Source of the DNA: Monocercomonoides exilis PA203
Lineage: Eukaryota; Protista; Preaxostyla
Length of the DNA stretch: 64,000 nucleotides
Direction of reading: 5' to 3'
NCBI GenBank assembly: GCA_001643675.2
Contig: LSRY02000014.1
Coordinates: forward strand, 1,736,001-1,800,000
Below are positions 1-64,000 of the stretch, one piece after another. How positions within the stretch are numbered: the stretch's first letter is position 1; each line of letters starts with the position of its first letter. The position numbers and the translations under genes are program-made. The notes below the pieces were generated by a model, which made no database searches, had not been told where the DNA came from, and saw only the letters and a list, made by a program, of their open reading frames with translations.

Positions 1-878
1 CCTTCCAATCGACACACTTTCCCAGCTCTTCCAGTTCTCCAGCCATTTCCCTCAGAAAATGAAGCTCTTTTGCTGTTTCTATCACAAAGCCCTTGTTGCT
101 CATTATCCTTCGAAACACAAATTTCCAGGCAGACTGATAGGCCAGGCGCGTAAGGTTGCCATGCTGCTGGTGGCGCTTAATGATGTCTGTTATCTTTTCT
201 GAATACAACTCTGTTTCTATTTCCTGCTCATATCCCATTCATATAGGCATTTATGTGCATATGCAAATAGCGTACACACGCATAATAGGGAGAGAGAGAG
301 AAAGAATTTTTTAAAATAAAATAAAATAAAATAAAAAAGTTAAAAATAAATGAATGTTAACAAAGAAGCTAAAATAGTCAAACACTCCAAGCATATATAT
401 TACTTAAAGCCACTAATGACATTTCCACTTCTTTCTGTGTCATCTCATCTGCATCTATCTTTGAAGAAATTGCCAGCAACTTGGAAACATAAAATGTGAT
501 CAAGTCATCTGGTATCTTGTAATTTTCTTCGAAAAGTGTAAGATTGCATTCGCACAGTCTGACAAGAAGCATTTCGTTCTTTTTTTCTTTTCTAACTTCC
601 TCTTCAAGCATCTTCTCCACTCTATCATGCAAAAATGAATATTCAATGTTGGTCGTGTGTGAGCCTTCAAGAATTTTGTTGAATTCTACGCGCGTAATAA
701 GAAAAACTGAATTTTCTAATGAAATTTTATTTTCTTTCATTTTGTCGATTTTGCGAAATAGATTGATTATAGAAATATGCATCAATTCTTTCCTTTTCAT
801 GTGATCCGTAATAGCTAATAGAATAGAAATTATCTGCTGCTGTTCAGTGACTGAAGAACATTTTTGATCAAAAAACAT
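1..878 (-). CDS. Helical 'KEVEMxLxALSNI / HxNLTRLAYQSAW' multigene-family protein, copy A (runs off the window edge); exons 878-384 and 223-<1
   Basis: The ORF 378-878 ends QKEVEMSLVALSNIYAWS. A GTTTGA..GAGCAG intron (383-224) joins it to EIETELYSEKITDIIKRHQQHGNLTRLAYQSAWKF...ELEELGKCVDWK, matching paralogs at 27.9, 33.4 and 35.3 kb. Confidence 0.8.
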
Positions 879-1355
879 TTCTTTGTTTTGTCATAAATGT
901 ATCGATTTCAAAATTTTTATCATTCGCATACCGAAAAACTTTTCTGGTAAAAATGATGGTTGAAAATCTGTATTTACATTGCATCTTTCAAAAAAATGTT
1001 TTTTAATTAAACAATAAATGCATTCTTATTAATTACAAAATCCGAAGGTTATACGTCATTTGTTGATACAAAAATATATAAGACCTGAACAATCAGCATT
1101 ATCATTAAAATTATTGAGATTTTTTCCAATATTTATTACTTTTTTCTTATCAAATAAATCCATTTATGGTTAAAATTATTTCGAAAAATCCATAGGATAA
1201 AACAAAGTTATTTGCATATTAAAAAAAAAAAAGATTTGACGATTTGATTCAAACAAATAATGTTATTAGAAAATATAAAAAAATTTTGTTTTTTTTTTTG
1301 AGAATTCTAATGGTAATACAGATATTGCATAAAATACCGGACATCGCACAAAATA

Positions 1356-1676
1356 CCGGACAAAATCGATTTCTCAATAACTGCAAGAGGAATAATTCTG
1401 ACAATTTTCCTCAAAATATATCTCATCAATACAAACTCATGTGATATACAAGACTTTCAAAATAGCCTTTTTTGTGCTCAGAAAAAAATTATCAAAATCT
1501 CGAAGAAACTCAAATTTCTATTTCTCCGATATTTCAATCATTCATTTTTTCTGAGCTCAAACGAAGCTGTCCTGAAAGTTTTGGATATCAAATGAGTTTG
1601 TATCAATGAGATATATTTTGAGGAAATTTGTCAGAATTTTTCTTCTTGCGGTTATTGAGATATCGATCTTGTCCGG
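1356..1676. mobile_element. Fold-back MITE, TA-flanked (Tc1/mariner/pogo-like ends TA|CCGGAC...GTCCGG|TA)
   Basis: ~135-bp arms (1356-1490 vs 1543-1676) are reverse complements at roughly 85% identity by eye. TA lies on both sides, there is no credible ORF, and an extra TACCGGACA end sits at ~1335. Confidence 0.8.
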
Positions 1677-2345
1677 TATTATTTTCATAATCTGTAATGG
1701 ATAATATTTGCCATTGATTGTTGCATTTTATTCGAAAATTTCAACATGTGATTTATATAAAAATAAAACATTTTTTATTTTTGAACAAAAATTATATCCA
1801 GATAAAAAATCACCCTATTCTGAAAATGAATAAAATTTGATTTTAAAATATAATAATTTCTCGTTTTTCAATAAAAATTCTTGAATTTGATGATATTCGA
1901 AAAACAATGATTTTGTTTATTTCATATGTTTTATTGATGATTAAAACAGGAAAATAATTAACATTTATAAGAAAGATTATAAAAAAAGCATAATTATTTG
2001 AAATCAAAAAACTACAAATTGGTTCTTTTTTTTAATTGTTATTTGTTAACCATTCAACAAAGACTTTTCCAATTGTTGTCTGAATTTCATTAACTTATCA
2101 CAAACACTTGATTTTGAATTGTTTATTATGTATCATTCATTTGAATGATAAACTTTGAGCCAATTTCAAAAGACATATTTATAACTAACTCCCAAAAGAG
2201 ATTTTTTAAAAAAATTTTTATCAATCGTTTTATTAAAGAAATGTTTATGATGAACAGAATCAAAAAAAATTTTGTTTTCAAAAAAAAAAATAAAGCAAAA
2301 TAGAAAAAATAATAAAAATAAAAATAAAATAAAAATTTACAAATG

Positions 2346-2751
2346 TAGTTAGTGTTAATGATGGTGGACACTTTCAATAACTGTGGGCAGTGGTATTATC
2401 TCAACAATCGTTGACAGTTGCATTTCGATAATAAACTCAACTATTCCCTCAATGAATAAGAACATATATGATTAGTTTTAATCACCCAACCAACACAATT
2501 AAATTAAACAGATATTATTTTTTCTTTTCGGAGAAACTCGGAGGATCTAATTTCTCCTTGTTTCAACGAAAATTAAAAATGAATCTTTCTTTATTATTTA
2601 GAGAAAGCTGTTTCATTTTTGTGTGACTTATAAGTTTGTATTCAATAATGGAATAATTGGGTTAATTGTCAAAAAGCAACTTACAATGGTTGTTGAGAAA
2701 ATTCTGCTGTCCACAGTTATTGAAAGTGTCCACCATTATTAACACCAACTA
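2346..2751. mobile_element. MITE with ~120-bp TIRs (TAGTTRGTGTTAATRATGGTGGACACTTTCAATAACTGTGG...), probably TA-targeting
   Basis: 2346-2465 is the reverse complement of ~2630-2751, with a 26-nt exact core ATGGTGGACACTTTCAATAACTGTGG. The interior is non-coding. Confidence 0.8.
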
Positions 2752-3177
2752 TAAAAACAAAGTTTTATGTTTTCAAAAATGAATATGAAAACAGAAAAGA
2801 GAAAACTGTAAAAAAATGTTTATTTGTTATGACAAAAATTTTATTTTCATAAAAAATCATCAAAAAACTCATATTTGGGACGAAATTTTTTGCTTTGTAA
2901 ATTTTGTTCCACTCAACAATTTCTTTTATTTTTCTTAATTTTTACAATTTTCGAAAATTTTTTAACATTTGAATACAAAACTTATTATGATATAATTTCA
3001 GAAAAAGTTTGGTACAAATCTTTATTTTTTCACCAAACCTGAAATTTTATCCCATATTATTTTCACACAAAAATTTGAACCTATTATTAATATTACTTTC
3101 TGTTTTCAAAACATCGTTTTTCTTTTCTAACTCTATCAAAATTTTTTTTTACATTCAACAGACAAGTGAGAATAAAA

Positions 3178-6100
3178 ATGCTAATTGTTTTATTTCGACT
3201 ATATATTTTGTTACAAGGATTCTTTTTTGGTGAATCTTTGAATAAGTGTTTTGATAGAAATGCAAAGAATGATTTCGATTTCCAATATTCACCACAATTA
3301 CATTCTTTTCGTTGTCAAAAAAAAGTGAACTGTCTGGATTATTCATTTTATTTTGAGGCTAAAGATATCGCTCGAAAAGCATATGTGTGTCCATTAAATT
3401 ACAATCAACTGTTTTTCCTTTTCAATTCCTCAATGGATATAATTCATTTGAGCTTGAAATCGTGTTCAAAAACACATTCTTTATGTTGTGATTCACTTTC
3501 ATCGTTGAATATCTTGCGTTTAAGCTTTTTCACATCATCTTCATCCTTGAGTCCAATCATCACATCATCAGGAAAAGTTAATATGTCAGTTATAAATATC
3601 GTTCTTGTGGATCATTCACAAACAATTGGAAACTCGATTGTTCACAGCAACAACTTTGAATCGATTGTTTTTGCTCACTCAACAGTTGAAAACTTTGTTT
3701 TGATGGAATTTGATGGGACAATGTTGTATTCTGGAAAGGTTTCGAACGTCATGATGGAACACTGCCGATTTCAGAACATTTCATGCTCTCATCATCCAAC
3801 CGGCGATTATAATGACAAACCAACATCCAAACGGATTGATATTTCTTCTTCATTTTTCGAAAACTGTATTCAGCCATATTACGGATCAATGGTGGTTCCA
3901 TCCAGCATTTCTTTCATCACTAAAAACTCATCATTCAATACATGCCAAAACAGCGTAATTTTTCCCAACTTATCATATGATGCAAGAGTGACTTTCAACG
4001 AAGGAAACATTTCGTAAGTTAATTGTTTCTTCAAATGCTCATCACCCAATAATTTTGGAGGTGCTTTGAGCCTTGTTGGCGAAGAAATAATCTGCCTTGT
4101 TTTGAGATGCCATTTCAATGAATGCTCTTGTGGAACACCAGATATCAATTGCGATGGTGGATCAATGTACTCCACATTATGCAAAAAAGTGGAAATTTTT
4201 GATTCAAATTGCACAAATTCAAATGCGTCTTTCTGCTGTGGAGGAATCACTTCCAATTCAGATCAACAGTTTTTCATGAATAACTGCTATTTTTTCAATT
4301 GCCACTCTGAATTCTATGCAGCCATTTTGATCGAGCATCCTGATGGTTCTTTTGTTGATTCAACAGTGGTCTCCTCATGCACTGCGACAAATAATGCAGG
4401 AATGTGTTTTTATGCAGCAAATGGAAAAGGATACATCACCGATAGTTATTTTAAAAGCTGTGAATCTGAATGTTGTGGGGCTTTAACTTTCAACAACATT
4501 TATGGTGTCAATCACGATGGAACAATAAAATACTGCTTTTTCAATAGAAATGAGGCAGATGATTCCACACGTGGAAGAGATATCACGCTCATGGAGAGCT
4601 GGATTAATAAAATATCTGATTCAGATGTTGTTGGATGTTATTCAACAAGCAGCTATCCTCGAGTGGTTGATGGCACAAACAACAAGGATTATTGGCTTCC
4701 AGATGCTGTTGTATCTCTCGAAAGTCTTGATGAGTTGTTTGTCTCTTGGCTTAGAGGAGCAGATGAATCTGGCTGTGGATATCGAGCCAGACCTTTCAAG
4801 ACCATCGGATATGCTTGCTCTGAACGGTCAACTCAATATGTAGTTGTTTTCAATGGGCATTACGAAGAAAATATTATATCAGTCAATTCATTCAAAACGG
4901 AATTTATCGGTCACAGATGTGACAATTCGATTGTTCGCTCCATAGATGTGACTTCTGGAAAATCTCTGATTTCAGTGGATAATGGAGAACTTATCATTTC
5001 TTTGTTCACTCTCGTCCACGATTCTTCAACCTCAGCTAGTGGCAGTCTTTTGTCTGTGAATGGAAACAGTATAGTGAAGTTTGAAGGATGTGAGATTCGA
5101 AGCGAGTCCGAAAGTCAGGCACAGCTATTCAGTCGGTCTTTGATTGAAGCAAAAGGTAAATCGACAATAATCATCAACAATTGTTTGTTCAAGCACATTT
5201 GTTTGGAGGATGATCCTTTGATTTCAATGGAATCAGTAAATAATGTTGCTTTTTCAAAATCAGTGTTCGATGGCATTGTGCGAAAGTCAGGAAACGGTTC
5301 GTTGATTGAAGTGACAGTGGACGAGGGTGAGAAATTGATTCTTGTGGATTTCAGGATTCGGAACTGCTCTTGTCTCGATGGAAATGATGGTGCATTGATG
5401 GTGAAGATGAAAGATAGAAGTGAAGTGTCAATAGGCAACAAAAGCTCAAATGAATTCGGAAGTGGTTTCGAACAATGCAAGGCAGATAAAGGAGGAAGTG
5501 AAAGAGGCGTTGGAGGAGGAATCATGATAGACTGCTCTGCTGGAGGGAAGACTTTTGAATTTGGAAGCATCATCTTCACAGGGAATCAAGCAGTGAATAG
5601 AAAGAATGTGTTTGTGATTGCCACAGGGGCTGAAGAGTTGTGCTTTCGTTCAAAGTTTGGCTTTATTCTTGATGAAAATTCACTGGATGAGCTGATGGGA
5701 TTTGAGGAAAGCGAAATAGGGACTGCAATCCCTCTTGTTCTGTTTTGGAAGTCATTTCCTTTGTTCGTGACTGTGAGTGGATCAACTGGCTCTGATCATT
5801 TGAAATGTGGATTTTCAGTGTCTCCATGCAGAACATTACAATATGCTGTCAAGACTCATTTCAGTTCTTCCACAAGAAAAATCAAAATTGTCTCTCCTTT
5901 CAAGTTTGATTGCTCATCAGTTTTTGATTACTGGGGATATGATATTTCTGTTGAAACGAAGGGGACAGTGATTGAGGTTGTTGGGGATTCATCATCTCCT
6001 GAGAATGGATTTATTGAAACAAGAATTGAGACAGACATTTCAAACATATCGTTCTCTCTTCCATCCTCGTTGCCTCAGAGCAAGCCACTTCTGTGCTGCA

Positions 6101-9100
6101 CTTCACATTCGTTGAATATCCTCAATTGTTGTGTCGTTCCATCTGAAAGTAATGTTGTTATTGAATACTGCTTCTGCTGCGATCTCAATGGAACAATGGA
6201 CCTTGATCACTTCGAAGTTTCAGACATGTGTTTTGGTGGCTTTCCTTTCATTTGTGTTTGTGGAGAGAATGCAATAGGAACATAAGATTCTGTTATTCTG
6301 AAAAATGTCACAAGAAATTCAAATGATGGACTGGTTGTAGCCGAGGAAAGAGGATCTTTTTCCATCCAAAACTCAGAGTTTTCATCTTGCACATTGGACA
6401 ATTGCAGTGCCATTTTCAACAAAAATGGAAATTTTGTGAATATCACAAACACTGATTTTCATTCAATAACTCGCCAGAAGCAGAATGGTGCTTGTCTTTG
6501 CATTTCGAGTGAAAACAACTCAGAAGCTGTATCAGTCAATGTTTCTTATTGTGAGTTTTTGAATTGTGGAGTTGAGTCAAAATCAAACGGAGGAGGAGCA
6601 ATTTATGTCTGTTCAGAAGATCAAATCTCATTAGCAGTCGAGCAATGCAGTTTCACTTCATGCCATGCGCCTTGGTCTCAACAAGGCATCACAAAGGATG
6701 GAAGAGGTGGTGCACTATTTCTTGATTTATTTGGCGAGAATCCCTCATTCACAATTGCAGATCACATGTTTTCAGAAAATAAAGCGCAACATGGCAAAAA
6801 CATGTTTCTGAAGGGCAATGATCTGAATTCCACTGTCACAAATGATAAGTTTGCTTTTCAATATGGACAGATGGCGAGTGATGAAACGCTTTTTGTTGGA
6901 AGCGATGCAAATCTGTCAAATACTGATCTTTTCCGATTCCTCATCAAAAATGAGAATGGAACTGTGTTTGTGTCTGAAGATGGGTCTGATGTTTTGAGAT
7001 GTGGAAGCAATGAAGATCCTTGCAAATCCTTTTGGAAAGGGATGAAGCAAATCAAGTCCGATTCTGTTGAAAAGAAAATAAAGACAAAAGGAGAATGTTC
7101 TATCAGAGATGAATTTTTCATTTCCGATTTGGTGATTGAATCATCAACAAGCACAACTAATGAACCTGAGATGAGCAATTTGATGCTTGAGAATGTGTCT
7201 CCTGACAAAAATGTGTTGCTGAACGTTAATCGCAATATGACAATTAATCATGTTCGAATATCCACAAGCTCAGATTTTGTGTGTCTGAATGATGCTCTCA
7301 TTGCCTGCCAAAATGGAAACATCACAATAATGAGTTGCCAGTTCCACTCACTTGCTCCACACACAAATCCTCTTTCAGTTGAATTTGTCCAAATTCTCGA
7401 GGGATGTTTGATGATTCAAGATTTGGAAGTGGAATCAATAAACATTGGGCGAAGCATGATCGTGACTTCCAACAAGGTGAATGTTGAAATTATTGAAATG
7501 AAAATCCAATCAGTGAATCTGGCTGAAGGAAGTCTGATCAATGTTGACCATGTTCCCACAGACGAAAGAAATAAGGAGAAAAAACAGATTCAAATCAACT
7601 CTTCTTCTTTTCTTTCAGTGAACGGAAAGAATGATGAGAGCCGTGTTCTGAGTTGCCTTGACTCCACAAACACGAACATATTCATAGGAACATCGAACTT
7701 TTCTGGATGCCAGTCACCGGAAACACAGAAAGGAGGATGCATTCTCATTAAACTGTGCGAGGATGGAAATTTCCACTTGAAAGAATCCATCGTTGAAATG
7801 TGTGGGTGCTCAACATCAAATGGAAGGGGAGGTGGGCTTTATTTAAGAACAGAACTCGCAGCAAAGCTCAGCATCCAAATTGAACCAATGAAGTTCGAGG
7901 CCAATACAGCCTATGTTGGGAGAGACATATTCATTGAATGCAACGATCTGAACACACAACTGAACGAGACAATGTTCAAAATGGATTTTGATCCGAGCGT
8001 TTTTGTTCATGTGAATGCCATGTCTGGGATTGACAAAAACGAATATTCATCTGAGCCTGTGAACCTTCTCGACTTCATTCTCATTTATCAGTCAGACACA
8101 GTTATTGTGAGCTCAGAACAGAGCAAAGGAGGGAAAGATACAAAGCAATGCCGAACAACTGCTCTTCCTTGTGCCACCATTGGCTACTCCCTCATCCATC
8201 TGACTCATAAAGTGGACAGCAGACTTCTTGTTGACTTGCAGAGTGTGACCAACTGCGAAATCGAACTCTGTGATGTGATCTTGATGTCACGAAAGAAGAC
8301 AGCAGCTGCTATTGAAATAGAAGAAATCACGGAAATGGAAAAGAGATGCATTGTTCAATGTTCGGGTTCGGTTGTTATAAAGCTAATTTCTTTCTGCTTC
8401 CCAACAAAAATAACAACAGCTCACTCCTCATTCTTGTATTCAGAACATGCAGCTCTCTCAATTGAATGTTGTCAATTCTCGGGAAAGACAAGCATTGATA
8501 AATCTCACATTTCATTTGCTCTTGTGGAGCTTGTTGATTCAGAATTGAGTGTTTTTGATCTCTTGATTGAAAACATTTTTGTGGCATATCCTTTTCTGAT
8601 TTGTATTCACTCTTTTTGTGGGAATTTGTCTCTCGGCAAGGTCAGAGTGAATTCTGTTCAAGTCGAAAAGAATATTGTCATTATCGAAGGGAAAGAAAAT
8701 GTTGACACCGATCAAACCAGAGAATCTTTTTATTTTCTCCACTTAAAGTTCGAGAATATCAGCATTTTTGGTGAAGAATCTTCAGTGATAAGTGTTGACA
8801 AATGTGAACATAAAATAGGTTGTGCAAATATATCTGTTGTTCACAAGTGTTGCAAACAAAAAAGGAGGTGCTTTGAAAATGAGTTCATGCCAAAACATTG
8901 CTCTGGATTCATTTTTGTTTGATGGAATTGCGGATGTTAACGATAAATGGGATGAGTCGAATGCTGTGCAGGATGATGTTTGCAGACGGAACGGATCAAT
9001 GGTGGAACTCGAAAACACACCAGCAACAGTGAAAGACACCATCGTATCAAATGCCTCAATTGGAGGGTTGTCTGTGAGAGGCGGAAGCGTTATCATTGAA

Positions 9101-11077
9101 ATGGGGTTGTTCACAAATAACAATCCAAGATTCACAAAATACCCATCTGTGAGAAGAAATATTCTCTGCTCAGATTCTGGAGTGTTGAATGTGATGAGTC
9201 TGAAAGGAGGAGATGGATTGGAGAGAAATACATCGTTGTGGATTTTGAATGAAGGATGTGAATTGGAAGGGACGATTGAGGAGAGAGCATCTCCACTGTT
9301 CATTCCAGTTGTGGAAGAGGCGAGAAATGAGACAGCATCAGATGGGAGAACAATGATCACTTTGATTGGAAGGCTTCTTCTCCCCTGCAATGTTTCGTTG
9401 AAGTTGAGCTTCAGAAATGGAAGGGAAGAGGTGATTGAGAGCTATGGGATTGGTGAAAAGGAAAGTGTGTCAGAGAACGAAATTATTGCAGTTGTTTCAT
9501 CGGCTCAGATGGGAGCAGTGGGAGAAGAGACAGAAGTGTCTGTGAGTGTTCTGTTTGGAAAGAAAGAATCTCCTTCATCGACTGATTCATTTGTTCTGAA
9601 GAACAGAAGCGAAACCCAAGGAAAGGGAGATGACAGAATTGTTGAAGGAGGGAAAGAGGGAAAATCTTATTGGTTGTTGATCGTGATAATCATGGGAATC
9701 GTATTGATAATCGTTCTTGTTGTTTCCATCATTCTGGCCATTCGGTGGAAGAAGGTAAAGAATGAAGCAGAAGATCTGAGAGAGATTGTGAATGACAACA
9801 TCAGAAAAGATCCGAAGGCATTTGAGATGGTGACGATGGAGATGTCGCCTGAGGAGCAGTGGAGGAGAGCAGAGAGGGAGGCAGAGAAGAAGAACGATGA
9901 GAGGATAAAGAAGAGGGTGTATGAGAGGAATATGGAACATTCGGAGTCATCAGAACATCTTCTGTCTGAAAGTGGATCGACTGAATACATCTTGGGGAGA
10001 GATTCAGACAAGATCTTAGAATGGGCATTGGAGAAAGTTGATGAAAAAGAAGAGGAAACAAGGAAGAGAACACCTTCACCTTCCATTTCATCCATCTCAT
10101 CCACTTCAACAACTGATTCAGATTCCACTTTTGTTCGTGGGGAGGATTTGTGCCCCACAACCTCATCGATGTCGAATCTGGTGGATGCAATGGCCTGCTC
10201 ATCGCCTCATGAGAAGCTGATTGTGGATTTGAGGGATTCGCTGTTCATGCTGCTTCATGGGAGGAATGAGAAGAAGGAGATGGCGATTGGGAGTTTGAAG
10301 GAGAGGGAACAGACAGCTGCACAGATCCTGTTCTGGGTGGCGAATGGAGCACTGCATACATTTGATGAAGAAAAGGAATTGCCATCGCTGGCCAATCTGA
10401 GTCCTCACATTGTGCTGTTCTCAGAGCACATGGTGATCTGCATTGCCCTCCACTCCGACTGCTCATCTTCAGACGATTCCGATTCATCATCCATCTGTTC
10501 GATGTCCATGGTTTCTTCATCCTCGTCAAATGTTTCAGTGATGAGCGAGAGATTCACCGACTCACCACCACGTTCATCAGCGTTTGAGGATTGTGAAGAC
10601 AACAGGAAGGAGTGTCTGAGGTGGAAGGCACCCGAGCTGCAGATGAACAAGAAGATGGGAGAAACAAAGGAGTCAGTGGCATTCTCGATTGGGATGATGG
10701 TGTGGGAGTGTCTGACACTGGATATCCCGTTTGGAGAATACGAGGCAGAGGTGGCAGGAGATAAGATATCGAAAGGGGAGAGGCCGAATGTTGAGAAGAT
10801 CCGAGGGAGTGAACTGTATGAGGTTGTTTGGTCATCGATGGGAAAGGACTGGAACGATCGTCCGACACTGAGCGAGATGAAGCGGGAGTTTTATGGGCAT
10901 TTCCCGGCAGGGGCTGTGATTGTGACGATGTCGGATGCGATCTGTGAAAGGGGTGGGGAGAGCACGAGAGAGGGGGAAGGCAGTTTTGCGAGTGGGGAAG
11001 AAGGCTATTCGACAGTTTTTGAGAACACATCAGAGACAACAAAGAAGACAGAAAAGCAGGAGATGAAAGAGCGGTGA
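3178..11077 (+). pseudogene. Disrupted giant receptor-like gene: signal peptide, four Cys-capped beta-helix-like modules, TM helix, TKL-like pseudokinase
   Basis: ORFs 3166-4017, 4066-6285 and 6394-8922 are in one frame, separated by single TAA codons (4015, 6283) with coding-like sequence straight through. A frameshift at ~8820-8850 leads into ORF 8822-11077. The whole is colinear with the intact paralog at 45182-54265. Confidence 0.85.
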
Positions 11078-11445
11078 AAGTGAGATGGAAAAGGGGAATG
11101 TGAAACAAAATAAAAAGAGAGAGAGATCAAAGGAGAATGTGATATATCTTTGCATCGAAGAATCAGTGGGAGTGCTTGTGAGATGTGTTTTGTAATTTGG
11201 TTGTGGTTTTTTCTTTTTCAAAGGATAAGTGGATATTGATAATTTGTTGAAAAGAAGAGTTTGTTTTATTTGGGATGGAAGTGATTTGATGATCACAATC
11301 AGCTGCTCACATCTCAAAGGATGATTGTTGCCATTATTCGAAAACGAAATGAGGAGCAACAATTGCTTGAGGAAAGATGAGCAACTGACGGTTTTGTTCT
11401 TTTTATTATTTATGTTTGCGATTTGGATAAAATGTCAATTTGTTT
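9521..11445 (+). repeat. Direct repeat, copy 1 of a ~1.9-kb near-identical 3' block (juxtamembrane, cytoplasmic tail and ~370 bp 3' flank)
   Basis: Aligns to 52709-54632 at offset 43188 through the stop codon. Nearly base-for-base identical from ~10.7 kb through the non-coding flank. Confidence 0.95.
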
Positions 11446-13599
11446 TTGAATATTTTTTTTTCCTTATTTAAATTCAATTTGAAAAACGAGTTGTGAAACT
11501 GAAATCACAATAAATAATCCACATACATATTTGTCCACATCACATCTATCCGTTTACAAATATTTTTGAATTGTGAAACATTTATCAAAAAATTGAAAAC
11601 AAATTATAACTGAAAATTCGATATAAAAGCTGAAATATGATTTTTTCAAAACTATTCAATTCGCCTTTTACATGAAATGTGATTTTCTTCAACGAAAAGA
11701 AGAATTCTTGCTTTTAAAGTCGAAGAATATAAACCAATTATTGCGAAATGGAAAAGCATCATTTCTGAGCAAACATTTTCAATGGATTCACCAAAAAAAT
11801 AATTTATGTGTATAATTCTTGTGCATGGAATCTTTATTGTTGCATGCTTTTATTGGATTATCAGTGATTTGAAAATACAATTTTGTAATAATTATATTTC
11901 ATCACTATCGAGGATTTTTTAACTCATTTTTTGTATTTTTATACAGAAAATTCGTTGATGAAAGACAACACATTTTCATTTGTGAAAAATGGAGCTGTTT
12001 GTTGAAAATAAAGTTATTTTTATTGTTTGAAATCTTTTTTCTTTGTTTGAATTCAATAATCCTTTTCAATTCTATTTGTGTATCATCCTTTTTGTATTCG
12101 AGTTATTTTTGAAAAAGAAAACTGTAAATACTGAAAAAGATTCACAAACAACGATAATTAAAAACATTTGAAAATTGAAATTATTAGGAAGAACGATTTT
12201 GAGGAACAACTGAACCTCATTCTTGAATTAACAAAGAAAAATACTTTTATTGTTTATCAATTTTGACTTTTTATTCTCTGATATTGATTTATTGAAAATG
12301 ATCCTTCTTTCGCACATTCCTTGTTAGGCATTGAGTTTATTGGCTTTATTTTCTTTTTCATCACACATTAACTTTTTAAAAAACCATGATACATTTTGTA
12401 TATGGGACAAAATATTTCACCTCAGGCATTTTCACTGAAAAATACTGCACTTTTCATTGACTTTTTGATATCAAAAATCGCAATAAAAATGGGTCCATTT
12501 TTTGACATTCGTGAATTGTTGGAAAACTTAATGTTTTGATTACAACGATGCCTGTTCACGGATCTGAAAATCAATTTTATTTTGAAATCTAAGAAAGCGA
12601 AATAAAGTTATGAGTGAAACAAAGATTCAATGCTTTGTGCATAAAAAGCTTGAAAGTCCGAATTTTCCACCATATAAGAATTCACATTTTTTTTCAGAAG
12701 TGTTGATTTTTCAAAAGTTTCATATCTTTGGAGAGAAATTATTCTTTCAAAAGAAAAAAAGCATGATATTTGTTGAAAGCAAACATGTTTAAGATTATAT
12801 TCATTCAAAAATTGTCCTTGAAAAAAGTTTTCACTTTTCATTGTTTATTTTTCAATATTCTAAGTGAATTCTCAAACAGAAAATTTTGATAGAAAGATGA
12901 TTATTTCAAAAATAATCACCCTATTATTTTTCTGAAACATTTTCGCTCCTCATTCCTTTTTCGGTAAGTGGGTGATTTTTTTTGACACCAAAAAAAAAGA
13001 TCAAAAGTCTAAAAAAAAAATCAATTGTGCCATTTTTTGATCAAAGAGTTAAATCAAATTTTATACAAGCATTAGCTTTTATTTCAGTCGTATATATTTG
13101 TTTTATTTCCTTATGCAAAAAAACATACCTCTTTTATGTTTTTTAATGAAAGAGAATTTTTTGATCAAGTTTTTTAAAAATTAACAAAAAATAAACGAAT
13201 AAAACTTCAGGAAAAAAGTAGAAGATTCAGGACTAACTTTACAATACTGATAATAGGAAAATAAAAACAAAATACATTGGAAAAGTTTGATATTAGAAAA
13301 AAAAAATATTTTTTTGATTTTCAAAAAAAGAGAACTGTTAGATATCTTTAATTTCTTATGATTTAACATCACAAAATCATCATTCCAGCTTTGTAGCTCA
13401 GCTTCAACAGTAAAACAAAATTGAAAACTGTGGAAAAGGAAATGTTTCTAAGAATAACAATTGATTTAATTTCGTTATCTCTTTCTATTCACCTGATTAT
13501 TTGGCGTTCAAACTTTCTTCTCCATCTCCTTTGTTCTTCATCCAATAATTTCCATTATTGTTTCTTTCACATTCTCATTCCACATACACCCTCTGTCGC

Positions 13600-14240
13600 T
13601 CCTTAATCGCCAAAATAATTCATTCCACTCATCCTGCACTAACACTTTCTTCTTCTTTTATTTCTTCGTTAATTGCCACTTCCCCTACACTCTCCCTCTC
13701 CTATACCAAATGCACCATCACCAACATCCACTCAGCTCCACAAAACCAACAGACTGCTACCAATGGCGGGTGCATCTCATTCGCCTCATCTGCCTCTGCC
13801 AACACATTTTCGGTGAGCAACACAGCCTTCTCCACCTGCTCTGTGAGCGAGGATACAAGTTCTGGAGGAAGAGGCGGTGCTCTCATGATCGAGTTCAATG
13901 AAGGCTCACAAGTGTCAGAATCCTCCTTTTCCTTCACCAATTTCGTGTTTTCAGCCAACAAGGCCAGTGTCGGAAGAGATATGTATTTTGTGTGTGAATC
14001 CCTTGTCGCTTCTGTGAAGGAACCCTTGTTCGCCTTCATGAGAAGCATCACTCAAAAATAAAATACGATTGTTGGACACGATAGAACGCAAATGTTTAAC
14101 GATTGAGATGTTGACTTATTAATATTTCTCAGTTGACAATACGCAAACACGGTAGATATTGGTAGCGTGTCTGGTGTCAAGGAAGTGAATCGTGGTTTGG
14201 AGAAAGGATCATGTTTGAATGAGAACGACGGGATTGGACT
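13600..14240 (+). pseudogene. Decayed fragment of a receptor ectodomain module
   Basis: GGRGGALMIEF...FSANKASVGRDMYFVCESLVASV...DVDLLIFL*..GLEKGSC aligns with GGGLWVG...FEENRARSGMDVFVVCDDLRRVV...VDLFIFI..CGMEKCPC of the 45-kb protein. Several stop codons. Confidence 0.75.
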
Positions 14241-15589
14241 CCTGAAAAATGCGCAGAAAAATGTGGCAAAGACGAAGATAAAGGAGAAGATAAAATAAGC
14301 AGAAGATGAAGATGAAGACGCTGTTGTAGCAACAGAATTGCCTGTCTGTTTGTTTGTGTGTGCGTTTCTTGAAAAGTGAAAAGTCTAAAAAGGAAGTTAA
14401 AAATTATTAATTCTATTCATTCTTTTTCTCTCACTTTCTCTCTCCATCTCCTTCTCTTCCTCTCCCCTGGTTATATTTTTTTTCTCTCTATCCCCTTCTT
14501 CAGCCTCCATTCCCTTCGCTGCTTCTTTTCTATCTTAAGATTCCCTCCTTTCTTCTACTCTTTCACTTTCGTATTCTCACTGAAGATGTCGTGAGAAGGC
14601 GCAAAAGAAAAAATCGGTACGCAGATTCGGCTGGCGGTGTGTTTTTATACGGCCGAATGAAAATGTGGTGGAGTTGAAGAGGAGGTTAATGCAAGAAAGA
14701 AGAGAGGATTTCTGTTTCTGGTGATGTGAGCTTGGCTGACTAGAATAGCTAAGCTTCAAAGCGGTCGGTGGAGGTATATCTGAGAAGGAAGAAGTATACG
14801 AGAAGGAAGATGTGAAGGAGAAGCAGTTACAAAAGAAGGAGATACTGATAATAAAAAAGCTCTTTTGTTGATTTTGCAGAAATGAAGAATAAGAATAAGA
14901 AGAAGAAGAAGAAGAGGGATTACAGATGGTATTAAGAAGAACAACGCTGTCAGCTGCAACGGCGAGATCATTGGCGTTGAGATGCTCGATGGAGGAGCTT
15001 GAGCCATAGCCGAACACGAGCAGTGAAGAGGAAACACCGAGAGCAGAGAGGTTGGCGTGGGAGATAAAGAATGAAGAAATGTGAAGAGAACGAAGAGTGG
15101 GGCAGGAGAGATGGACGAAATTTTAAAAGAAGATTTATAGAAGAAGTTATCTCATGAAAACACAAAAAAGTGCGGAGTTGAGGTGGACATACTTGTCGGC
15201 TGCAGAAAAGAGGGAAGAGGATGCAGTGAGGGATCTGTCGAGAGGAGAAGAGGGAAGAGTGTGCAGATGCGAAGGAAGAGTGAAAAGAAATATTGCAGAA
15301 GATGAGGATGCAGTTATTGAGAAAAGCGACAATAGCAATGAGAAAGTTGTGGGGAAGAAAACAAGTACAAGATTTCCCGAGGTTCAATCGACTCGGATGA
15401 AAGCAAGGGAGATCGGTGTATCGAAGGAGGAGGCGAAGATTCAGAAGGCGTTGCAGATGGCGCGGGAGATATGGAGTGTAAATGTGGAGAGTAAAGCGCA
15501 GGGGACAAGCGGGGAGCAGTACTGGCAGGAAGAGGAGTCAGTATATAATTCGACGAATATCTGGTGGGTGTGGAAGAAGGTGATGAAGG

Positions 15590-16400
15590 GGAGGAGGAGA
15601 GATCAAGGACGGTAACGGTGTTGGTGTGGGAGGAGTCGGAGCAGGTGATGGAGGTGTTTGTGGCGAGGGAAGGCTGGGTGAAATCGAGGGAAAAGAGGTG
15701 CTCGTTGATTTGGTAGCGGATGCTGGAGCACTGGAGAAAGGCATCCTCATCCACGAAGGCGTCGTTCAATGCACAGCAGTGGTTGAAGATAGGGAAATGG
15801 ATAGAGTATTTTCGAACTCGGTGCAGTCGACAAACATCTCGCTGCCTCTGACTGTTAAGCCGGAGCAGATGCATTATGTGAGGATTTATGATAATATGCC
15901 CAACAGCTACTCCAGTTAAAATGGAATGAAGTATCTCGTAATATTGTTCAGCCGAATGCCCACTTGCGAGCAAATCGAAGCCCGTGTCCTCTTTCACAAA
16001 TGCCTTGTTGACCATGATTGCCCAGAAATACTCACAAGAGAGATCGAGCGAGATGAATCGGCTGTGTCCAACTCAAATCCGCTAAGCTTATTGAGAAAGC
16101 TCAAGTTTGTGCAGAACTTGATCCTGTTTAATTGGCTTATATCCACAACAGCCTGAAGCATGCTTTTAATTGTCAACTTCTATTTGTCATTCCTCGTATC
16201 GCATCCAGTTAACATCACATGCACAAGGGCAAACAACCTGATGGCATCAGCTGCATCCAAGAACATTTCGCCACCCAAGCCATGGCTCTGTTCCTCACTT
16301 ATCATAGATAAGGCGGTACACTCTCAAAGGATGAGCCGTTTATCAGCAGTACAGCCCCTGTCGCCAGCTCAGCTGTAACATTACCTCCTCTGGCTTTTGT
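15590..16400 (-). pseudogene. Decayed receptor-ectodomain fragments (two module ends joined)
   Basis: AFVDEDAFLQCSSIRYQINEHLFSLDF matches AFIGNDVFIVCDCIERQINETQFNLDF. Upstream, LNKLSGFELD..SISLV/YFWAIMVNKAFVKEDTGFD resembles LDELMGFEES..AIPLVLFWKSFPLFVTVSGSTGSD. Frameshifted. Confidence 0.65.
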
Positions 16401-17789
16401 TTGGTTCCTCATTTCCTGCACTGCCTCGCCTCTTCAAACCCCTGCCATATTCACCTGCCTGCCATCTCAACTCCACTTCGGCACACGCTCAGAAATCAAT
16501 TTTCTTCATTGAACAGCATTGCTGCCTTCATGCTGTATTTATAAAAACAAACTGCATGTCATATTTTATTGCATTTCGAAGTCGCTCAGGATCGGCCTTT
16601 CAGAGCTTAATTATACCTGCCTGATAAATTGTCTTTCCACATCTCAAAGTTTTCAGGTGCAACATGAGTTACGCTGTTGGTATGGCCAGTTGAATTGGAA
16701 GCTGCGCAAACGGTAGAATGCACCAAAAGCTATCAAACTTCTGACTCAAACGATAAGTCAGAAAGATTTTTATTATCAATTGATGCAGAGTTATCAGTGA
16801 ATATGGAAGTTTTGCAAACAGGCAGATCAGCTATCGCAGCAAAGCATTGAACGATGTTGAGGTCCAGATAACAGAAGGAAGCTTAAAAAAGGAGGAAGCG
16901 GAAGAAGGATTGTCAGAGAGGAAGATGAGGGAAAAGAAGTGTGGATGTCTGAAAGGAAGTTGCAAAAACGCTAAGGGAGCTTTTGATTTGTCTAAAGAAA
17001 AACTTCCTGAATTGCATAGATTCTTATCTTAATATTTTTTCTTTAATAATTTTTCTATAACTTTTTTAAATCAAATTTTTAAATCAATATCTTATTGAGA
17101 AACATTTGTATATGGGTAAATTTTTTTGAAAAGTTCCTCGACTTTAATTCTGTCCCACAAAAGATCAAAAATGATCAAAAAATATCGATCATTCCGTTCC
17201 CATTTAAGTTTCGAAAATGTTATTTGTTGTTATTTATTTCGCTTTTTATTGAAAAATAGGATACAAATTTGTTCATATCATATAAACTTTTAACTTTATT
17301 ACGAAATACACACTTGTTAGCAACTGCTTTCCAGCTATTTGAATCATATGAGTTGCATATTTTTATTTCTTCAATTTCATTTCATTAGTTCGAATATTCG
17401 TTATAAATTTATGGATGTTCTCTAAGTTTTTGTTATTTTCTTTTGTTGCAAACCAAATAAAATTGATTTGCTTTAATTCGAGAATTTTTCATTAAAAAAT
17501 TATCAGTTAGGAAAAGTTTATCAAAAATACACTTGTAACAATCGGAAGATATTTAAAAAGGAGTTGACATAAAGCAATTATTAATAAAATTTCAGAAAAT
17601 TGTGGAATGAAACATTTTTTTCCCGAAATAAACTGGAGTTGTTACAAACAAAAACAAATTTTATAAAAATTAATATTCAAATAGTTTGAATCATTCAAGT
17701 TTCTTTCATCTTGATATGTGCCTTTTTCTTCTCCCTTCCATTTTATATAAATACATTTTTGAAAGATATCCTGCTTCAAATATTTTTAT

Positions 17790-20700
17790 TGCTCGAAAAA
17801 TGAAGATTTCCGTGGCTGATTGATCTTCCTGATCCGAATGTGGATGTTGTGTTTGTATTTCCATTGGAGCTGTTGTATGACACGAAAGCCTATTTCAAAA
17901 TGCTTCTTGTGGCAGGGGTTGCGCAGAAGTCGTCTCTTCGCTCAGCGCCTGCGTCTTCTTTGTCTTCTTCAACTGGAGCAGCACGCCGATCGACTTCACC
18001 ATTTCGGAGGCGGAGAAGCGAAGAGAAGAAGGCGGCAGGAGATGATCAGCCATCATCAGCGCCTGCGATTGATCCTTCGGATGCGTCGGTGGTGGCAGCG
18101 TCATACACATCGGCAGGAGCGATGGACAACATCAAGAGGCGGCTGCGGATTGCGGTATCTGAGGATGCTGGTTTGAATGCGCTGCACATACCACAGTCGC
18201 TGCTGCTACTGTGGGGACATATTGAGGAGCTGTGAGCATTGCAGTGTGGGAGTGTTTTGTGTGTGCCTATGACGTGGCGCTTTCGGTGATGCTTTCGGTT
18301 CCGCTGGTGGCTCTGCTTTCTTCGCTTGTAACGTCGGTGTGCACGAAGTCGGGGAGCAAGTGGATATTTGCGGTGGCAGATGTGAATGCGATCCCGTCAA
18401 TCTATGATCTATTTGACCCATCAACGCAGATATGGAGATCACAGCAGTCGAGGTGTGCGGATGTGAAGTTGGGGAGATTGATTCGAAGGAGCTGTCAGAG
18501 GTGTGGCTGGGGATGGAGGATGTTATTCTGTCACAAGTATCGCTTGCGCTGGCTGTGCTGGAGGAGCAGGAAGAGGCAGAGGAAGGAGAAAGGGGAGGCA
18601 AAGAGGGAGAAGAAGAGGGAGAAGAAAAGGGAGGTGATGGGAATGAGGAGAAAGGCGGCTATCCAGCAGCGCATTGAATGTTTGTGGAGAGAATCAAAGG
18701 GAATCAGGGGAATCTGTAATAAGCGAGGCGCAGCTTGTTGTGGAGGAGCTTGGGCCGTGTCGGCTGAGGTTTGTGAAGGCTGATGCTGAGGTGGGTGTAA
18801 GCAAGCAGCATGCGGTGGAACCAGAAGTATGCAGTTCTTTGTCAGCCTATTGCATACAACAGGAGAACAGAAGAGCAGAAGAAGCAGCAGATGGGCCTTT
18901 GGGAATAATTTCAGATGGAAGTGAAGGAAGTGTGAGGAACAGGTGGAAATATAAGTTGATCATTTGACAATTATTGAGGAAAAAGATAAATCCGATGAAG
19001 AAGAAAGGTTAGATAGTCGTTTGACTTATGAGGAGTGATAAGAAGAAGAAGACGAAGAGGAGGAAAATGGAAGGAAAATTGAGTGCAGATAGAAGATGGA
19101 GTGTCGTGGTTGTTCTATTTGGTTGAGGAATTAAAAGAAGTGCCTAAAACCAAAAAGGCAATCAACAAAAGATGCTTGCGCGCATTGCACATGGGAAGAC
19201 TTTTGATGTGCTGGGCGAGCTGAACATGCAGCTGCCTTGAAGCTGTGCAAAGATGCAGATGAAATGGCGGAGATCCAGTTGAGAAACAAAGTCGAAGAGG
19301 AATCTAACTTTAGAGCCGAGCTAGATCCTCATGCAGCATGGGACAGAGAGTGAAACAAGGATAAAGCAGGCGATTTCAGAGGAATTTGTCGTTATGGATA
19401 ACTCCCTTGTTGAATGGTTCGAGCACAAAGCAGAGGAGTTCGAGTTTGTGATTGATATCTATATCAGCCAGGATGAGCTGAACCTCCTTGCGAATGTGCA
19501 CATTGTGATGAAGCAATGGTTACTGTACTGCGGAGTGAAAGCGTCTGTTGTGATGGAGCACAGATGATTCCGCGAAGGTGAAGTTCACAACGGAGAAAAG
19601 AATTGAAGCTTCACTGCAGAGCAGAGAAGGAGCAGAAGCAGGGAATGCGAAGGAGATTCTGAGCAATTGTTCAGCTACACTGTCAGTGCATGCGTTTGAG
19701 TGCGTGCTTGATAAGGCGTCTGATGCGGATAAACAACTGTTTTGGCAGGGTGAGTGAATGGAGGCAGAGGTGCAGAAGAGGGGGAAGCGGGTTCATTCAA
19801 AACGTTAGACAAGAGAATCGGTGTTGAAGAGGAATTTGTTCAGAAAAGACAGTCGAATGCTGTACAGACGATGGGTTTACGCGGCTATGATGCTTCGTAC
19901 GCCATTTCTAACCGACCACGCTTTCTCAGCGGTTGTTCCTATGGATGCTCCCATAGCATTAAAGATGGCAGCAGAGAATCTGCATTACAATTTTATTTCT
20001 TCTTCTTCTTCTTCTTCTTCTTCTTCTTCCTCCTCCTCCTCGTCGTCGTCTTCTTTGTAATTTTCTATTTTTTTTTTTAGTGTCTGTTCCTTCTTCTCAT
20101 CCTCCTCTTCATCTCAAGTATCTCATCTGTCACATTCCTCTTCTTCTCTCTCTTCATCAGCCTCAGCGCACACATCTCTGGAAGCACCTGCTTTGAACAG
20201 GATTTCAAATGCGTGTTTTCCGACAAGTTGCTCATCGATGTGCTTGTATCAATGGCTTCACAGTGTTTGCGCAGCTCCATCGACCGCCTCATCTCCAGAT
20301 GCGACGAAGAAGAGCACTTGTGCGACGAAAGGGACAAAGGCATCGGAGGTGGTCCATCATCAAGGTGAGTAGGAGATTTGAACAGACGAGGAGGCGAATA
20401 GAAGAAGCGCTTCTGCGACGAGGTGTGTAAAGATGGAGAGAGCATGCCAATGAGAAGCGGAGGCGCATCAGTTGCGGAAGAATAAAGATGCGCAATAAGA
20501 GCAGATGATAGGGATGAGGAGGAAGTGGTGGAGAAGATAACAGACGAAGTGACTGCAGCTGGCAAGTTTGATGAGGTAGTTGGGGCCACAACAGCAGCAG
20601 ATTGTTGGAGGCTTCCTGGATGAGCCAAATGAAAAGTGCGGGAAGGAGAGCTCGCCTGTGCGAGTGACTGCTACGATGTGGCTGAGGAAGTGCGGGTGTG

Positions 20701-22030
20701 GAGAGAGTTCGTGTTCAAAGAGGAAGACAATGATTGAGATTGAGATTGAGATTGAGATTTAGACTGAGACTGAGACTGAGATGAAGGCTGAGGCTGTCTG
20801 GTGAGTGCAGGGCCAGGCGAGGTGGATGTGGACATCTGCCGGATGGGCTGAGAGAAGGAAAGAAAAGCAGAGAAAGAGGAGGAAGCGAGAGATGTTGGAG
20901 AAGTCAGAGAGGCCAAGGAAGAAAAAGCAGAGGATGATAAAGGTGGAAGTGAAGACGACTACGACGAAGAAGAAGAAGATGATGATGATTCAATGAATGT
21001 AGTTAAAGATCCCTCAAGCACAATCGCCGGAGCCAACAGAGATGCAGACACAGAATACGATGTGTCATCAAAGAATGAGCGAAGCGTGGCTAACGCAAAA
21101 GTGGTAGAAAATGAAGTGTTTGAGGTACTGATTTCAAAGCGGTGCGCTGTTGATGAGTGTGTCCGTGCCATTGACGTGGTTGTTTGAGTGATGGCGGGTG
21201 CAGGAAAGATGGGGGAAGTGGCTGAGAAAGAGGCAAAGGTGGAAACTGTCAATGAAGGAGAAGTAGATATAGAAGAAGAAGAAGAAGAATTTAAAGGAGG
21301 AGGAGGAGAAGGGGAAGAAGGAGGAGGAAGAAGAGGAGGTGAAGAAGAAGATAAAGGAAGAGGAGGGGAAGGAAGAGGAGGGGGAGGAGGTGAAGAAGTA
21401 AAAGGAATGGAAAGAGAAGAAGAAAGAGAAGAAGATGTAGAAGAAATAGAAGGAGGAGAAGAAGAAGAAGAAGAAGGAAAGAGAGGAAACAATGGCTGGA
21501 GTTGAATGGTTTGGGGAAACGAGTGGAGATGAAGCAGGCGGTTGTGCAGGAGTTTTTGAATGTTTTGAGCAAAAAGAGGGAGATGATTGAGGATGAATGG
21601 AAGGCGATGTAGTATGTGGAGAGGGAGAAGATGCATGCGGCGCGGATGTTTGCGTGTGATGTGGTGATGATGAACACTACAGCTTCGGAGATGTCGGCAG
21701 AGGTGCTGATGCAAGCGACAGGATTGATCGCGCTGCAAAATGGCAGTGCGAAAAGGACATAAATCATTGCACTTGGGTATGATGGCACTCTTACGTAATT
21801 TTGTGGGTAACACTTTTTGCTGAGAAAAGTGTTTGTGCTATATCAAGAACATTTGATGATTAGGTCGTCGAATGTGTGTTGCAGCAGAGAGTGAGGGCTT
21901 ATGGTGGGGTGAAAGCAGAATGGAGGGTACTGGAGGCAGATTGGAGGGACAGGAAAAATATGTCGCAGGATGCGTAAAATGAAGTGCTGCTTGAGTTTCT
22001 GGAGAAGAAGAATGTGCAAAGAGTAGAAGT
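17790..22030 (+). pseudogene. Stop-riddled, GC/purine-rich remnants of unidentified protein-coding gene(s)
   Basis: Coding-like composition sharply different from the AT-rich flanks. Many short broken ORFs in alternating frames, with embedded microsatellites. No family recognised. Confidence 0.45.
20733..20782 (+). repeat. (GATTGA/GACTGA)n hexamer microsatellite
   Basis: Direct reading of the sequence. Confidence 0.85.
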
Positions 22031-22289
22031 GGATTTGTTGATGATTATATGGTAGTTAATGGAGAAAAGTGTATCTGAACTTGTGGTTTGGATACTGTTG
22101 GATGCATGTTGGATGGTGCTGTGGTGCTAATGCATGAGATAACAAAGGTGAAAGGTAGGCAAGTGTGTTGGAGTTTCTCCATTTGATAAATGTGCATATT
22201 TTTGTGTTTGGGATAGAAGAAGAAGAGCAGTGGGATGAGGAAGAAGAAGAGATGATGATGAAGAGAGAATGAAAATGGAGCGAAGAAAA

Positions 22290-22600
22290 AGGGATGACGG
22301 AAGAGAGAAGATGAGTTTTGATAATTCCGTTTCAACAATTGCTTTTATCAAAGCTGAATTGGATGTTGAACCTGAATCAGAGACTGCAGCCACTTTGATC
22401 ATCATTTCCCCTGATTTCATGCTTCTGATCAGCAAAGGTCAATTCATCACTCATCTGAATCATTCCATTCACAACAACTTTCTTAACCCCTGCAAGTCGT
22501 GTGAGAGAGCGCTTCATTGTCAAACATGGGAATTGAACAATTCCACAATGTGAGTGATCGGATGCCTCGGAATGGCTCACATATATTTCTTCTGGAGAGA
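22290..22600 (-). pseudogene. Receptor-ectodomain module-start fragment inside the 17114-23172 element
   Basis: SDHSHCGIVQFPCLTMKRSL matches SDHLKCGFSVSPCRTLQYAV. After a frameshift, ALIKAIVETELSKLIFSLPSSL matches GFIETRIETDISNISFSLPSSL (ORF 4066-6285). Confidence 0.75.
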
Positions 22601-23899
22601 GAAGGAGATGAACTCAGATTTATGTATATAATGTCATTGAGAATACAAATGTTGTCTATCAATTGTTAACTATTCAATTAAAAAAACATGATATAATAAT
22701 AAATAAAAAATAAAATTTATTTGTTAAAATTAAATGGAAACCACTAAACTTATCCGATTAACAGTTGCATCGTATGTGTGTTCTATCTTCGCAATCATGT
22801 CAAGTTCACGTGCATAATGCAAAAGAAAAACTCCACTCAAAGGAAATTTTAAATAAACATTTAAAATCAAGTTTGTCAGGATAAAGAATTGAAACGTACC
22901 TTGCACATTTCATTAATAAACAATTGCATAACCATCCATGCTAATTAAACCTTTTCATATTCAAAAACTGAAATTTTTATTTTGATCTAAATACTGGATA
23001 TATTATTTTTAGTTTCAAATAGTTTTTTCTCACAAAGAAGTTTGCAATGAACAAACAAACATAGTTGAAAAGGTTTAATTTTTTCATTTGAATTATGGTA
23101 ACGGAATGTTTAAAAATAAACTTCCATGGGTCAAATTTTTGATCTGATGTCACTTTTCAAAAAAATTTAGCCATATATAAAAATAAGAAACTTTCTATTG
23201 CTAATATGATTAAACATCTGCGTCACATGCCTTCTGACGTGAACATTTTAGGAGTGACGTGACGTGAATGAAAAAATTTTATTTTCTTATAAAAAAAATT
23301 TGAAAAAATAAAAAACAAGACATGCAAAGAAAAATTGAATTTTTTGTAATTCATCTTTCATTATTGAGAAGGCTTTTAAAATTTTTTTCATTTTATAAAA
23401 TGTTCATTTCAATTTTTATATGAACAATGGGTTGCGTCGTGATCATTTTTTAATGGTATTAATACCAAGGCATTCGCTTCACTGCCTGTCACTGACGTGA
23501 TTTAAGTCAGTGGTCTATTTTTTCAAATGTTTGTTTTTTTTATTTGAAAAAATGTTTATATGAAAGTTTTAAACTTGTTAAAATTTTTTATTTATCGTTT
23601 TTGAATAATTTTTATTTTTTCATTTTTTCAAATATTTTTTCTAACTTATTTCAATCTTTAAAGCACGCCCTTCACATAGATTTGGATCGGACAAAATATG
23701 TGCTTATCAAAACTCAAACAATGGCAGGAGTTTAGAGGCTGAGTATCAGAAGCGAATAACGGTTCGGAGAAGATTGGACGTGCAGTAGCGTGCGAGGTGC
23801 TGTGAGAATTTGTCAGCAGGCATGGGATGTTGAAAAGTGCAGAGCAGCAGCAGAGTTGGTTGTGATGGAGTCACAGTTATTCATGTTTTCAATGATATT

Positions 23900-24890
23900 T
23901 CAAAATTGAAATGGGAGATTGAGGAGGAAAGACGGATGCGTGCTGGTGGTTGAGGAGTGTGTAGTGAGATGGGAGGAGCTGACACAGATCGATATGCAGG
24001 TGATCCAACAGAGGAGGGAGCGTGCGGAGGTAAGGAGCACAGCAGTGAGCGGGGTGTTTGGTGCGGGGAGCAGGAGCGGGCTGTGCCGGATGGAGTCGCA
24101 GCTGGTGCTTGTGGAGGAGTGCGAGTGCCGGGTGTGGAACACGAGCGTTGTGAACTCGTCGAAGGGCGGGATCGGGCAGCGCGGGGGCGGGGTGGTAGAT
24201 GTGCGGGGCATCCGGAACGGGGAGCGGGCGGGGGGGAGCAGGTCGTGGTGGATCATGGAGGAGTGGTGTGTGGTGGAGGGGGCGAGTGGAGGGGCAGGCG
24301 GTGTGTACTTCCGGCCGGTGCTGACGAACGTCAGCTGGACAAGCAGCGCGGGTCAGGCGCGGCTGGAGTTTGTGGAGCGGGAGCTGGTGCAGTGCGGGCT
24401 GTTCTTCCAGATAATTGTACGGGGGGGCAGATGGGGGCAAGCGGGTGAGGACATACCGTTTTGAGAGCACAGGGCAGAACACGGAGCGGTGGGGGTTCGG
24501 GAGAATCGGGCGGGAGGTGATTGAGGAGAGCGAGGCAGAAGAGGAGGAGCTAGCGCGGGTGATGTATTCGAGCGAGGAGCTGGCTGTGGAGGAGTGGAGA
24601 AACGGGGAAGGGGGAGAAGGGGGAGAAGGGAGGGCAGGGGAGGATACAGTGAACGATGAGGCAGGGGAAGGAAGAAAGTTCAACGCAACAGCAGCAATTA
24701 TCTGTGGAAAGGAGAAAGAAAGGGGTGGGCAGTGGGAGGGGACTGTTTGAGCTGCATGGGTGGACGATCATACTGCATATTGAAGTGAGTACGGTGGGCG
24801 TGACATTGGTGATGACTGTGGGGTTCCACATGCAGCTGCGATGGAAGAGGAAGCAGCAGGAGCAGCGGCTTGTGCAACCCAAGGAGATTT
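23900..24890 (+). pseudogene. Captured receptor fragment: membrane-proximal ectodomain plus a TM-like segment
   Basis: LCRMESQLVLVEECECRVWNTSVVNSSKGGI..SWWIMEEWCVVEG..YFRPVL..LEFVERELVQCGLFFQII aligns with VCKWNGSVVEVKESSGEIRDTSFVNCSDGGL..SLWILNEGCEISG..FFIPEL..LRFKGKLLLPCNISFKIV. A hydrophobic stretch then RWK follows. Confidence 0.75.
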
Positions 24891-25454
24891 AAGAAGCAAA
24901 TTGGAAGAGTAAAGTGTGGAATAGATGCTCCGAAAGCATCGAAGGAATTGAAGGAAGAGCTGGAGAAGAAAGTGGTGATGAAGGATGGAGATCCATGATG
25001 GAAATAAAAAAGGGAATGGGGGATGTGGAAACGGAAGAGTGGAGGTGAAGTATGGGGTTTAGGAAGAGGAAGATAATTCTGAATATCAAGTTAGAGAATT
25101 GTTTGGAGTTGCGAATAAGAATGCAGGACGGATGCTGGAGCAGCAGCACTGCGAGTAATTTTCAGAGAAAGTTGTGTTGTGGGGTATGCACAGGTGCCGT
25201 CACATCCAGCGGAGCGGGGAGTCCTGGATGCTGCTGATGAACTTGAACCCGTGAGCAGTGATGGTGAATGGACTGGATGTGGCGATGAAGCAGGATAAGA
25301 TCCAACGGCGAGGAGAGGTGCGAACGTCGGAGGAGTGGGAAATGCAGTCAAAGGCACCGGATATTTTAGCGAGAGAAGATTATGGGAATGAAAGGAGGAA
25401 AAGGGAGCTGAGGGAAATAAGAGATGCAGTGCGGCTGGCGAAAAAGAAAAAGAA

Positions 25455-25512
25455 TAAGATAAAGATAAAGATAAAGATAAAGATAAAGATAAAGATAAAG
25501 ATAAAGATAAAG
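25455..25512 (+). repeat. (GATAAA)n hexamer microsatellite
   Basis: About nine tandem units read directly. Confidence 0.9.
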
Positions 25513-27928
25513 AAATGGAAATAGAAATAGCAAAAGAAGATGAGAAGAGGAGGAGGTGAAAGAAAAAAGAGGTGAAGACGAAGTATTCAATGGAGAAAAA
25601 GAAGAAAAAGAATATGATAATGACGACGATGATGAATGAATAAAAAGGAAGAAAATCAAAACCATCAAAATGAATAGCAATGACGCGCATTAATTTTTTA
25701 TTCAGACAAAGAAACTTTCACAAAAAGGAGATGAACAACTTTCAAAATGAAAATAAAGAAACAAATTCTGAATACAGAAAACAAAAAAATATGTAATTTT
25801 TGAAATCATTTTTTTTTTTAAATATGAAACATGAAAGTATTTCTTTTCATATTCATGGACAATATATCTTTGATTCACTTTTATTTTAAAAAACTCGCAA
25901 TATTCTTATTTTTGTCAAAACAAACTATTCTTAACAAAAAAGAATTAATCATCTATTGCAAATGACAATAAGCATTATGGAAAATCGTTAAAAGAATGTC
26001 TATTGAAGATAATATTTTTTTAAACATAAATACATACTGAAGTTTTATTCTTTTCAAATATGAATTATAATGAAAATGCAAAATTGAAAATAATACTTCA
26101 AAAACTTTAACAAACAAATTGAGCAATCTTGTTGCACAATTGAAGTGAAAGTTATAACCTCTGTGAAAGTATGAAAAAGAACTGAAATGAAATAATGTTT
26201 AATTAAGGTTTGTTGATTGACAATTGTGCAGAAATTTTTTTCGAAAATTATTAATTGTTGGTAAGTGTTTTATCCTTTTCAAAACAAATTTCAAAAAATT
26301 GTTTGTTTTTATCAAATTAAAAAAAAAAAAAAAAAAAACTGACGGGCACTGACTGACTTGGTCTCGCCTTTTCAAAGGTGACGCAGATGTTTAAATATGA
26401 TAATGTATTTGTTGTTTAATCATTTTAAATGAAAACTGCCTTTTACATAGAGAGTTTATAATAAATAATAACTGCTTAAAAAATACCAATCAGATTATAA
26501 TACCTCAATAACCAACAACACCGCATTTCTTTTTAAAAAAATAGTTTTATTTGTCATGAAAATTATAACAGATATGTTTTATAATCTATTGAACGCGTGT
26601 TAAGTTCTCTTTATTAAAGTTTTGCAATTTAAATAAAAATTTTAAAAATTTTCTTTGAAAACTGAAAAAAACAAATATTAAATAATTAATATCTATAAAT
26701 GAACAATAACAATAATAATAATATTTTTAGCAGTATTTTCGCATAATTTTACTTATTTTTTTCTTATCAGCCCAACCCTTAATGAAATATATATTTGATC
26801 AAACGTCGGAATTTTTTATGATATCAAAAAAATCACCCAAATTCAAAAGACCTTCTGTCTCAAAAGAAAAAAAAAATGAGACAAAAAATAAAAGAAAACC
26901 AGTTTACAAACCTCTGATTGAATATTTTTTTTGAGGAATTGTGTTTTTGTTGAGATGGAAAAGCAACAATTTAATCAGGCACTATTTTCAGTGTTTTGAA
27001 ATTTTTCAAGATCTATCAATTTCACCAACTTTTTGTTTGATTTGATTTCACGAAACCCTCCTTCCCTAGCTCCTCTCAAAACAGTGTAAGATTTTGTTGC
27101 AGTTTTCCGAGTAACTGAGTATTTCTTTCTATTTTTGTTCATTTGTAAAAAAAAAATGAGAAGAGTTATTGATTATTAAATACAGCATTCAGCATGTGAA
27201 AAAGGAACCCTTTATTTTCATGAAGTTTTTATTTTCACTTTTTAGAAAAAAACCTCAATTAAAAATGCTCACAAAAAATGAATTCCAAGAAAAGAAAGAT
27301 AGAAAAGAAATTATTGATTTTGGATGTCACTTGCTTTTTTCATGAGAAGCCATTCTGTTCTTTCTGAAACAAGAGATGGTTTTTTTTTTTGTTTTTGAAA
27401 AACAAAATCGTGATTCTTTATTAACGATTATAATTCCAATTTCTTTCATCATTTATTTTTTCATTCATTCTGACTTTTACAGACATTTGATTTCAAACAA
27501 ACATTCAGTCAAAAACAACTTGAGTTGCTGTTATTTCCACCTGTTGAAAAGAATAAAATATGACAAAAAAATCTAATTTGTGAAATGGAACGAATTGCGG
27601 ATGACATTGAAAAAGATGATAGATGAAAAAAGGAAGAGCGAGAACAAGAAAAGAACGACAGTTTTCATCGAACAACATTTCTTTCATTCTTAAGTGTTGT
27701 GATTGATCCGAATCAGTCCATCCATCTTTTAATTGCAAAGAAACCTCCACTTTTTTTCATGATGAATTCCTTTTTCCTTTTCATTATTTTTCGTTGCTTC
27801 TCTCCATTTCGAAGGAATGAAAAAATCTTAAAAACAACTTTCAAACAAGTGTTTGCGTTCGAATTTGTGAAATGAAAATAAATGAAAAACATAAAATGAT
27901 TTGTGTTACAAAAATCAAATTCAATTCC

Positions 27929-29377
27929 TCAAACACTCACAAAATAATCTGAAATATTCAATGAAAATGCGTTATAATAATATTTTCTCTTCAGGAAATC
28001 AAATTTTCCTTGAAAGCTAACGATGGCATCTTCATGCCCTTTCTCTTCCATCATTTCAAATATCTTCCTTTTTATCTCCTTTTTTTTCTCTTCTTCTGCA
28101 GTGGTGTGAGCTTCTCTTTTCAACAGTTTTGAAAAGCCCAAAAAGAATGCCAAGAATTCATACGCCACTTTATCCTTCAACGCCGACTGCTGAATCTCCT
28201 CCACCAGCAGATCAAAAATTCCTTCTTTTTGAAAAACATCAACAAAAACTGTTTCAATGTCTGCAACATGACGAAAAGTTGTGATGCAAAGTTCATATAT
28301 TTCTTTTTCATTCACTCTGGCTGTTTTGCACAGTTTCCCAAGGCAACGAATAAATTCCATGCGTTCTTCTTTACTCGAATTAGCGTGATAAGCATTATCT
28401 TGGACAGCTAAAATCCACTTCAATATTATCCATTTCTCTTTTCTTTCTTTTCCTTCTCTTTCCTCTCCATCTTTCTTCTTCCAATCCACACATTTTGTCA
28501 GCTCTTCCAGTTCTCTTGAAGCCTCTCTGATGAATTTCAGCTCATTCACAAAATTTTCTTCGAAACTTTTGTCATATCTCAATCTGTTGATTAGAAATTT
28601 CCAAGCTGATTGATATGCGAGTCGAGTCAGATTGCGATGCTCCTGGTGATGTTGGATGATCTCTCTCATCTCGTTAAAATACAAATCTTCATTGCCAGGC
28701 TTTCAAAAGCAAAGTCAAAAATATCGGTTGACAAATAAACAAACAAAAAATAATACAATTTCATACAGCTACACTGCCAATATTGCTCAAAGCCAAAACT
28801 GCCATTTCCACTTCTTTTTGTGCTTCCCTGCTTCCTTTTTTGTTCAATCCAACTTTCAAAAGACACGGCACAGCAATCGCAGGCAATTCCTCCTTGGAGT
28901 TGTAATAAAAGCGCAGCATCGCACAGCATTCGCAAAGATCAATCAACAGTTTTGGATTCTTTCTTCTTCTTTTCCTTTCTTCTTCTTCTTCTTCTTCTTC
29001 GCAAATCATCTCTTTCAATCTTTTGCACAACCTAGAATTGTCAAAGTTCACCATCCAAAAATTCCGCAGCAATTTGCAATATCCAATGCGCTCCAGCAGC
29101 AAAATGGCATTTTCCATCGGCAGCTTCTCTTCTTCAATCATTTCATCCATTTCATCAAATAATTTTGTACCGAAAACAGAATTGAATTCTTCTTGATGCA
29201 TCTCATATGCAATCTTATCCAGTTCTTCAATCATGTGTCTTTGTTCACTTCCGTTCCAATCTTCCAGCTGTGAAAAAATCTCTTCAAAAAACAAATATAG
29301 AAATTAAAAAACAAAAAATTCGATTGCAAAAACAATCGCAAACGAGTGAACCTATCTTTAGCCGACATCTCCTGCAT
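27929..29377 (-). CDS. Helical multigene-family protein, copy B; exons 29377-29344, 29281-28767, 28699-27929
   Basis: ORFs 28761-29294 and 27929-28684 are joined by GT-AG introns that mirror copy C. Family motifs KEVEMAVLALSNI and HRNLTRLAYQSAW are present. Confidence 0.82.
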
Positions 29378-29861
29378 TTTGGCATCCGCAGCGCAACCTG
29401 CAAATACCCTCATCAATTCAATTCAAATAGAAAACGATTCCCAACAAAAGTGAAAAAAGACAAAATTCAGAAACTCGCTGCAAATATTCCAAATTGTGCA
29501 CATACGCCATTCCCTTCGATATACGTATTTTGGTCAAGTGCTTACAGATTTATGAAACTCTTTTTTGTTGATGGTTTGCTGTTATGGACACTCGGATCAA
29601 ATCGGTTGATTTGAACAGGAATATCCAACGGCAAATGGTGAGATGAATGAATGAACGTTTCCTATGGTGATAGAAGTTTTGCATTCTGTGGTTTTGCGAG
29701 ACAACGACAACGAATTATCGAATTTGGAATTTTTGTGTGAGAATACTCCAAAAAGCATTGATGAAGGATAACAGATTTGAAAAAATTGAATGAAAATAAG
29801 CTGCTGTATGTATTTATTATTGTTCTATTATTTGAGAAGACATATTATTTTATAACCTTTC
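28456..29861. repeat. Left arm of a 1406-bp inverted duplication
   Basis: Reverse complement of 32879-34284. All mirrored ORFs have identical translations and coordinates summing to 62740 (no net indel). Confidence 0.96.
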
Positions 29862-31085
29862 CAAAATCAAGGAATTTGATTAATAATTTCGATGGAAAAT
29901 TTTGTTAAAATGGAAGAATGGCCAATATTCATGAAATAAAGCCTTTTCAAAAATGAAGGGGACATTATCAAGAATTTGTGGGAAAGATTTGCGGAGAGAC
30001 ATCGAATATAGCAGAAGATAGAATTGTTTGATGGAAGGGAAATAGGCTCAAAGGAATGGATCAGGAGACGGGCTGCGGATGCGACAGGGAAGGATGCATT
30101 TCACGGGAGGAGAAAGACAAAGCATTGTTTTTTTGGGCTGGTGAGAGTGACAGAACTGGATTTCATTGTCTGGTTTGACTTCCAACAACACAAGAATATC
30201 TGACAGTTCAGTGTCATTTTCAATCTTCAAAGCGAGTCAGTTATTTTCTTGTTGCCATCGTCAGAACACTGTCCGTTTGAAGGATATCTGAAGCAGAGAG
30301 CAGAGTTTCTGATGTCCTTCATGCCAGCAAAGCGAGTCTCTTCAAAGACATTTCCATCTCCCTCAGCGCATCAATCATCTCCATCGCACCTCCATTGAAC
30401 ATTCCACGTTTCATCCTCCAAAAGACTTTGTTGTTGATTTTTCTCATTCATTATCCACTTCGCCTGAAACTCATCTATTTCTATCAATAACATCATCATC
30501 ATTCTTCTTCTTCAACTTCTTCTTCTTCTTCTTCCTCTTCGGCAATCCACAAGCACTTCTTCCTCCATCTGCCTCTTGCCCAGCCTGCAGCAGCAGTCGA
30601 ATGAGATCAAGTTTGTGAAAAAATGATCGTTTGTTGTTCATCGAAACTGCCCGGCAGAATATCTGGAACAGAAAAGATGGAAGCATCTTCTTCATGCAGC
30701 AGAGGCAATGATGAAAAAATAAAAATAAAAAGAAAGAAAGAAAAGCGAGTGAAATGCTCAATTTGCTGAAGAACATTCAGAAGCGAAAAGTCTTTCGAGT
30801 GGACTGCAAATGGACTGTGGAACGGCGAAGCTGAAGAGAGCTGTGTTGATTATTGAAATGATCATTTAATCTTCTGCACCTTTTTTTTCATTCTATTCAA
30901 CGTTTTACAAAATTATCTTTTCATCAACAAAGAAACAAACGATTTTTGATAATTTTCGATTTTTTCCAATTCTGATGGCATTCTCCATTAAAAATTAATA
31001 AGTTTATTAATAAATACGGCATGTTTATATATTTCATAGCAATGCACACAAAAGACAGAATGAATAAAAAAATAAAAAATATCAG

Positions 31086-31877
31086 TCATTGAAGTGATTT
31101 CTTGTGTCTGGTGTTTTTGATGGAAGGATAGAATTTGAAAAAGACCACAACCAGAAACACAACCACGAAAATAACAGGAAATGAAAATGCCTTCAATTCG
31201 CAATCGACCTCCACTAAGTCGTATGCCCCGCTGCTGCGCACCTTCTCCAAATCTGAAAACGCTTTCTCCCTGTTTGTGCAGTCAATTTTCAGATGAGTAA
31301 AGCGATCCTCAATCGACTTCACAATAATCTTGTCTTTTTGGTCGTTTTGTGACGTAAATCGCAACATTTTATCTTGTGTCATTTGGAACGGATTTTTCCG
31401 TTGTTCACTCGCAATGGACTTCATCAGCGCGGAATGAGGGCGCGCAACAACAATTCCATTAAATGGACCCTCTCCTTGCTCAGAAATCTTGCTCGTCCAC
31501 AAACAGTCTGCGCCTTCTTTGTTTGCCTCTTCCACCAGCGATTGGACAAGTTGCTTGTTTTTCACAAACACATTCTGATCAATCCAAACTCCGCCATATT
31601 TTTCTAGAATAATCGGCTGCAGCACCATCGACTGCATCGTAAAATTCAGCGAATTAAACTCACGCGGCAACTCTGGCTCCCCTGCATAGAATGGGAGAGA
31701 TTTTTTGTTCATCACCATCACTGGAATCGTCGAAAATTCCATTTCTCTTTTCTGAAGGAGATGCTCGATAGAAGGCTGAACATCCGTGTTCACATACGTG
31801 TACACTTTCGTCGGAATAATCTCTTCCGACAGCACAAAGTGTGCCGCGGAAAATGCCAGCACGCAAGCCAGAAACAT
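31086..31877 (-). CDS. Putative GT32-like (Gly_transf_sug / DXD-type) glycosyltransferase with signal peptide and C-terminal TM helix
   Basis: Intact 263-aa ORF. IIPTKVY near the N-terminus, ILEKYGGVWIDQN (family LxxYGGxYxDxD motif) and NGIVVARPHS (NxxxxxxPxHP-like). Both termini are hydrophobic. Confidence 0.72.
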   Translation of the reverse strand: MFLACVLAFSAAHFVLSEEIIPTKVYTYVNTDVQPSIEHLLQKREMEFSTIPVMVMNKKSLPFYAGEPELPREFNSLNFTMQSMVLQPIILEKYGGVWIDQNVFVKNKQLVQSLVEEANKEGADCLWTSKISEQGEGPFNGIVVARPHSALMKSIASEQRKNPFQMTQDKMLRFTSQNDQKDKIIVKSIEDRFTHLKIDCTNREKAFSDLEKVRSSGAYDLVEVDCELKAFSFPVIFVVVFLVVVFFKFYPSIKNTRHKKSLQ

Positions 31878-32878
31878 TTGTCAGAAAAAAGGGCCAATAA
31901 ACAATAATGGGTGATATGAGAAAAAATTTTATCAATGCTTGTTCAACCATGAATGGCTTTAATAATATTAATAAAAAGGAATTAGAGGAAAATGAAGAAA
32001 ACGAAAAAAAAGAGAAGAAAAGGAAGAAAACAAAACAAAACAAAAACAGGATGAAGTGAAGTGAATTGAATGAGATGGTTGGTAAAAGAAATGTGAAAAG
32101 AGAAATGCCACAAATGATAAAGAAACGTTGCTTATTTCTCTTCTTCAAGATTTCGTCTTTTTCTTCCTCAATGCCCTTCTGGATCGAATGTCCCCCCATT
32201 CCATCACATATTCAAAAAAATCCTCTTTCTGTTTCCCTCATTCCTCATTTTCCACCTTCCCTTCCTTTCTTTCGCTCAAATCATCTTTCCCCAAAAATAA
32301 CCCTTTTTCAAATCCCAATCTCAACATTCTTTTGTAATGCCTTTTCATTCACTCCTCTCTTTCTTTCACGCTCTTCTTTTTCTTTCTTCAAAAACATCAA
32401 ATCCTTCTTTTTTTAAATCGAGTGAAATAAAAATAACAATTTAAAAAAGACACTAACAGATAAAGAAACAAACCTTCATCATTAATTTTTGAGCCATTTC
32501 CAATTTCTAATTCCAAAGACAGTGTTCGTTTTTATCAACAAAAATTCAATCCAATATATTTCTCTCCATTTCTTCCGTTTTCAATTGCTTTTTCTCAGAT
32601 TTGCCATCGACCCTTATTGTTGACTCTTAAAACCCCAAAATGCTTCTGCTTCCAATGTTTCTGCAAAATATTGAAATCATTAACTTTCTTTTTCTTTCGA
32701 TCCCACACACTTATTCTCAAAAACTTAGTTGTCTCATTGAAATTCAACTTAAAGCAGAAATCCATAAAGCTTATTATTCACTGTTCCAGCAGTCAAAATA
32801 TCCTCTACAGGCATTTGATGCTCGTTGCAAGAAAATAGAAACTTCCATTTATTTCAATTCTTTAGATTCTTGACTTTT

Positions 32879-34284
32879 GAAAGGTTATAAAATAATATGT
32901 CTTCTCAAATAATAGAACAATAATAAATACATACAGCAGCTTATTTTCATTCAATTTTTTCAAATCTGTTATCCTTCATCAATGCTTTTTGGAGTATTCT
33001 CACACAAAAATTCCAAATTCGATAATTCGTTGTCGTTGTCTCGCAAAACCACAGAATGCAAAACTTCTATCACCATAGGAAACGTTCATTCATTCATCTC
33101 ACCATTTGCCGTTGGATATTCCTGTTCAAATCAACCGATTTGATCCGAGTGTCCATAACAGCAAACCATCAACAAAAAAGAGTTTCATAAATCTGTAAGC
33201 ACTTGACCAAAATACGTATATCGAAGGGAATGGCGTATGTGCACAATTTGGAATATTTGCAGCGAGTTTCTGAATTTTGTCTTTTTTCACTTTTGTTGGG
33301 AATCGTTTTCTATTTGAATTGAATTGATGAGGGTATTTGCAGGTTGCGCTGCGGATGCCAAAATGCAGGAGATGTCGGCTAAAGATAGGTTCACTCGTTT
33401 GCGATTGTTTTTGCAATCGAATTTTTTGTTTTTTAATTTCTATATTTGTTTTTTGAAGAGATTTTTTCACAGCTGGAAGATTGGAACGGAAGTGAACAAA
33501 GACACATGATTGAAGAACTGGATAAGATTGCATATGAGATGCATCAAGAAGAATTCAATTCTGTTTTCGGTACAAAATTATTTGATGAAATGGATGAAAT
33601 GATTGAAGAAGAGAAGCTGCCGATGGAAAATGCCATTTTGCTGCTGGAGCGCATTGGATATTGCAAATTGCTGCGGAATTTTTGGATGGTGAACTTTGAC
33701 AATTCTAGGTTGTGCAAAAGATTGAAAGAGATGATTTGCGAAGAAGAAGAAGAAGAAGAAGAAAGGAAAAGAAGAAGAAAGAATCCAAAACTGTTGATTG
33801 ATCTTTGCGAATGCTGTGCGATGCTGCGCTTTTATTACAACTCCAAGGAGGAATTGCCTGCGATTGCTGTGCCGTGTCTTTTGAAAGTTGGATTGAACAA
33901 AAAAGGAAGCAGGGAAGCACAAAAAGAAGTGGAAATGGCAGTTTTGGCTTTGAGCAATATTGGCAGTGTAGCTGTATGAAATTGTATTATTTTTTGTTTG
34001 TTTATTTGTCAACCGATATTTTTGACTTTGCTTTTGAAAGCCTGGCAATGAAGATTTGTATTTTAACGAGATGAGAGAGATCATCCAACATCACCAGGAG
34101 CATCGCAATCTGACTCGACTCGCATATCAATCAGCTTGGAAATTTCTAATCAACAGATTGAGATATGACAAAAGTTTCGAAGAAAATTTTGTGAATGAGC
34201 TGAAATTCATCAGAGAGGCTTCAAGAGAACTGGAAGAGCTGACAAAATGTGTGGATTGGAAGAAGAAAGATGGAGAGGAAAGAG
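32879..34284. repeat. Right arm of the 1406-bp inverted duplication
   Basis: See left arm. Identity starts at GAAAGGTTATA and ends at GATGGAGAGGAAAGAG, inside the last exon. Confidence 0.96.
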
Positions 34285-34808
34285 GAACAGAATCTCAGGA
34301 AGAGCTTGTTTTGATGAGGTGGCTCTATGCATTGAGGTGTTTCATTTTGGGATGCAAATTGTGGAGGGAAGAATACGTTGGGATTATCAGCAGCATTGCT
34401 CAGCTATCACGAGCGGCAAAGGATAATCACTTAAGAATTAGAAATTCATGCATTCGGATTTTTTATGAAACAGCAACAGGAAATAAATCAGCGAAAGTTG
34501 ATTTCTTGTTGAAAGGTGGAGCAGTTGATGCTGTTTGGGGGGAGCTTCATAAATCAGCAATGGATAACGAAATTGCAGCGAAAATCTTGAAATTTTTTAT
34601 GAATGTTTCAAAGAAATTGAAAGAAGAGGATAAAGAAGAAAAGGAGAAAGCAAAAAGAAAAGAAACAAAAATGGAATTATTTGAAAAGATGGAAGAAGAA
34701 GGGTACGAAGACATCATCACAAGCTTTTATAAAATATATGTTTATCTTAACAGAAAATATAATCATGAATTATCGTTGAATATTTCTGATTATCTTATGA
34801 ATGTTTGA
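33363..34808 (+). CDS. Helical multigene-family protein, copy C; exons 33363-33396, 33459-33973, 34041-34808
   Basis: Introns GTTTGC..GAAG (62 nt) and GTATGA..AAAG (67 nt) restore one frame: MQEMSAKDRFTQIFSQLED...SNIGSVA|PGNEDLYFNE...DYLMNV. Confidence 0.85.
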
Positions 34809-35039
34809 GGAAGTTCTTTTCACATGATTTAGAATGTCAAAAATCAGAAGAACTGTGAACCACAAACCAGTTTTCCTAATTCTCCATTGTTTTGTATTGA
34901 AATTTTCATATTAGAAACTACAAAAGTTTTCTATTGATGAATTTTTATTTTATTTGATTGTTTTTTCAAAGTTGTGATTTTTTTCTTTTCACAACACAAA
35001 CAGAAAAACTCAAAAAACTTGATTCTTTTTCAATCGGTT

Positions 35040-35048
35040 TCTTCTTTT

Positions 35049-35101
<53 letters not shown>

Positions 35102-35130
35102 TTCTTCTTCTTCTTCTTCTTCTTCTTCTT
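35040..35130 (+). repeat. Compound (CTTT)n(CTT)n microsatellite between convergent genes
   Basis: Direct reading of the sequence. Confidence 0.9.
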
Positions 35131-35277
35131 TGCAGCTGTTGCTTCACTTCATTTTGATGAAGCAGGATAAAAAACACTGTTCAGCAAACATATGAAAATT
35201 AATTTTTGTTCCGTTTTGTGAAATGATAAAAAAAGAGAAAATAGAAAATAAAGAGTAACAAAATTCATTTCATTTTC

Positions 35278-36651
35278 TCAAACATTCGTAAAATATTTTG
35301 AAATATTATGTGGTAATCCACAGCCATATTTATCGTTTGAAAAGTCAAATATAACACAGAGGCTTGCAATGAAATCTTCGTATCCTTCTTCTTCCATCTT
35401 TTCAAAAACCTTCCTTTTCGTTGTCTTTCTTTCCTCTTCTTCCATCTCATAATCCTCCACTTTTTTCAATCTTCTTGAAATCAAACAAAAAAACTCCAAG
35501 CAATCATATGAAATTTGGTCATCCACTGTTGATTGATGAATTCCCTCAAAAACAGCACCAATTGCTCCGCCTTTCATCAAGTCATCAACTTTCACATATC
35601 GATTACTTGCTGCGTTTCTAAAGGAATTGATGCATTCATAACCAATATCTCTGTAATTATCTCTTGATGCTCGAAATAGCTGAGCAACGCTGCTCAAAAG
35701 TCCAGCAAATTCCTCGTTCCAAGATGTATGATAGAGAAAATATGTATTTAATAACTCGAACCATCTCAAAATTTTATCTATCTCTTTTCTTTCTCTTTCT
35801 CTTTTCTCTTCTTTTTTTCTCTTCCATTCCACGCATCTTGACAGTTCTTCCAATTCTCTTGCTGCCTCTCTTCCAAAATGCAGTTCATTCACAACAATAT
35901 CTTCCAAAAATCTGTTGCAGAGTAATCTGTTGATCAAAAACAGCCAAGCTGATTGACAGGCAAGTTTTGTTAGATTTCTGTGTTCCTGATGATATTTGAT
36001 AATTTCTTTGATTTTATTCGTTGACAATTCTCTTTTCACTTCCTATACAAAAAATAAGAAAAAATTAATAAATCAAAAATGAAAAAGAAGCGCTCAAACA
36101 TAAAATACTGGAATGTTGCTCAACGCCAACAAAGCCATTTCCACTTCTTTTCGAGTCTCCTCGCTTTCCTCTTTTTTCAACGCAACTTCCAGAAGGCAGG
36201 GCACACAAATTGAAAACAACTTCGAAGATGGAACTCCGTTGTAAAACAAAAGATAGCATTCACAAAGATCAATCAAAAGTCTTTCGTTTTTCCCTTCTTT
36301 TTTCTCTTCTTCTTCAATGATCATTTCCTGAAATCGATCACTCAAAAAAGAATAATTAAATGCATAATCAAAAATGCATCTCAGCATTTGGCAATATCCA
36401 ACATGCTTTAGCAGCCAAGTGGCATTTCTCATCGAAAGTTTCTTTTCGTCAATCATTTTGTCCATTTTGTTGAATGTTTCTTTGTTGAAAATTGATTTGA
36501 ATTCTTCTTTATCCATTTCATCAATCATTTCATTCATTTCTTCAATTTTCTGTTTCTGTTCAGCTTCAGTGAATTGTTCCAACTGTAAGAGTTTCTCTAA
36601 AAAAGGTGAAAAATCATAAGAGAAAAAACGCACATTTGTTGATTTAACCAT
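35278..36651 (-). CDS. Helical multigene-family protein, copy D; intron 36099-36043; 5' end uncertain
   Basis: KEVEMALLALSNIPVFY|EVKRELS..HQEHRNLTKLACQSAW..FEKMEEEGYED. A GTTTGA..TATAG intron sits at the same position as in copies A-C. Confidence 0.82.
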
Positions 36652-37659
36652 TCATTTCTTATAAAATTTTGGCAAACCCAGAAACATTTGTATTTTTGAA
36701 GGTGACTGTGAAATCGTAAAATTTTTTCAAAACAGTTAATAAATTCATTTTCAGAATTGCCACGTAATATTCGCATAAATAGAATTAAAAACATCAAATC
36801 AAATATCTAATAAAGCTGAAGTCCAAACCTCTTTTGCCATCATGATTTTGACCTTTAATCAAGCAAATCAATGAAACAAAATTATCTTGTTTTTGTCAAA
36901 ATAAATAAGGGTTCAGATCTATAATTTTATAAATGAAGATTTTTTTTGGAGCTTTGCGACAGCATGAGCTTGTTTGAGCGCTCAGATGCATAGTTTCAGA
37001 TGCACCCATGCGAGTTATTGCACGGCAGAAGAACAGGTACTTTTCTTGCAGATGAAGGAGCGAGTGGCTGTTTGCATCGATTGCATTTGAAAAGTGAATT
37101 AGTGGGGGGAAGTTGCATGAAATTTGAACGCGGTAGAAAATTGCAAAACATATGATGCAACATCTGCTGCAATATTTTGAAAGAGAAAAACTCAAGAAAG
37201 ATACAAAATAAGCGAGCAGAATACTTAAGAAGGATTGAATTGAACCGCTTGTTCATTTCGAGGGAAAGTGCAGTGCACTTGGCATATCATTTGAGCAGGA
37301 TTTGTTTTGGGTGATTTTTTTTATTGGGAGGTTGAGCTTTGTTTAAAAGGAAAGGAAATTGAGGAGTTGGACAATGGAGGAAGCGAACAGAGAGAAACAC
37401 TCAGCTGGTTTTAACAGCAATCTCTTTTGAATTTTGCACGAATCCTACTAGAAAGCCGTCAGCAAAGACTTGACGTTGAATAAGACTTTGAAAAGGAGTA
37501 AATTTGGAGAATATATATTTTCATCAGATATCACAGCAAACTTCGCAATGGATTCTAAGAACAAGAAAACCAGTTTGGTTGTTATTACCAATCCATTAGA
37601 GATGGGAAAATATTTTAATACCAAAAAGATGGTTTGACTTTTTAATTTCATTCATTTTT

Positions 37660-38893
37660 CTTTCAAGGTGTTCTTTGAATGAATACAGATTGATCACGAA
37701 CAGGAATGCCACAAAGAGAGAGAAGCTCTGGAATCCTTTGCAAAAGAACCAGATGTTTCATAAATTTGTCTGTATGTGTTTCATTCAACAATAACATTTG
37801 TGACTTCCGCCATCTGTTTTTCATGCTGCATAACCTGATAATGCTTGGCATGAGCTTGAAAGATAAATGCAGTTTATTCGGCTTATTTGTTGAGGGTATT
37901 GGGCAGAGACGGCTCGTTTATCGGAGCTGATGAGCTGGAAGGGCATTCGCATTCAGAACACATTCAGTTATTTCTATCACCCAACATGACTTGGAAAAAC
38001 TGGTATCTTCTATTTTTCTTCACCTTCTTCTTCACCTTCTTCCTCACCTTTCTTATCTTTCTCAACAGTCTCAATTCAATAAAGGATGTTCATCGCCACA
38101 ATCGATTCATCAATCACATAATCATAAAATTCTTCATTTTCTTCTCCTCGCATTTGAAGAAGTTGACTTCGATGGCAATAATTTCAATCATCAATGTCTT
38201 CTTCTCTGCCAATATCCTCATCACACATGAAGTTCACTTGAATTGTTGACAGCATTGGACAAACACAATTATCCTTTTTCTGAGGGAAAAGCTGTTCAAC
38301 CACACAAAGGCATTCGATGATTTGTGGGCTTCCTTCTTCATCTGTTTGTATCTCTCTCTCTTTCACACATTTTGTGATGAAGATTGTTTATTTTATCTGA
38401 AATCAACTCATCGGATGATATATTTTATTTAATCAACCTCGCTCAAATCATCATCAACATCTTTATTAAAAGGATTAAATTCGTTTCACAATCCTCAATT
38501 GCTCCACCTTCATATCCCTCATTATCTTCTGCTTCCTCTTCTTCTACACCTTCTTCATCTTCTTCAACGTACTCTTTGTTGGATTTCTTCTCACTGCCTG
38601 CCAATCCAAACCATCGATCTTCAAATGCATTTATTCCGTTCGATTCGACAGAGCGGGAAAATTGAACCGAAAATTGTTCCATTTCCTTTCCTTCAACTCA
38701 GATGATCAATCGTTGAATTAGCCTTCGTTTCATGTTTCATTCACGATTCCGAAGATAAAAAAAAGCCATCTGTGCAAATTCATTTTCTTCTTCTTCTTCC
38801 AAACAAAATCAAAATCAAACTCAAACTCAAACTCAAGCTTCAAACACATCATCATCGTCTTCTTCTTCTTTTTCTTCTTTTCTTTTCTCACTC

Positions 38894-38924
<31 letters not shown>

Positions 38925-40010
38925 CTTCTTCTTCTTCTTCTTCTTCTTCTTCTTCTTCTTCTTCTTCTTCTTCTTCTTCTTCTTCTTCTTCTTCTTCTTC
39001 TTCTTCTTCATCTTTTTCTTTTTCTTCTTCATCTTTTTCTTTTTCTTCTTCTTCTTCTTCTTCTTCTTCATCTTTTTCTTCTTCTTCTTCTTCTTCTTCT
39101 TCTTCTTCTTCTTCTTCTTCTTCTTCTTCTTCATCTTTTTCTTCTTCTTCTTCTTCTTCTTCTTCTTCTTCTTCTTCTTCTTCTTCTTCTTCTTCTTCTT
39201 CTTCTTCTTCTTCTTTATCTTCTTCTTCTTCTTCTTTTTCTTCTTCTTCTTCTTCTTCTTCATCTTTTTCTTCTTCTTCTTCTTCTTCTTCTTCTTCTTC
39301 TTCTTCTTCTTCTTCTTCTTCTTCTTCTTCTTCTTCTTCTTCTTCTTCTTCTTCTTCTTCTTCTTCTTCTTCTTCTTCTTCATCTTTTTCTTCTTCTTCT
39401 TCTTCTTTCTTTCTTTTATTCATCTTTTTCTTTTCATTTTACATTTTACACTTCTATTAATACCTCAAACACATCATTATCTTCCACTGGTAACGAAATA
39501 AGTTCATTGAAACCTTCTCATTTGGAGAAATACAACAAACAGCTTCTATTATTCAGGAAGACATATTTTGCACATTTCACCTCCCTTCATTATCATCATC
39601 TTCTTCTTTTCATTCTTTGATGGAAATATTATTTGCCTTTTGACAGCCAAAAGCCAAAAATCCCTTTCTTACGCTCGAAGAAATACAATGTATCTCATTT
39701 TGAATGATCTTCTTGGTATTTCATTGTTTCCGAATCTGCCTCCTCTTCTCTTATGTTCAGTTGTTCTTTTATGTTTTCAAATTTTAATTTTATTTTATAA
39801 ATTTTTTATTTTTTTTGTAAAGAGAAATGTCTCTTTCCAGTTTGGGTGAAGGCTTCTTCTCCCCCGACTGCCTAGATTGCCTGAGGCAGTGCTTGTGTTT
39901 ATATATTGTTGTGGCTTCTCTCGTTTCATTCGCTCTGCCATTCTTTCGTATTGAACGAGGTGTTCTTGAAAAGGAAAGGTGAAACTTATCTTTCCTTTTT
40001 TCATATATAT
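37660..40010 (-). CDS. Multi-exon or partly decayed hypothetical gene (acidic segments); structure unresolved
   Basis: Several short minus-strand coding-like ORFs (39795-40004, 38443-38682, 38184-38366, 37663-37851) separated by GT..AG-bounded stretches. Confidence 0.35.
38896..39406. repeat. ~510-bp (TTC/GAA)n tract with recurrent AAAGAT interruptions
   Basis: Direct reading. It produces the poly-E, poly-K and poly-L ORFs in the track. Confidence 0.97.
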
Positions 40011-40626
40011 TTTTATTTCGAGCGTTTCACTGCTGAAACAAAAAAGAGTGAACTTTCATTTTTCCAAATTAAACAAATCCACTTCAAAAAACTTGTGTAA
40101 AAAAGATGATGCAAATTCCAGTGATTCTTTTTTTGAAATATGAATAATCCTTATTGGAGAAGATATCGTTGAAATGATGATCTTCTTTGTGAAGTTCATA
40201 TAAAGTGAAACAAAACAGTTTTTTATTCAAAAAAATAAATATCAAAAAACATGGAAATATCTCTATAAAACTTTTGAATAGTCAGCAGCACCAAAATATT
40301 TGTGAGAGTTTTTTTATTAAAAATCCAAAAATATTCATTATTGTTGATTCTCAAGTTATGAAAAACATTGAAATGATTGATTTCTTGTTCATGAGAGATT
40401 TTATGAAATCATTTGAGCGAGACTTTTGGTTAATTGACATGTTATCGAACACGACAAAATGACGATTTTAGAAGTTATCTCATTCGTAATGCAGCTTTAT
40501 TGTCTATTTTTGTGAATTAAATAGTGCCGGAAAATATCTGAAAATGAATTTATATTTTTCTTAAAAAAATATGAATATATGTGATATTATTATTTTCAAA
40601 AAAGTCAAAAAATAAAAAAACATAAT

Positions 40627-41690
40627 TTATTCATCATCCGTCCATTCCGATGTGTTAGCTCCATCAGTAACACTAAGGCTGCTTCTCTTATCATCGGATT
40701 CCTTTAATGAAAATTCAATATTTACATTATCATTCATATTTGGAATGGATTCATCTTTGTTTCCAGTTTCCTCTTCTTCTTCCATTTCTTTTTTTTTCCA
40801 ATAAATTATTACACATATCACTTCTTCAAACGGAATTAAGAGTGTGTTTTTTGCAATCAAAAAAGCCAAATAATCTCTCAGATATCTCTCTTTAACTCTA
40901 TGTTTGTGGAAAAGCCCTCTAAAATGCATCCACATTCCTTCAATGGTATTTGTATAAGCACCAGCAAGAGAATCCACATAATGTCTTTTATGACAAACTG
41001 TCTTATGAATGTTGTAACTTGTCCCCAAAGAAGAATATGCCTTCCACTCTTCATTCATTATTGTTGTCCCCTGAAGAATGTGAGATTTGATGAGAGGAAC
41101 AAGAGTGTTAGCAGAACGATCAGATGAAACAAAAATCAATCGCTTTTTTATTTTGTGAGGTGTCATCCGTTCTTTCAATTGAGCAGAAGATCCATATTTG
41201 TTTTTTTCTTCTCCCTCTTTAATATTTTCTTTTTCTCCACACGCATTTATCTTTCTCCACTATCTTTCATTCCCCACATATCACCATTGGATTCTTGTAT
41301 ATTAGATCCACACAGGCACATCTTAATACACTTCTTCAATAGCCCACAACCGCATAATGAACTCCTGCCATTAGACGAATACACTTTGCTGAAACTCCGA
41401 TCCACAACAGTTATATGATCAATAAAAATTATCCTATTCCGATCTTCGATTATGTTAATGTTGTCTCTTTGAACACTGATCTTTTTGCTCCAAACTTTCA
41501 GCAGGTTCAATAGTGTAAATTCTCTCCATCATTTTCCATTTTAAACTCTTTTCTGTGAATTCTGTTCTTCGGATGCTTTTCTCTCAGAACTTTTTTGAAA
41601 AACCAATCCCAAGCTCGATCTTTGTCTAAAAACGTGGTTTTCTTGTAAAAAGCCGAATATTTTTTTTCTCAGGAGCTGCAATTTCTCGAA
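40627..41690 (-). mobile_element. Merlin / IS1595 (ISXO2-like) DDE transposase pseudogene, copy 1
   Basis: DRSANTLVPLIKSHILQGTTIMNEEWKAYSSL..HKTVCHKRHYVD..GAYTNTIEGMW is the IS1595/Merlin core. The 5' half is broken by stops and frameshifts and is colinear with copy 2. Confidence 0.88.
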
Positions 41691-41919
41691 AATGTTTTTT
41701 GTTAAAACCCATTTTCATTAAATTCATCCATTTTTTGATTTTTCCTCCGATGAATAAAACTCGTTTCAGCACTTCACAATATCAAAATAATATCCTTAAA
41801 AATGATAATAAATCATGTGGAATTAAAAAAAATCTTGTTTTTAGCATGTCAGGTTCAATGATATTATGCAGACTTTTTACATTTGCATTTCTTCGAAAAG
41901 ATTAAAAATAAACAAGATG

Positions 41920-42142
41920 GACAGATGATCAGCGTGAAAGACGAGTTGAACAAAGATATGCTGGGAAATTTGATGAAAAGAGTCGATATCAAGAAAAACG
42001 AAAATATTATTGAAAAGAAGGAAATAGAATCAGAAAACTCGATTTTGTTAACGTAGCGTTGAAGCTTTTGATAAGTGTTGAATGGAGCAGGAAATGCAGG
42101 TTGGAATTCTTTGTTGTGGGAAAAACGAAAATATGCAACAAT

Positions 42143-42175
<33 letters not shown>

Positions 42176-43140
42176 AAAGAAAAGGATGAAAGGCTAATGA
42201 TTAACATGACAGAATGTCATCTGTTGTTGGCTGAGTTTGAAAAAAAATAAATTTTCAATTGGAGATGTTTGCATAATCAACAAATAATTGTGCTGAAGAA
42301 AGAAGAAATCAAAGAGATGCAAAAAGAAGTGGAAATGACTTTTTTGGACGAAAGTCGTGTCTATAGTTCTCAGTCTGTATTTATTCTGATTGTTTTTGTC
42401 ATTTGCTGGAAATAGAAAAAGAAGTGTTTTTTGACGAGGTGTTTGAAACAATTTGGGATCATAAGAATATCGAAATATTACACGACTTTCATATCATTCA
42501 TGTTTTGGATTTTCACGAGCAGAATTTGCTTTGAAAGAATGGAGGAGAGTGAGATTGTGAAAGAGCAACATTTTTGGAGAGAAGCAATAGGAGAAAAAGA
42601 AGAGTTGGAAAAGCATATGTGTAGAGAGAAAGCCAAGCATACGTGAAGGAAGCAAAGGCTCAAGTGTCATCAGGAGGTGATGCTTCACGATTTGGCGATT
42701 GTTCAAATAGTTTGATGAATTTGTGCTGATGAGAAACAGGAGTTGGTTCGAGGAATGAAGAGACTGGATTTTGTTGTGACAACCGTCTGCATTCTGTTGT
42801 AACACACTATCCTCAGAGTTGTTGATGGAGCAACAGAATGAGAAATTCTACGCACGGTGTGTTTGATGCAAATTGGAGCATTTGATATTGTTTTGCAGGT
42901 AATAAGTGGAGCAGCACTGGGCCAAAATTTCGCAGTGGTGTGCATGCAGATTATGACTTTGTTATTTCAGAGGCTTGCAAAAACGATGGACAAGGAATTT
43001 CATATGGTGGAGTGGGCTGCGTTGAAAAGAGAACGATTAAAAATGATTGAGGAAGAAGAATGCGAAGATGTCATGCTGTGATTCCACCAATCACTGAAAC
43101 ATCCGACTAAAACGAACTCCAAATTGGAAAAGTCCACTTT
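41920..43140 (+). pseudogene. Heavily decayed copy E of the helical multigene family
   Basis: Remnant motifs DERLMINMTECHLL, KKEEIKEMQKEVEM, IGAFDIVLQ and LKMIEEEECED occur in family order, with many stops and a poly-A expansion. Confidence 0.7.
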
Positions 43141-45181
43141 CTTCACCAATTATTTTGGCACTCACAAGAAATCATCAACTTTTTCGCTTCATGCTTATTT
43201 GAGAATTATCTTTGCCAAATCAACAGACAACAAAGAAAAAAACAGAAATATTTTTTTTTGAGAGATTTTCTGTTTCAGCTCTGAAGAACTGAACAAATGG
43301 GGAAAAAGATATATTTGTTCAGAATACATTAAAAGAAAAGCCAACATCAAACACTGTTGTTGATAACCGAACACAAAGAAAAAGAAAAGAGAAGACAATT
43401 TAAACAAAAAAATATTGCTCTTGGAGAGATATTTGGATTCAGATGAAGGACTATTCTCAGCATTTCTATTGTATCATTGCCACCAAAAAAGAGATATCAT
43501 GAGTCAGCTTTGGTTCAAGTTAATGTTTAACTAAAAAGACCATGATGAGTCCATCCATGAATAAAACTTTCCCTCTCCCTTGAATTTATGGCTCGATGTG
43601 AAGATGAGATGAAATCCCTCAGATATTGTTTCTTTCTCATTCGATAAAAAGAAACAAACATTTTCTTTTGAAGTTTCTCCTCAACAAAAAGAAGATAAAA
43701 TGGAAATATTCCATCAAATAAAAAACAGTTTGAAAACTCTTTGAAGCGAAAAACAGAAGAAAATATATGAAAAAGAAAAGGAAATGAAGGAAAAAGTTGA
43801 AGTCGATACATAACAGTTATTTGTGTTTGGGGCAAAAAGAAGAAAACCGAAATGGAAAAATAAGTTTATATATTTTGTTCTCAAACATTTAAAAAAATTA
43901 CGATAGTTTCATCAGCTCATTGTTTGAGCTATCTTTGCAATTTCCATGTTGAGATGATCCTGTTTGAGTTTTAAATATTTCAAAATGTTTGAAAAAAATA
44001 TTTATGGAACATTGAATATTCCATTGTGGAACACAAGATATTCAACAGAACAAGAACAAAAAATATAATTTATTATCATTATCTAAAAAATTTCGAAATT
44101 TAAATTTTCCAATGAAAATAACACATCATAAAATTTATTATAATTTTTAAATAATTTCTCTCTTTATTTTTTATTCATTATCGTGTTTATGCATTTCTTT
44201 TTGTTTTCATTGGAGATTTGAGAATGCAAGGATGGGTCATGATCTTTTTATTTCACGAATAAAACGATAGAGAGCAGGGTAACAACAAAGAAAAATGCCA
44301 CAAATGATTGAAGAATAATTATACTATATTGTTTACGTGCTCCTAAAAGTTATATAATCTGAATGATTTGTCGGAATGATTATCAATTGTTTTTGATGCC
44401 AACGAATTTTGGAAATAAGATTTGAGCAGTCTATCAACCATATGCATCTATTCTGAGAGTTTTATCAGGAGGATGACTGAAACGACATTTAAACTCTTTG
44501 TGGCAGGGCAATCTGAAGCAAGACTTTTTCAATAATTCTGCGATTTCTCGGATTCAAGCAACATTCAGCAACCGAAATGGAATAGAACCTTCATAATATT
44601 GTATTTTCTCAAAATATTGCTTTCTGCTATTTTTTTGATGGGCAGAGGGATTGGCAACAACGAATGAATCATTTGTGAATTTATGATGCCAGCTCAGCAA
44701 AATATGAAGTTGGAAATGACATTTGGCTCGACAGAGAACATGGCCATTGGAACATGGATTTTGGGGGAATTAACAAGGAAAAATGATTGAGAGCATTTGC
44801 AAAAAGAAGATTTCTTTCAAATGGAAAACAGCAAAACTCGTCATTGATCTGAAAGAAAGAAGAAAATTTCGCAGTCGATGGGGGAATGCTGTTGATATTC
44901 TGTGGAAATGATAATATTTCTTCGAAAATGACAAAGTCTCATCTGAAATGTTTGGAATCATATTTTGTATTTTTTTTTGAATTTTTTGAGTGAAAAATCA
45001 ATTTGTATGCTTGACATTTATTATTTTTGCGCATGGAATTATTTGAGGCTATTTTGAGAATTTGAAGAAAAAAATTGTATATCATGATGATGAAATGAAG
45101 AATAATATGGGCTATGTTGTTTTTTTGATTTTTCACTACACGTTCTTATCTGGCACAAGGAGCGAGTTACACAGCAACAGA

Positions 45182-48100
45182 ATGATGAACTTTGTGTTTT
45201 TTATCACTGCGTGCGTCTTTGCTATTGATGAGGCAAAAGAAGCATCAGCAAAGGAGATGTGCGAATTGGATGCAAAAGTTGTGTTCCGGCTGTCAGGGAA
45301 CATGAATGATAATTATGAACCAGAAAATAATCAGAATAGCAAGATATTATCGACATTTGTTGCTGTGAACAGCTCAGTGAGCGCAGCGAGTGTGCTGCAG
45401 ATTCAGCAGGAAGGAAAAGCTTGCTTTTTTGTTTGTGAAGGGTCAAGACTGGATATCAAAGGATGCATGATTTTTATTTCATCACAAATGAGCCCATTTG
45501 CGGTGGATGGAGGAAGCATGCATTCAGTGAATCTGACGATTGGAACTTTGAAGCCATTTGCACCAATTCCGCGACTTTTTTGCTCATCTTTCAAAAATTC
45601 TGAGAGAGATGGAACAGACTCGATAACTCTTCGAGACTCGTCGTTTTCATCATTTGAATTGGCATCTGCTCCATTTCTTGCACCGGATGCGAGCTGCTTT
45701 GTGAAAGCCTCTGGTTTGAAGATGACAAATATTTCTATTGCATCAGGAGCGCAAAGGGAAATGGATTCGAGAGCAAGAACAGAAACAACGATTGAAGGCT
45801 GCTCGTTTTTCAGAGTTTGGGATGCTGTTGATGGGGGTATTTTGATGTCAGTGAACAGCCCATGTGCCTCGCTGAGAGCAACAAACACCTTATTTGAGTG
45901 TTGCTTTCGAACGATGAATGTTGATGAATCAGGAGGACGCAACATGACAAGGTGTGAACTGGGAGCCAATGAAACACATTCTTTCACGGATTGCGAATGG
46001 TATCAAACGGGACATGTTGTATCTGGAAGTGCTATTTATTTGAATGGAAATTCGACTCTTGAATGTGAAAGATGCTCATTCAAGAACATGAGTCAAGTTG
46101 GCGATGGAACAGTTGATGTTCAATCAGCAGCAGGTGTGAAAATGTTAGGCTGTAATTTCACAAATTGCTTGGCAGAAACAAATACAGGTGGAATGATAAT
46201 TTATGAGCAAAGAGGAGACTATTTTTTTTCTGAATGTATCTTTTTTGAATGCAAGGCTAGAGTTAACTATGCAGGAGGATTACGCATACACCAATCTTCT
46301 GGAAATGAGGATGAAACAATTGAGAAATGCAAATTTATTCGCAATGTCGCAGGATCATTTGGTGGAGGATTATATATGGAAAGACAGTCGAATTCATATA
46401 TAATTTCTGAATGTGAATTTGAAGGAAATTTAGCAAATGGAACAGGAACAGAAATACTAGAAGGTGGAGGCGGAGGAATACGTTTAAATTCAGCAAGTTG
46501 GATGAAAACTGAACCACCTCCAAAATTGATATCATTTTGCTTATTCAGTGGAAACAAGGCAAAAAATGAAGAAGGCCATGATGTTAAAATCAAAAATTAT
46601 TTTTTGAAAGGTTCACCATTTGAGTCATCGTTCTCAACAACCCCCTCAAAGAGAGTATTTTACAACGACAGCCAAACAGATTTTGATTCATGGCTTTTTA
46701 CAATCAAAACAACATTTGCCAGAGCAGATGGGATTACAGGGCCTGTGTGTGGGACAACACAGACCAATCCATGCAACACGATTAAACAGGCATTCAACAT
46801 GATTGAGAAAGGAGCAGAAGGAACAGTGAATATTCTTCAATCGACCTTTTCTTCAACGGCTCTATTCATTGGAGGGGGAGATATTACATTCAAAGGAGAA
46901 AGCGAGAGCGAGTGTATCATTTCCACAAAATTGCTGAATTCTCATGAGTGTTTGTTCACATTGCATTCGGGATCGATGGGATTGTCTTTGGTGACAATTC
47001 GACACAACAGCGCAGAATCATCATCTTCCTTGTTTGAGATGAGAACAGGAGCACAGAAACTGACACTGAAGAATGTGATCATATCAGGGGCAGAAGATGG
47101 GCAGAGTCACACATTTGATGTTTCACCATTCAAAGTGATATTTGAGAAAATGAAGATGGAAAACTGTTTGATTGAGGATATTGGACTGGGAGATTGCTCA
47201 TTGTTTGAGGAAGAGGAGGAAAGTGGAGTTGGGAGAGGGATGCTGGGAAATGTGACGATCCAAAGGATCAGCCGAATGAGAGGAGATGGGGTGATATTCA
47301 GCACTGAAAGTGAGAGAAGCGATTCATGGGAGCTGGAGAATAACACATTCAGAAACTGTATGAACAAGGAAGGGAATGGAGGAAGCATTGCTTGGAGTGT
47401 TGGTCAAAGTGGGATATTCAAGATTGGCAGAGGAGAGGTGACAACGGTGATTGGGGAGTGTGGGGCAGAGAATGGAAGAGGAGATGAGAAGGGAAGAGGA
47501 GGAGGGGTGTATTTGGAGTTGTCTTCTCCTTCAGTTGTGTTTGAGATTGTGAATGTGGGATTTGAAAATAATTATGCAGAACATGGTGTGAATGTGTTTA
47601 TTGCTTCGAATCAGCTGGAATTGGTTCCGAAAGGGAGATATGGATTTATTTCGCTTTTGAGCGAGGATGTGCATGAAGTGGAGGGAATGGGAGACACGAA
47701 CAATGCAACACTGGTGATTCCGATTGTGTGCTATCTCCTGGATGTTCCGAGGAGTGAGATCTATGTTTCAGCTTCAGGAGCTGATCATCCTCGGTGTGGG
47801 CACACATTTTTCGAGTGCCGAACACTGAGCTGTCCGATCGAAAGGGAAGAGAGCACACCAGGAGATGGAACAACAACAGCGACAATCAAAGTTGGAAATG
47901 GAGTTGAGGTTGGCTCGACAGTGATCTTTTCGAAATTGACAAGAGTGATTGAAGGAACAGGGGATGATGGATCGCTTGTTGTTGGAGGTGAGGCAAGTTG
48001 CAAAGGAGATGAGGAAGGATGCATTGGAGTGTTTGTGGTGCTGAAGGAGACAAGGATGAGGAAGATTGAGCTGGTGATTCCATCTGTTCTTGAACGTCAT

Positions 48101-51100
48101 GAAGCGATATTCCAGTTGAAAGGCGAAACACTGAACTTGAGTGAATGTGTTGTTGGATTTGGAGTTGGAACTGGAGTGAATTTTGTGGAATACAGTTTGA
48201 TTGTTGTGGAAAAGGGAGAGGCGAATGTGACCTCACTGAGATTGGATTCAATGAGGTTTGGAAAGCCTGTGATAAAAGCGAATGGGGGATTGTCATCTGT
48301 CTCGTTGAAGAATGTGGAGCTGAATGATATGAACTTTGAAGGAGAAAAGGGATTTGCTGTTTGTGAGGGAGGAAGCACACTCACAGCAGAAAGTGTGATT
48401 TCCAGTGATTGTGAAATGGGAGGAAGCAGCTTGATTTGGGCAGGGAGCAATTGTATTGCGAGGATGAGGGAATGTTCGTGGAGTTCATGTAATTTTGTTG
48501 ATTCAGGGATAATAAAAGGAGTTGAGGCAAAGGAGATATCCATTTGGGGATGCAATGGGAGCAATGTTCGAGTGAGTGAAGGAGACGGAGGGATGACGAA
48601 CGGAGTGGCTGCAGAAGGAGGCTTCGTGGATGTGTGGAACACGAGTATTGAAGGATGTGTGGTAGAAAAAGGGAATGGAGGAGGGATGAGAGTGGAATTG
48701 AAAGGGGATGCACAACTGAAGATCAGGAGCGAAACAGAAGTGACACTGATGAAAAAATGTTCGGCTGGACTGGAAGGGACAACGAATGGAGGAGGGTGTG
48801 GAGGAGGGTTGTGGGTGGGGATTGAAGGAGAGAGATATGAGTTTGATCTCAGTGGAATGAGGTTTGAAGAGAACAGAGCAAGGAGTGGGATGGATGTGTT
48901 TGTTGTGTGTGATGATTTGAGGAGGGTTGTGAATGGAAGCAGTTTCTCGTTCAGTGGAGAGATAATTGAGAGAGAGAATTCGCTGAGTGGGATAGATAGA
49001 CAGAAGTTTGTGAGTGAGGTTGATCTGTTCATATTCATTGATGGATTCAGCTCATCTGTGATTGAGGTGGAGAGTGAGACTGGAGACAATGGAATGTGGT
49101 GTGGGATGGAGAAATGCCCGTGCAGGAGTGTGGATTATGGAATTGGGAGGCTTGGTGGAGAGGGAGAAAAGAAAATAGTGATAAGTGGGAGCACGAGTGT
49201 TGAGAAGGTGGGAGATGTGAGTGGAGTTCGGATTGAAGGGAAAGGCAACACGAGAATGAAGGTGGTTGTGGAGAAAGGAATTGAAGGAGGAGGGGAAAGT
49301 GTTCTTGATTCGAAAGGAGTGAGTGCATTTGTGAATGTGGGATTTGAATTGCCTGGATTATTTGAACAGAGGAAGGATGTAGTGATAAGCTCATCAACAG
49401 GAAGTGGTGTTTTGGAGATGGAATTGTGTTCGCTTGTGATGCAGGAAGGGGAAGAAGAGGCGATAGAATATCGAATCATCAGGAGCAGTGGACAAGCTGT
49501 GAGGATGAAGTGGATATCAATAAATAACATCAGGACAAGAAAGTATTTGATGGATCTTGCTCTTCTTGGGATGGAACAGAATGGAGGAGAGAATGAAGTT
49601 GTGAGCATCAGCAACTGCTCGTTTGAGAGCCTGTCGGTTGTTGGCGCAGATGATTCAGCTGTGATATGTGGAGAGGTGAGGAGAGTGATGAAGATAGAAC
49701 AGAGCAACATGAGTGACGTCACAGGAGGAGAGAGCATGAATGGTGGGGCAGTGAGGGTGAATATCCTTGATTCAGGGATGATTCATGTGAAAGAGGGGAT
49801 GATGGAGAGATGTGCAGCAGAGAAAGTGAGTGGTGGGAAAGGAGGATGGCTGTATGTGAATTGCAGTGAAAGGAGGGGAGGAATGCCATTCAAGTTTGAG
49901 GGTGTGAAGTTTGCTGAGAATGAGGCATTTGTGGGGAAGAACATGTTCATTTTGGATTCAGATCTGAATGCGACAGTGAGGAGTGAGACATTTGCGATTG
50001 ATGTTGAAGAGATGGAAGATGATCCGAATGAGTTTGTTGGAAGCGATGAGAAGCGGATGAGCACAGATCTATTGAGATTTGTGATTGAATACAGGAGCGA
50101 GAGGATTGTGGTGTGGGAAAAGGGAGATGATGTTGTTCGATGTGGGAGTGAAGAGGATCCGTGTGAGACATTGGAAATGGGATTGAAGCACATTGAGAGA
50201 GAAGGAGAGAGAAAAGTGGTGGGAGTGAAGGAAAAGATAAGAGTGGAAGGGGAACATGATTTGAGTGGGATTGATGTGGAATCAGTGGGAGCAGGATATG
50301 ATGAGATAGAATATGGAACAGTTGTGATGGGGAGTGAAGGAGAAAGTGGAGCAAAAGTGTGTCTTCGCAACAGTGGAGCATTCATTCTGAGAACACTGGA
50401 GATGTGTGTGATGAATGTTTTAGGAAGTGTGGAAGCAGGGATGATTGTGAGTGAGGGAGGGAAAATTGAATGGGAAGACTGTTCAGTCACATGGAAGGGA
50501 AAGAGAGAAGGGATGGGGAATGTTGCATTTTGTGTTGTGAAGAAAGGGGAGCTGGAGATGAAGAGGTTCAAAGTGCTTTCGTATTTTGGGAAGAGAAATG
50601 TGTTTGTGGTTGGTGGAGAAGTTGTGAGTGTGATTGACGAATTCACAGTGATTGAAGCCACATTGGAGAAGGGGAGTTTGTTTGAAATTGAAGGAGAGGG
50701 AGCAAATGGAGGAGGTGAGATGAGGATGAAGAATTGCAGTATTGGATCAGTGGAAGGAGAAGGAGCTGATCCAAGTGTTGTTTCGAGCAAGAGTGGGAGT
50801 GGAGTGAAGCTTGTGGTGGAAGATTCGCTGATTGAAGGGTGCAGTTGTGGGAGAAGCACAAAGGGAGGGGCGATGCTGTTTGAGTTGAATGAAGGAGGAT
50901 GGTTCGATGTTGTGAACACGAGTGTGAAGCAGTGTGGATGCTCTGTGAGCGAAGGGAAAGGAGGCGGGGTGTATCTGAAGACTGAATTGAGGGGTGAGTT
51001 GGATTATGTGTTTGATGGGGTGATATTCCGAAGGAACACAGCATTCATCGGGAATGATGTGTTCATTGTGTGTGACTGCATCGAGAGGCAAATCAACGAA

Positions 51101-54100
51101 ACACAGTTCAACCTCGACTTCCGTGATGTGGAGTTCATCAGGCAGAATGCGATCTATGGGATGGATGCGGGAGAGCACAAGGAGGAGGCGATGGACTTGA
51201 TGAGTCTGATTGTGAAATACCAGTCAGACACGATTGTGGTGTCGAGCAAAGAAGGGAAAGGGGGAAGCAATGAGCAGCAGTGTGGGAAGCCTTCACTTCC
51301 TTGTGCGACGATTGGGTTTGGGCTGAGGCATCTGACACACGATTTTCTGAGTCAAATGGTTGTTGATGAAGAGTCAGTGATTGATGAGGAAATTGGATTG
51401 GACACACTCACGCTGAGCGGGATGCATGAAGTGCAGAGTCGAGTGGTTGTGAAAGGGAGGATGAATTGCAGCAAAGAAATGATTGTGGAGACAAATGGGC
51501 AGGTGTATGTTCGATGGATTCAATTTGCCTTTGAAGAAGTGGAATCAACACCAACTCCACTTCCAACAACACATTCATTGTTCATGAAGATAAGTTCGGG
51601 AAAGACATCGATCAGCATGTGTTCATTTGAAGGAGTGAGCTCGGCTGAGAGGGAAATGGTGGAAGTGCCATTCAGTCTGATATTTGTGGAAAGGGGGAAA
51701 TGCTCAATGGGGAATGTGAGTGTTTTGTGGCTTTCATTTTTGAGTGAAGCAGCCATGATTATGGAAGAGGATACTGAAGCGAATGGATTGACACTCAGAA
51801 ATATTGAGGGAAGCAAAGGCTGTTTAAAGATCAGTGAAGCTGGGAATTCGAGAATGGAAAAAGGATGGATGGGAAGGGCGAATGGCGATGAAGCAGAAAT
51901 GAAGAACAGAAAGGAAAATGAATTTTCATTTTCAATTCTGTCATCTTCATTTGAGAACATCACATGTGCGGATGAGAGTGCAGGGGTGGTTGATGTTGAA
52001 GGGATGGAAGGAAATGTGGAGTTTTCGAACTGTTCATTTGGTGGGTGTTCATCGAGAAGAAAGAAAGGGAAGATGATATCACTTTTGATGTGCAAGAATA
52101 TTCAGATGAGGCTGTGCTTGTTTGATGGAAAGGAAGAAAGAAAAAAGGATTTGAATGAGGAAGTGGATGTGTGCAAATGGAATGGATCAGTTGTTGAGGT
52201 GAAGGAGAGCTCAGGGGAGATAAGGGATACGAGTTTTGTGAACTGCTCTGATGGAGGTCTTTCTATTTGGAGAGGAAGTGTGGAGATTGAGAAAGGAGAA
52301 TTTATGAACAATAATCCATCTATTGAAAAATATCCATCAGCCAGGAGGAACATTCTCTGCTCAGATTCAGGAGTGTTGAATGTGGTGAGTTTGAAAGGAG
52401 GAGATGGAGTTTTGCCAAATACATCATTGTGGATTCTGAATGAAGGATGTGAGATAAGCGGGATTGTTTCTGAGAGATTGTCATCCTTCTTCATTCCAGA
52501 GTTGGGAATAGTCGAAATGGAAGAGATGGGAGCAGAACTTCTTCTGAGGTTCAAGGGAAAGCTGTTGCTTCCATGCAACATATCGTTCAAGATTGTGAAA
52601 CAAGTTGTTGATGAAGATGTTGTGGAAAGATATGAATTCAATGAAGAAGGATGTGTATCAGAAAATGAAGTGGATGGAAAAGTCCCCATTGAAACAATAA
52701 ACAATGCAGGAGAAGAGACAGAAGTGAGTGTGAGTGTTCTGTTTGGAAAGAAAGAATCTCCTTCATCGACAGAATCGTTCATCCTGAAGAACAGAAGCGA
52801 AACCCAAGGAAAGAAAGATGAAAAACTCGTTGAAGGAGGAAAAGAAGGAAAATCTTATTGGTTGTTGATCGTGATTGCGCTTGTTGTGATATTGTTGATT
52901 GTTCTGATCGGATTTATTTTATTTGTTGTTCGGTGGAAGAAGGTGAAGAATGAAGCAGAAGATCTGAGAGAGATTGTGAATGACAACATCAGAAAAGATC
53001 CGAAGGCATTTGAGATGGTGACGATGGAGATGTCGCCTGAGGAGCAGTGGAGGAGAGCAGAGAGGGAGGCAGAGAAGAAGAGTGAGGAAAGGATGAAGAA
53101 GAGGGTATATGAGAGGAATATGGAACATTCGGAGTCATCAGAACATCTTCTATCTGAGAGTGGATCAACTGAATACATTTTGGGAAGAGACTCAGATAAG
53201 ATCCCAGAATGGGCATTGGAGAAAGTTGATGAAAAAGAAGAAGAGATAAGGAAGAGAACACCTTCACCTTCCATTTCATCCATCTCATCCACTTCAACAA
53301 CTGATTCAGATTCAACTTTTGTTCGTGGGGAGGATTTGTGCCCCACCACCTCATCGATGTCGAATCTCGTGGATGCAATGGCCTGCTCATCGCCTCACGA
53401 GAAGCTGATTGTGGATTTGAGGGATTCACTGTTCATGCTGCTTCATGGGAGGAATGAGAAGAAGGAGATGGCGATTGGGAGTTTGAAGGAGAGGGAACAG
53501 ACAGCTGCCCAGATTCTGTTCTGGGTGGCGAATGGAGCACTGCATTCATTTGATGAAGAAAAGGAATTGCCATCGCTGGCCAATCTGAGTCCTCACATTG
53601 TGCTGTTCTCAGAGCACATGGTGATCTGCATTGCCCTCCACTCCGACTGCTCATCTTCAGACGATTCCGATTCATCATCCATCTGTTCGATGTCCATTGT
53701 TTCTTCATCCTCGTCAAATATTTCAGTGATGAGCGAGAGATTCACCGACTCACCACCACGTTCATCAGCGTTTGAGGATTGTGAAGACAACAGGAAGGAG
53801 TGTCTGAGGTGGAAGGCACCCGAGCTGCTGATGAACAAGAAGATGGGAGCAACAAAGGAGTCGGTGGCATTCTCGATTGGGATGATGGTGTGGGAGTGTC
53901 TGACACTGGATATCCCGTTTGGAGAATACGAGGCAGAGGTGGCAGGAGATAAGATATCGAAAGGGGAGAGGCCGAATGTTGAGAAGATCCGAGGGAGTGA
54001 ACTGTATGAGGTTGTTTGGTCATCGATGGGAAAGGACTGGAACGATCGTCCGACACTGAGCGAGATGAAGCGGGAGTTTTATGGGCATTTCCCGGCAGGG

Positions 54101-54265
54101 GCTGTGATTGTGACGATGTCGGATGCGATCTGTGAAAGGGGTGGGGAGAGCACGAGAGAGGGGGAAGGCAGTTTTGCGAGTGGGGAAGAAGGCTATTCGA
54201 CAGTTTTTGAGAACACATCAGAGACAACAAAGAAGACAGAAAAGCAGGAGATGAAAGAGCGGTGA
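45182..54265 (+). CDS. Giant (~3027 aa) intronless single-pass receptor-like protein: signal peptide, five Cys-capped beta-helix (pectin-lyase/Pmp-like) modules, TM (~52857-52930), TKL-like pseudokinase
   Basis: 9.2-kb open frame. MMNFVFFITACVFA signal-like start; repeated GGxxY / FxxNxA motifs; CGxxxxPCxT caps; a long hydrophobic helix followed by RWKK; kinase C-lobe motifs LRWKAPE, FSIGMMVWE, IPF and RPT. Confidence 0.92.
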   Translation: MMNFVFFITACVFAIDEAKEASAKEMCELDAKVVFRLSGNMNDNYEPENNQNSKILSTFVAVNSSVSAASVLQIQQEGKACFFVCEGSRLDIKGCMIFISSQMSPFAVDGGSMHSVNLTIGTLKPFAPIPRLFCSSFKNSERDGTDSITLRDSSFSSFELASAPFLAPDASCFVKASGLKMTNISIASGAQREMDSRARTETTIEGCSFFRVWDAVDGGILMSVNSPCASLRATNTLFECCFRTMNVDESGGRNMTRCELGANETHSFTDCEWYQTGHVVSGSAIYLNGNSTLECERCSFKNMSQVGDGTVDVQSAAGVKMLGCNFTNCLAETNTGGMIIYEQRGDYFFSECIFFECKARVNYAGGLRIHQSSGNEDETIEKCKFIRNVAGSFGGGLYMERQSNSYIISECEFEGNLANGTGTEILEGGGGGIRLNSASWMKTEPPPKLISFCLFSGNKAKNEEGHDVKIKNYFLKGSPFESSFSTTPSKRVFYNDSQTDFDSWLFTIKTTFARADGITGPVCGTTQTNPCNTIKQAFNMIEKGAEGTVNILQSTFSSTALFIGGGDITFKGESESECIISTKLLNSHECLFTLHSGSMGLSLVTIRHNSAESSSSLFEMRTGAQKLTLKNVIISGAEDGQSHTFDVSPFKVIFEKMKMENCLIEDIGLGDCSLFEEEEESGVGRGMLGNVTIQRISRMRGDGVIFSTESERSDSWELENNTFRNCMNKEGNGGSIAWSVGQSGIFKIGRGEVTTVIGECGAENGRGDEKGRGGGVYLELSSPSVVFEIVNVGFENNYAEHGVNVFIASNQLELVPKGRYGFISLLSEDVHEVEGMGDTNNATLVIPIVCYLLDVPRSEIYVSASGADHPRCGHTFFECRTLSCPIEREESTPGDGTTTATIKVGNGVEVGSTVIFSKLTRVIEGTGDDGSLVVGGEASCKGDEEGCIGVFVVLKETRMRKIELVIPSVLERHEAIFQLKGETLNLSECVVGFGVGTGVNFVEYSLIVVEKGEANVTSLRLDSMRFGKPVIKANGGLSSVSLKNVELNDMNFEGEKGFAVCEGGSTLTAESVISSDCEMGGSSLIWAGSNCIARMRECSWSSCNFVDSGIIKGVEAKEISIWGCNGSNVRVSEGDGGMTNGVAAEGGFVDVWNTSIEGCVVEKGNGGGMRVELKGDAQLKIRSETEVTLMKKCSAGLEGTTNGGGCGGGLWVGIEGERYEFDLSGMRFEENRARSGMDVFVVCDDLRRVVNGSSFSFSGEIIERENSLSGIDRQKFVSEVDLFIFIDGFSSSVIEVESETGDNGMWCGMEKCPCRSVDYGIGRLGGEGEKKIVISGSTSVEKVGDVSGVRIEGKGNTRMKVVVEKGIEGGGESVLDSKGVSAFVNVGFELPGLFEQRKDVVISSSTGSGVLEMELCSLVMQEGEEEAIEYRIIRSSGQAVRMKWISINNIRTRKYLMDLALLGMEQNGGENEVVSISNCSFESLSVVGADDSAVICGEVRRVMKIEQSNMSDVTGGESMNGGAVRVNILDSGMIHVKEGMMERCAAEKVSGGKGGWLYVNCSERRGGMPFKFEGVKFAENEAFVGKNMFILDSDLNATVRSETFAIDVEEMEDDPNEFVGSDEKRMSTDLLRFVIEYRSERIVVWEKGDDVVRCGSEEDPCETLEMGLKHIEREGERKVVGVKEKIRVEGEHDLSGIDVESVGAGYDEIEYGTVVMGSEGESGAKVCLRNSGAFILRTLEMCVMNVLGSVEAGMIVSEGGKIEWEDCSVTWKGKREGMGNVAFCVVKKGELEMKRFKVLSYFGKRNVFVVGGEVVSVIDEFTVIEATLEKGSLFEIEGEGANGGGEMRMKNCSIGSVEGEGADPSVVSSKSGSGVKLVVEDSLIEGCSCGRSTKGGAMLFELNEGGWFDVVNTSVKQCGCSVSEGKGGGVYLKTELRGELDYVFDGVIFRRNTAFIGNDVFIVCDCIERQINETQFNLDFRDVEFIRQNAIYGMDAGEHKEEAMDLMSLIVKYQSDTIVVSSKEGKGGSNEQQCGKPSLPCATIGFGLRHLTHDFLSQMVVDEESVIDEEIGLDTLTLSGMHEVQSRVVVKGRMNCSKEMIVETNGQVYVRWIQFAFEEVESTPTPLPTTHSLFMKISSGKTSISMCSFEGVSSAEREMVEVPFSLIFVERGKCSMGNVSVLWLSFLSEAAMIMEEDTEANGLTLRNIEGSKGCLKISEAGNSRMEKGWMGRANGDEAEMKNRKENEFSFSILSSSFENITCADESAGVVDVEGMEGNVEFSNCSFGGCSSRRKKGKMISLLMCKNIQMRLCLFDGKEERKKDLNEEVDVCKWNGSVVEVKESSGEIRDTSFVNCSDGGLSIWRGSVEIEKGEFMNNNPSIEKYPSARRNILCSDSGVLNVVSLKGGDGVLPNTSLWILNEGCEISGIVSERLSSFFIPELGIVEMEEMGAELLLRFKGKLLLPCNISFKIVKQVVDEDVVERYEFNEEGCVSENEVDGKVPIETINNAGEETEVSVSVLFGKKESPSSTESFILKNRSETQGKKDEKLVEGGKEGKSYWLLIVIALVVILLIVLIGFILFVVRWKKVKNEAEDLREIVNDNIRKDPKAFEMVTMEMSPEEQWRRAEREAEKKSEERMKKRVYERNMEHSESSEHLLSESGSTEYILGRDSDKIPEWALEKVDEKEEEIRKRTPSPSISSISSTSTTDSDSTFVRGEDLCPTTSSMSNLVDAMACSSPHEKLIVDLRDSLFMLLHGRNEKKEMAIGSLKEREQTAAQILFWVANGALHSFDEEKELPSLANLSPHIVLFSEHMVICIALHSDCSSSDDSDSSSICSMSIVSSSSSNISVMSERFTDSPPRSSAFEDCEDNRKECLRWKAPELLMNKKMGATKESVAFSIGMMVWECLTLDIPFGEYEAEVAGDKISKGERPNVEKIRGSELYEVVWSSMGKDWNDRPTLSEMKREFYGHFPAGAVIVTMSDAICERGGESTREGEGSFASGEEGYSTVFENTSETTKKTEKQEMKER

Positions 54266-54632
54266 AAGTGAGATGGAAAAGGAGAATGTGAAACAAAAAA
54301 AGAGAGAGAGAGATCAAAGGAGAATGTGATATATCTTTGCATCGAAGAATCAGTGGGAGTGCTTGTGAGATGTGTTTTGTAATTTGGTTGTGGTTTTTTC
54401 TTTTTCAAAGGATAAGTGGATATTGATAATTTGTTGAAAAGAAGAGTTTGTTTTATTTGGGATGGAAGTGATTTGATGATCACAATCAGCTGCTCACAGC
54501 TCAAAGGATGATTGTTGCCATTATTCGAAAACGAAATGAGGAGCAACAATTGCTTGAGGAAAGATGAGCAACTGACGGTTTTGTTCTTTTTATTATTTAT
54601 GTTTGCGATTTGGATAAAATGTCAATTTGTTT
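52709..54632 (+). repeat. Direct repeat, copy 2 of the ~1.9-kb 3' block
   Basis: Matches 9521-11445. Confidence 0.95.
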
Positions 54633-55511
54633 CTGAAAGTTTTTTTGTTTATTTATTTATGGATATATAGTCAATGTTCACTTCAACAAAGTTTATCGCA
54701 TCAACGTGTTTTTGTCAAAACATGTGTTTGCTATTTTTTTTTTTTTTTTGTTTGAAATGTCCACTGGAAGAATCTCAGTGGCAAGCAACAACAATGAATA
54801 TTCATCATCAACAACATCAACATCATCAACATTTGCATTTCAATAAAACTCACTGTTTATGAGCGACAAGAAGTCGTGTTTCGTTGTTTGACTTCACTGT
54901 GTTTGAAAATCATCAGCAAGCAACAATTCGAACTGGATTTCAAAAGCCAAAAAATACGAATGGCAAGAGCATCACAAAAGTGAATTGTGCTTCACTTCAA
55001 AACACATCACAATTATTTTGAAGGGAAGAACTGAATTGTCATTGACATGGCAATGTTTTCTCCCTCAGGTTCGAAGTTGTGCAAAGTCAAATAATATCTG
55101 ACATTTTGTTTGTTCTTCAATAACATGTGAAAAGAAAGTCATTCCAGAAATCTTTCTTTTATTTTTTCATTTATTTTTTCATTTTTTGTTTTCAGAAATA
55201 CATTCCTTTATTCCCAGATGATAAATTGTAAAAAAAAAGAGAGAGAGCCATTTCTTTGCAATTCTGAAGTTTTTGAAGAAGAATGAAAAGTATTTTCATT
55301 CGTTGTTTCAAGAAAAACATCAAACAAACATTTGAATGATGAGAAGCAGATTGTTGATCATTCTTTTTATTTTATTTGTTTTTTTGAAACAAGAAATTGT
55401 GCTCCGTTTTATTCTCTCAACAAAATTCATTCAAAAAAGCTGTTTAAATCAGAAAAAAAATATTATTCAGACAAATAATATGAATTGATCTGTTGCTCTG
55501 CTGCGGAACAC

Positions 55512-58500
55512 TCATTGCCGAAGGCGCAAATACGTCGAAAGCAATTCTTCTGCCAGCTGCTTGATTGCCCCGTTTGAGTGCTGAGTCAGCACACAAACTG
55601 CATCAAACGCTCCCTCTCTTTCCATCTGCGACAGCAAAACAACAACTTCCTCCTGCGAAATATATGACCGCTCCTCCCTCTCCTTCGCCTTCTCCTTCCG
55701 CTTCTCTTCATTCCTCGAGGCTTCTTTCTCTGCTTCCACCATTTCTCTGAACGTCTGCGGAACTGTCAGGCTCTTTGCATTGTCAAACAACGACACATAC
55801 TTCATCTCGTTCATCTTCACCTTCAGCATCGACGACGACTCCTGCATCCTCATGATATCCTTTTTCGACACCTCCCCTTTTTCTTCTTCTCCACCTCCAC
55901 CTCCACCTCCAATGTTTCTTCTGTTCCCTTCAACATCCCCCTCCAACTCCGCTTTCATTTTCTCTCTCTCCTTCCGATCTGCCCACACCAAAAGCGCTCT
56001 CAACGTTTTCAGCCCTTTCATCACAAACACCTCTTCCTTCCTCCCAAGCAACAGCGGGATCCCACTCAGCCAAACCCGCCAGTTCCCATTCTTCAAAAAC
56101 GACAAAGCCCCCAGATTCGACAGTCGCATCACACATCCTACTGCCACCCTCCGCTCAAATGCTCCGATCATGCCACACCCACATCGCCACCTCTCTTTCA
56201 CCAACCAAGCACAGTCCCCCTGTCTCCCTGTCTCAATGTCTTCCTCACAGCAGTCTGAGCTGCCCTTGCCCTGCTCTTTCCCCCTCGCTTCTTCTCTCCC
56301 ATCCCATCTTCTGCACCCCTCTGCCACTTCCTCCACTTTCCTTTCTGCACCCCTGCTCATCCCAACTGCCCCGTCCATCAAATCAAACAGCCGCTCTGTG
56401 CTCTTCATCCTTCCAAACTCCTCCAGCTTCCACGGAAAAAATGTTCCTCGCAGCGTCACCACATGCACACACACCTTCACAATCAGGCATGATGGACACG
56501 GCAGCGAGCGGAAGCGCGTGCCACAGCTGAATCCCAACTTCAATCGAGGAACTCGCTTTGGCGCAGTAGCAGCAGCAGCAGAAGAAGAAGAAGAACATGA
56601 AATGGGAGAAAAGGATGCTTCTTTTGAGTCAAGCAGTCGATTCATTTTCTGCTCCACTTTCTCATCAGCCCACCCAATCCAGCGAATGAAATCTTCTGGA
56701 AAGAATGACGATTGGATTGCTGCATCTCGTGAAAACAGCAGAGAAGAAGAAGAAAATGGTGATGGTGATGGTGATGATGGTGATGATGGTGATGATGAAG
56801 TCTCATGAGCAGCTAATTGTTGAGCAGAGGTGCAGAAGGAAGGGAGTGTGCATCTGAGAGAAATCAGAGAGGGAAGGATGTTGTCGATCACTGAATCGAG
56901 CGAGTTCAGAAGCGAAAGCGACGAAGCAATCAGCGCTGCCAGCTGCTCGTTCGTCTTGTCGTCCAGCTCTTCGTCGCCTTCGTCTCTTTCTCCTCCTTCT
57001 TCCCCTTCTGCTCCTGCTGTAATCGCTCCTTTCTTTTTCGCTTCCTTCTTCCATTCCTTCAATTCTTTTCCTTCCCTTTCAGCTTCTGCTCTTTTTGATG
57101 CATTTGCAGAAGAAGATGACGACAATGAAGAAGAAGAAGAAGATGATGATGAAGATGATGACGAAGTGGTTGATGAAGTGGTTGATGATTGTGCAACTGT
57201 CTCGGCTGCCTGCAGAATTCGCGATTTCTCTCTTTTCTTCTGTTTGTTCCGAAGTGAAAGAGAAGAGACATAGATCGTGAAGATCGTGAGCAGCGTTATC
57301 AATCGGACAGATAACAGTTTGTGTCTGCAGAATTATATTCAACAGCAACAGAAAAGAAATCAAAGCATAACCGAAACATGTGAATATTTTTGGTTCAATT
57401 GATTGAAAGATTTTTTAATAAAATGCAAATTCAAAATGAATTATGACCTGTGAAACTGATAAGAATGAAGCAAAACAAGCACACCTGAGAAGTTCAGGGA
57501 AATAGAAGATAATTCCAGACTGAGCAATTATCTGATGGTTGGCTGAAGAAAAGAGAATGAAAAATGGGGTTTCAACAATGAAAATAGAAAAAATGAAAAA
57601 AAGAATGAATGAATGAATTAAAATAAATCAAAAAATATGAAGAAGATAAAGAGGAAAACAAGTGAAAAAGGAGAGATATTAATAAAACCACACTTGGCAT
57701 CTGTGCCAAATACAGAAGATAAGTCAACGAAAGCAGCAAGTGCGATTCAATGTTCATTGATTCCTTCATCATTTGTTGTGTGATTTGCTTCGCATCAGCT
57801 GATTGTTCATTGCTCCTTTTTGCTTCTCTTTTAGTCATTTTTGTTTCCACAACTTCATCTAAAAGCGTTTCAACCTTCTTTTTCTCATCTTTTTTGTTCT
57901 CTTTCTCTTTTCCTCTTTCTTTTTCTTTTTCTTTTTCTTTTTCTGTTTGTTTTCCCTCTTTTTGCTTTTTCATTTCTTCATTTTCTGTTTCTTCATGCTT
58001 CTCATCCATCTCATCCTCGTCCACTTCCATCAGCCCTTTCTTCTTTTTCGTCTTCTTCCCTCCCTCCTTATCTCCAATTATTCCTTTCTTCCATCTCCAT
58101 CTCCATCTCCTTCTCTTTTCAACCTCTTCTCTTTCATCCACATTGTGAAACCATTCCATTTCCATTCCATCTTCTCCTATTCCTTCATCCTCTTCTTCAT
58201 CCTTCCTCTTCCTCTTCCTCCACTTCCTCTCCTCCTTCTCAAACACCTTCCACTCAATCAATCCATCCACCACCATCTCCTTCACAAACCTCACTCCCAC
58301 TCCACTTTCCCCAACCATTCCTTTCCTCTTCATCATGCTCCCCACTATCATCATGCTGTTCTCTCTGATCTCCCTCCAATCCAATTTGCTTTCCGCTTCT
58401 CCTTTCTTTTTCTTTTTCTTTTTCTTCTCATTCTTCTGATTCTGATTCTTCCGTTCCTTCTCAGTTTCGAGTGTTTCTCTTTCATCTCTTTCAACTCCTC

Positions 58501-61340
58501 TCCCTCTCTCTTTCTGCTCTCCATTTCCTTCTTTTCCCGAAGCTTCTTCCTCTTCTTCATTCTCATCTTCCTCATCCTCTTCTGCTTCCTCTTCTGCTTC
58601 ATCATCAAAAGTCGTTGAGGCAAGCAGAATGAGGTCTGGAAGAGAGTTTATGAGGTCTAATGAATGTGCAAATGGATTGTGCTTCAGAGGAGGTGTGGGG
58701 TGTGTTGGCAGATTGGACAGATCAGAATCGACAAGAGAACCCTTCACAGACAGAGATAGAAGATCAGAGAGAGAATAAGAAAAGGAGGAGGAGAAAGAAG
58801 AAGGAGAAGAAGAAGAAGATGGTGATGAAGACGGAATAGATTGCTGTTGAGAAGCGAGAAACGATGAAGAAAACGAAGATTGAGTGGAATATTGCCTGAA
58901 CACTGCCTCGTCTGATGGGAAAAGCTGCGAAAGATCCGAGATAAGTGAGCTGAAGGCGCCGCGAAACAGAAGACGTGAAAGAATCCGCAAACACAAACAC
59001 GAAAACGAATGAGAAGTCAGTTTTTTGGGAGAGAAGGAGAAAAATGAGGAAGAAGAAGAAGAAGAAGAGAATGAGGAAGAGGATGAGGATGAGGATGAGG
59101 AAGAGGATGAGGAAGAGGAAGGGGATGAGGAACAATTTGTATTAATTTTGTTGATAGAAGAAGAAGAAGGGGTCTTTGATGAAAGAGTTCCCATCATTGA
59201 CAAAAAAGACGCTGGAGGAGGAGAAGAGGAGGAGGAAGATGATGATGATGATGATGATGATGAATTTTTCGTTTTCTCTTTGTTTTCTCCTTCTTTCAGT
59301 CCCAATCTCTTTCTTTTCTCCTGTTTCGCTCTTTCGCTTTCTCTCACTCTTGTTCTCTTTGCTGCCTGCTGGACAAGTGGCTTGATCGGAATGAGAAGCG
59401 ATTTGACGAGCAAAGCATGATTGGAGGAAGATAGAACAGAAATTGGAGATAGAGTGATGATCATATGGAGCAAGTGAACGAACGAAATGAGGAGCTCTTG
59501 CTGAGTGGAGGAATAAGAAGAGAGAAAAGAAGAGGAAGAGGAAGAGGAAGATGAAGAAAGAGGAGGGCTTTGAGGCGAATCACTTGGATATGATGGAGGA
59601 GTTAAGGGAGATGAAGAAGAGGAAGAAGACGAAAATAGCTGAAGAGGCATTGAAGGAGAAGGCGGGGGAGAAGAAGACGATGGCGAGAAAGGGGGAGGAG
59701 ATTTGCCTCTTTTCTTTGATTTGGTTGTGCTTGGAGGAATCTGTTGGTTTGATTGCTGAGAAGATGAAGAAGAGGAAGAAGAAATGAGAGGAGAAGGCGG
59801 AGGAGATTTTGAATGAGCGGCAGGTGAGCGAGACTTTGGCCGATTAGCCAAATAAGCGCTGAGAGAAGGAAATGAACTTTGAGGAGATGATTTGGAAGAG
59901 GAAGAAGGAGGAGATGGAGGAGGTGAAAGTGAACGACGAATGGAAGAAGAAGAAAGAGAAATAGTTTTTGGCTTTTCAGGAGTAGAAATTGAAGAAATGG
60001 CAGAGCAGAGCTCAGAAATCAGGATGTTTGGAATGTTTGAAGCAGAAAGCTGTTCAAAAAAGATTTCTGATTCCTTTTTGGAAGAGAAAGAAGAAGTTGA
60101 AAAGAAGAGAATGAGGAAATAAAGAATGTCGATTGAACGTTTAGACAACTCGAGAAGAGAAGAATCTGATGAACGAAGAACGGAACTTTGTTCTGCAGAA
60201 AGAGGATTAAAACGGAGTGCAATAGAAGAAGATGATGAAGATGAAGATGATTGAGAGGAAGGAACAAAGAAAAAGGAAGCTAGAAATGGCATGATTCCAG
60301 ACTGAATAAGTTGAAATGGATGGATTGTGAGTGTAATTATTGAGTCATAAATGTTCTCGAGAAGAGCTGTAATATTTGTTGATTTTCTATAATAGTTTAT
60401 GTACAAAATGGAAATGAAATAAATAAATCAAAAGAGAAATATTTTAATAATCTTTAATGAATCATGCAATTAGCCGTTTATCTTTCAAACCTGCATATAT
60501 CCACAAATATCTTTTTCCAACTTGTTTCATTTGTATGGCGTGATAATAACAGAGACACGGCTTTTGCTCGTATTTGCCCATTTGCATCAAAAACGCAATT
60601 CTTTAAAAACTGGATAAATGGAAGTAAAGAATAATCCTCTTTAAATTCTTTTGAATGGTTCCCAAATTTATGAATACTTTCTTCGTTTTTTAACGAATCA
60701 TTAATACCACAAGGAAAAATGTAATATATCACATCCAAAAATGATTCGATTAATCTGATATTTGATATGTTTTTATTTTTCTTCTGCCAGCAAGAAACAA
60801 ATAATTCTGTTTCTTGAAGAGCTTCAAGAATATCAAGAATTCCGCATTCTAAAGCTTCGGTCCTGTTGTATTCTGAAATTTTAATCAAATCTCTAAATTT
60901 CCGACATTAGAAAAAATAAAAAAACAACATTAAAGATATTACACAGAAATTTTGAAAAAAAAAATACCGAATTCCATCTAATGCAAAAACTGTATCATTC
61001 AACTCTCCAGTCTAAAGAAGATTGTTAATAAATGATAAATAAATCAAAATTCTTGAACATGAAAAATAGAAATTATTCAAACATTCAACACTTCGACAAG
61101 AAGCTCTAAAATTTTTTCAACAGATAATTCTTCAATTCCTTCATCAAAATCTTGTTTGAGATATCCTATTTTGATTTCATTATAGAATCGTATCTATAGA
61201 GAGATATTTGTAAAAGATAACTAATTGAATATCTGTGGAAAAACCTTCGTTTCTTGTGGGTAATCGCCAACAAGCACAGAAATAAAAGCTTTTAGATCTA
61301 CTGATGTTTCGCCTTCCGTTTTGCCTCGGTCTCACCTTCA
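55512..61340 (-). CDS. Large multi-exon hypothetical protein with helical (ARM/HEAT-like) segments and Ser/Pro-rich and Lys/Glu-rich low-complexity inserts
   Basis: Long co-oriented ORFs 60478-60888, 57572-60406 and 55512-57302 are separated by short AT-rich intron-like gaps, with small upstream exon candidates to ~61340. Fold and start codon are inferred. Confidence 0.65.
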
Positions 61341-62530
61341 AAAACAAAAAATGAAATAAAAAAATAAATAACAATGTAATGGGTACTTTTTTTATTAATA
61401 TGGTCCAACAAATGTTTCATAATGATTATGCAAATAAAATAATTGCACTGATGTCATTAGCAACGAAATTGCAAATACGTCTTTTAAATTACATAAAAAT
61501 TTGTGTTTATCCGCTGTGATGAAAACTTATTTATAACAAATAACTCCATCATCCATTAAAAAATTTTCAAAAGTTTTTTCCATCCAATTGGATGATATTT
61601 TTTGAAGAAACAAGTTTCTGAAATTTTAAATTTTAAAAAATTCCACTTTTAATTTATAATTTTTATTTTTTTTTCCGCAAAAAAAAAAGGACTATTTAAA
61701 TTAGCCTTTTTGTTTGATAGAATATTTTACTCTTTGAGCAGTATTTTTCAAATAAAAATTTTGAAATTATCAATTTGGAACTATTTTCGGTTTGAAATTC
61801 ACATATTAATTCGTTTTTGAAGACAGGATGGATCAGTATTTTTGTTTTTTTTTTTTTTTTTTTTTTGAAATGCATGTATTGTTTTATTTTCATTTTCACC
61901 TGAAAATTGAGCAAAAGTGATTATTCAAAAGAAACATGCCAAATATTACAACTTTTGAAAAAGTCTAATTTGAATGATTTTCAGTCCAAATCCATATTGG
62001 TGTCAAGAAATAAAATTTTGATATCAATCACTCGAAATTTTCTTCGAAGCTCAGCAATAGTAACTTATCTTTCCATTATGAAACAGCTTGAATTGCTGAA
62101 AAATATAATGATTCAAAAGCTAAAATTGAAAAAAAAATTGTCAAAATTTGTAAAACATCAGAATGATGGTTTTCATTTTTCTAAAAAGTACAAAGCAATT
62201 TAAAACAAAAAACAACATACATTCATTAAAGAAATGTTCACTACAAATAATTATTATTTTTTTCACAAAGAAATAAACATGGTGCATAATTCTAACTTTT
62301 CGAATAAAATCACATTTTAATCTAATTGGCAAATTCGCGTTATATCGGACATTGAGAAATTGATTTTTATGTGTATAGAAATGTTTATTAACTATATATA
62401 TCAATGTTTTGGATATTAAAAAAGCGTGGAAGTTTGTCAAAATCGAGTTTTTAATTTTTCTTATTTTAAAAAAAAAATGATAGTGGTACAATGATAAAAA
62501 ATTGAAAAATTGAAAAATTATAAATTGTAA

Positions 62531-63850
62531 TTATTTATCCACCCATTTCGATGCATCAGCACCATCAGATAATCCCAAGCTGTCTAAATTTTTTTGAAAA
62601 GTTCCTTTTGTTAGATTTTCAAATAATATAATAATTTCATGTTTCGATCAAATTTCTGTTCCCACTCACTAAATTTCTCTGTCATGAAAGTTAAATCTTG
62701 ATATTGATTTTATATTCATTCTCATGAAATCTGGTGACTGAAAACAAAAATTTGATCGAAATATGAAATTTTTATTCAATTTTTAAATTAAACGAAAGGA
62801 ACTTTACAAAAAAATTTAAACAGCTGTCTGTTGATTCATCTTTTTTCTCATTGGAAGATTCTGAAAAATCAAAATCATCAATATCTGGAATATTTTCATA
62901 TGTTAATTCGTCGTCTGCTTCTTCATACTGTTCTTCCAGAATTTGTTCTTCGATTTCCTCTTCCTTTCTGTAAACGATCATGTGTACAAAATCTTGAAAA
63001 GAGAGTTGTTTTGTATTTTTCACCATCCAAAATGCTAGATAATCTTCCAAAAACCGTTCTCTGACACCATGTTTTGGGAAAAACCCCGCAAATGCGACCA
63101 CATACCCTCTATCGTGTTTGTACAAGCTCCGCTCAGAGGATTTTCAAAATTTCTCTTATGACAGACTGTTTTATGAATGTATCCGAATGCTTCCAGTGAT
63201 GAATAGGCTTTCCATTCATCACTCATGATAGTTGTGCCTGGCAAAATGTGCTGTCTGATTATCGGAAGAAGAGTTTTTGCAGATCTGTCAGAAACAATAT
63301 TGATGAATTTCTTCTTAATTTCTTTTTTATTTTCTGTCCTTTCTATCCCACCGAAAATCCAAATTTGCTTTTTCTTTCTCCCCCTTTTATATTTTCTTCG
63401 TCTCCATTCGCACTCATCAATCTCTACAATAACCCCATCACCTCACAGTTTGATTGGATTGTTGTTGATAAAATCCATGCTAGCACTTATTAACACACAG
63501 CTCCAGTAGCCAACAACTGAATCATGCAAATCAAGCATTTTTTGGATGTTTGATTGCGAAATCCCAAGCCAAAGAAACAAGATGATGAGTTAAAACTTAT
63601 TTATTCCACACTTTGAATTCTCCAAATTAGTTCCTTTGTACACTGATTTTTTTGTTGCACATTTTCTACATGTCCAATACCTATAATTTGCTCCTTCTTT
63701 CACCAAAACCTTCTTTTTCTTATGAATTCTGCAATCTGGACTTTTGTCTTCCAGAATGTGATGAAAAAACAAATCCCATGCTGTTTCTTCTTTTATAAAT
63801 GTACAAATTTTACTGAATACAGAATATTTCTTTTCCCTTGGGTATGCCAT
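62531..63850 (-). mobile_element. Merlin / IS1595 (ISXO2-like) DDE transposase pseudogene, copy 2, interrupted by a MITE
   Basis: N-terminal C..H..CxxC Zn-ribbon-like segment, then IVEIDECEW, WIFGGIER, TIMSDEWKAY and TNTIEGMW. In-frame stops and a frameshift are present. The C-terminus DSLGLSDGADASKWVDK* resumes at 62585-62531 and matches copy 1 (SSLSVTDGANTSEWTDDE*). Confidence 0.9.
62582..62821. mobile_element. 240-bp fold-back MITE flanked by duplicated AGCT
   Basis: ~110-bp arms are imperfect reverse complements. AGCT is present at 62578-62581 and 62822-62825. Removing the element plus one AGCT restores the transposase frame (DESTDSLGLS). Confidence 0.88.
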
Positions 63851-64000
63851 TTTTGATCATTGTTTGTTTTTCAATAACCCTAAATAGGAACATACCCATA
63901 AATTGTAATATTTTCGAAACATTTTTTAATTTTTAACAAAACGTTTTCCGCGCCTTAAAACTATTTTTAAAATGAATTAGATACACATTTAAGTATATCA

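Follow-up and report, generated by a model that had tools for sequence, protein, structure and literature searches.

The var genes of Plasmodium falciparum number about 60, are largely subtelomeric and are expressed in a mutually exclusive manner under antibody pressure, and plant Pack-type TIR transposons carry gene fragments. The EhTMK receptors of Entamoeba histolytica, for instance the B1 family (PMC2880585), include numerous truncated copies and closely similar paralogs, and single members are selectively expressed. In Monocercomonoides exilis, a mitochondrion-less gut flagellate, the largest gene family of the species is a receptor family already known as the 'protein tyrosine kinase' (PTK/TKL) expansion (Karnkowska et al. 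2019 PMC6759080; Treitli et al. 2021 PMC8767320), and unclassified repeats overlap this family genome-wide (PMC8767320). The window analysed here, 64,000 nucleotides of contig C8, carries one broken (gene A) and one intact (gene B) family member, both on the forward strand. We consider it likely that these are two members of a very large family of type I surface receptors, made mosaic by ectopic conversion or exchange among C8 paralogs and subject to purifying selection on the tail, with no programmed switching. The preliminary description of this locus stands in part: the two genes, their module counts, the shared tail and flank, the fragments and the TIRs were all recovered, but ectodomains alike only in motifs, an almost identical juxtamembrane region and a local cassette pool were not, and gene A is not intact. 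Its interpretation fared similarly, in that a dead kinase and recombination are supported but fragments as donors and gene-wide diversifying selection are not.

Both giant receptor-like genes are present as proposed (A, 3178-11077; B, ORF 45062-54265). Gene B is a single open reading frame with a likely ATG at 45182, reads as an intact type I membrane protein and corresponds to MONOS_15505, with a tail 100% identical.

45182..54265, forward strand: gene B (MONOS_15505), intact 5-module receptor with a signal-peptide-like start; transmembrane segment at 52856-52942
49079..51331, forward strand: two gene B ectodomain modules (aa 1340-2090), right-handed parallel beta-helices in tandem in the AlphaFold2 model (pLDDT 91.3, pTM 0.80)
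~53339-54106, forward strand: gene B kinase remnant, with LSPHIVLF at 53585-53608
54266..54655, forward strand: gene B 3' flank, common to gene A

The counts of four modules in A and five in B follow a recurring CG..PC.T motif (in gene A at nt ~4774, 5806, 7000 and 8149) plus one variant copy in B, and imply a length gap of ~389 aa. The family architecture consists of a signal peptide, 3-8 tandem modules predicted to be right-handed beta-helices, a conserved stalk of ~270 aa, one transmembrane helix and a cytoplasmic tail of ~430 aa, which ends in a TKL-type kinase remnant that is truncated in the N-lobe and catalytically dead. M. exilis has at least 521 proteins, each 1.7-5.4 kaa long, whose tails are 68-93% identical, and the genome holds about 930 tail copies (a 30-mer encoding PHIVLFSEHM occurs 931 times, against 0 for a control). 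The copies are scattered over most contigs and paralogs cluster by contig, the top-matching tails being nearly all on C8. Approximately one-sixth of the scored tails have only a short open frame around them, a sign that many copies may be broken; whole family genes retain open frames of 2000-4100 aa.

Pfam gave no match to the ectodomain. Foldseek best matched the two-module model to PL6 alginate lyases, a phage tailspike and pectin methylesterases, with low TM-scores (0.2-0.3); the modules are predicted to be right-handed beta-helices on the basis of matches at probability 1.0 and of single-domain matches (TMt ~0.5). The catalytically dead kinase proposed for the tail was borne out. The Pfam profile PK_Tyr_Ser-Thr matches gene B over profile positions 160-257 only, which is the C-lobe (36.5 bits). 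LANLSPHIVLF stands in the catalytic loop and IAL at the DFG position, and HRD and DFG were absent from all 172 family proteins checked. The tail model (core pLDDT >90) has a predicted ILK-like fold: its closest Foldseek match is the pseudokinase ILK, followed by RIPK1 and BRAF, with KSR2 also among the best.

Gene A is not intact but a pseudogene of recent origin: set beside four intact relatives, it shows two TAA stops and a 2-nt deletion, and at all three sites short-read contigs bear out the assembled sequence. These contigs derive from one sample, sequenced in three DNA runs (X1-X3), and the comparison covered 3950-8950.

3178..11077, forward strand: gene A, 4-module receptor pseudogene in ORF pieces (ATG at 3178, stop at 11077)
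4015..4017, forward strand: in-frame TAA, TTT in the four intact relatives; X1-X3 contigs over 3950-4129 show no difference
6283..6285, forward strand: second in-frame TAA, Leu codons in relatives; contigs over 6099-6388 (X1) and 6201-6388 (X2) show no difference
8843..8846, forward strand: 2-nt deletion after 8844, CAC--AAG versus CACAAAAG in the four relatives, shifting the frame; X1 and X2 contigs over 8523-8881 match the assembly

A minority X3 contig has one further base missing at 8858. RNA-library contigs on gene A amount to a single one of 164 nt. By its ectodomain, gene A belongs with L001 (C8), L002 and L003 (C44), L004 and L005 (C19) and L006 (C40), and its whole-gene DNA identity is 89% to L001 and ~80% to L002-L006.

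The ectodomains of A and B, earlier thought alignable at motif level only, are true homologues with 23-30% identity across ~1600 aa (E 4e-61 to 4e-90). Similarity at the DNA level is limited to 9136-11470 versus 52327-54655 (90.7% overall) and is unevenly distributed: in 200-nt windows identity is 62-64% over 9188-9588, rises to 94-100% over 9782-11428, with 98-100% over ~1 kb, and falls to 44% past ~11428. The near-identity reported for juxtamembrane region, tail and 3' flank thus holds for the tail and ~350 nt of flank (94-100%), but not for the extracellular juxtamembrane region (62-64%) or the transmembrane helix, where the two genes have differing juxtamembrane types. An assembly collapse of the shared tail is ruled out because the two copies differ at ~9% of positions. 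The relevant parts of gene A are as follows.

9152..9262, forward strand: conserved stalk block (RRNILCSD...SLWILNEGCE), a recurrent exchange boundary; within 9160-9194 gene A ceases to follow L001 and begins to follow L010
9263..9526, forward strand: extracellular juxtamembrane cassette, type I, 94-100% identical to L010 and 60-66% to its own subfamily and gene B
9668..9754, forward strand: transmembrane helix (YWLL...RWKK), with the second breakpoint just downstream at 9780-9795
9795..11077, forward strand: cytoplasmic tail, 94-100% identical to gene B (200-nt windows); kinase remnant ~10151-10918, LSPHIVLF at 10397-10420
11078..11430, forward strand: 3' flank, 99% shared with gene B (measured over 11108-11407); third breakpoint at 11366-11446

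The nearest relative of gene A changes at 9160-9194, 9780-9795 and 11366-11446, and beyond the last of these it tracks L010 (96%), not B (44%). An independent switch between L001 and L018 falls at the equivalent of 9142-9218, so that the first breakpoint interval is common to both. Over the tail, gene A is 94-100% identical to gene B and its subfamily relatives on other chromosomes are at 46-92%; the relatives of its ectodomain on C44, C19 and C40 bear different juxtamembrane, tail and C-terminal types. Monophyly of the gene A ectodomain subfamily is rejected by the AU test for both juxtamembrane region (p 6e-91) and tail (p 7e-65). When two ectodomain subfamilies are set against two juxtamembrane types all four combinations are present; P0002, a protein listed by EukProt and NCBI, joins an ectodomain of B type to the alternative juxtamembrane type. 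Gene B is itself composite, its ectodomain resembling now one, now the other of its two nearest paralogs (680 informative sites, 113 runs versus 333 expected, z -17.3; MaxChi permutation p <= 0.001).

45952..53386, forward strand: alternating conversion tracts in gene B, L010-like at 45952-46747 and 49885-50176, L009-like at 47936-49240 and 52147-53386

Each of the two genes is thus a patchwork of tracts resembling its closest paralogs, as the window identities, the breakpoints and the alternating tracts attest, and we infer the direction of conversion from the commoner type within the subfamily. The recombination put forward for these genes is real, and the opposite outcome contemplated at that time, congruent module and tail trees with no mosaics, therefore fails.

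Gene-wide diversifying selection found no support, since ectodomain dN/dS is 0.2-0.6 in every 75-codon window and none exceeds 1. Tail dN/dS is ~0.1 family-wide and dS between chromosomes is saturated (~1.1), and because of these two values selection alone explains family-wide tail conservation. Within the B subfamily, tail dS (0.3-0.5) is greater than ectodomain dS (0.13-0.25); for the C-terminus and flank among C8 copies, dS is ~0.03.

Between the two genes, where at least four orphan ectodomain fragments had been noted, five can be listed, two of them inside real TIR elements.

13627..14265, forward strand: orphan ectodomain fragment, matching P0092 residues 373-566 at 71% aa identity, within a dispersed repeat at 12970-16600
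15333-15879 and 16009-16341, reverse strand: two weak orphan ectodomain-like fragments in the same repeat
17105..23181, no strand assigned: 6-kb TIR element; TIRs match at 28/30 nt, TIR core with 261 genome copies versus 0 for a control
22268-22613, reverse strand: receptor-like fragment in the 6-kb element, 85% identical to P0054 residues 608-682
23203..26401, no strand assigned: 3.2-kb TIR element; 17-nt TIR core present 16 times in the genome versus 0 for a control, element copies at 79-89%
23970-24516, forward strand: weak stalk-like fragment in the 3.2-kb element, from the ectodomain-fragment search

These do not form a local pool, as all fragment-bearing stretches have copies elsewhere in the genome: the repeat at 12970-16600 recurs at 90-96% on C74, C1 and C13, with ~30 partial copies besides, and ~20 copies of the 6-kb element at 75-86% include the fragment-bearing block. 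Nor are they donors for A or B. Their identity to gene B is 29-38% at best, they have no tract in common with either gene, and their best matches, such as P0092 and P0054, belong to other subfamilies. The intervening fragments are thus shown to be transposon cargo or relics in dispersed repeats. No TIRs were seen around gene A or B.

Such a locus might be expected of programmed surface variation of the VSG, var or VSP type, with one or few members expressed, frequent mitotic recombination, pseudogene or fragment donors and new ectodomain-tail pairings in clones. A variable-N/constant-C architecture in ~930 copies, true mosaics whose boundary recurs at the ectodomain/stalk junction, a very recent exchange between a pseudogene and an intact gene, and the hint of many broken copies given by the short-frame tails would all suit this idea. 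We nevertheless regard it as improbable: the ectodomain dN/dS values stay below 1, the local fragments sit in dispersed repeats, the copies occur on most contigs and are not concentrated at special expression sites, and tracts 1-5% off their partners point to an evolutionary rather than a somatic timescale. Adaptive-immunity pressure is also not evident, because M. exilis is regarded as a gut commensal (background; PMC6759080). The fragments raise the further thought that transposons are the main force behind the spread of the family and its fragments and that TIR elements capture and move receptor pieces, making the locus a transposon landscape and not a receptor system; two fragments in many-copy TIR elements, a third in a 3.6-kb dispersed repeat and the published overlap of unclassified repeats with the family (PMC8767320) all point this way. 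This too is unlikely, given that whole genes keep their long frames under purifying selection, that A and B lack visible flanking TIRs and that the limits of exchanged tracts fall within conserved coding blocks and do not coincide with the termini of elements.

The mosaics could instead be artefacts of assembling and polishing a repetitive family, and the M. exilis genome is indeed assembled from ONT data with short-read polishing (PMC8767320), some stretches of paralogs share 85-99% identity, where polishing can mix variants, and the gene A junctions lie outside the read-checked span. We think this very unlikely, however, as kilobase tracts and a 400-nt segment ~38% different between types are beyond polishing, the identical boundary occurs in independent gene pairs, P0002 carries the alternative combination, and assembly and short-read contigs agree over the 5 kb tested. 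Plain birth-and-death by duplication, in which selection holds the tail and the likeness of the A and B tails is common descent, would account for the low dN/dS and saturated dS of the tail and for contig-wise paralog clusters, as from local duplication. It is hardly credible as a full account and is already contradicted by the tract identities, AU tests and breakpoints: relatives of gene A on C44, C19 and C40 differ in type downstream of the ectodomain, congruence is rejected, all four ectodomain and juxtamembrane combinations exist, identity switches sharply between 60% and 97-100%, and a non-coding 3' flank is 99% identical next to ectodomains at ~25%.

Under our preferred reading of exchange among C8 paralogs plus tail selection, strong purifying selection keeps the tail constant family-wide, and ectopic gene conversion or segment exchange acts between physically close C8 paralogs. 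Through such exchange, unrelated ectodomains have acquired juxtamembrane, tail and 3'-flank segments of C8 type, with boundaries recurring in the conserved stalk block just outside the membrane, and tracts have also been shuffled within the ectodomains of close paralogs. It is plausible that this is ordinary concerted evolution and shuffling on an evolutionary timescale, as other contingency gene families display; there is no sign of a programmed system of switching. The beta-helix ectodomains may bind glycans or gut bacterial surfaces and the dead kinase may serve as a docking scaffold.

A term search of PMC6759080 and PMC8767320 did not find the beta-helix modules, the truncated pseudokinase tail, the ~930 copies or the mosaicism, and we found no paper describing them. 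The genes are the same as those of the published PTK expansion, as indicated by the identity of gene B, the PF07714 matches and the overlap with unclassified repeats. Those papers give 332 members, treated as kinases; here we find ~930 genomic copies, a tail without any catalytic motif checked, a protein bulk made of predicted tandem beta-helix ectodomain, and genes that are recombination mosaics. The tail model resembles ILK and TKL pseudokinase scaffolds, ILK being its best structural match (Foldseek E 1.6e-6, 20% identity), with the fold apparently kept and the catalytic residues lost; unlike ILK, it is without most of the N-lobe, carries a long Ser/Asp-rich insertion within its activation segment and is anchored in the membrane. 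In predicted fold and tandem arrangement the ectodomains recall beta-helix carbohydrate-active and adhesin proteins (PL6 alginate lyases, phage tailspikes, pectin methylesterases, autotransporter passengers and chlamydial Pmp proteins with GGA/FxxN), and GG[AG][ILVM] and FxxN-like motifs occur once per module, but the receptor ectodomains have no sequence-level family match in Pfam and are part of eukaryotic type I membrane proteins. The TIR elements would resemble plant Pack-type transposons in being TIR-bounded, non-autonomous-looking and multicopy with a host-gene piece aboard. Compared by description, EhTMK appears similar as a large type I receptor family of a gut protist with a kinase-type tail, although its ectodomains are given as Cys-rich repeats, not beta-helices, and its members as tens, not hundreds. 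Finally, var/PfEMP1 offers an apparent parallel in its variable number of ectodomain cassettes, single transmembrane helix, conserved cytoplasmic segment and ectopic-recombination mosaics; its domains are unrelated, and its ~60 genes compare with ~930 tail copies here.

Both receptor-like genes lie on the forward strand of an AT-rich window with G+A-rich coding islands, in an assembly of 82 Mb. Gene B (45182-54265; MONOS_15505) is intact: a single ORF of 3067 codons spans 45062-54265, and the ATG at 45182 is the annotated start. The NCBI model of this gene (P0001, 2880 aa) omits ~147 aa (window ~45700-46140, aa ~215-360 of gene B) which form a continuous ORF in the window and are retained in the paralog MONOS_10852; the intron in this annotation may therefore be artefactual. 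Gene A runs from an ATG at 3178 to a stop at 11077, and its reading frame is interrupted at three sites.

Lesions in gene A
4015-4017, forward strand: TAA stop; TTT in four intact relatives
6283-6285, forward strand: TAA stop; Leu codons in four intact relatives
after 8844, forward strand: frameshift, a 2-nt deletion relative to four intact relatives

All three lesions are reproduced without difference in the short-read contigs that cover them (three DNA runs of the same sample, compared over 3950-8950); a further base is missing at 8858 in one minority contig of one run. Introns could have explained the two stops, but this was rejected: in-frame family-type motifs continue around both TAA codons, and the four relatives carry sense codons there. 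Given those sense codons and the lesions shared with the short-read contigs, gene A is a real pseudogene and neither a spliced gene nor a product of sequencing error. The single 164-nt contig on gene A, from one RNA library, neither shows nor excludes transcription.

The two products share an architecture in which a hydrophobic, signal-like segment is followed by repeated modules of ~350-400 aa, four in gene A and five in gene B. A CG..PC.T[IL] motif closes each module, with GG[AG]x and FxxNxAxxGxD[IV]F motifs ahead of it, and among 151 family proteins the number of motifs grows with protein length (median ~2260 aa at three motifs and ~3900 aa at seven). BLASTP comparison of the gene B modules with one another gave no internal match at E <= 1e-3, and they are therefore related at the level of motif and fold only. 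Pfam gave no match at E <= 0.1 for pieces of the A and B ectodomains; PF13229 is carried by a few family members. An AlphaFold2 model of two gene B modules (aa 1340-2090; family alignment of 79 sequences) reached a pLDDT of 91.3 and a pTM of 0.80, and consists of short strands almost throughout. Its Foldseek neighbours are two-domain PL6 alginate lyases, a phage tailspike and pectin methylesterases (probability 1.0), with TM-scores that are low, at 0.2-0.3, for the whole two-module model. The predicted fold is a right-handed parallel beta-helix of the pectate-lyase-like kind, with its three sheets. A profile search for ectodomain relatives, limited to 413-1314 aa, returned one M. exilis fragment only, longer kin lying outside that range. 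The modules are followed by a conserved stalk, a transmembrane helix and a cytoplasmic tail of ~430 aa.

Transmembrane helices, with the stalk upstream and the tail downstream
52856-52942, forward strand: gene B
9668-9754, forward strand: gene A

The tail belongs to the protein kinase superfamily by both profile (PF07714/PF00069) and fold. The PF07714 match (36.5 bits; cut-off 23.1) covers profile positions 160-257, which is the C-lobe only, and PDB sequence matches are restricted to the same stretch, from the APE motif onward; an N-lobe is not detectable in either the Pfam or the PDB sequence searches. In the AlphaFold2 model of the tail (core pLDDT > 90) the C-lobe is kept and the N-lobe is represented by two short strands only. 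Foldseek placed the pseudokinase ILK closest to this model, followed by RIPK1, BRAF and KSR2 (TMt 0.5-0.58). The preliminary description had proposed that the kinase is catalytically dead, and the alignments agree: the catalytic loop reads LANLSPHIVLF instead of HRDLKPxNIL, IAL occupies the DFG position, the activation loop is replaced by a Ser/Asp-rich insert, and all 172 family proteins checked lack both an HRD-like motif near this site and a DFG within 40 aa. Lacking both HRDxxxxN and the DFG Asp, the tail is, as judged from sequence and model, a dead kinase. The nearest relatives outside M. exilis in the tail search are Blattamonas nauphoetae proteins (21-31% identity) with the same degenerate loop, which indicates that the catalytic loss is old; no close family was found outside M. 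exilis in that search. A 1792-aa protein (P0213) on a 6.9-kb contig of the Logan public metagenomic assembly is also a relative from outside M. exilis, having in common with the family the beta-helix module architecture (hhalign 99.8%) and a degenerate kinase tail (27% identity).

Tails 68-93% identical to that of gene B are present in at least 521 M. exilis proteins (1.7-5.4 kaa). In the genome, a 30-mer that encodes PHIVLFSEHM is found 931 times, versus 0 for a control. The family is already on record, characterised as kinases. Published accounts describe the largest gene family of M. exilis as 332 "tyrosine kinases", 320 of them in the TKL group (PMC6759080), and the family overlaps the unclassified repeats that amount to 35% of the assembly (PMC8767320). 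In term searches of these two papers and of a wider set of papers, neither the ectodomain nor the pseudokinase state nor any recombination was described, and papers on Preaxostyla genomics and on protist transmembrane kinases had nothing on the architecture of this M. exilis family. The family is about three times larger than reported and, as a rough estimate at ~8 kb per gene, would occupy nearly a tenth of the genome; its genes may explain part of the 35% "unclassified repeats". In an organism that serves as a model of mitochondrial loss, the largest gene family would then consist not of "tyrosine kinases" but of giant surface receptors, with beta-helices outside and a dead kinase as scaffold, and this shifts the likely meaning of its expansion, suggesting surface recognition within the gut rather than phosphosignalling.

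DNA similarity between genes A and B is limited to a block from 9136/52327 to 11470/54655, in which identity climbs from 62-64% to 94-100% and extends ~350 nt beyond the stop. Assembly collapse of the tail is rejected as an explanation because the two copies differ at 9% of positions. The ectodomain of gene A has its own subfamily (L001-L006), in which L001, on the same contig (C8), is 89% identical in DNA over the whole gene and the members on contigs C44, C19 and C40 are ~80% identical. Several tail windows of these non-C8 relatives are 46-62% identical to gene A, and their C-termini are not alignable with it. Runs of informative sites divide gene A as follows, L010 being one of the nearest paralogs of gene B.

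Affinities along gene A
up to 9160, forward strand: L001-like
9194-9780, forward strand: L010-like; holds a 400-nt juxtamembrane cassette 94-100% identical to L010
9795-11366, forward strand: B-like
from 11446, forward strand: L010-like again

Gene A thus appears to contain three switches, whose junctions are those of the assembly and are also seen to recur in other genes. In a maximum-likelihood tree of 8990-9185, the gene A subfamily and its more distant kin L007 and L008 form a 100/100 clade, and AU tests reject monophyly of the gene A subfamily at 9190-9590 (p 6e-91) and at 9700-10780 (p 7e-65). Each of two ectodomain subfamilies is paired with each juxtamembrane type, and so the four-gamete condition is violated. 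Moreover, L001 and its convergent neighbour L018 are identical over the equivalent of 9218-11584 and unrelated before 9142; this switch at 9142-9218 gives a second, independent breakpoint in the conserved block RRNILCSD...SLWILNEGCE.

These two genes, with identical stalk, tail and flank, are one convergent pair on C8. Many such convergent tail-to-tail pairs of family genes, 3-5 kb apart, occur genome-wide (for example G000:C1:2494/7349, C1:75793/80623 and C6:727570/731667) and have identical synonymous codons in the PHIVLFSEHM 30-mer. The pattern suggests that convergent neighbours frequently undergo inverted duplication or conversion.

Exchange also reaches inside the ectodomains. We compared gene B with L009, which lies 27 kb downstream and is inverted, and with L010, 70 kb upstream, and informative sites define the following tracts.

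Tracts in gene B
45952-46747, forward strand: L010-like
47936-49240, forward strand: L009-like
49885-50176, forward strand: L010-like
52147-53386, forward strand: L009-like

The 680 informative sites fall into 113 runs where 333 are expected (z -17.3), and the MaxChi permutation test gives p <= 0.001; clustering in the gene A subfamily is similar and weaker (z -7 to -9). Genes exchange with their physically closest paralogs, and almost all of the best-matching tails lie on C8. Within the B subfamily dS is higher in the tail than in the ectodomain, as expected if tails were acquired separately. Tail dN/dS is ~0.1, and since dS against paralogs on other chromosomes is saturated (~1.1) while dN is 0.11-0.16, conservation of the tail across the family is due to selection. 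Ectodomain dN/dS is 0.32-0.35 overall and ranges from 0.09 to 0.61 across 75-codon windows, with no sign of pervasive positive selection; at the window level positive selection is rejected, the ratio never exceeding 0.61. Our data support ectopic gene conversion among neighbouring paralogs combined with purifying selection, in which the directions of transfer are those we infer; pseudogene A shares recent tracts with intact gene B, and transfer may run either way. The earlier proposal that recombination shapes these genes is upheld by the AU tests against congruent trees, the gene A switches and the gene B tract runs, all of which speak for exchange over evolutionary time only.

The interval between genes A and B contains five ectodomain-like fragments.

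Ectodomain-like fragments (P0054 and P0092 are family proteins of other subfamilies)
22268-22613, reverse strand: in a 6-kb element with 28/30-nt terminal inverted repeats (TIRs); 85% to P0054
23970-24516, forward strand: in a 3.2-kb TIR element, multi-copy
13627-14265, forward strand: in a 3.6-kb dispersed repeat; 71% to P0092
two weak fragments, reverse strand: in the same 3.6-kb dispersed repeat

The preliminary description saw in such fragments a local pool of ectodomain cassettes, and a role for them as silent donors to expressed genes is not supported. Identity to gene B is at most 29-38%, the best matches are to other subfamilies, and the fragments sit in dispersed repeats: the 3.6-kb repeat has copies on three other contigs (90-96%), the TIR core of the 6-kb element has 261 genome copies, and ~20 element copies include the fragment-bearing block. 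As in Pack-type TIR elements, the terminal inverted repeats are common to a multi-copy family. From these comparisons the fragments are best described as transposon cargo or relics occurring genome-wide, and not as donors kept at this locus for the two genes. The TIR TATATGG[C/G]TAAATTTTTTTGAAAAGT (17105-17134 / 23152-23181) defines a MITE-like family with 261 ends genome-wide, and many pairs of these ends are ~224 nt apart, besides the 6-kb form in the window.

ORFs between the two genes have weak Pfam matches only, all below curated cut-offs and none receptor- or kinase-related. An inverted duplication (28456-29906 / 32834-34284) has 1.4-kb arms that are 99.9% identical and separated by 2.9 kb, each carrying the 5' part of a 250-aa ORF (27929-28684, reverse strand; 34056-34808, forward strand). 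A third, diverged paralog of these ORFs lies at 35278-36039 (reverse strand), and no Pfam family matches any of the three. Between the arms, at 31086-31877 (reverse strand), is a 263-aa ORF that has a C-terminal hydrophobic segment and resembles Caps_synth (glycosyltransferase-like) weakly, at E 8e-5, which does not reach the Pfam cut-off. At 38705-39620, a CTT-rich repeat of ~900 nt with an imperfect 9/12-nt period reads as poly-Leu in one frame and explains why GC and AT skew are strongly negative in that bin. Downstream of gene B, 55512-60406 (reverse strand) contains two long Ser/Glu/Lys-rich low-complexity ORFs with sub-threshold Pfam matches only.

As to function, the models suggest that the ectodomains may bind glycans or bacteria and that the tail may signal as a scaffold. 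One could further imagine that the conserved, membrane-proximal stalk block on the extracellular side is a recombination hotspot where, with an appreciable mitotic frequency, any tail can be combined with any beta-helix ectodomain, that few of the ~930 genes are expressed per cell, and that the repertoire is fed by pseudogenes like gene A. We consider this a long shot, which if true would give a commensal, mitochondrion-less flagellate a repertoire for surface variation or for prey or host recognition. With its clear tract mosaics and a recurrent ectodomain/stalk boundary, the family is a tractable system for exchange among paralogs and for the evolution of variable-outside, constant-inside receptor repertoires in a deep-branching eukaryote, and it allows one to ask if any exchange is fast enough to count as surface variation. 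A programmed variation system is not supported by our data. The pattern first noted, of variable ectodomains on a constant tail, is real and was well described: as in the VSG, var and VSP systems, the members of a large family differ in their exposed part and have a constant anchor in common, and recombination among them has, on an evolutionary timescale only, produced mosaic genes.

Follow-up and report, generated by a model that had tools for sequence, protein, structure and literature searches.

The window, a stretch of 64,000 nucleotides of the Monocercomonoides exilis genome, contains at 23203-26401 what is very probably one copy of a non-autonomous DNA transposon of the hAT superfamily. 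The element is 3183 bp long, plus a target-site duplication (TSD) of 8 bp, and between its terminal inverted repeats (TIRs) it carries a decayed piece of a receptor gene from contig C29 (the cargo). The features of the interval, and of one long copy of the same family (L047), are as follows.

23203..23210 (no strand): left TSD copy, AATATGAT, 8 bp
23211..23226 (+ strand): 5' TIR, 16 bp, TAAACATCTGCGTCAC
23211..23435 (+ strand): 5' subterminal segment as in L047, including a spacer rich in AT and TGACG motifs at 23235, 23255 and 23260
23436..23870 (+ strand): region of the type found in the cargo-bearing subfamily, with a conserved subterminal block that has TGACG at 23493, a spacer rich in AT and a G-rich filler
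23670-23870 (within the preceding feature): the G-rich filler, ~200 bp
23871..24877 (+ strand): cargo block 1, matching C29 residues 2423-2786 (tblastn, blastn and codon alignment)
24878..25119 (+ strand): decayed, shortened remainder of the gene, matching C29:954648-955374 (weak collinear blastn matches)
25120..25440 (+ strand): cargo block 2, matching C29 residues 3017-3120, a cytoplasmic stretch adjoining the membrane
25441..25690 (+ strand): low-complexity, purine-rich sequence that includes an (AAGATA)n microsatellite
25691..26377 (+ strand): 3' backbone common to all family members, with CTGAC at 26340, 26350 and 26354
26378..26393 (- strand): 3' TIR, 16 bp, matching the 5' TIR exactly in reverse complement
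26394..26401 (no strand): right TSD copy, AATATGAT, 8 bp
C31:125154-134335: L047, long copy, candidate autonomous element

The initial annotation of this interval had described perfect 16-bp TIRs within an exact 8-bp TSD, and both the coordinates above and copies across the genome confirm this. Searching 82.3 Mb in 101 contigs for the 16-mer end with at most one mismatch gave 101 matches, 52 forward and 49 reverse, against none in either orientation for a reversed-pattern control in the same 82.3-Mb genome. Our family sample consists of the 30 paired copies that were fetched, a further ~10 copies being known from search tables alone. The 16-bp TIR is conserved across the fetched copies, and the 8-bp flanks are identical in 22 of the 30, with six or seven of the eight positions matching in the other eight; a chance match of 8-bp flanks, calculated from flank base frequencies, would occur at about 1e-4 per site. 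The clustering of TGAC motifs near the ends, likewise described earlier from this one copy, recurs in the family. For the 30 copies together, the density of TGACG/CGTCA per kb is 24.7 for left-end bases 17-116, 13 for bases 217-316 and 9 for right-end bases 17-116, compared with a background of 0.77 per kb in the window (a subterminal enrichment of up to about 32-fold), and these repeats are presumed to be transposase binding sites.

Within the element, the region 23436..23870 is 91-99% identical to the copies L063, L037 and L051, while the AT-rich spacer of the preceding segment (23211..23435) is unlike the spacer in other cargo-bearing copies in the alignment. The 3' backbone is 60-84% identical to the long copies and about 90-96% identical to L034, L064 and L051, and the G-rich filler found no match in a search against the C29 gene. 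No transposase had been recognized in the interval from its open reading frames, and none emerged here: tblastn with the L047 transposase gave no significant match in 23211-26393, and a Pfam search of the element's ORFs gave no match.

Age of the insertion

An empty site, which the initial annotation had proposed to look for, exists at two loci where the target is uninterrupted and holds a single AATATGAT: C1:2548214-2548247 (34 nt, 0 mismatches) and C74:79821-79854 (1 mismatch). The right flank of the element and the C1 copy share 97% identity, and a 45-nt stretch at 23145-23189 is unique to the element's locus, so that the paralogy of the flank begins between about 23177 and 23190, just past a neighbouring element. 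These empty sites are paralogues and not alleles; they show that an insertion took place and date it only relative to the 3% divergence. Given the exact empty site and the 97% identical flank, the insertion falls after a duplication that has diverged by only 3%. At the 5' end, L047 is 100% identical to the element over bases 1-100 and 95% over bases 101-200 in an 18-row alignment, and shows no difference up to about base 225 in a 6-row alignment. Both TIRs and both TSD copies are perfect, which makes 48 bp without a change. Taken together, the copy looks young and fairly recently inserted: it would have entered another repeat after that repeat had been duplicated, and its first ~225 bp would have been copied recently from an L047-like element.

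It is unlikely that the element is instead old and immobile, its perfect ends and TSD having survived by chance or resulted from later conversion. No sibling copy comes closer to 23211-26393 than about 88-92% identity, which leaves no sign of a very recent burst, and the absence of near-identical sister insertions in a family whose nearest member differs by 8-12% would suit an old element, as would the paralogous rather than allelic nature of the empty sites; the 5' identity to L047 could also have arisen by gene conversion in place. These observations have to be set against the 48 unchanged bp of ends and duplications, the exact match of the 34-nt empty site in a flanking repeat that is 97% identical to its uninterrupted paralogue, and the ~225 bp at 100% identity to a copy whose transposase frame is open, which point to a very recent exchange with an active-looking lineage. 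A young insertion is thus the reading that we prefer. The initial annotation had paired recent movement with an old capture, and the same pairing is seen here in the paralogous empty sites and the L047-identical 5' end as against a broken, ~15% diverged cargo.

Source, decay and capture of the cargo

The cargo (23871-25440) derives from a 3729-codon receptor ORF on contig C29, with ~85% DNA identity. Two giant ORFs lie on that contig, of 3729 and 3733 codons (protein similarity 77-87%, DNA about 85%), the second source gene, C29b, being known from search tables alone. By tblastn the cargo is collinear with C29 residues 2423-2786 and 3017-3120, the membrane span lying at about 2747-2772, in keeping with its earlier description as a Pack-type cargo of receptor stalk and transmembrane segment. 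Block 1 matches C29:953581-954647 at 85-86% in blastn. The ~85% DNA identity is to C29:953581-955626. The whole source segment, C29:953581-955653, measures roughly 2.07 kb, of which about 1.5 kb is left in the element; it comprises the part of the ectodomain next to the membrane, the span itself and a short stretch on the inner side.

All parts of the cargo are damaged. Block 1 is spread over three reading frames (two frameshifts), with one stop and a 31-codon in-frame deletion, and retains a remnant of the membrane span at about 24761-24826. The 728 bp of C29:954648-955374 are reduced to about 240 bp at 24878..25119 (~490 bp lost), where blastn still finds weak, collinear similarity to C29:954861-954938 and 955136-955251; this part is retained in other copies. 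Two stops in block 2 bring the total to three. The cargo ends at C29 residue ~3120, short of a kinase-like region at about 3188-3301. A Pfam search of the C29 protein gave no significant kinase match (Pkinase C-lobe only at E 0.07), and the receptor family is therefore called kinase-like rather than kinase. Judged from its reading frames, the cargo is a pseudogene fragment, a piece of receptor without the kinase-like domain.

The initial annotation had related the cargo to the giant receptor encoded in the window. The assignment to this receptor family stands, but the source is the paralogue on C29 and not the window's receptor, to which the cargo is only distantly similar (residues 2434-2512, just outside that receptor's own span at about 2598-2620). 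Comparison with the rest of the window by tblastx and blastn returned only low-complexity matches, none of them significant; the receptor origin is settled by the whole-genome protein search, in which more than 100 other giant ORFs match the cargo domain at 25-35%, and by direct comparison with the window receptor. The suggestion that such elements offer a route for moving receptor modules around the genome fared less well, as the only close matches to the cargo in long open frames are the two C29 source genes. Movement of receptor modules into genes by the element has no support.

All 2.2-4.8-kb copies carry pieces of the same receptor segment, which is absent from all 12 long copies (at least 5.3 kb). 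Among the 18 cargo-bearing paired copies these pieces are collinear, lie in the same orientation, have recurring boundaries and together make up an uninterrupted stretch of the gene. Paired copies with cargo, at least 18 in number, occupy separate loci, each with its own duplication, and the cargo tree, which is midpoint-rooted only, is star-like with the C29 gene on a short branch. This pattern points to a single old capture, ancestral to the whole non-autonomous lineage, followed by amplification.

Several independent captures, with this copy or its close kin having taken the fragment recently from C29, are improbable. They could account for the wide range of identity to the gene (85-86% in this copy and in C25:1130679-1132379, 62-82% in other copies) and for a ~190-bp gene piece (element 884-1077) that is kept in this copy and L063 and lacking in L037, L051 and others. 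The extra 190 bp are, however, simply explained as a deletion in the other lineage, and a fragment at 85% identity with frameshifts is no recent pick-up; moreover, the same boundaries turn up in different sublineages (gene query about 282 on the left, about 2327-2354 on the right), the orientation and backbone position of the cargo are constant, and the same G-rich filler stands ahead of it.

Under a single capture, the receptor segment would have been copied once into an ancestral deletion derivative, perhaps when an excision gap was repaired from a template and copying jumped to another template. The derivative would then have been amplified to at least 30 copies, which lost different internal parts. 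Movement would occur in trans, through the transposase of long members such as L047, which would recognize the 16-bp ends and the adjoining TGACG repeats, excise the element and reinsert it with an 8-bp duplication.

That the transfer ran from gene to transposon is supported by the intact ORF of the C29 gene, the lack of inverted ends or element backbone in the 17 kb around it, and the lack of the segment in the 12 long copies. The reverse, in which the C29 receptor genes acquired a piece of a transposon whose interior is native, is very improbable. The C29 gene does sit within a star-like polytomy, not on a long outgroup branch, in a tree with midpoint rooting only, but purifying selection would be expected to leave the gene with a short branch. 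The segment is also ordinary receptor architecture, shared by the more than 100 paralogous giant ORFs, and the window receptor matches it at a collinear membrane-proximal position; the gene has it as an open frame, and each of the element copies examined has it in broken form.

Transposase of the long copies

An autonomous relative had also been proposed at the outset as something to look for, and the long family copies do encode a transposase. The best of these is L047, with a 983-codon open frame; an in-frame TAG lies near the 5' end of its transposase, and a 60-nt intron would be needed to bypass it. The C-terminal 100 residues match the Pfam domain Dimer_Tnp_hAT at 24.2 bits against a cutoff of 21.4 bits, a match that appears only when the C-terminus is searched as a separate, cut-out piece. 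The L047 transposase matches Hermes in two collinear stretches, and a profile built from library relatives recovers only Hermes among solved structures (E 7.5e-16), again in two collinear stretches, which take in the CxxH and RW motifs and the region of the C-terminal glutamate. When it is aligned with library relatives (30 sequences), D210, D272, C309, H312, R362 and W363 are invariant and E955 is nearly so.

The protein is only ~20-30% identical to these relatives, which all come from metagenome assemblies and give no taxonomic indication, and it carries long poly-serine and acidic inserts. Pfam searches of the full-length transposase and of its core, an NCBIfam search of the transposase and a comparison of the core by itself with solved structures gave no match, blanks that we attribute to the poly-serine tract and to divergence hiding the match. 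Pfam finds a hAT domain in one of 10 library relatives, and the clade is thus poorly covered by that database. The hAT-like character first proposed from the ends of this copy is now upheld by the dimerization domain in long copies, the Hermes-only profile match and the 8-bp TSDs throughout the family.

The element end, TAAAC, agrees with the hAT end motif YARNG at four of five positions, the fifth being C and not G; this motif is a tendency and no strict rule. With p values computed against the AT-rich composition of the flanks, the target preference nTnnnnAn is only half apparent: of 21 distinct sites, 14 have T at position 2 (p 0.008) and 10 have A at position 7 (p 0.23). That the element belongs instead to the P element or Merlin type, superfamilies that also make 7-9-bp duplications, is extremely improbable: the deviant TAAAC end, the catalytic core missed by Pfam and the Merlin elements reported from metamonads (PMC8101967) would be compatible with it, but Hermes is the only significant solved-structure match and is collinear through CxxH, RW and the C-terminal glutamate region, while Dimer_Tnp_hAT exceeds the Pfam cutoff in L047 and is present in one library relative too.

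Known counterparts and significance

Pack-hAT and Pack-TYPE elements of maize and rice (PMC8903248) share with this family its family-typical ends, 8-bp duplications, mobilization in trans and amplification, as well as an interior made of a piece of a host gene that is still present elsewhere. They are found in plants, whereas M. exilis is a metamonad protist, and they comprise many different captures, whereas what appears to be a single capture runs through at least 30 non-autonomous copies in M. exilis; unlike theirs, its cargo is an intron-free, decayed piece of one giant receptor gene. The transduplication of histone H3 by hAT elements in Dothideomycetes (PMC6710886, PMC3538342) offers the same picture of a one-time capture and many, mostly inactivated copies, again with inverted ends and 8-bp duplications. 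There, however, the cargo rides in ~9.5-kb elements, many with a hAT domain, and decays by repeat-induced point mutation, whereas in M. exilis it is confined to transposase-less elements of 2.2-4.8 kb and is broken by substitutions, frameshifts and deletions.

With Hermes/Ac-type hAT elements the family has in common the 8-bp duplication, short inverted ends, subterminal repeats, CxxH and RW motifs and a C-terminal hAT domain; its transposase differs in being missed by Pfam core models and in its poly-serine and acidic inserts, and its ends in the TAAAC terminus. The internally deleted copies of M. exilis can be likened to Ds-like deletion derivatives in their dependence on an autonomous partner. 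Pack-MULEs of rice embody the same idea, in which pieces of genes are taken up between the ends of a transposon and dispersed through the genome. They belong, however, to the Mutator superfamily, whose inverted ends are long and whose duplications measure 9-11 bp; transcription of Pack-MULEs is common, as is a combination of several gene fragments.

We found no published account of hAT gene capture in M. exilis, and the genome paper (PMC8767320), by text search, speaks of transposons in its repeat summary only and nowhere of hAT. That summary gives 4.5% DNA transposons and 35% unclassified repeats overlapping a tyrosine-kinase-like family (PMC8767320). Receptor-derived cargo in at least 30 copies explains a small part of this overlap, and the cargo copies should be masked ahead of any gene prediction or census of the receptor family. 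The finding extends hAT gene capture, documented in plants and fungi, to a metamonad, and L047 together with the young non-autonomous copy forms a defined pair that makes hAT activity directly testable.

M. exilis, a gut protist, attracts wide interest as, to our knowledge, the first eukaryote found without mitochondria, and we know of no genetic tools for it. There is a slim chance that the family is still active, the L047 transposase being functional and the mosaic copy the product of very recent excision and repair, and that the at least 30 dispersed fragments serve as exchange templates for, or sources of small RNAs against, the more than 100 receptor genes. If so, the fragments would shape the largest family of surface receptors in the cell, and the active hAT pair would become the first transposon tool for M. 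exilis.

Ends and insertion of the element

The non-autonomous element occupies 3183 bp of the window (23211-26393), and its principal features are as follows.

23203-23210: 8-bp AATATGAT, adjoining the left end on the outside
23211-23226: 5' terminal inverted repeat, TAAACATCTGCGTCAC
23670-23870: G-rich stretch of ~200 bp, directly preceding the cargo and common to the cargo-bearing subfamily
23871-25440: cargo, a receptor-gene fragment
23919-24461: open reading frame of 181 codons
26378-26393: exact reverse complement of the 5' terminal inverted repeat
26394-26401: AATATGAT again, adjoining the right end on the outside

The perfect 16-bp inverted repeats and exact 8-bp duplication described in the initial annotation are thus both present. 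Allowing at most one mismatch, the 16-mer end matched 52 forward and 49 reverse sites across the whole 82.3-Mb genome (101 contigs, 82,301,135 bases), while the reversed control pattern matched none, an abundance far above chance expectation. Pairing forward and reverse matches no more than ~10 kb apart, the genome search that the annotation had proposed, retrieved 30 copies; the 8-bp flanks were identical in 22 of these and agreed at 6-7 of 8 positions in the remainder. Two cargo-bearing copies, L043 (C25:2467663-2470690) and L044 (C25:2474014-2477042), lie within a palindromic duplication, with outer and inner flanks mutually reverse complementary and both target-site duplications imperfect (6/8).

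The family's two ends are asymmetric, which allows each copy to be oriented: the left end runs on into ATGCCTTCTGACGT, and just before the right end come CTGACTGAC and T-rich sequence. The clustered subterminal TGAC(GTG) motifs noted previously hold for the family: summed over the 30 copies, TGACG/CGTCA density is 24.7 per kb at left-end bases 17-116, 13 per kb at left-end bases 217-316 and 9 per kb at right-end bases 17-116, over a window background of 0.77 per kb. The terminal TAAAC fits the classic hAT end motif YARNG at only four of five positions, and the hAT target preference nTnnnnAn is only half visible among the family's insertion sites.

Repeats flank the element on both sides. On the left, the neighbouring sequence is the terminal part of a different repeat family (window 17110-23176, checked over 22700-23190); from 22700 to ~23180 it has matches at 40 or more loci, with 73-82% identity, and its terminal inverted repeat stops ~27 bp short of the hAT target site. 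On the right lies a repeat of ~455 bp with three close copies, on C1 (97% identity between 26394-26848 and C1:2548227-2548679), C74 (94%) and C13 (91%), and dozens of others, at ~74%, confined to its final ~270 bp; the insertion point of the hAT element falls ~15-25 bp inside the left edge of this repeat. We searched for the empty site with a 34-nt query made of the last 13 left-flank bases, a single AATATGAT and the first 13 right-flank bases. It has a perfect match at C1:2548214-2548247 and a match with one mismatch at C74:79821-79854. These two loci are paralogous empty sites, and they show that the 3183 bp arrived, creating an 8-bp duplication, when duplication of the host repeat had already taken place.

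The element is a mosaic. Over the first ~225 bp, a stretch that takes in a variable AT-rich spacer, it shows no difference from L047, the best transposase-encoding copy. Other cargo-bearing copies carry a different spacer at this place, with 52-59% identity across bases 101-200. Beyond about base 290 the element follows the cargo subfamily. The 5' identity to L047 could reflect conversion in place. Recent mobilisation of an old capture, as originally suggested, is nevertheless supported, since the empty sites and the L047-identical 5' end indicate a young insertion and the cargo has diverged by ~8% from its nearest sibling and ~15% from the source gene on C29.

Transposase and superfamily

No transposase was found in the window's copy, as the annotation had stated. 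Candidates for the autonomous copy it suggested looking for are long copies, e.g. L047 (C31:125154-134335, 9182 bp), which has perfect ends, a perfect duplication and a 983-codon open frame for a predicted transposase. Upstream of this frame lies an ATG-started stretch followed by an in-frame TAG (L047:351-690, element 300-640). The TAG sits within a 60-nt GT..AG interval, the removal of which preserves the frame, making the interval a candidate intron of the predicted gene.

Pfam gave no match to the whole predicted protein, for which a long poly-serine tract is the probable reason. Its last 100 residues match Dimer_Tnp_hAT (24.2 bits against a curated cutoff of 21.4), and its best solved-structure match is the Hermes transposase, in two collinear stretches. 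A catalytic-core search with the first 540 residues against a library of 1.84 billion proteins returned 208 relatives with E-values no higher than 0.001, and identity to the best of them is 28-31%; all those looked up are unnamed metagenome-assembly proteins. In an alignment of L047 with 29 relatives, D210, D272, C309, H312, R362 and W363 never vary and E955 is almost invariant, which is the hAT pattern of two aspartates, a CxxH motif, an RW motif and a C-terminal glutamate. The profile built from these 30 sequences matched only Hermes among solved structures (E 7.5e-16), with the CxxH/RW and C-terminal regions both matched, in the correct order. Conserved residues and profile match together place the family in the hAT superfamily, in agreement with the initial assignment.

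One 5.86-kb copy, whose transposase lacks residues ~149-702, occurs at four places (L046, C31:14664; L056, C78:50853; L052, C59:452112; L055, C78:16262) with the same duplication, GTAAATTT / AAATTTAC, so that the contigs concerned must include segments that are duplicated or that represent alternative haplotypes.

Source and position of the cargo

The 181-codon ORF is 77-87% identical to two giant open frames on C29 (3729 and 3733 codons) and has matches at 25-35% in more than 100 further giant frames, 2000-4700 codons long. The two C29 genes lie in opposite orientation ~20 kb apart, at C29:946293-957479 (+) and ~C29:978689-981060 (-), and are 96% identical across the 2.4 kb compared. The matching DNA segments are listed below.

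Matches between the element and C29 DNA (element positions; C29 positions; identity)
683-986; 953581-953884; 86%
971-1664; 953962-954647; 85%
1953-2204; 955375-955626; 77%

Translated, the cargo corresponds to C29 residues 2423-2786, in three different frames, and residues 3017-3120. Towards its C-terminal end the C29 protein has a single strongly hydrophobic span, at residues ~2747-2772, which the alignment includes. The cargo thus comprises the part of the ectodomain next to the membrane, the span itself and a stretch immediately on the inner side. The cargo stops short of the C29 kinase-like region (residues ~3188-3301, placed by comparison with the window's receptor).

The annotation had described the cargo as homologous to the membrane-proximal part of 'the giant receptor'. 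This stands at the family level: the cargo ORF aligns to residues 2434-2512 of the window's 3067-codon receptor (span ~2598-2620), which can itself be aligned to C29 at the corresponding position next to the membrane (33% identity, E 1.5e-15). The source gene, however, is elsewhere, on C29. When the G-rich core of the element was compared with the remainder of the window, no similarity was found. The family is called kinase-like here because Pfam recovers just the C-terminal half of a kinase domain from the receptors of the window and no significant match from the C29 protein. The window's two giant receptor ORFs (45062-54262 and 8822-11074) match only positions 160-257 of 258 in the Pfam tyrosine/serine-threonine kinase model, and may be pseudokinases or very divergent kinases.

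The cargo is decayed, with two frameshifts, three stops, a 31-codon in-frame deletion and ~490 bp gone from the middle. The G-rich stretch preceding it matches neither the C29 gene nor the long copies.

Capture, amplification and known systems

Several observations bear on the direction and number of captures. The C29 frame is open throughout the segment common to the element, and no element end or backbone was found in 17 kb around the gene. The receptor segment is present in none of the 12 paired copies of at least 5.3 kb, in all 17 of 2.2-4.8 kb, and in one 6.6-kb copy with a nested insertion (L034, C7:1700449-1707050; insertion of ~3.5 kb near the 5' end). Another cargo-type copy, L037 (C12:1564481-1568950), has a nested ~1.4-kb insertion near its 3' end containing a 378-codon ORF. 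Genome-wide, the only DNA matches of the C29 segment are the second C29 gene and transposon copies; there are at least 30 cargo-bearing loci. The second source gene and ~10 further copies are known from search tables alone. The parts retained vary by copy (several keep C29-query interval 1348-1959, lost from the window's copy), but the pieces are constant in orientation, collinear in order and jointly tile one continuous ~2.07-kb stretch with recurring outer boundaries. A tree of the 550-bp stretch with the widest distribution among the copies has a star-like form, in which the C29 gene sits on a short branch. Most simply, these data are read as one capture event, in which an ancestral deletion derivative acquired the segment from a C29-like gene; the derivative was then amplified, and its descendants lost internal parts independently. 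There is no evidence that the fragment was incorporated into another gene, the close matches beyond the two source genes all being in short, broken frames.

Excision of cut-and-paste elements leaves a broken donor site that is repaired by copying a homologous template, and template switching during this copying gives rise to deletion derivatives, family mosaics and, rarely, uptake of unrelated sequence. The sequences examined here show the ends, the duplication, the empty site, the hAT transposase of relatives, the gene-derived interior, the nested internal deletions and the mosaic 5' end. We infer that template switching in post-excision repair could have produced the element's deletions, mosaic 5' end and gene uptake, and that the family's transposase would then have moved it in trans, acting on the 16-bp ends and on the TGACG repeats as putative binding sites.

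The long-read assembly of M. exilis PA203 (101 contigs, ~82.3 Mbp, N50 1,379,369 bp) is reported to contain 4.5% DNA transposons and 35% unclassified repeats, the latter overlapping the large tyrosine-kinase family (PMC8767320). In term searches of that paper, 'hAT' is absent and 'transpos' appears in the repeat summary only, and full-text literature searches returned no account of gene capture by hAT elements in Monocercomonoides. Pack-type hAT elements are known from maize and rice (PMC8903248), and in fungi hAT elements captured and amplified a histone H3 sequence (PMC6710886). The element is a clean and well-supported case of an already described phenomenon, gene capture by hAT transposons.
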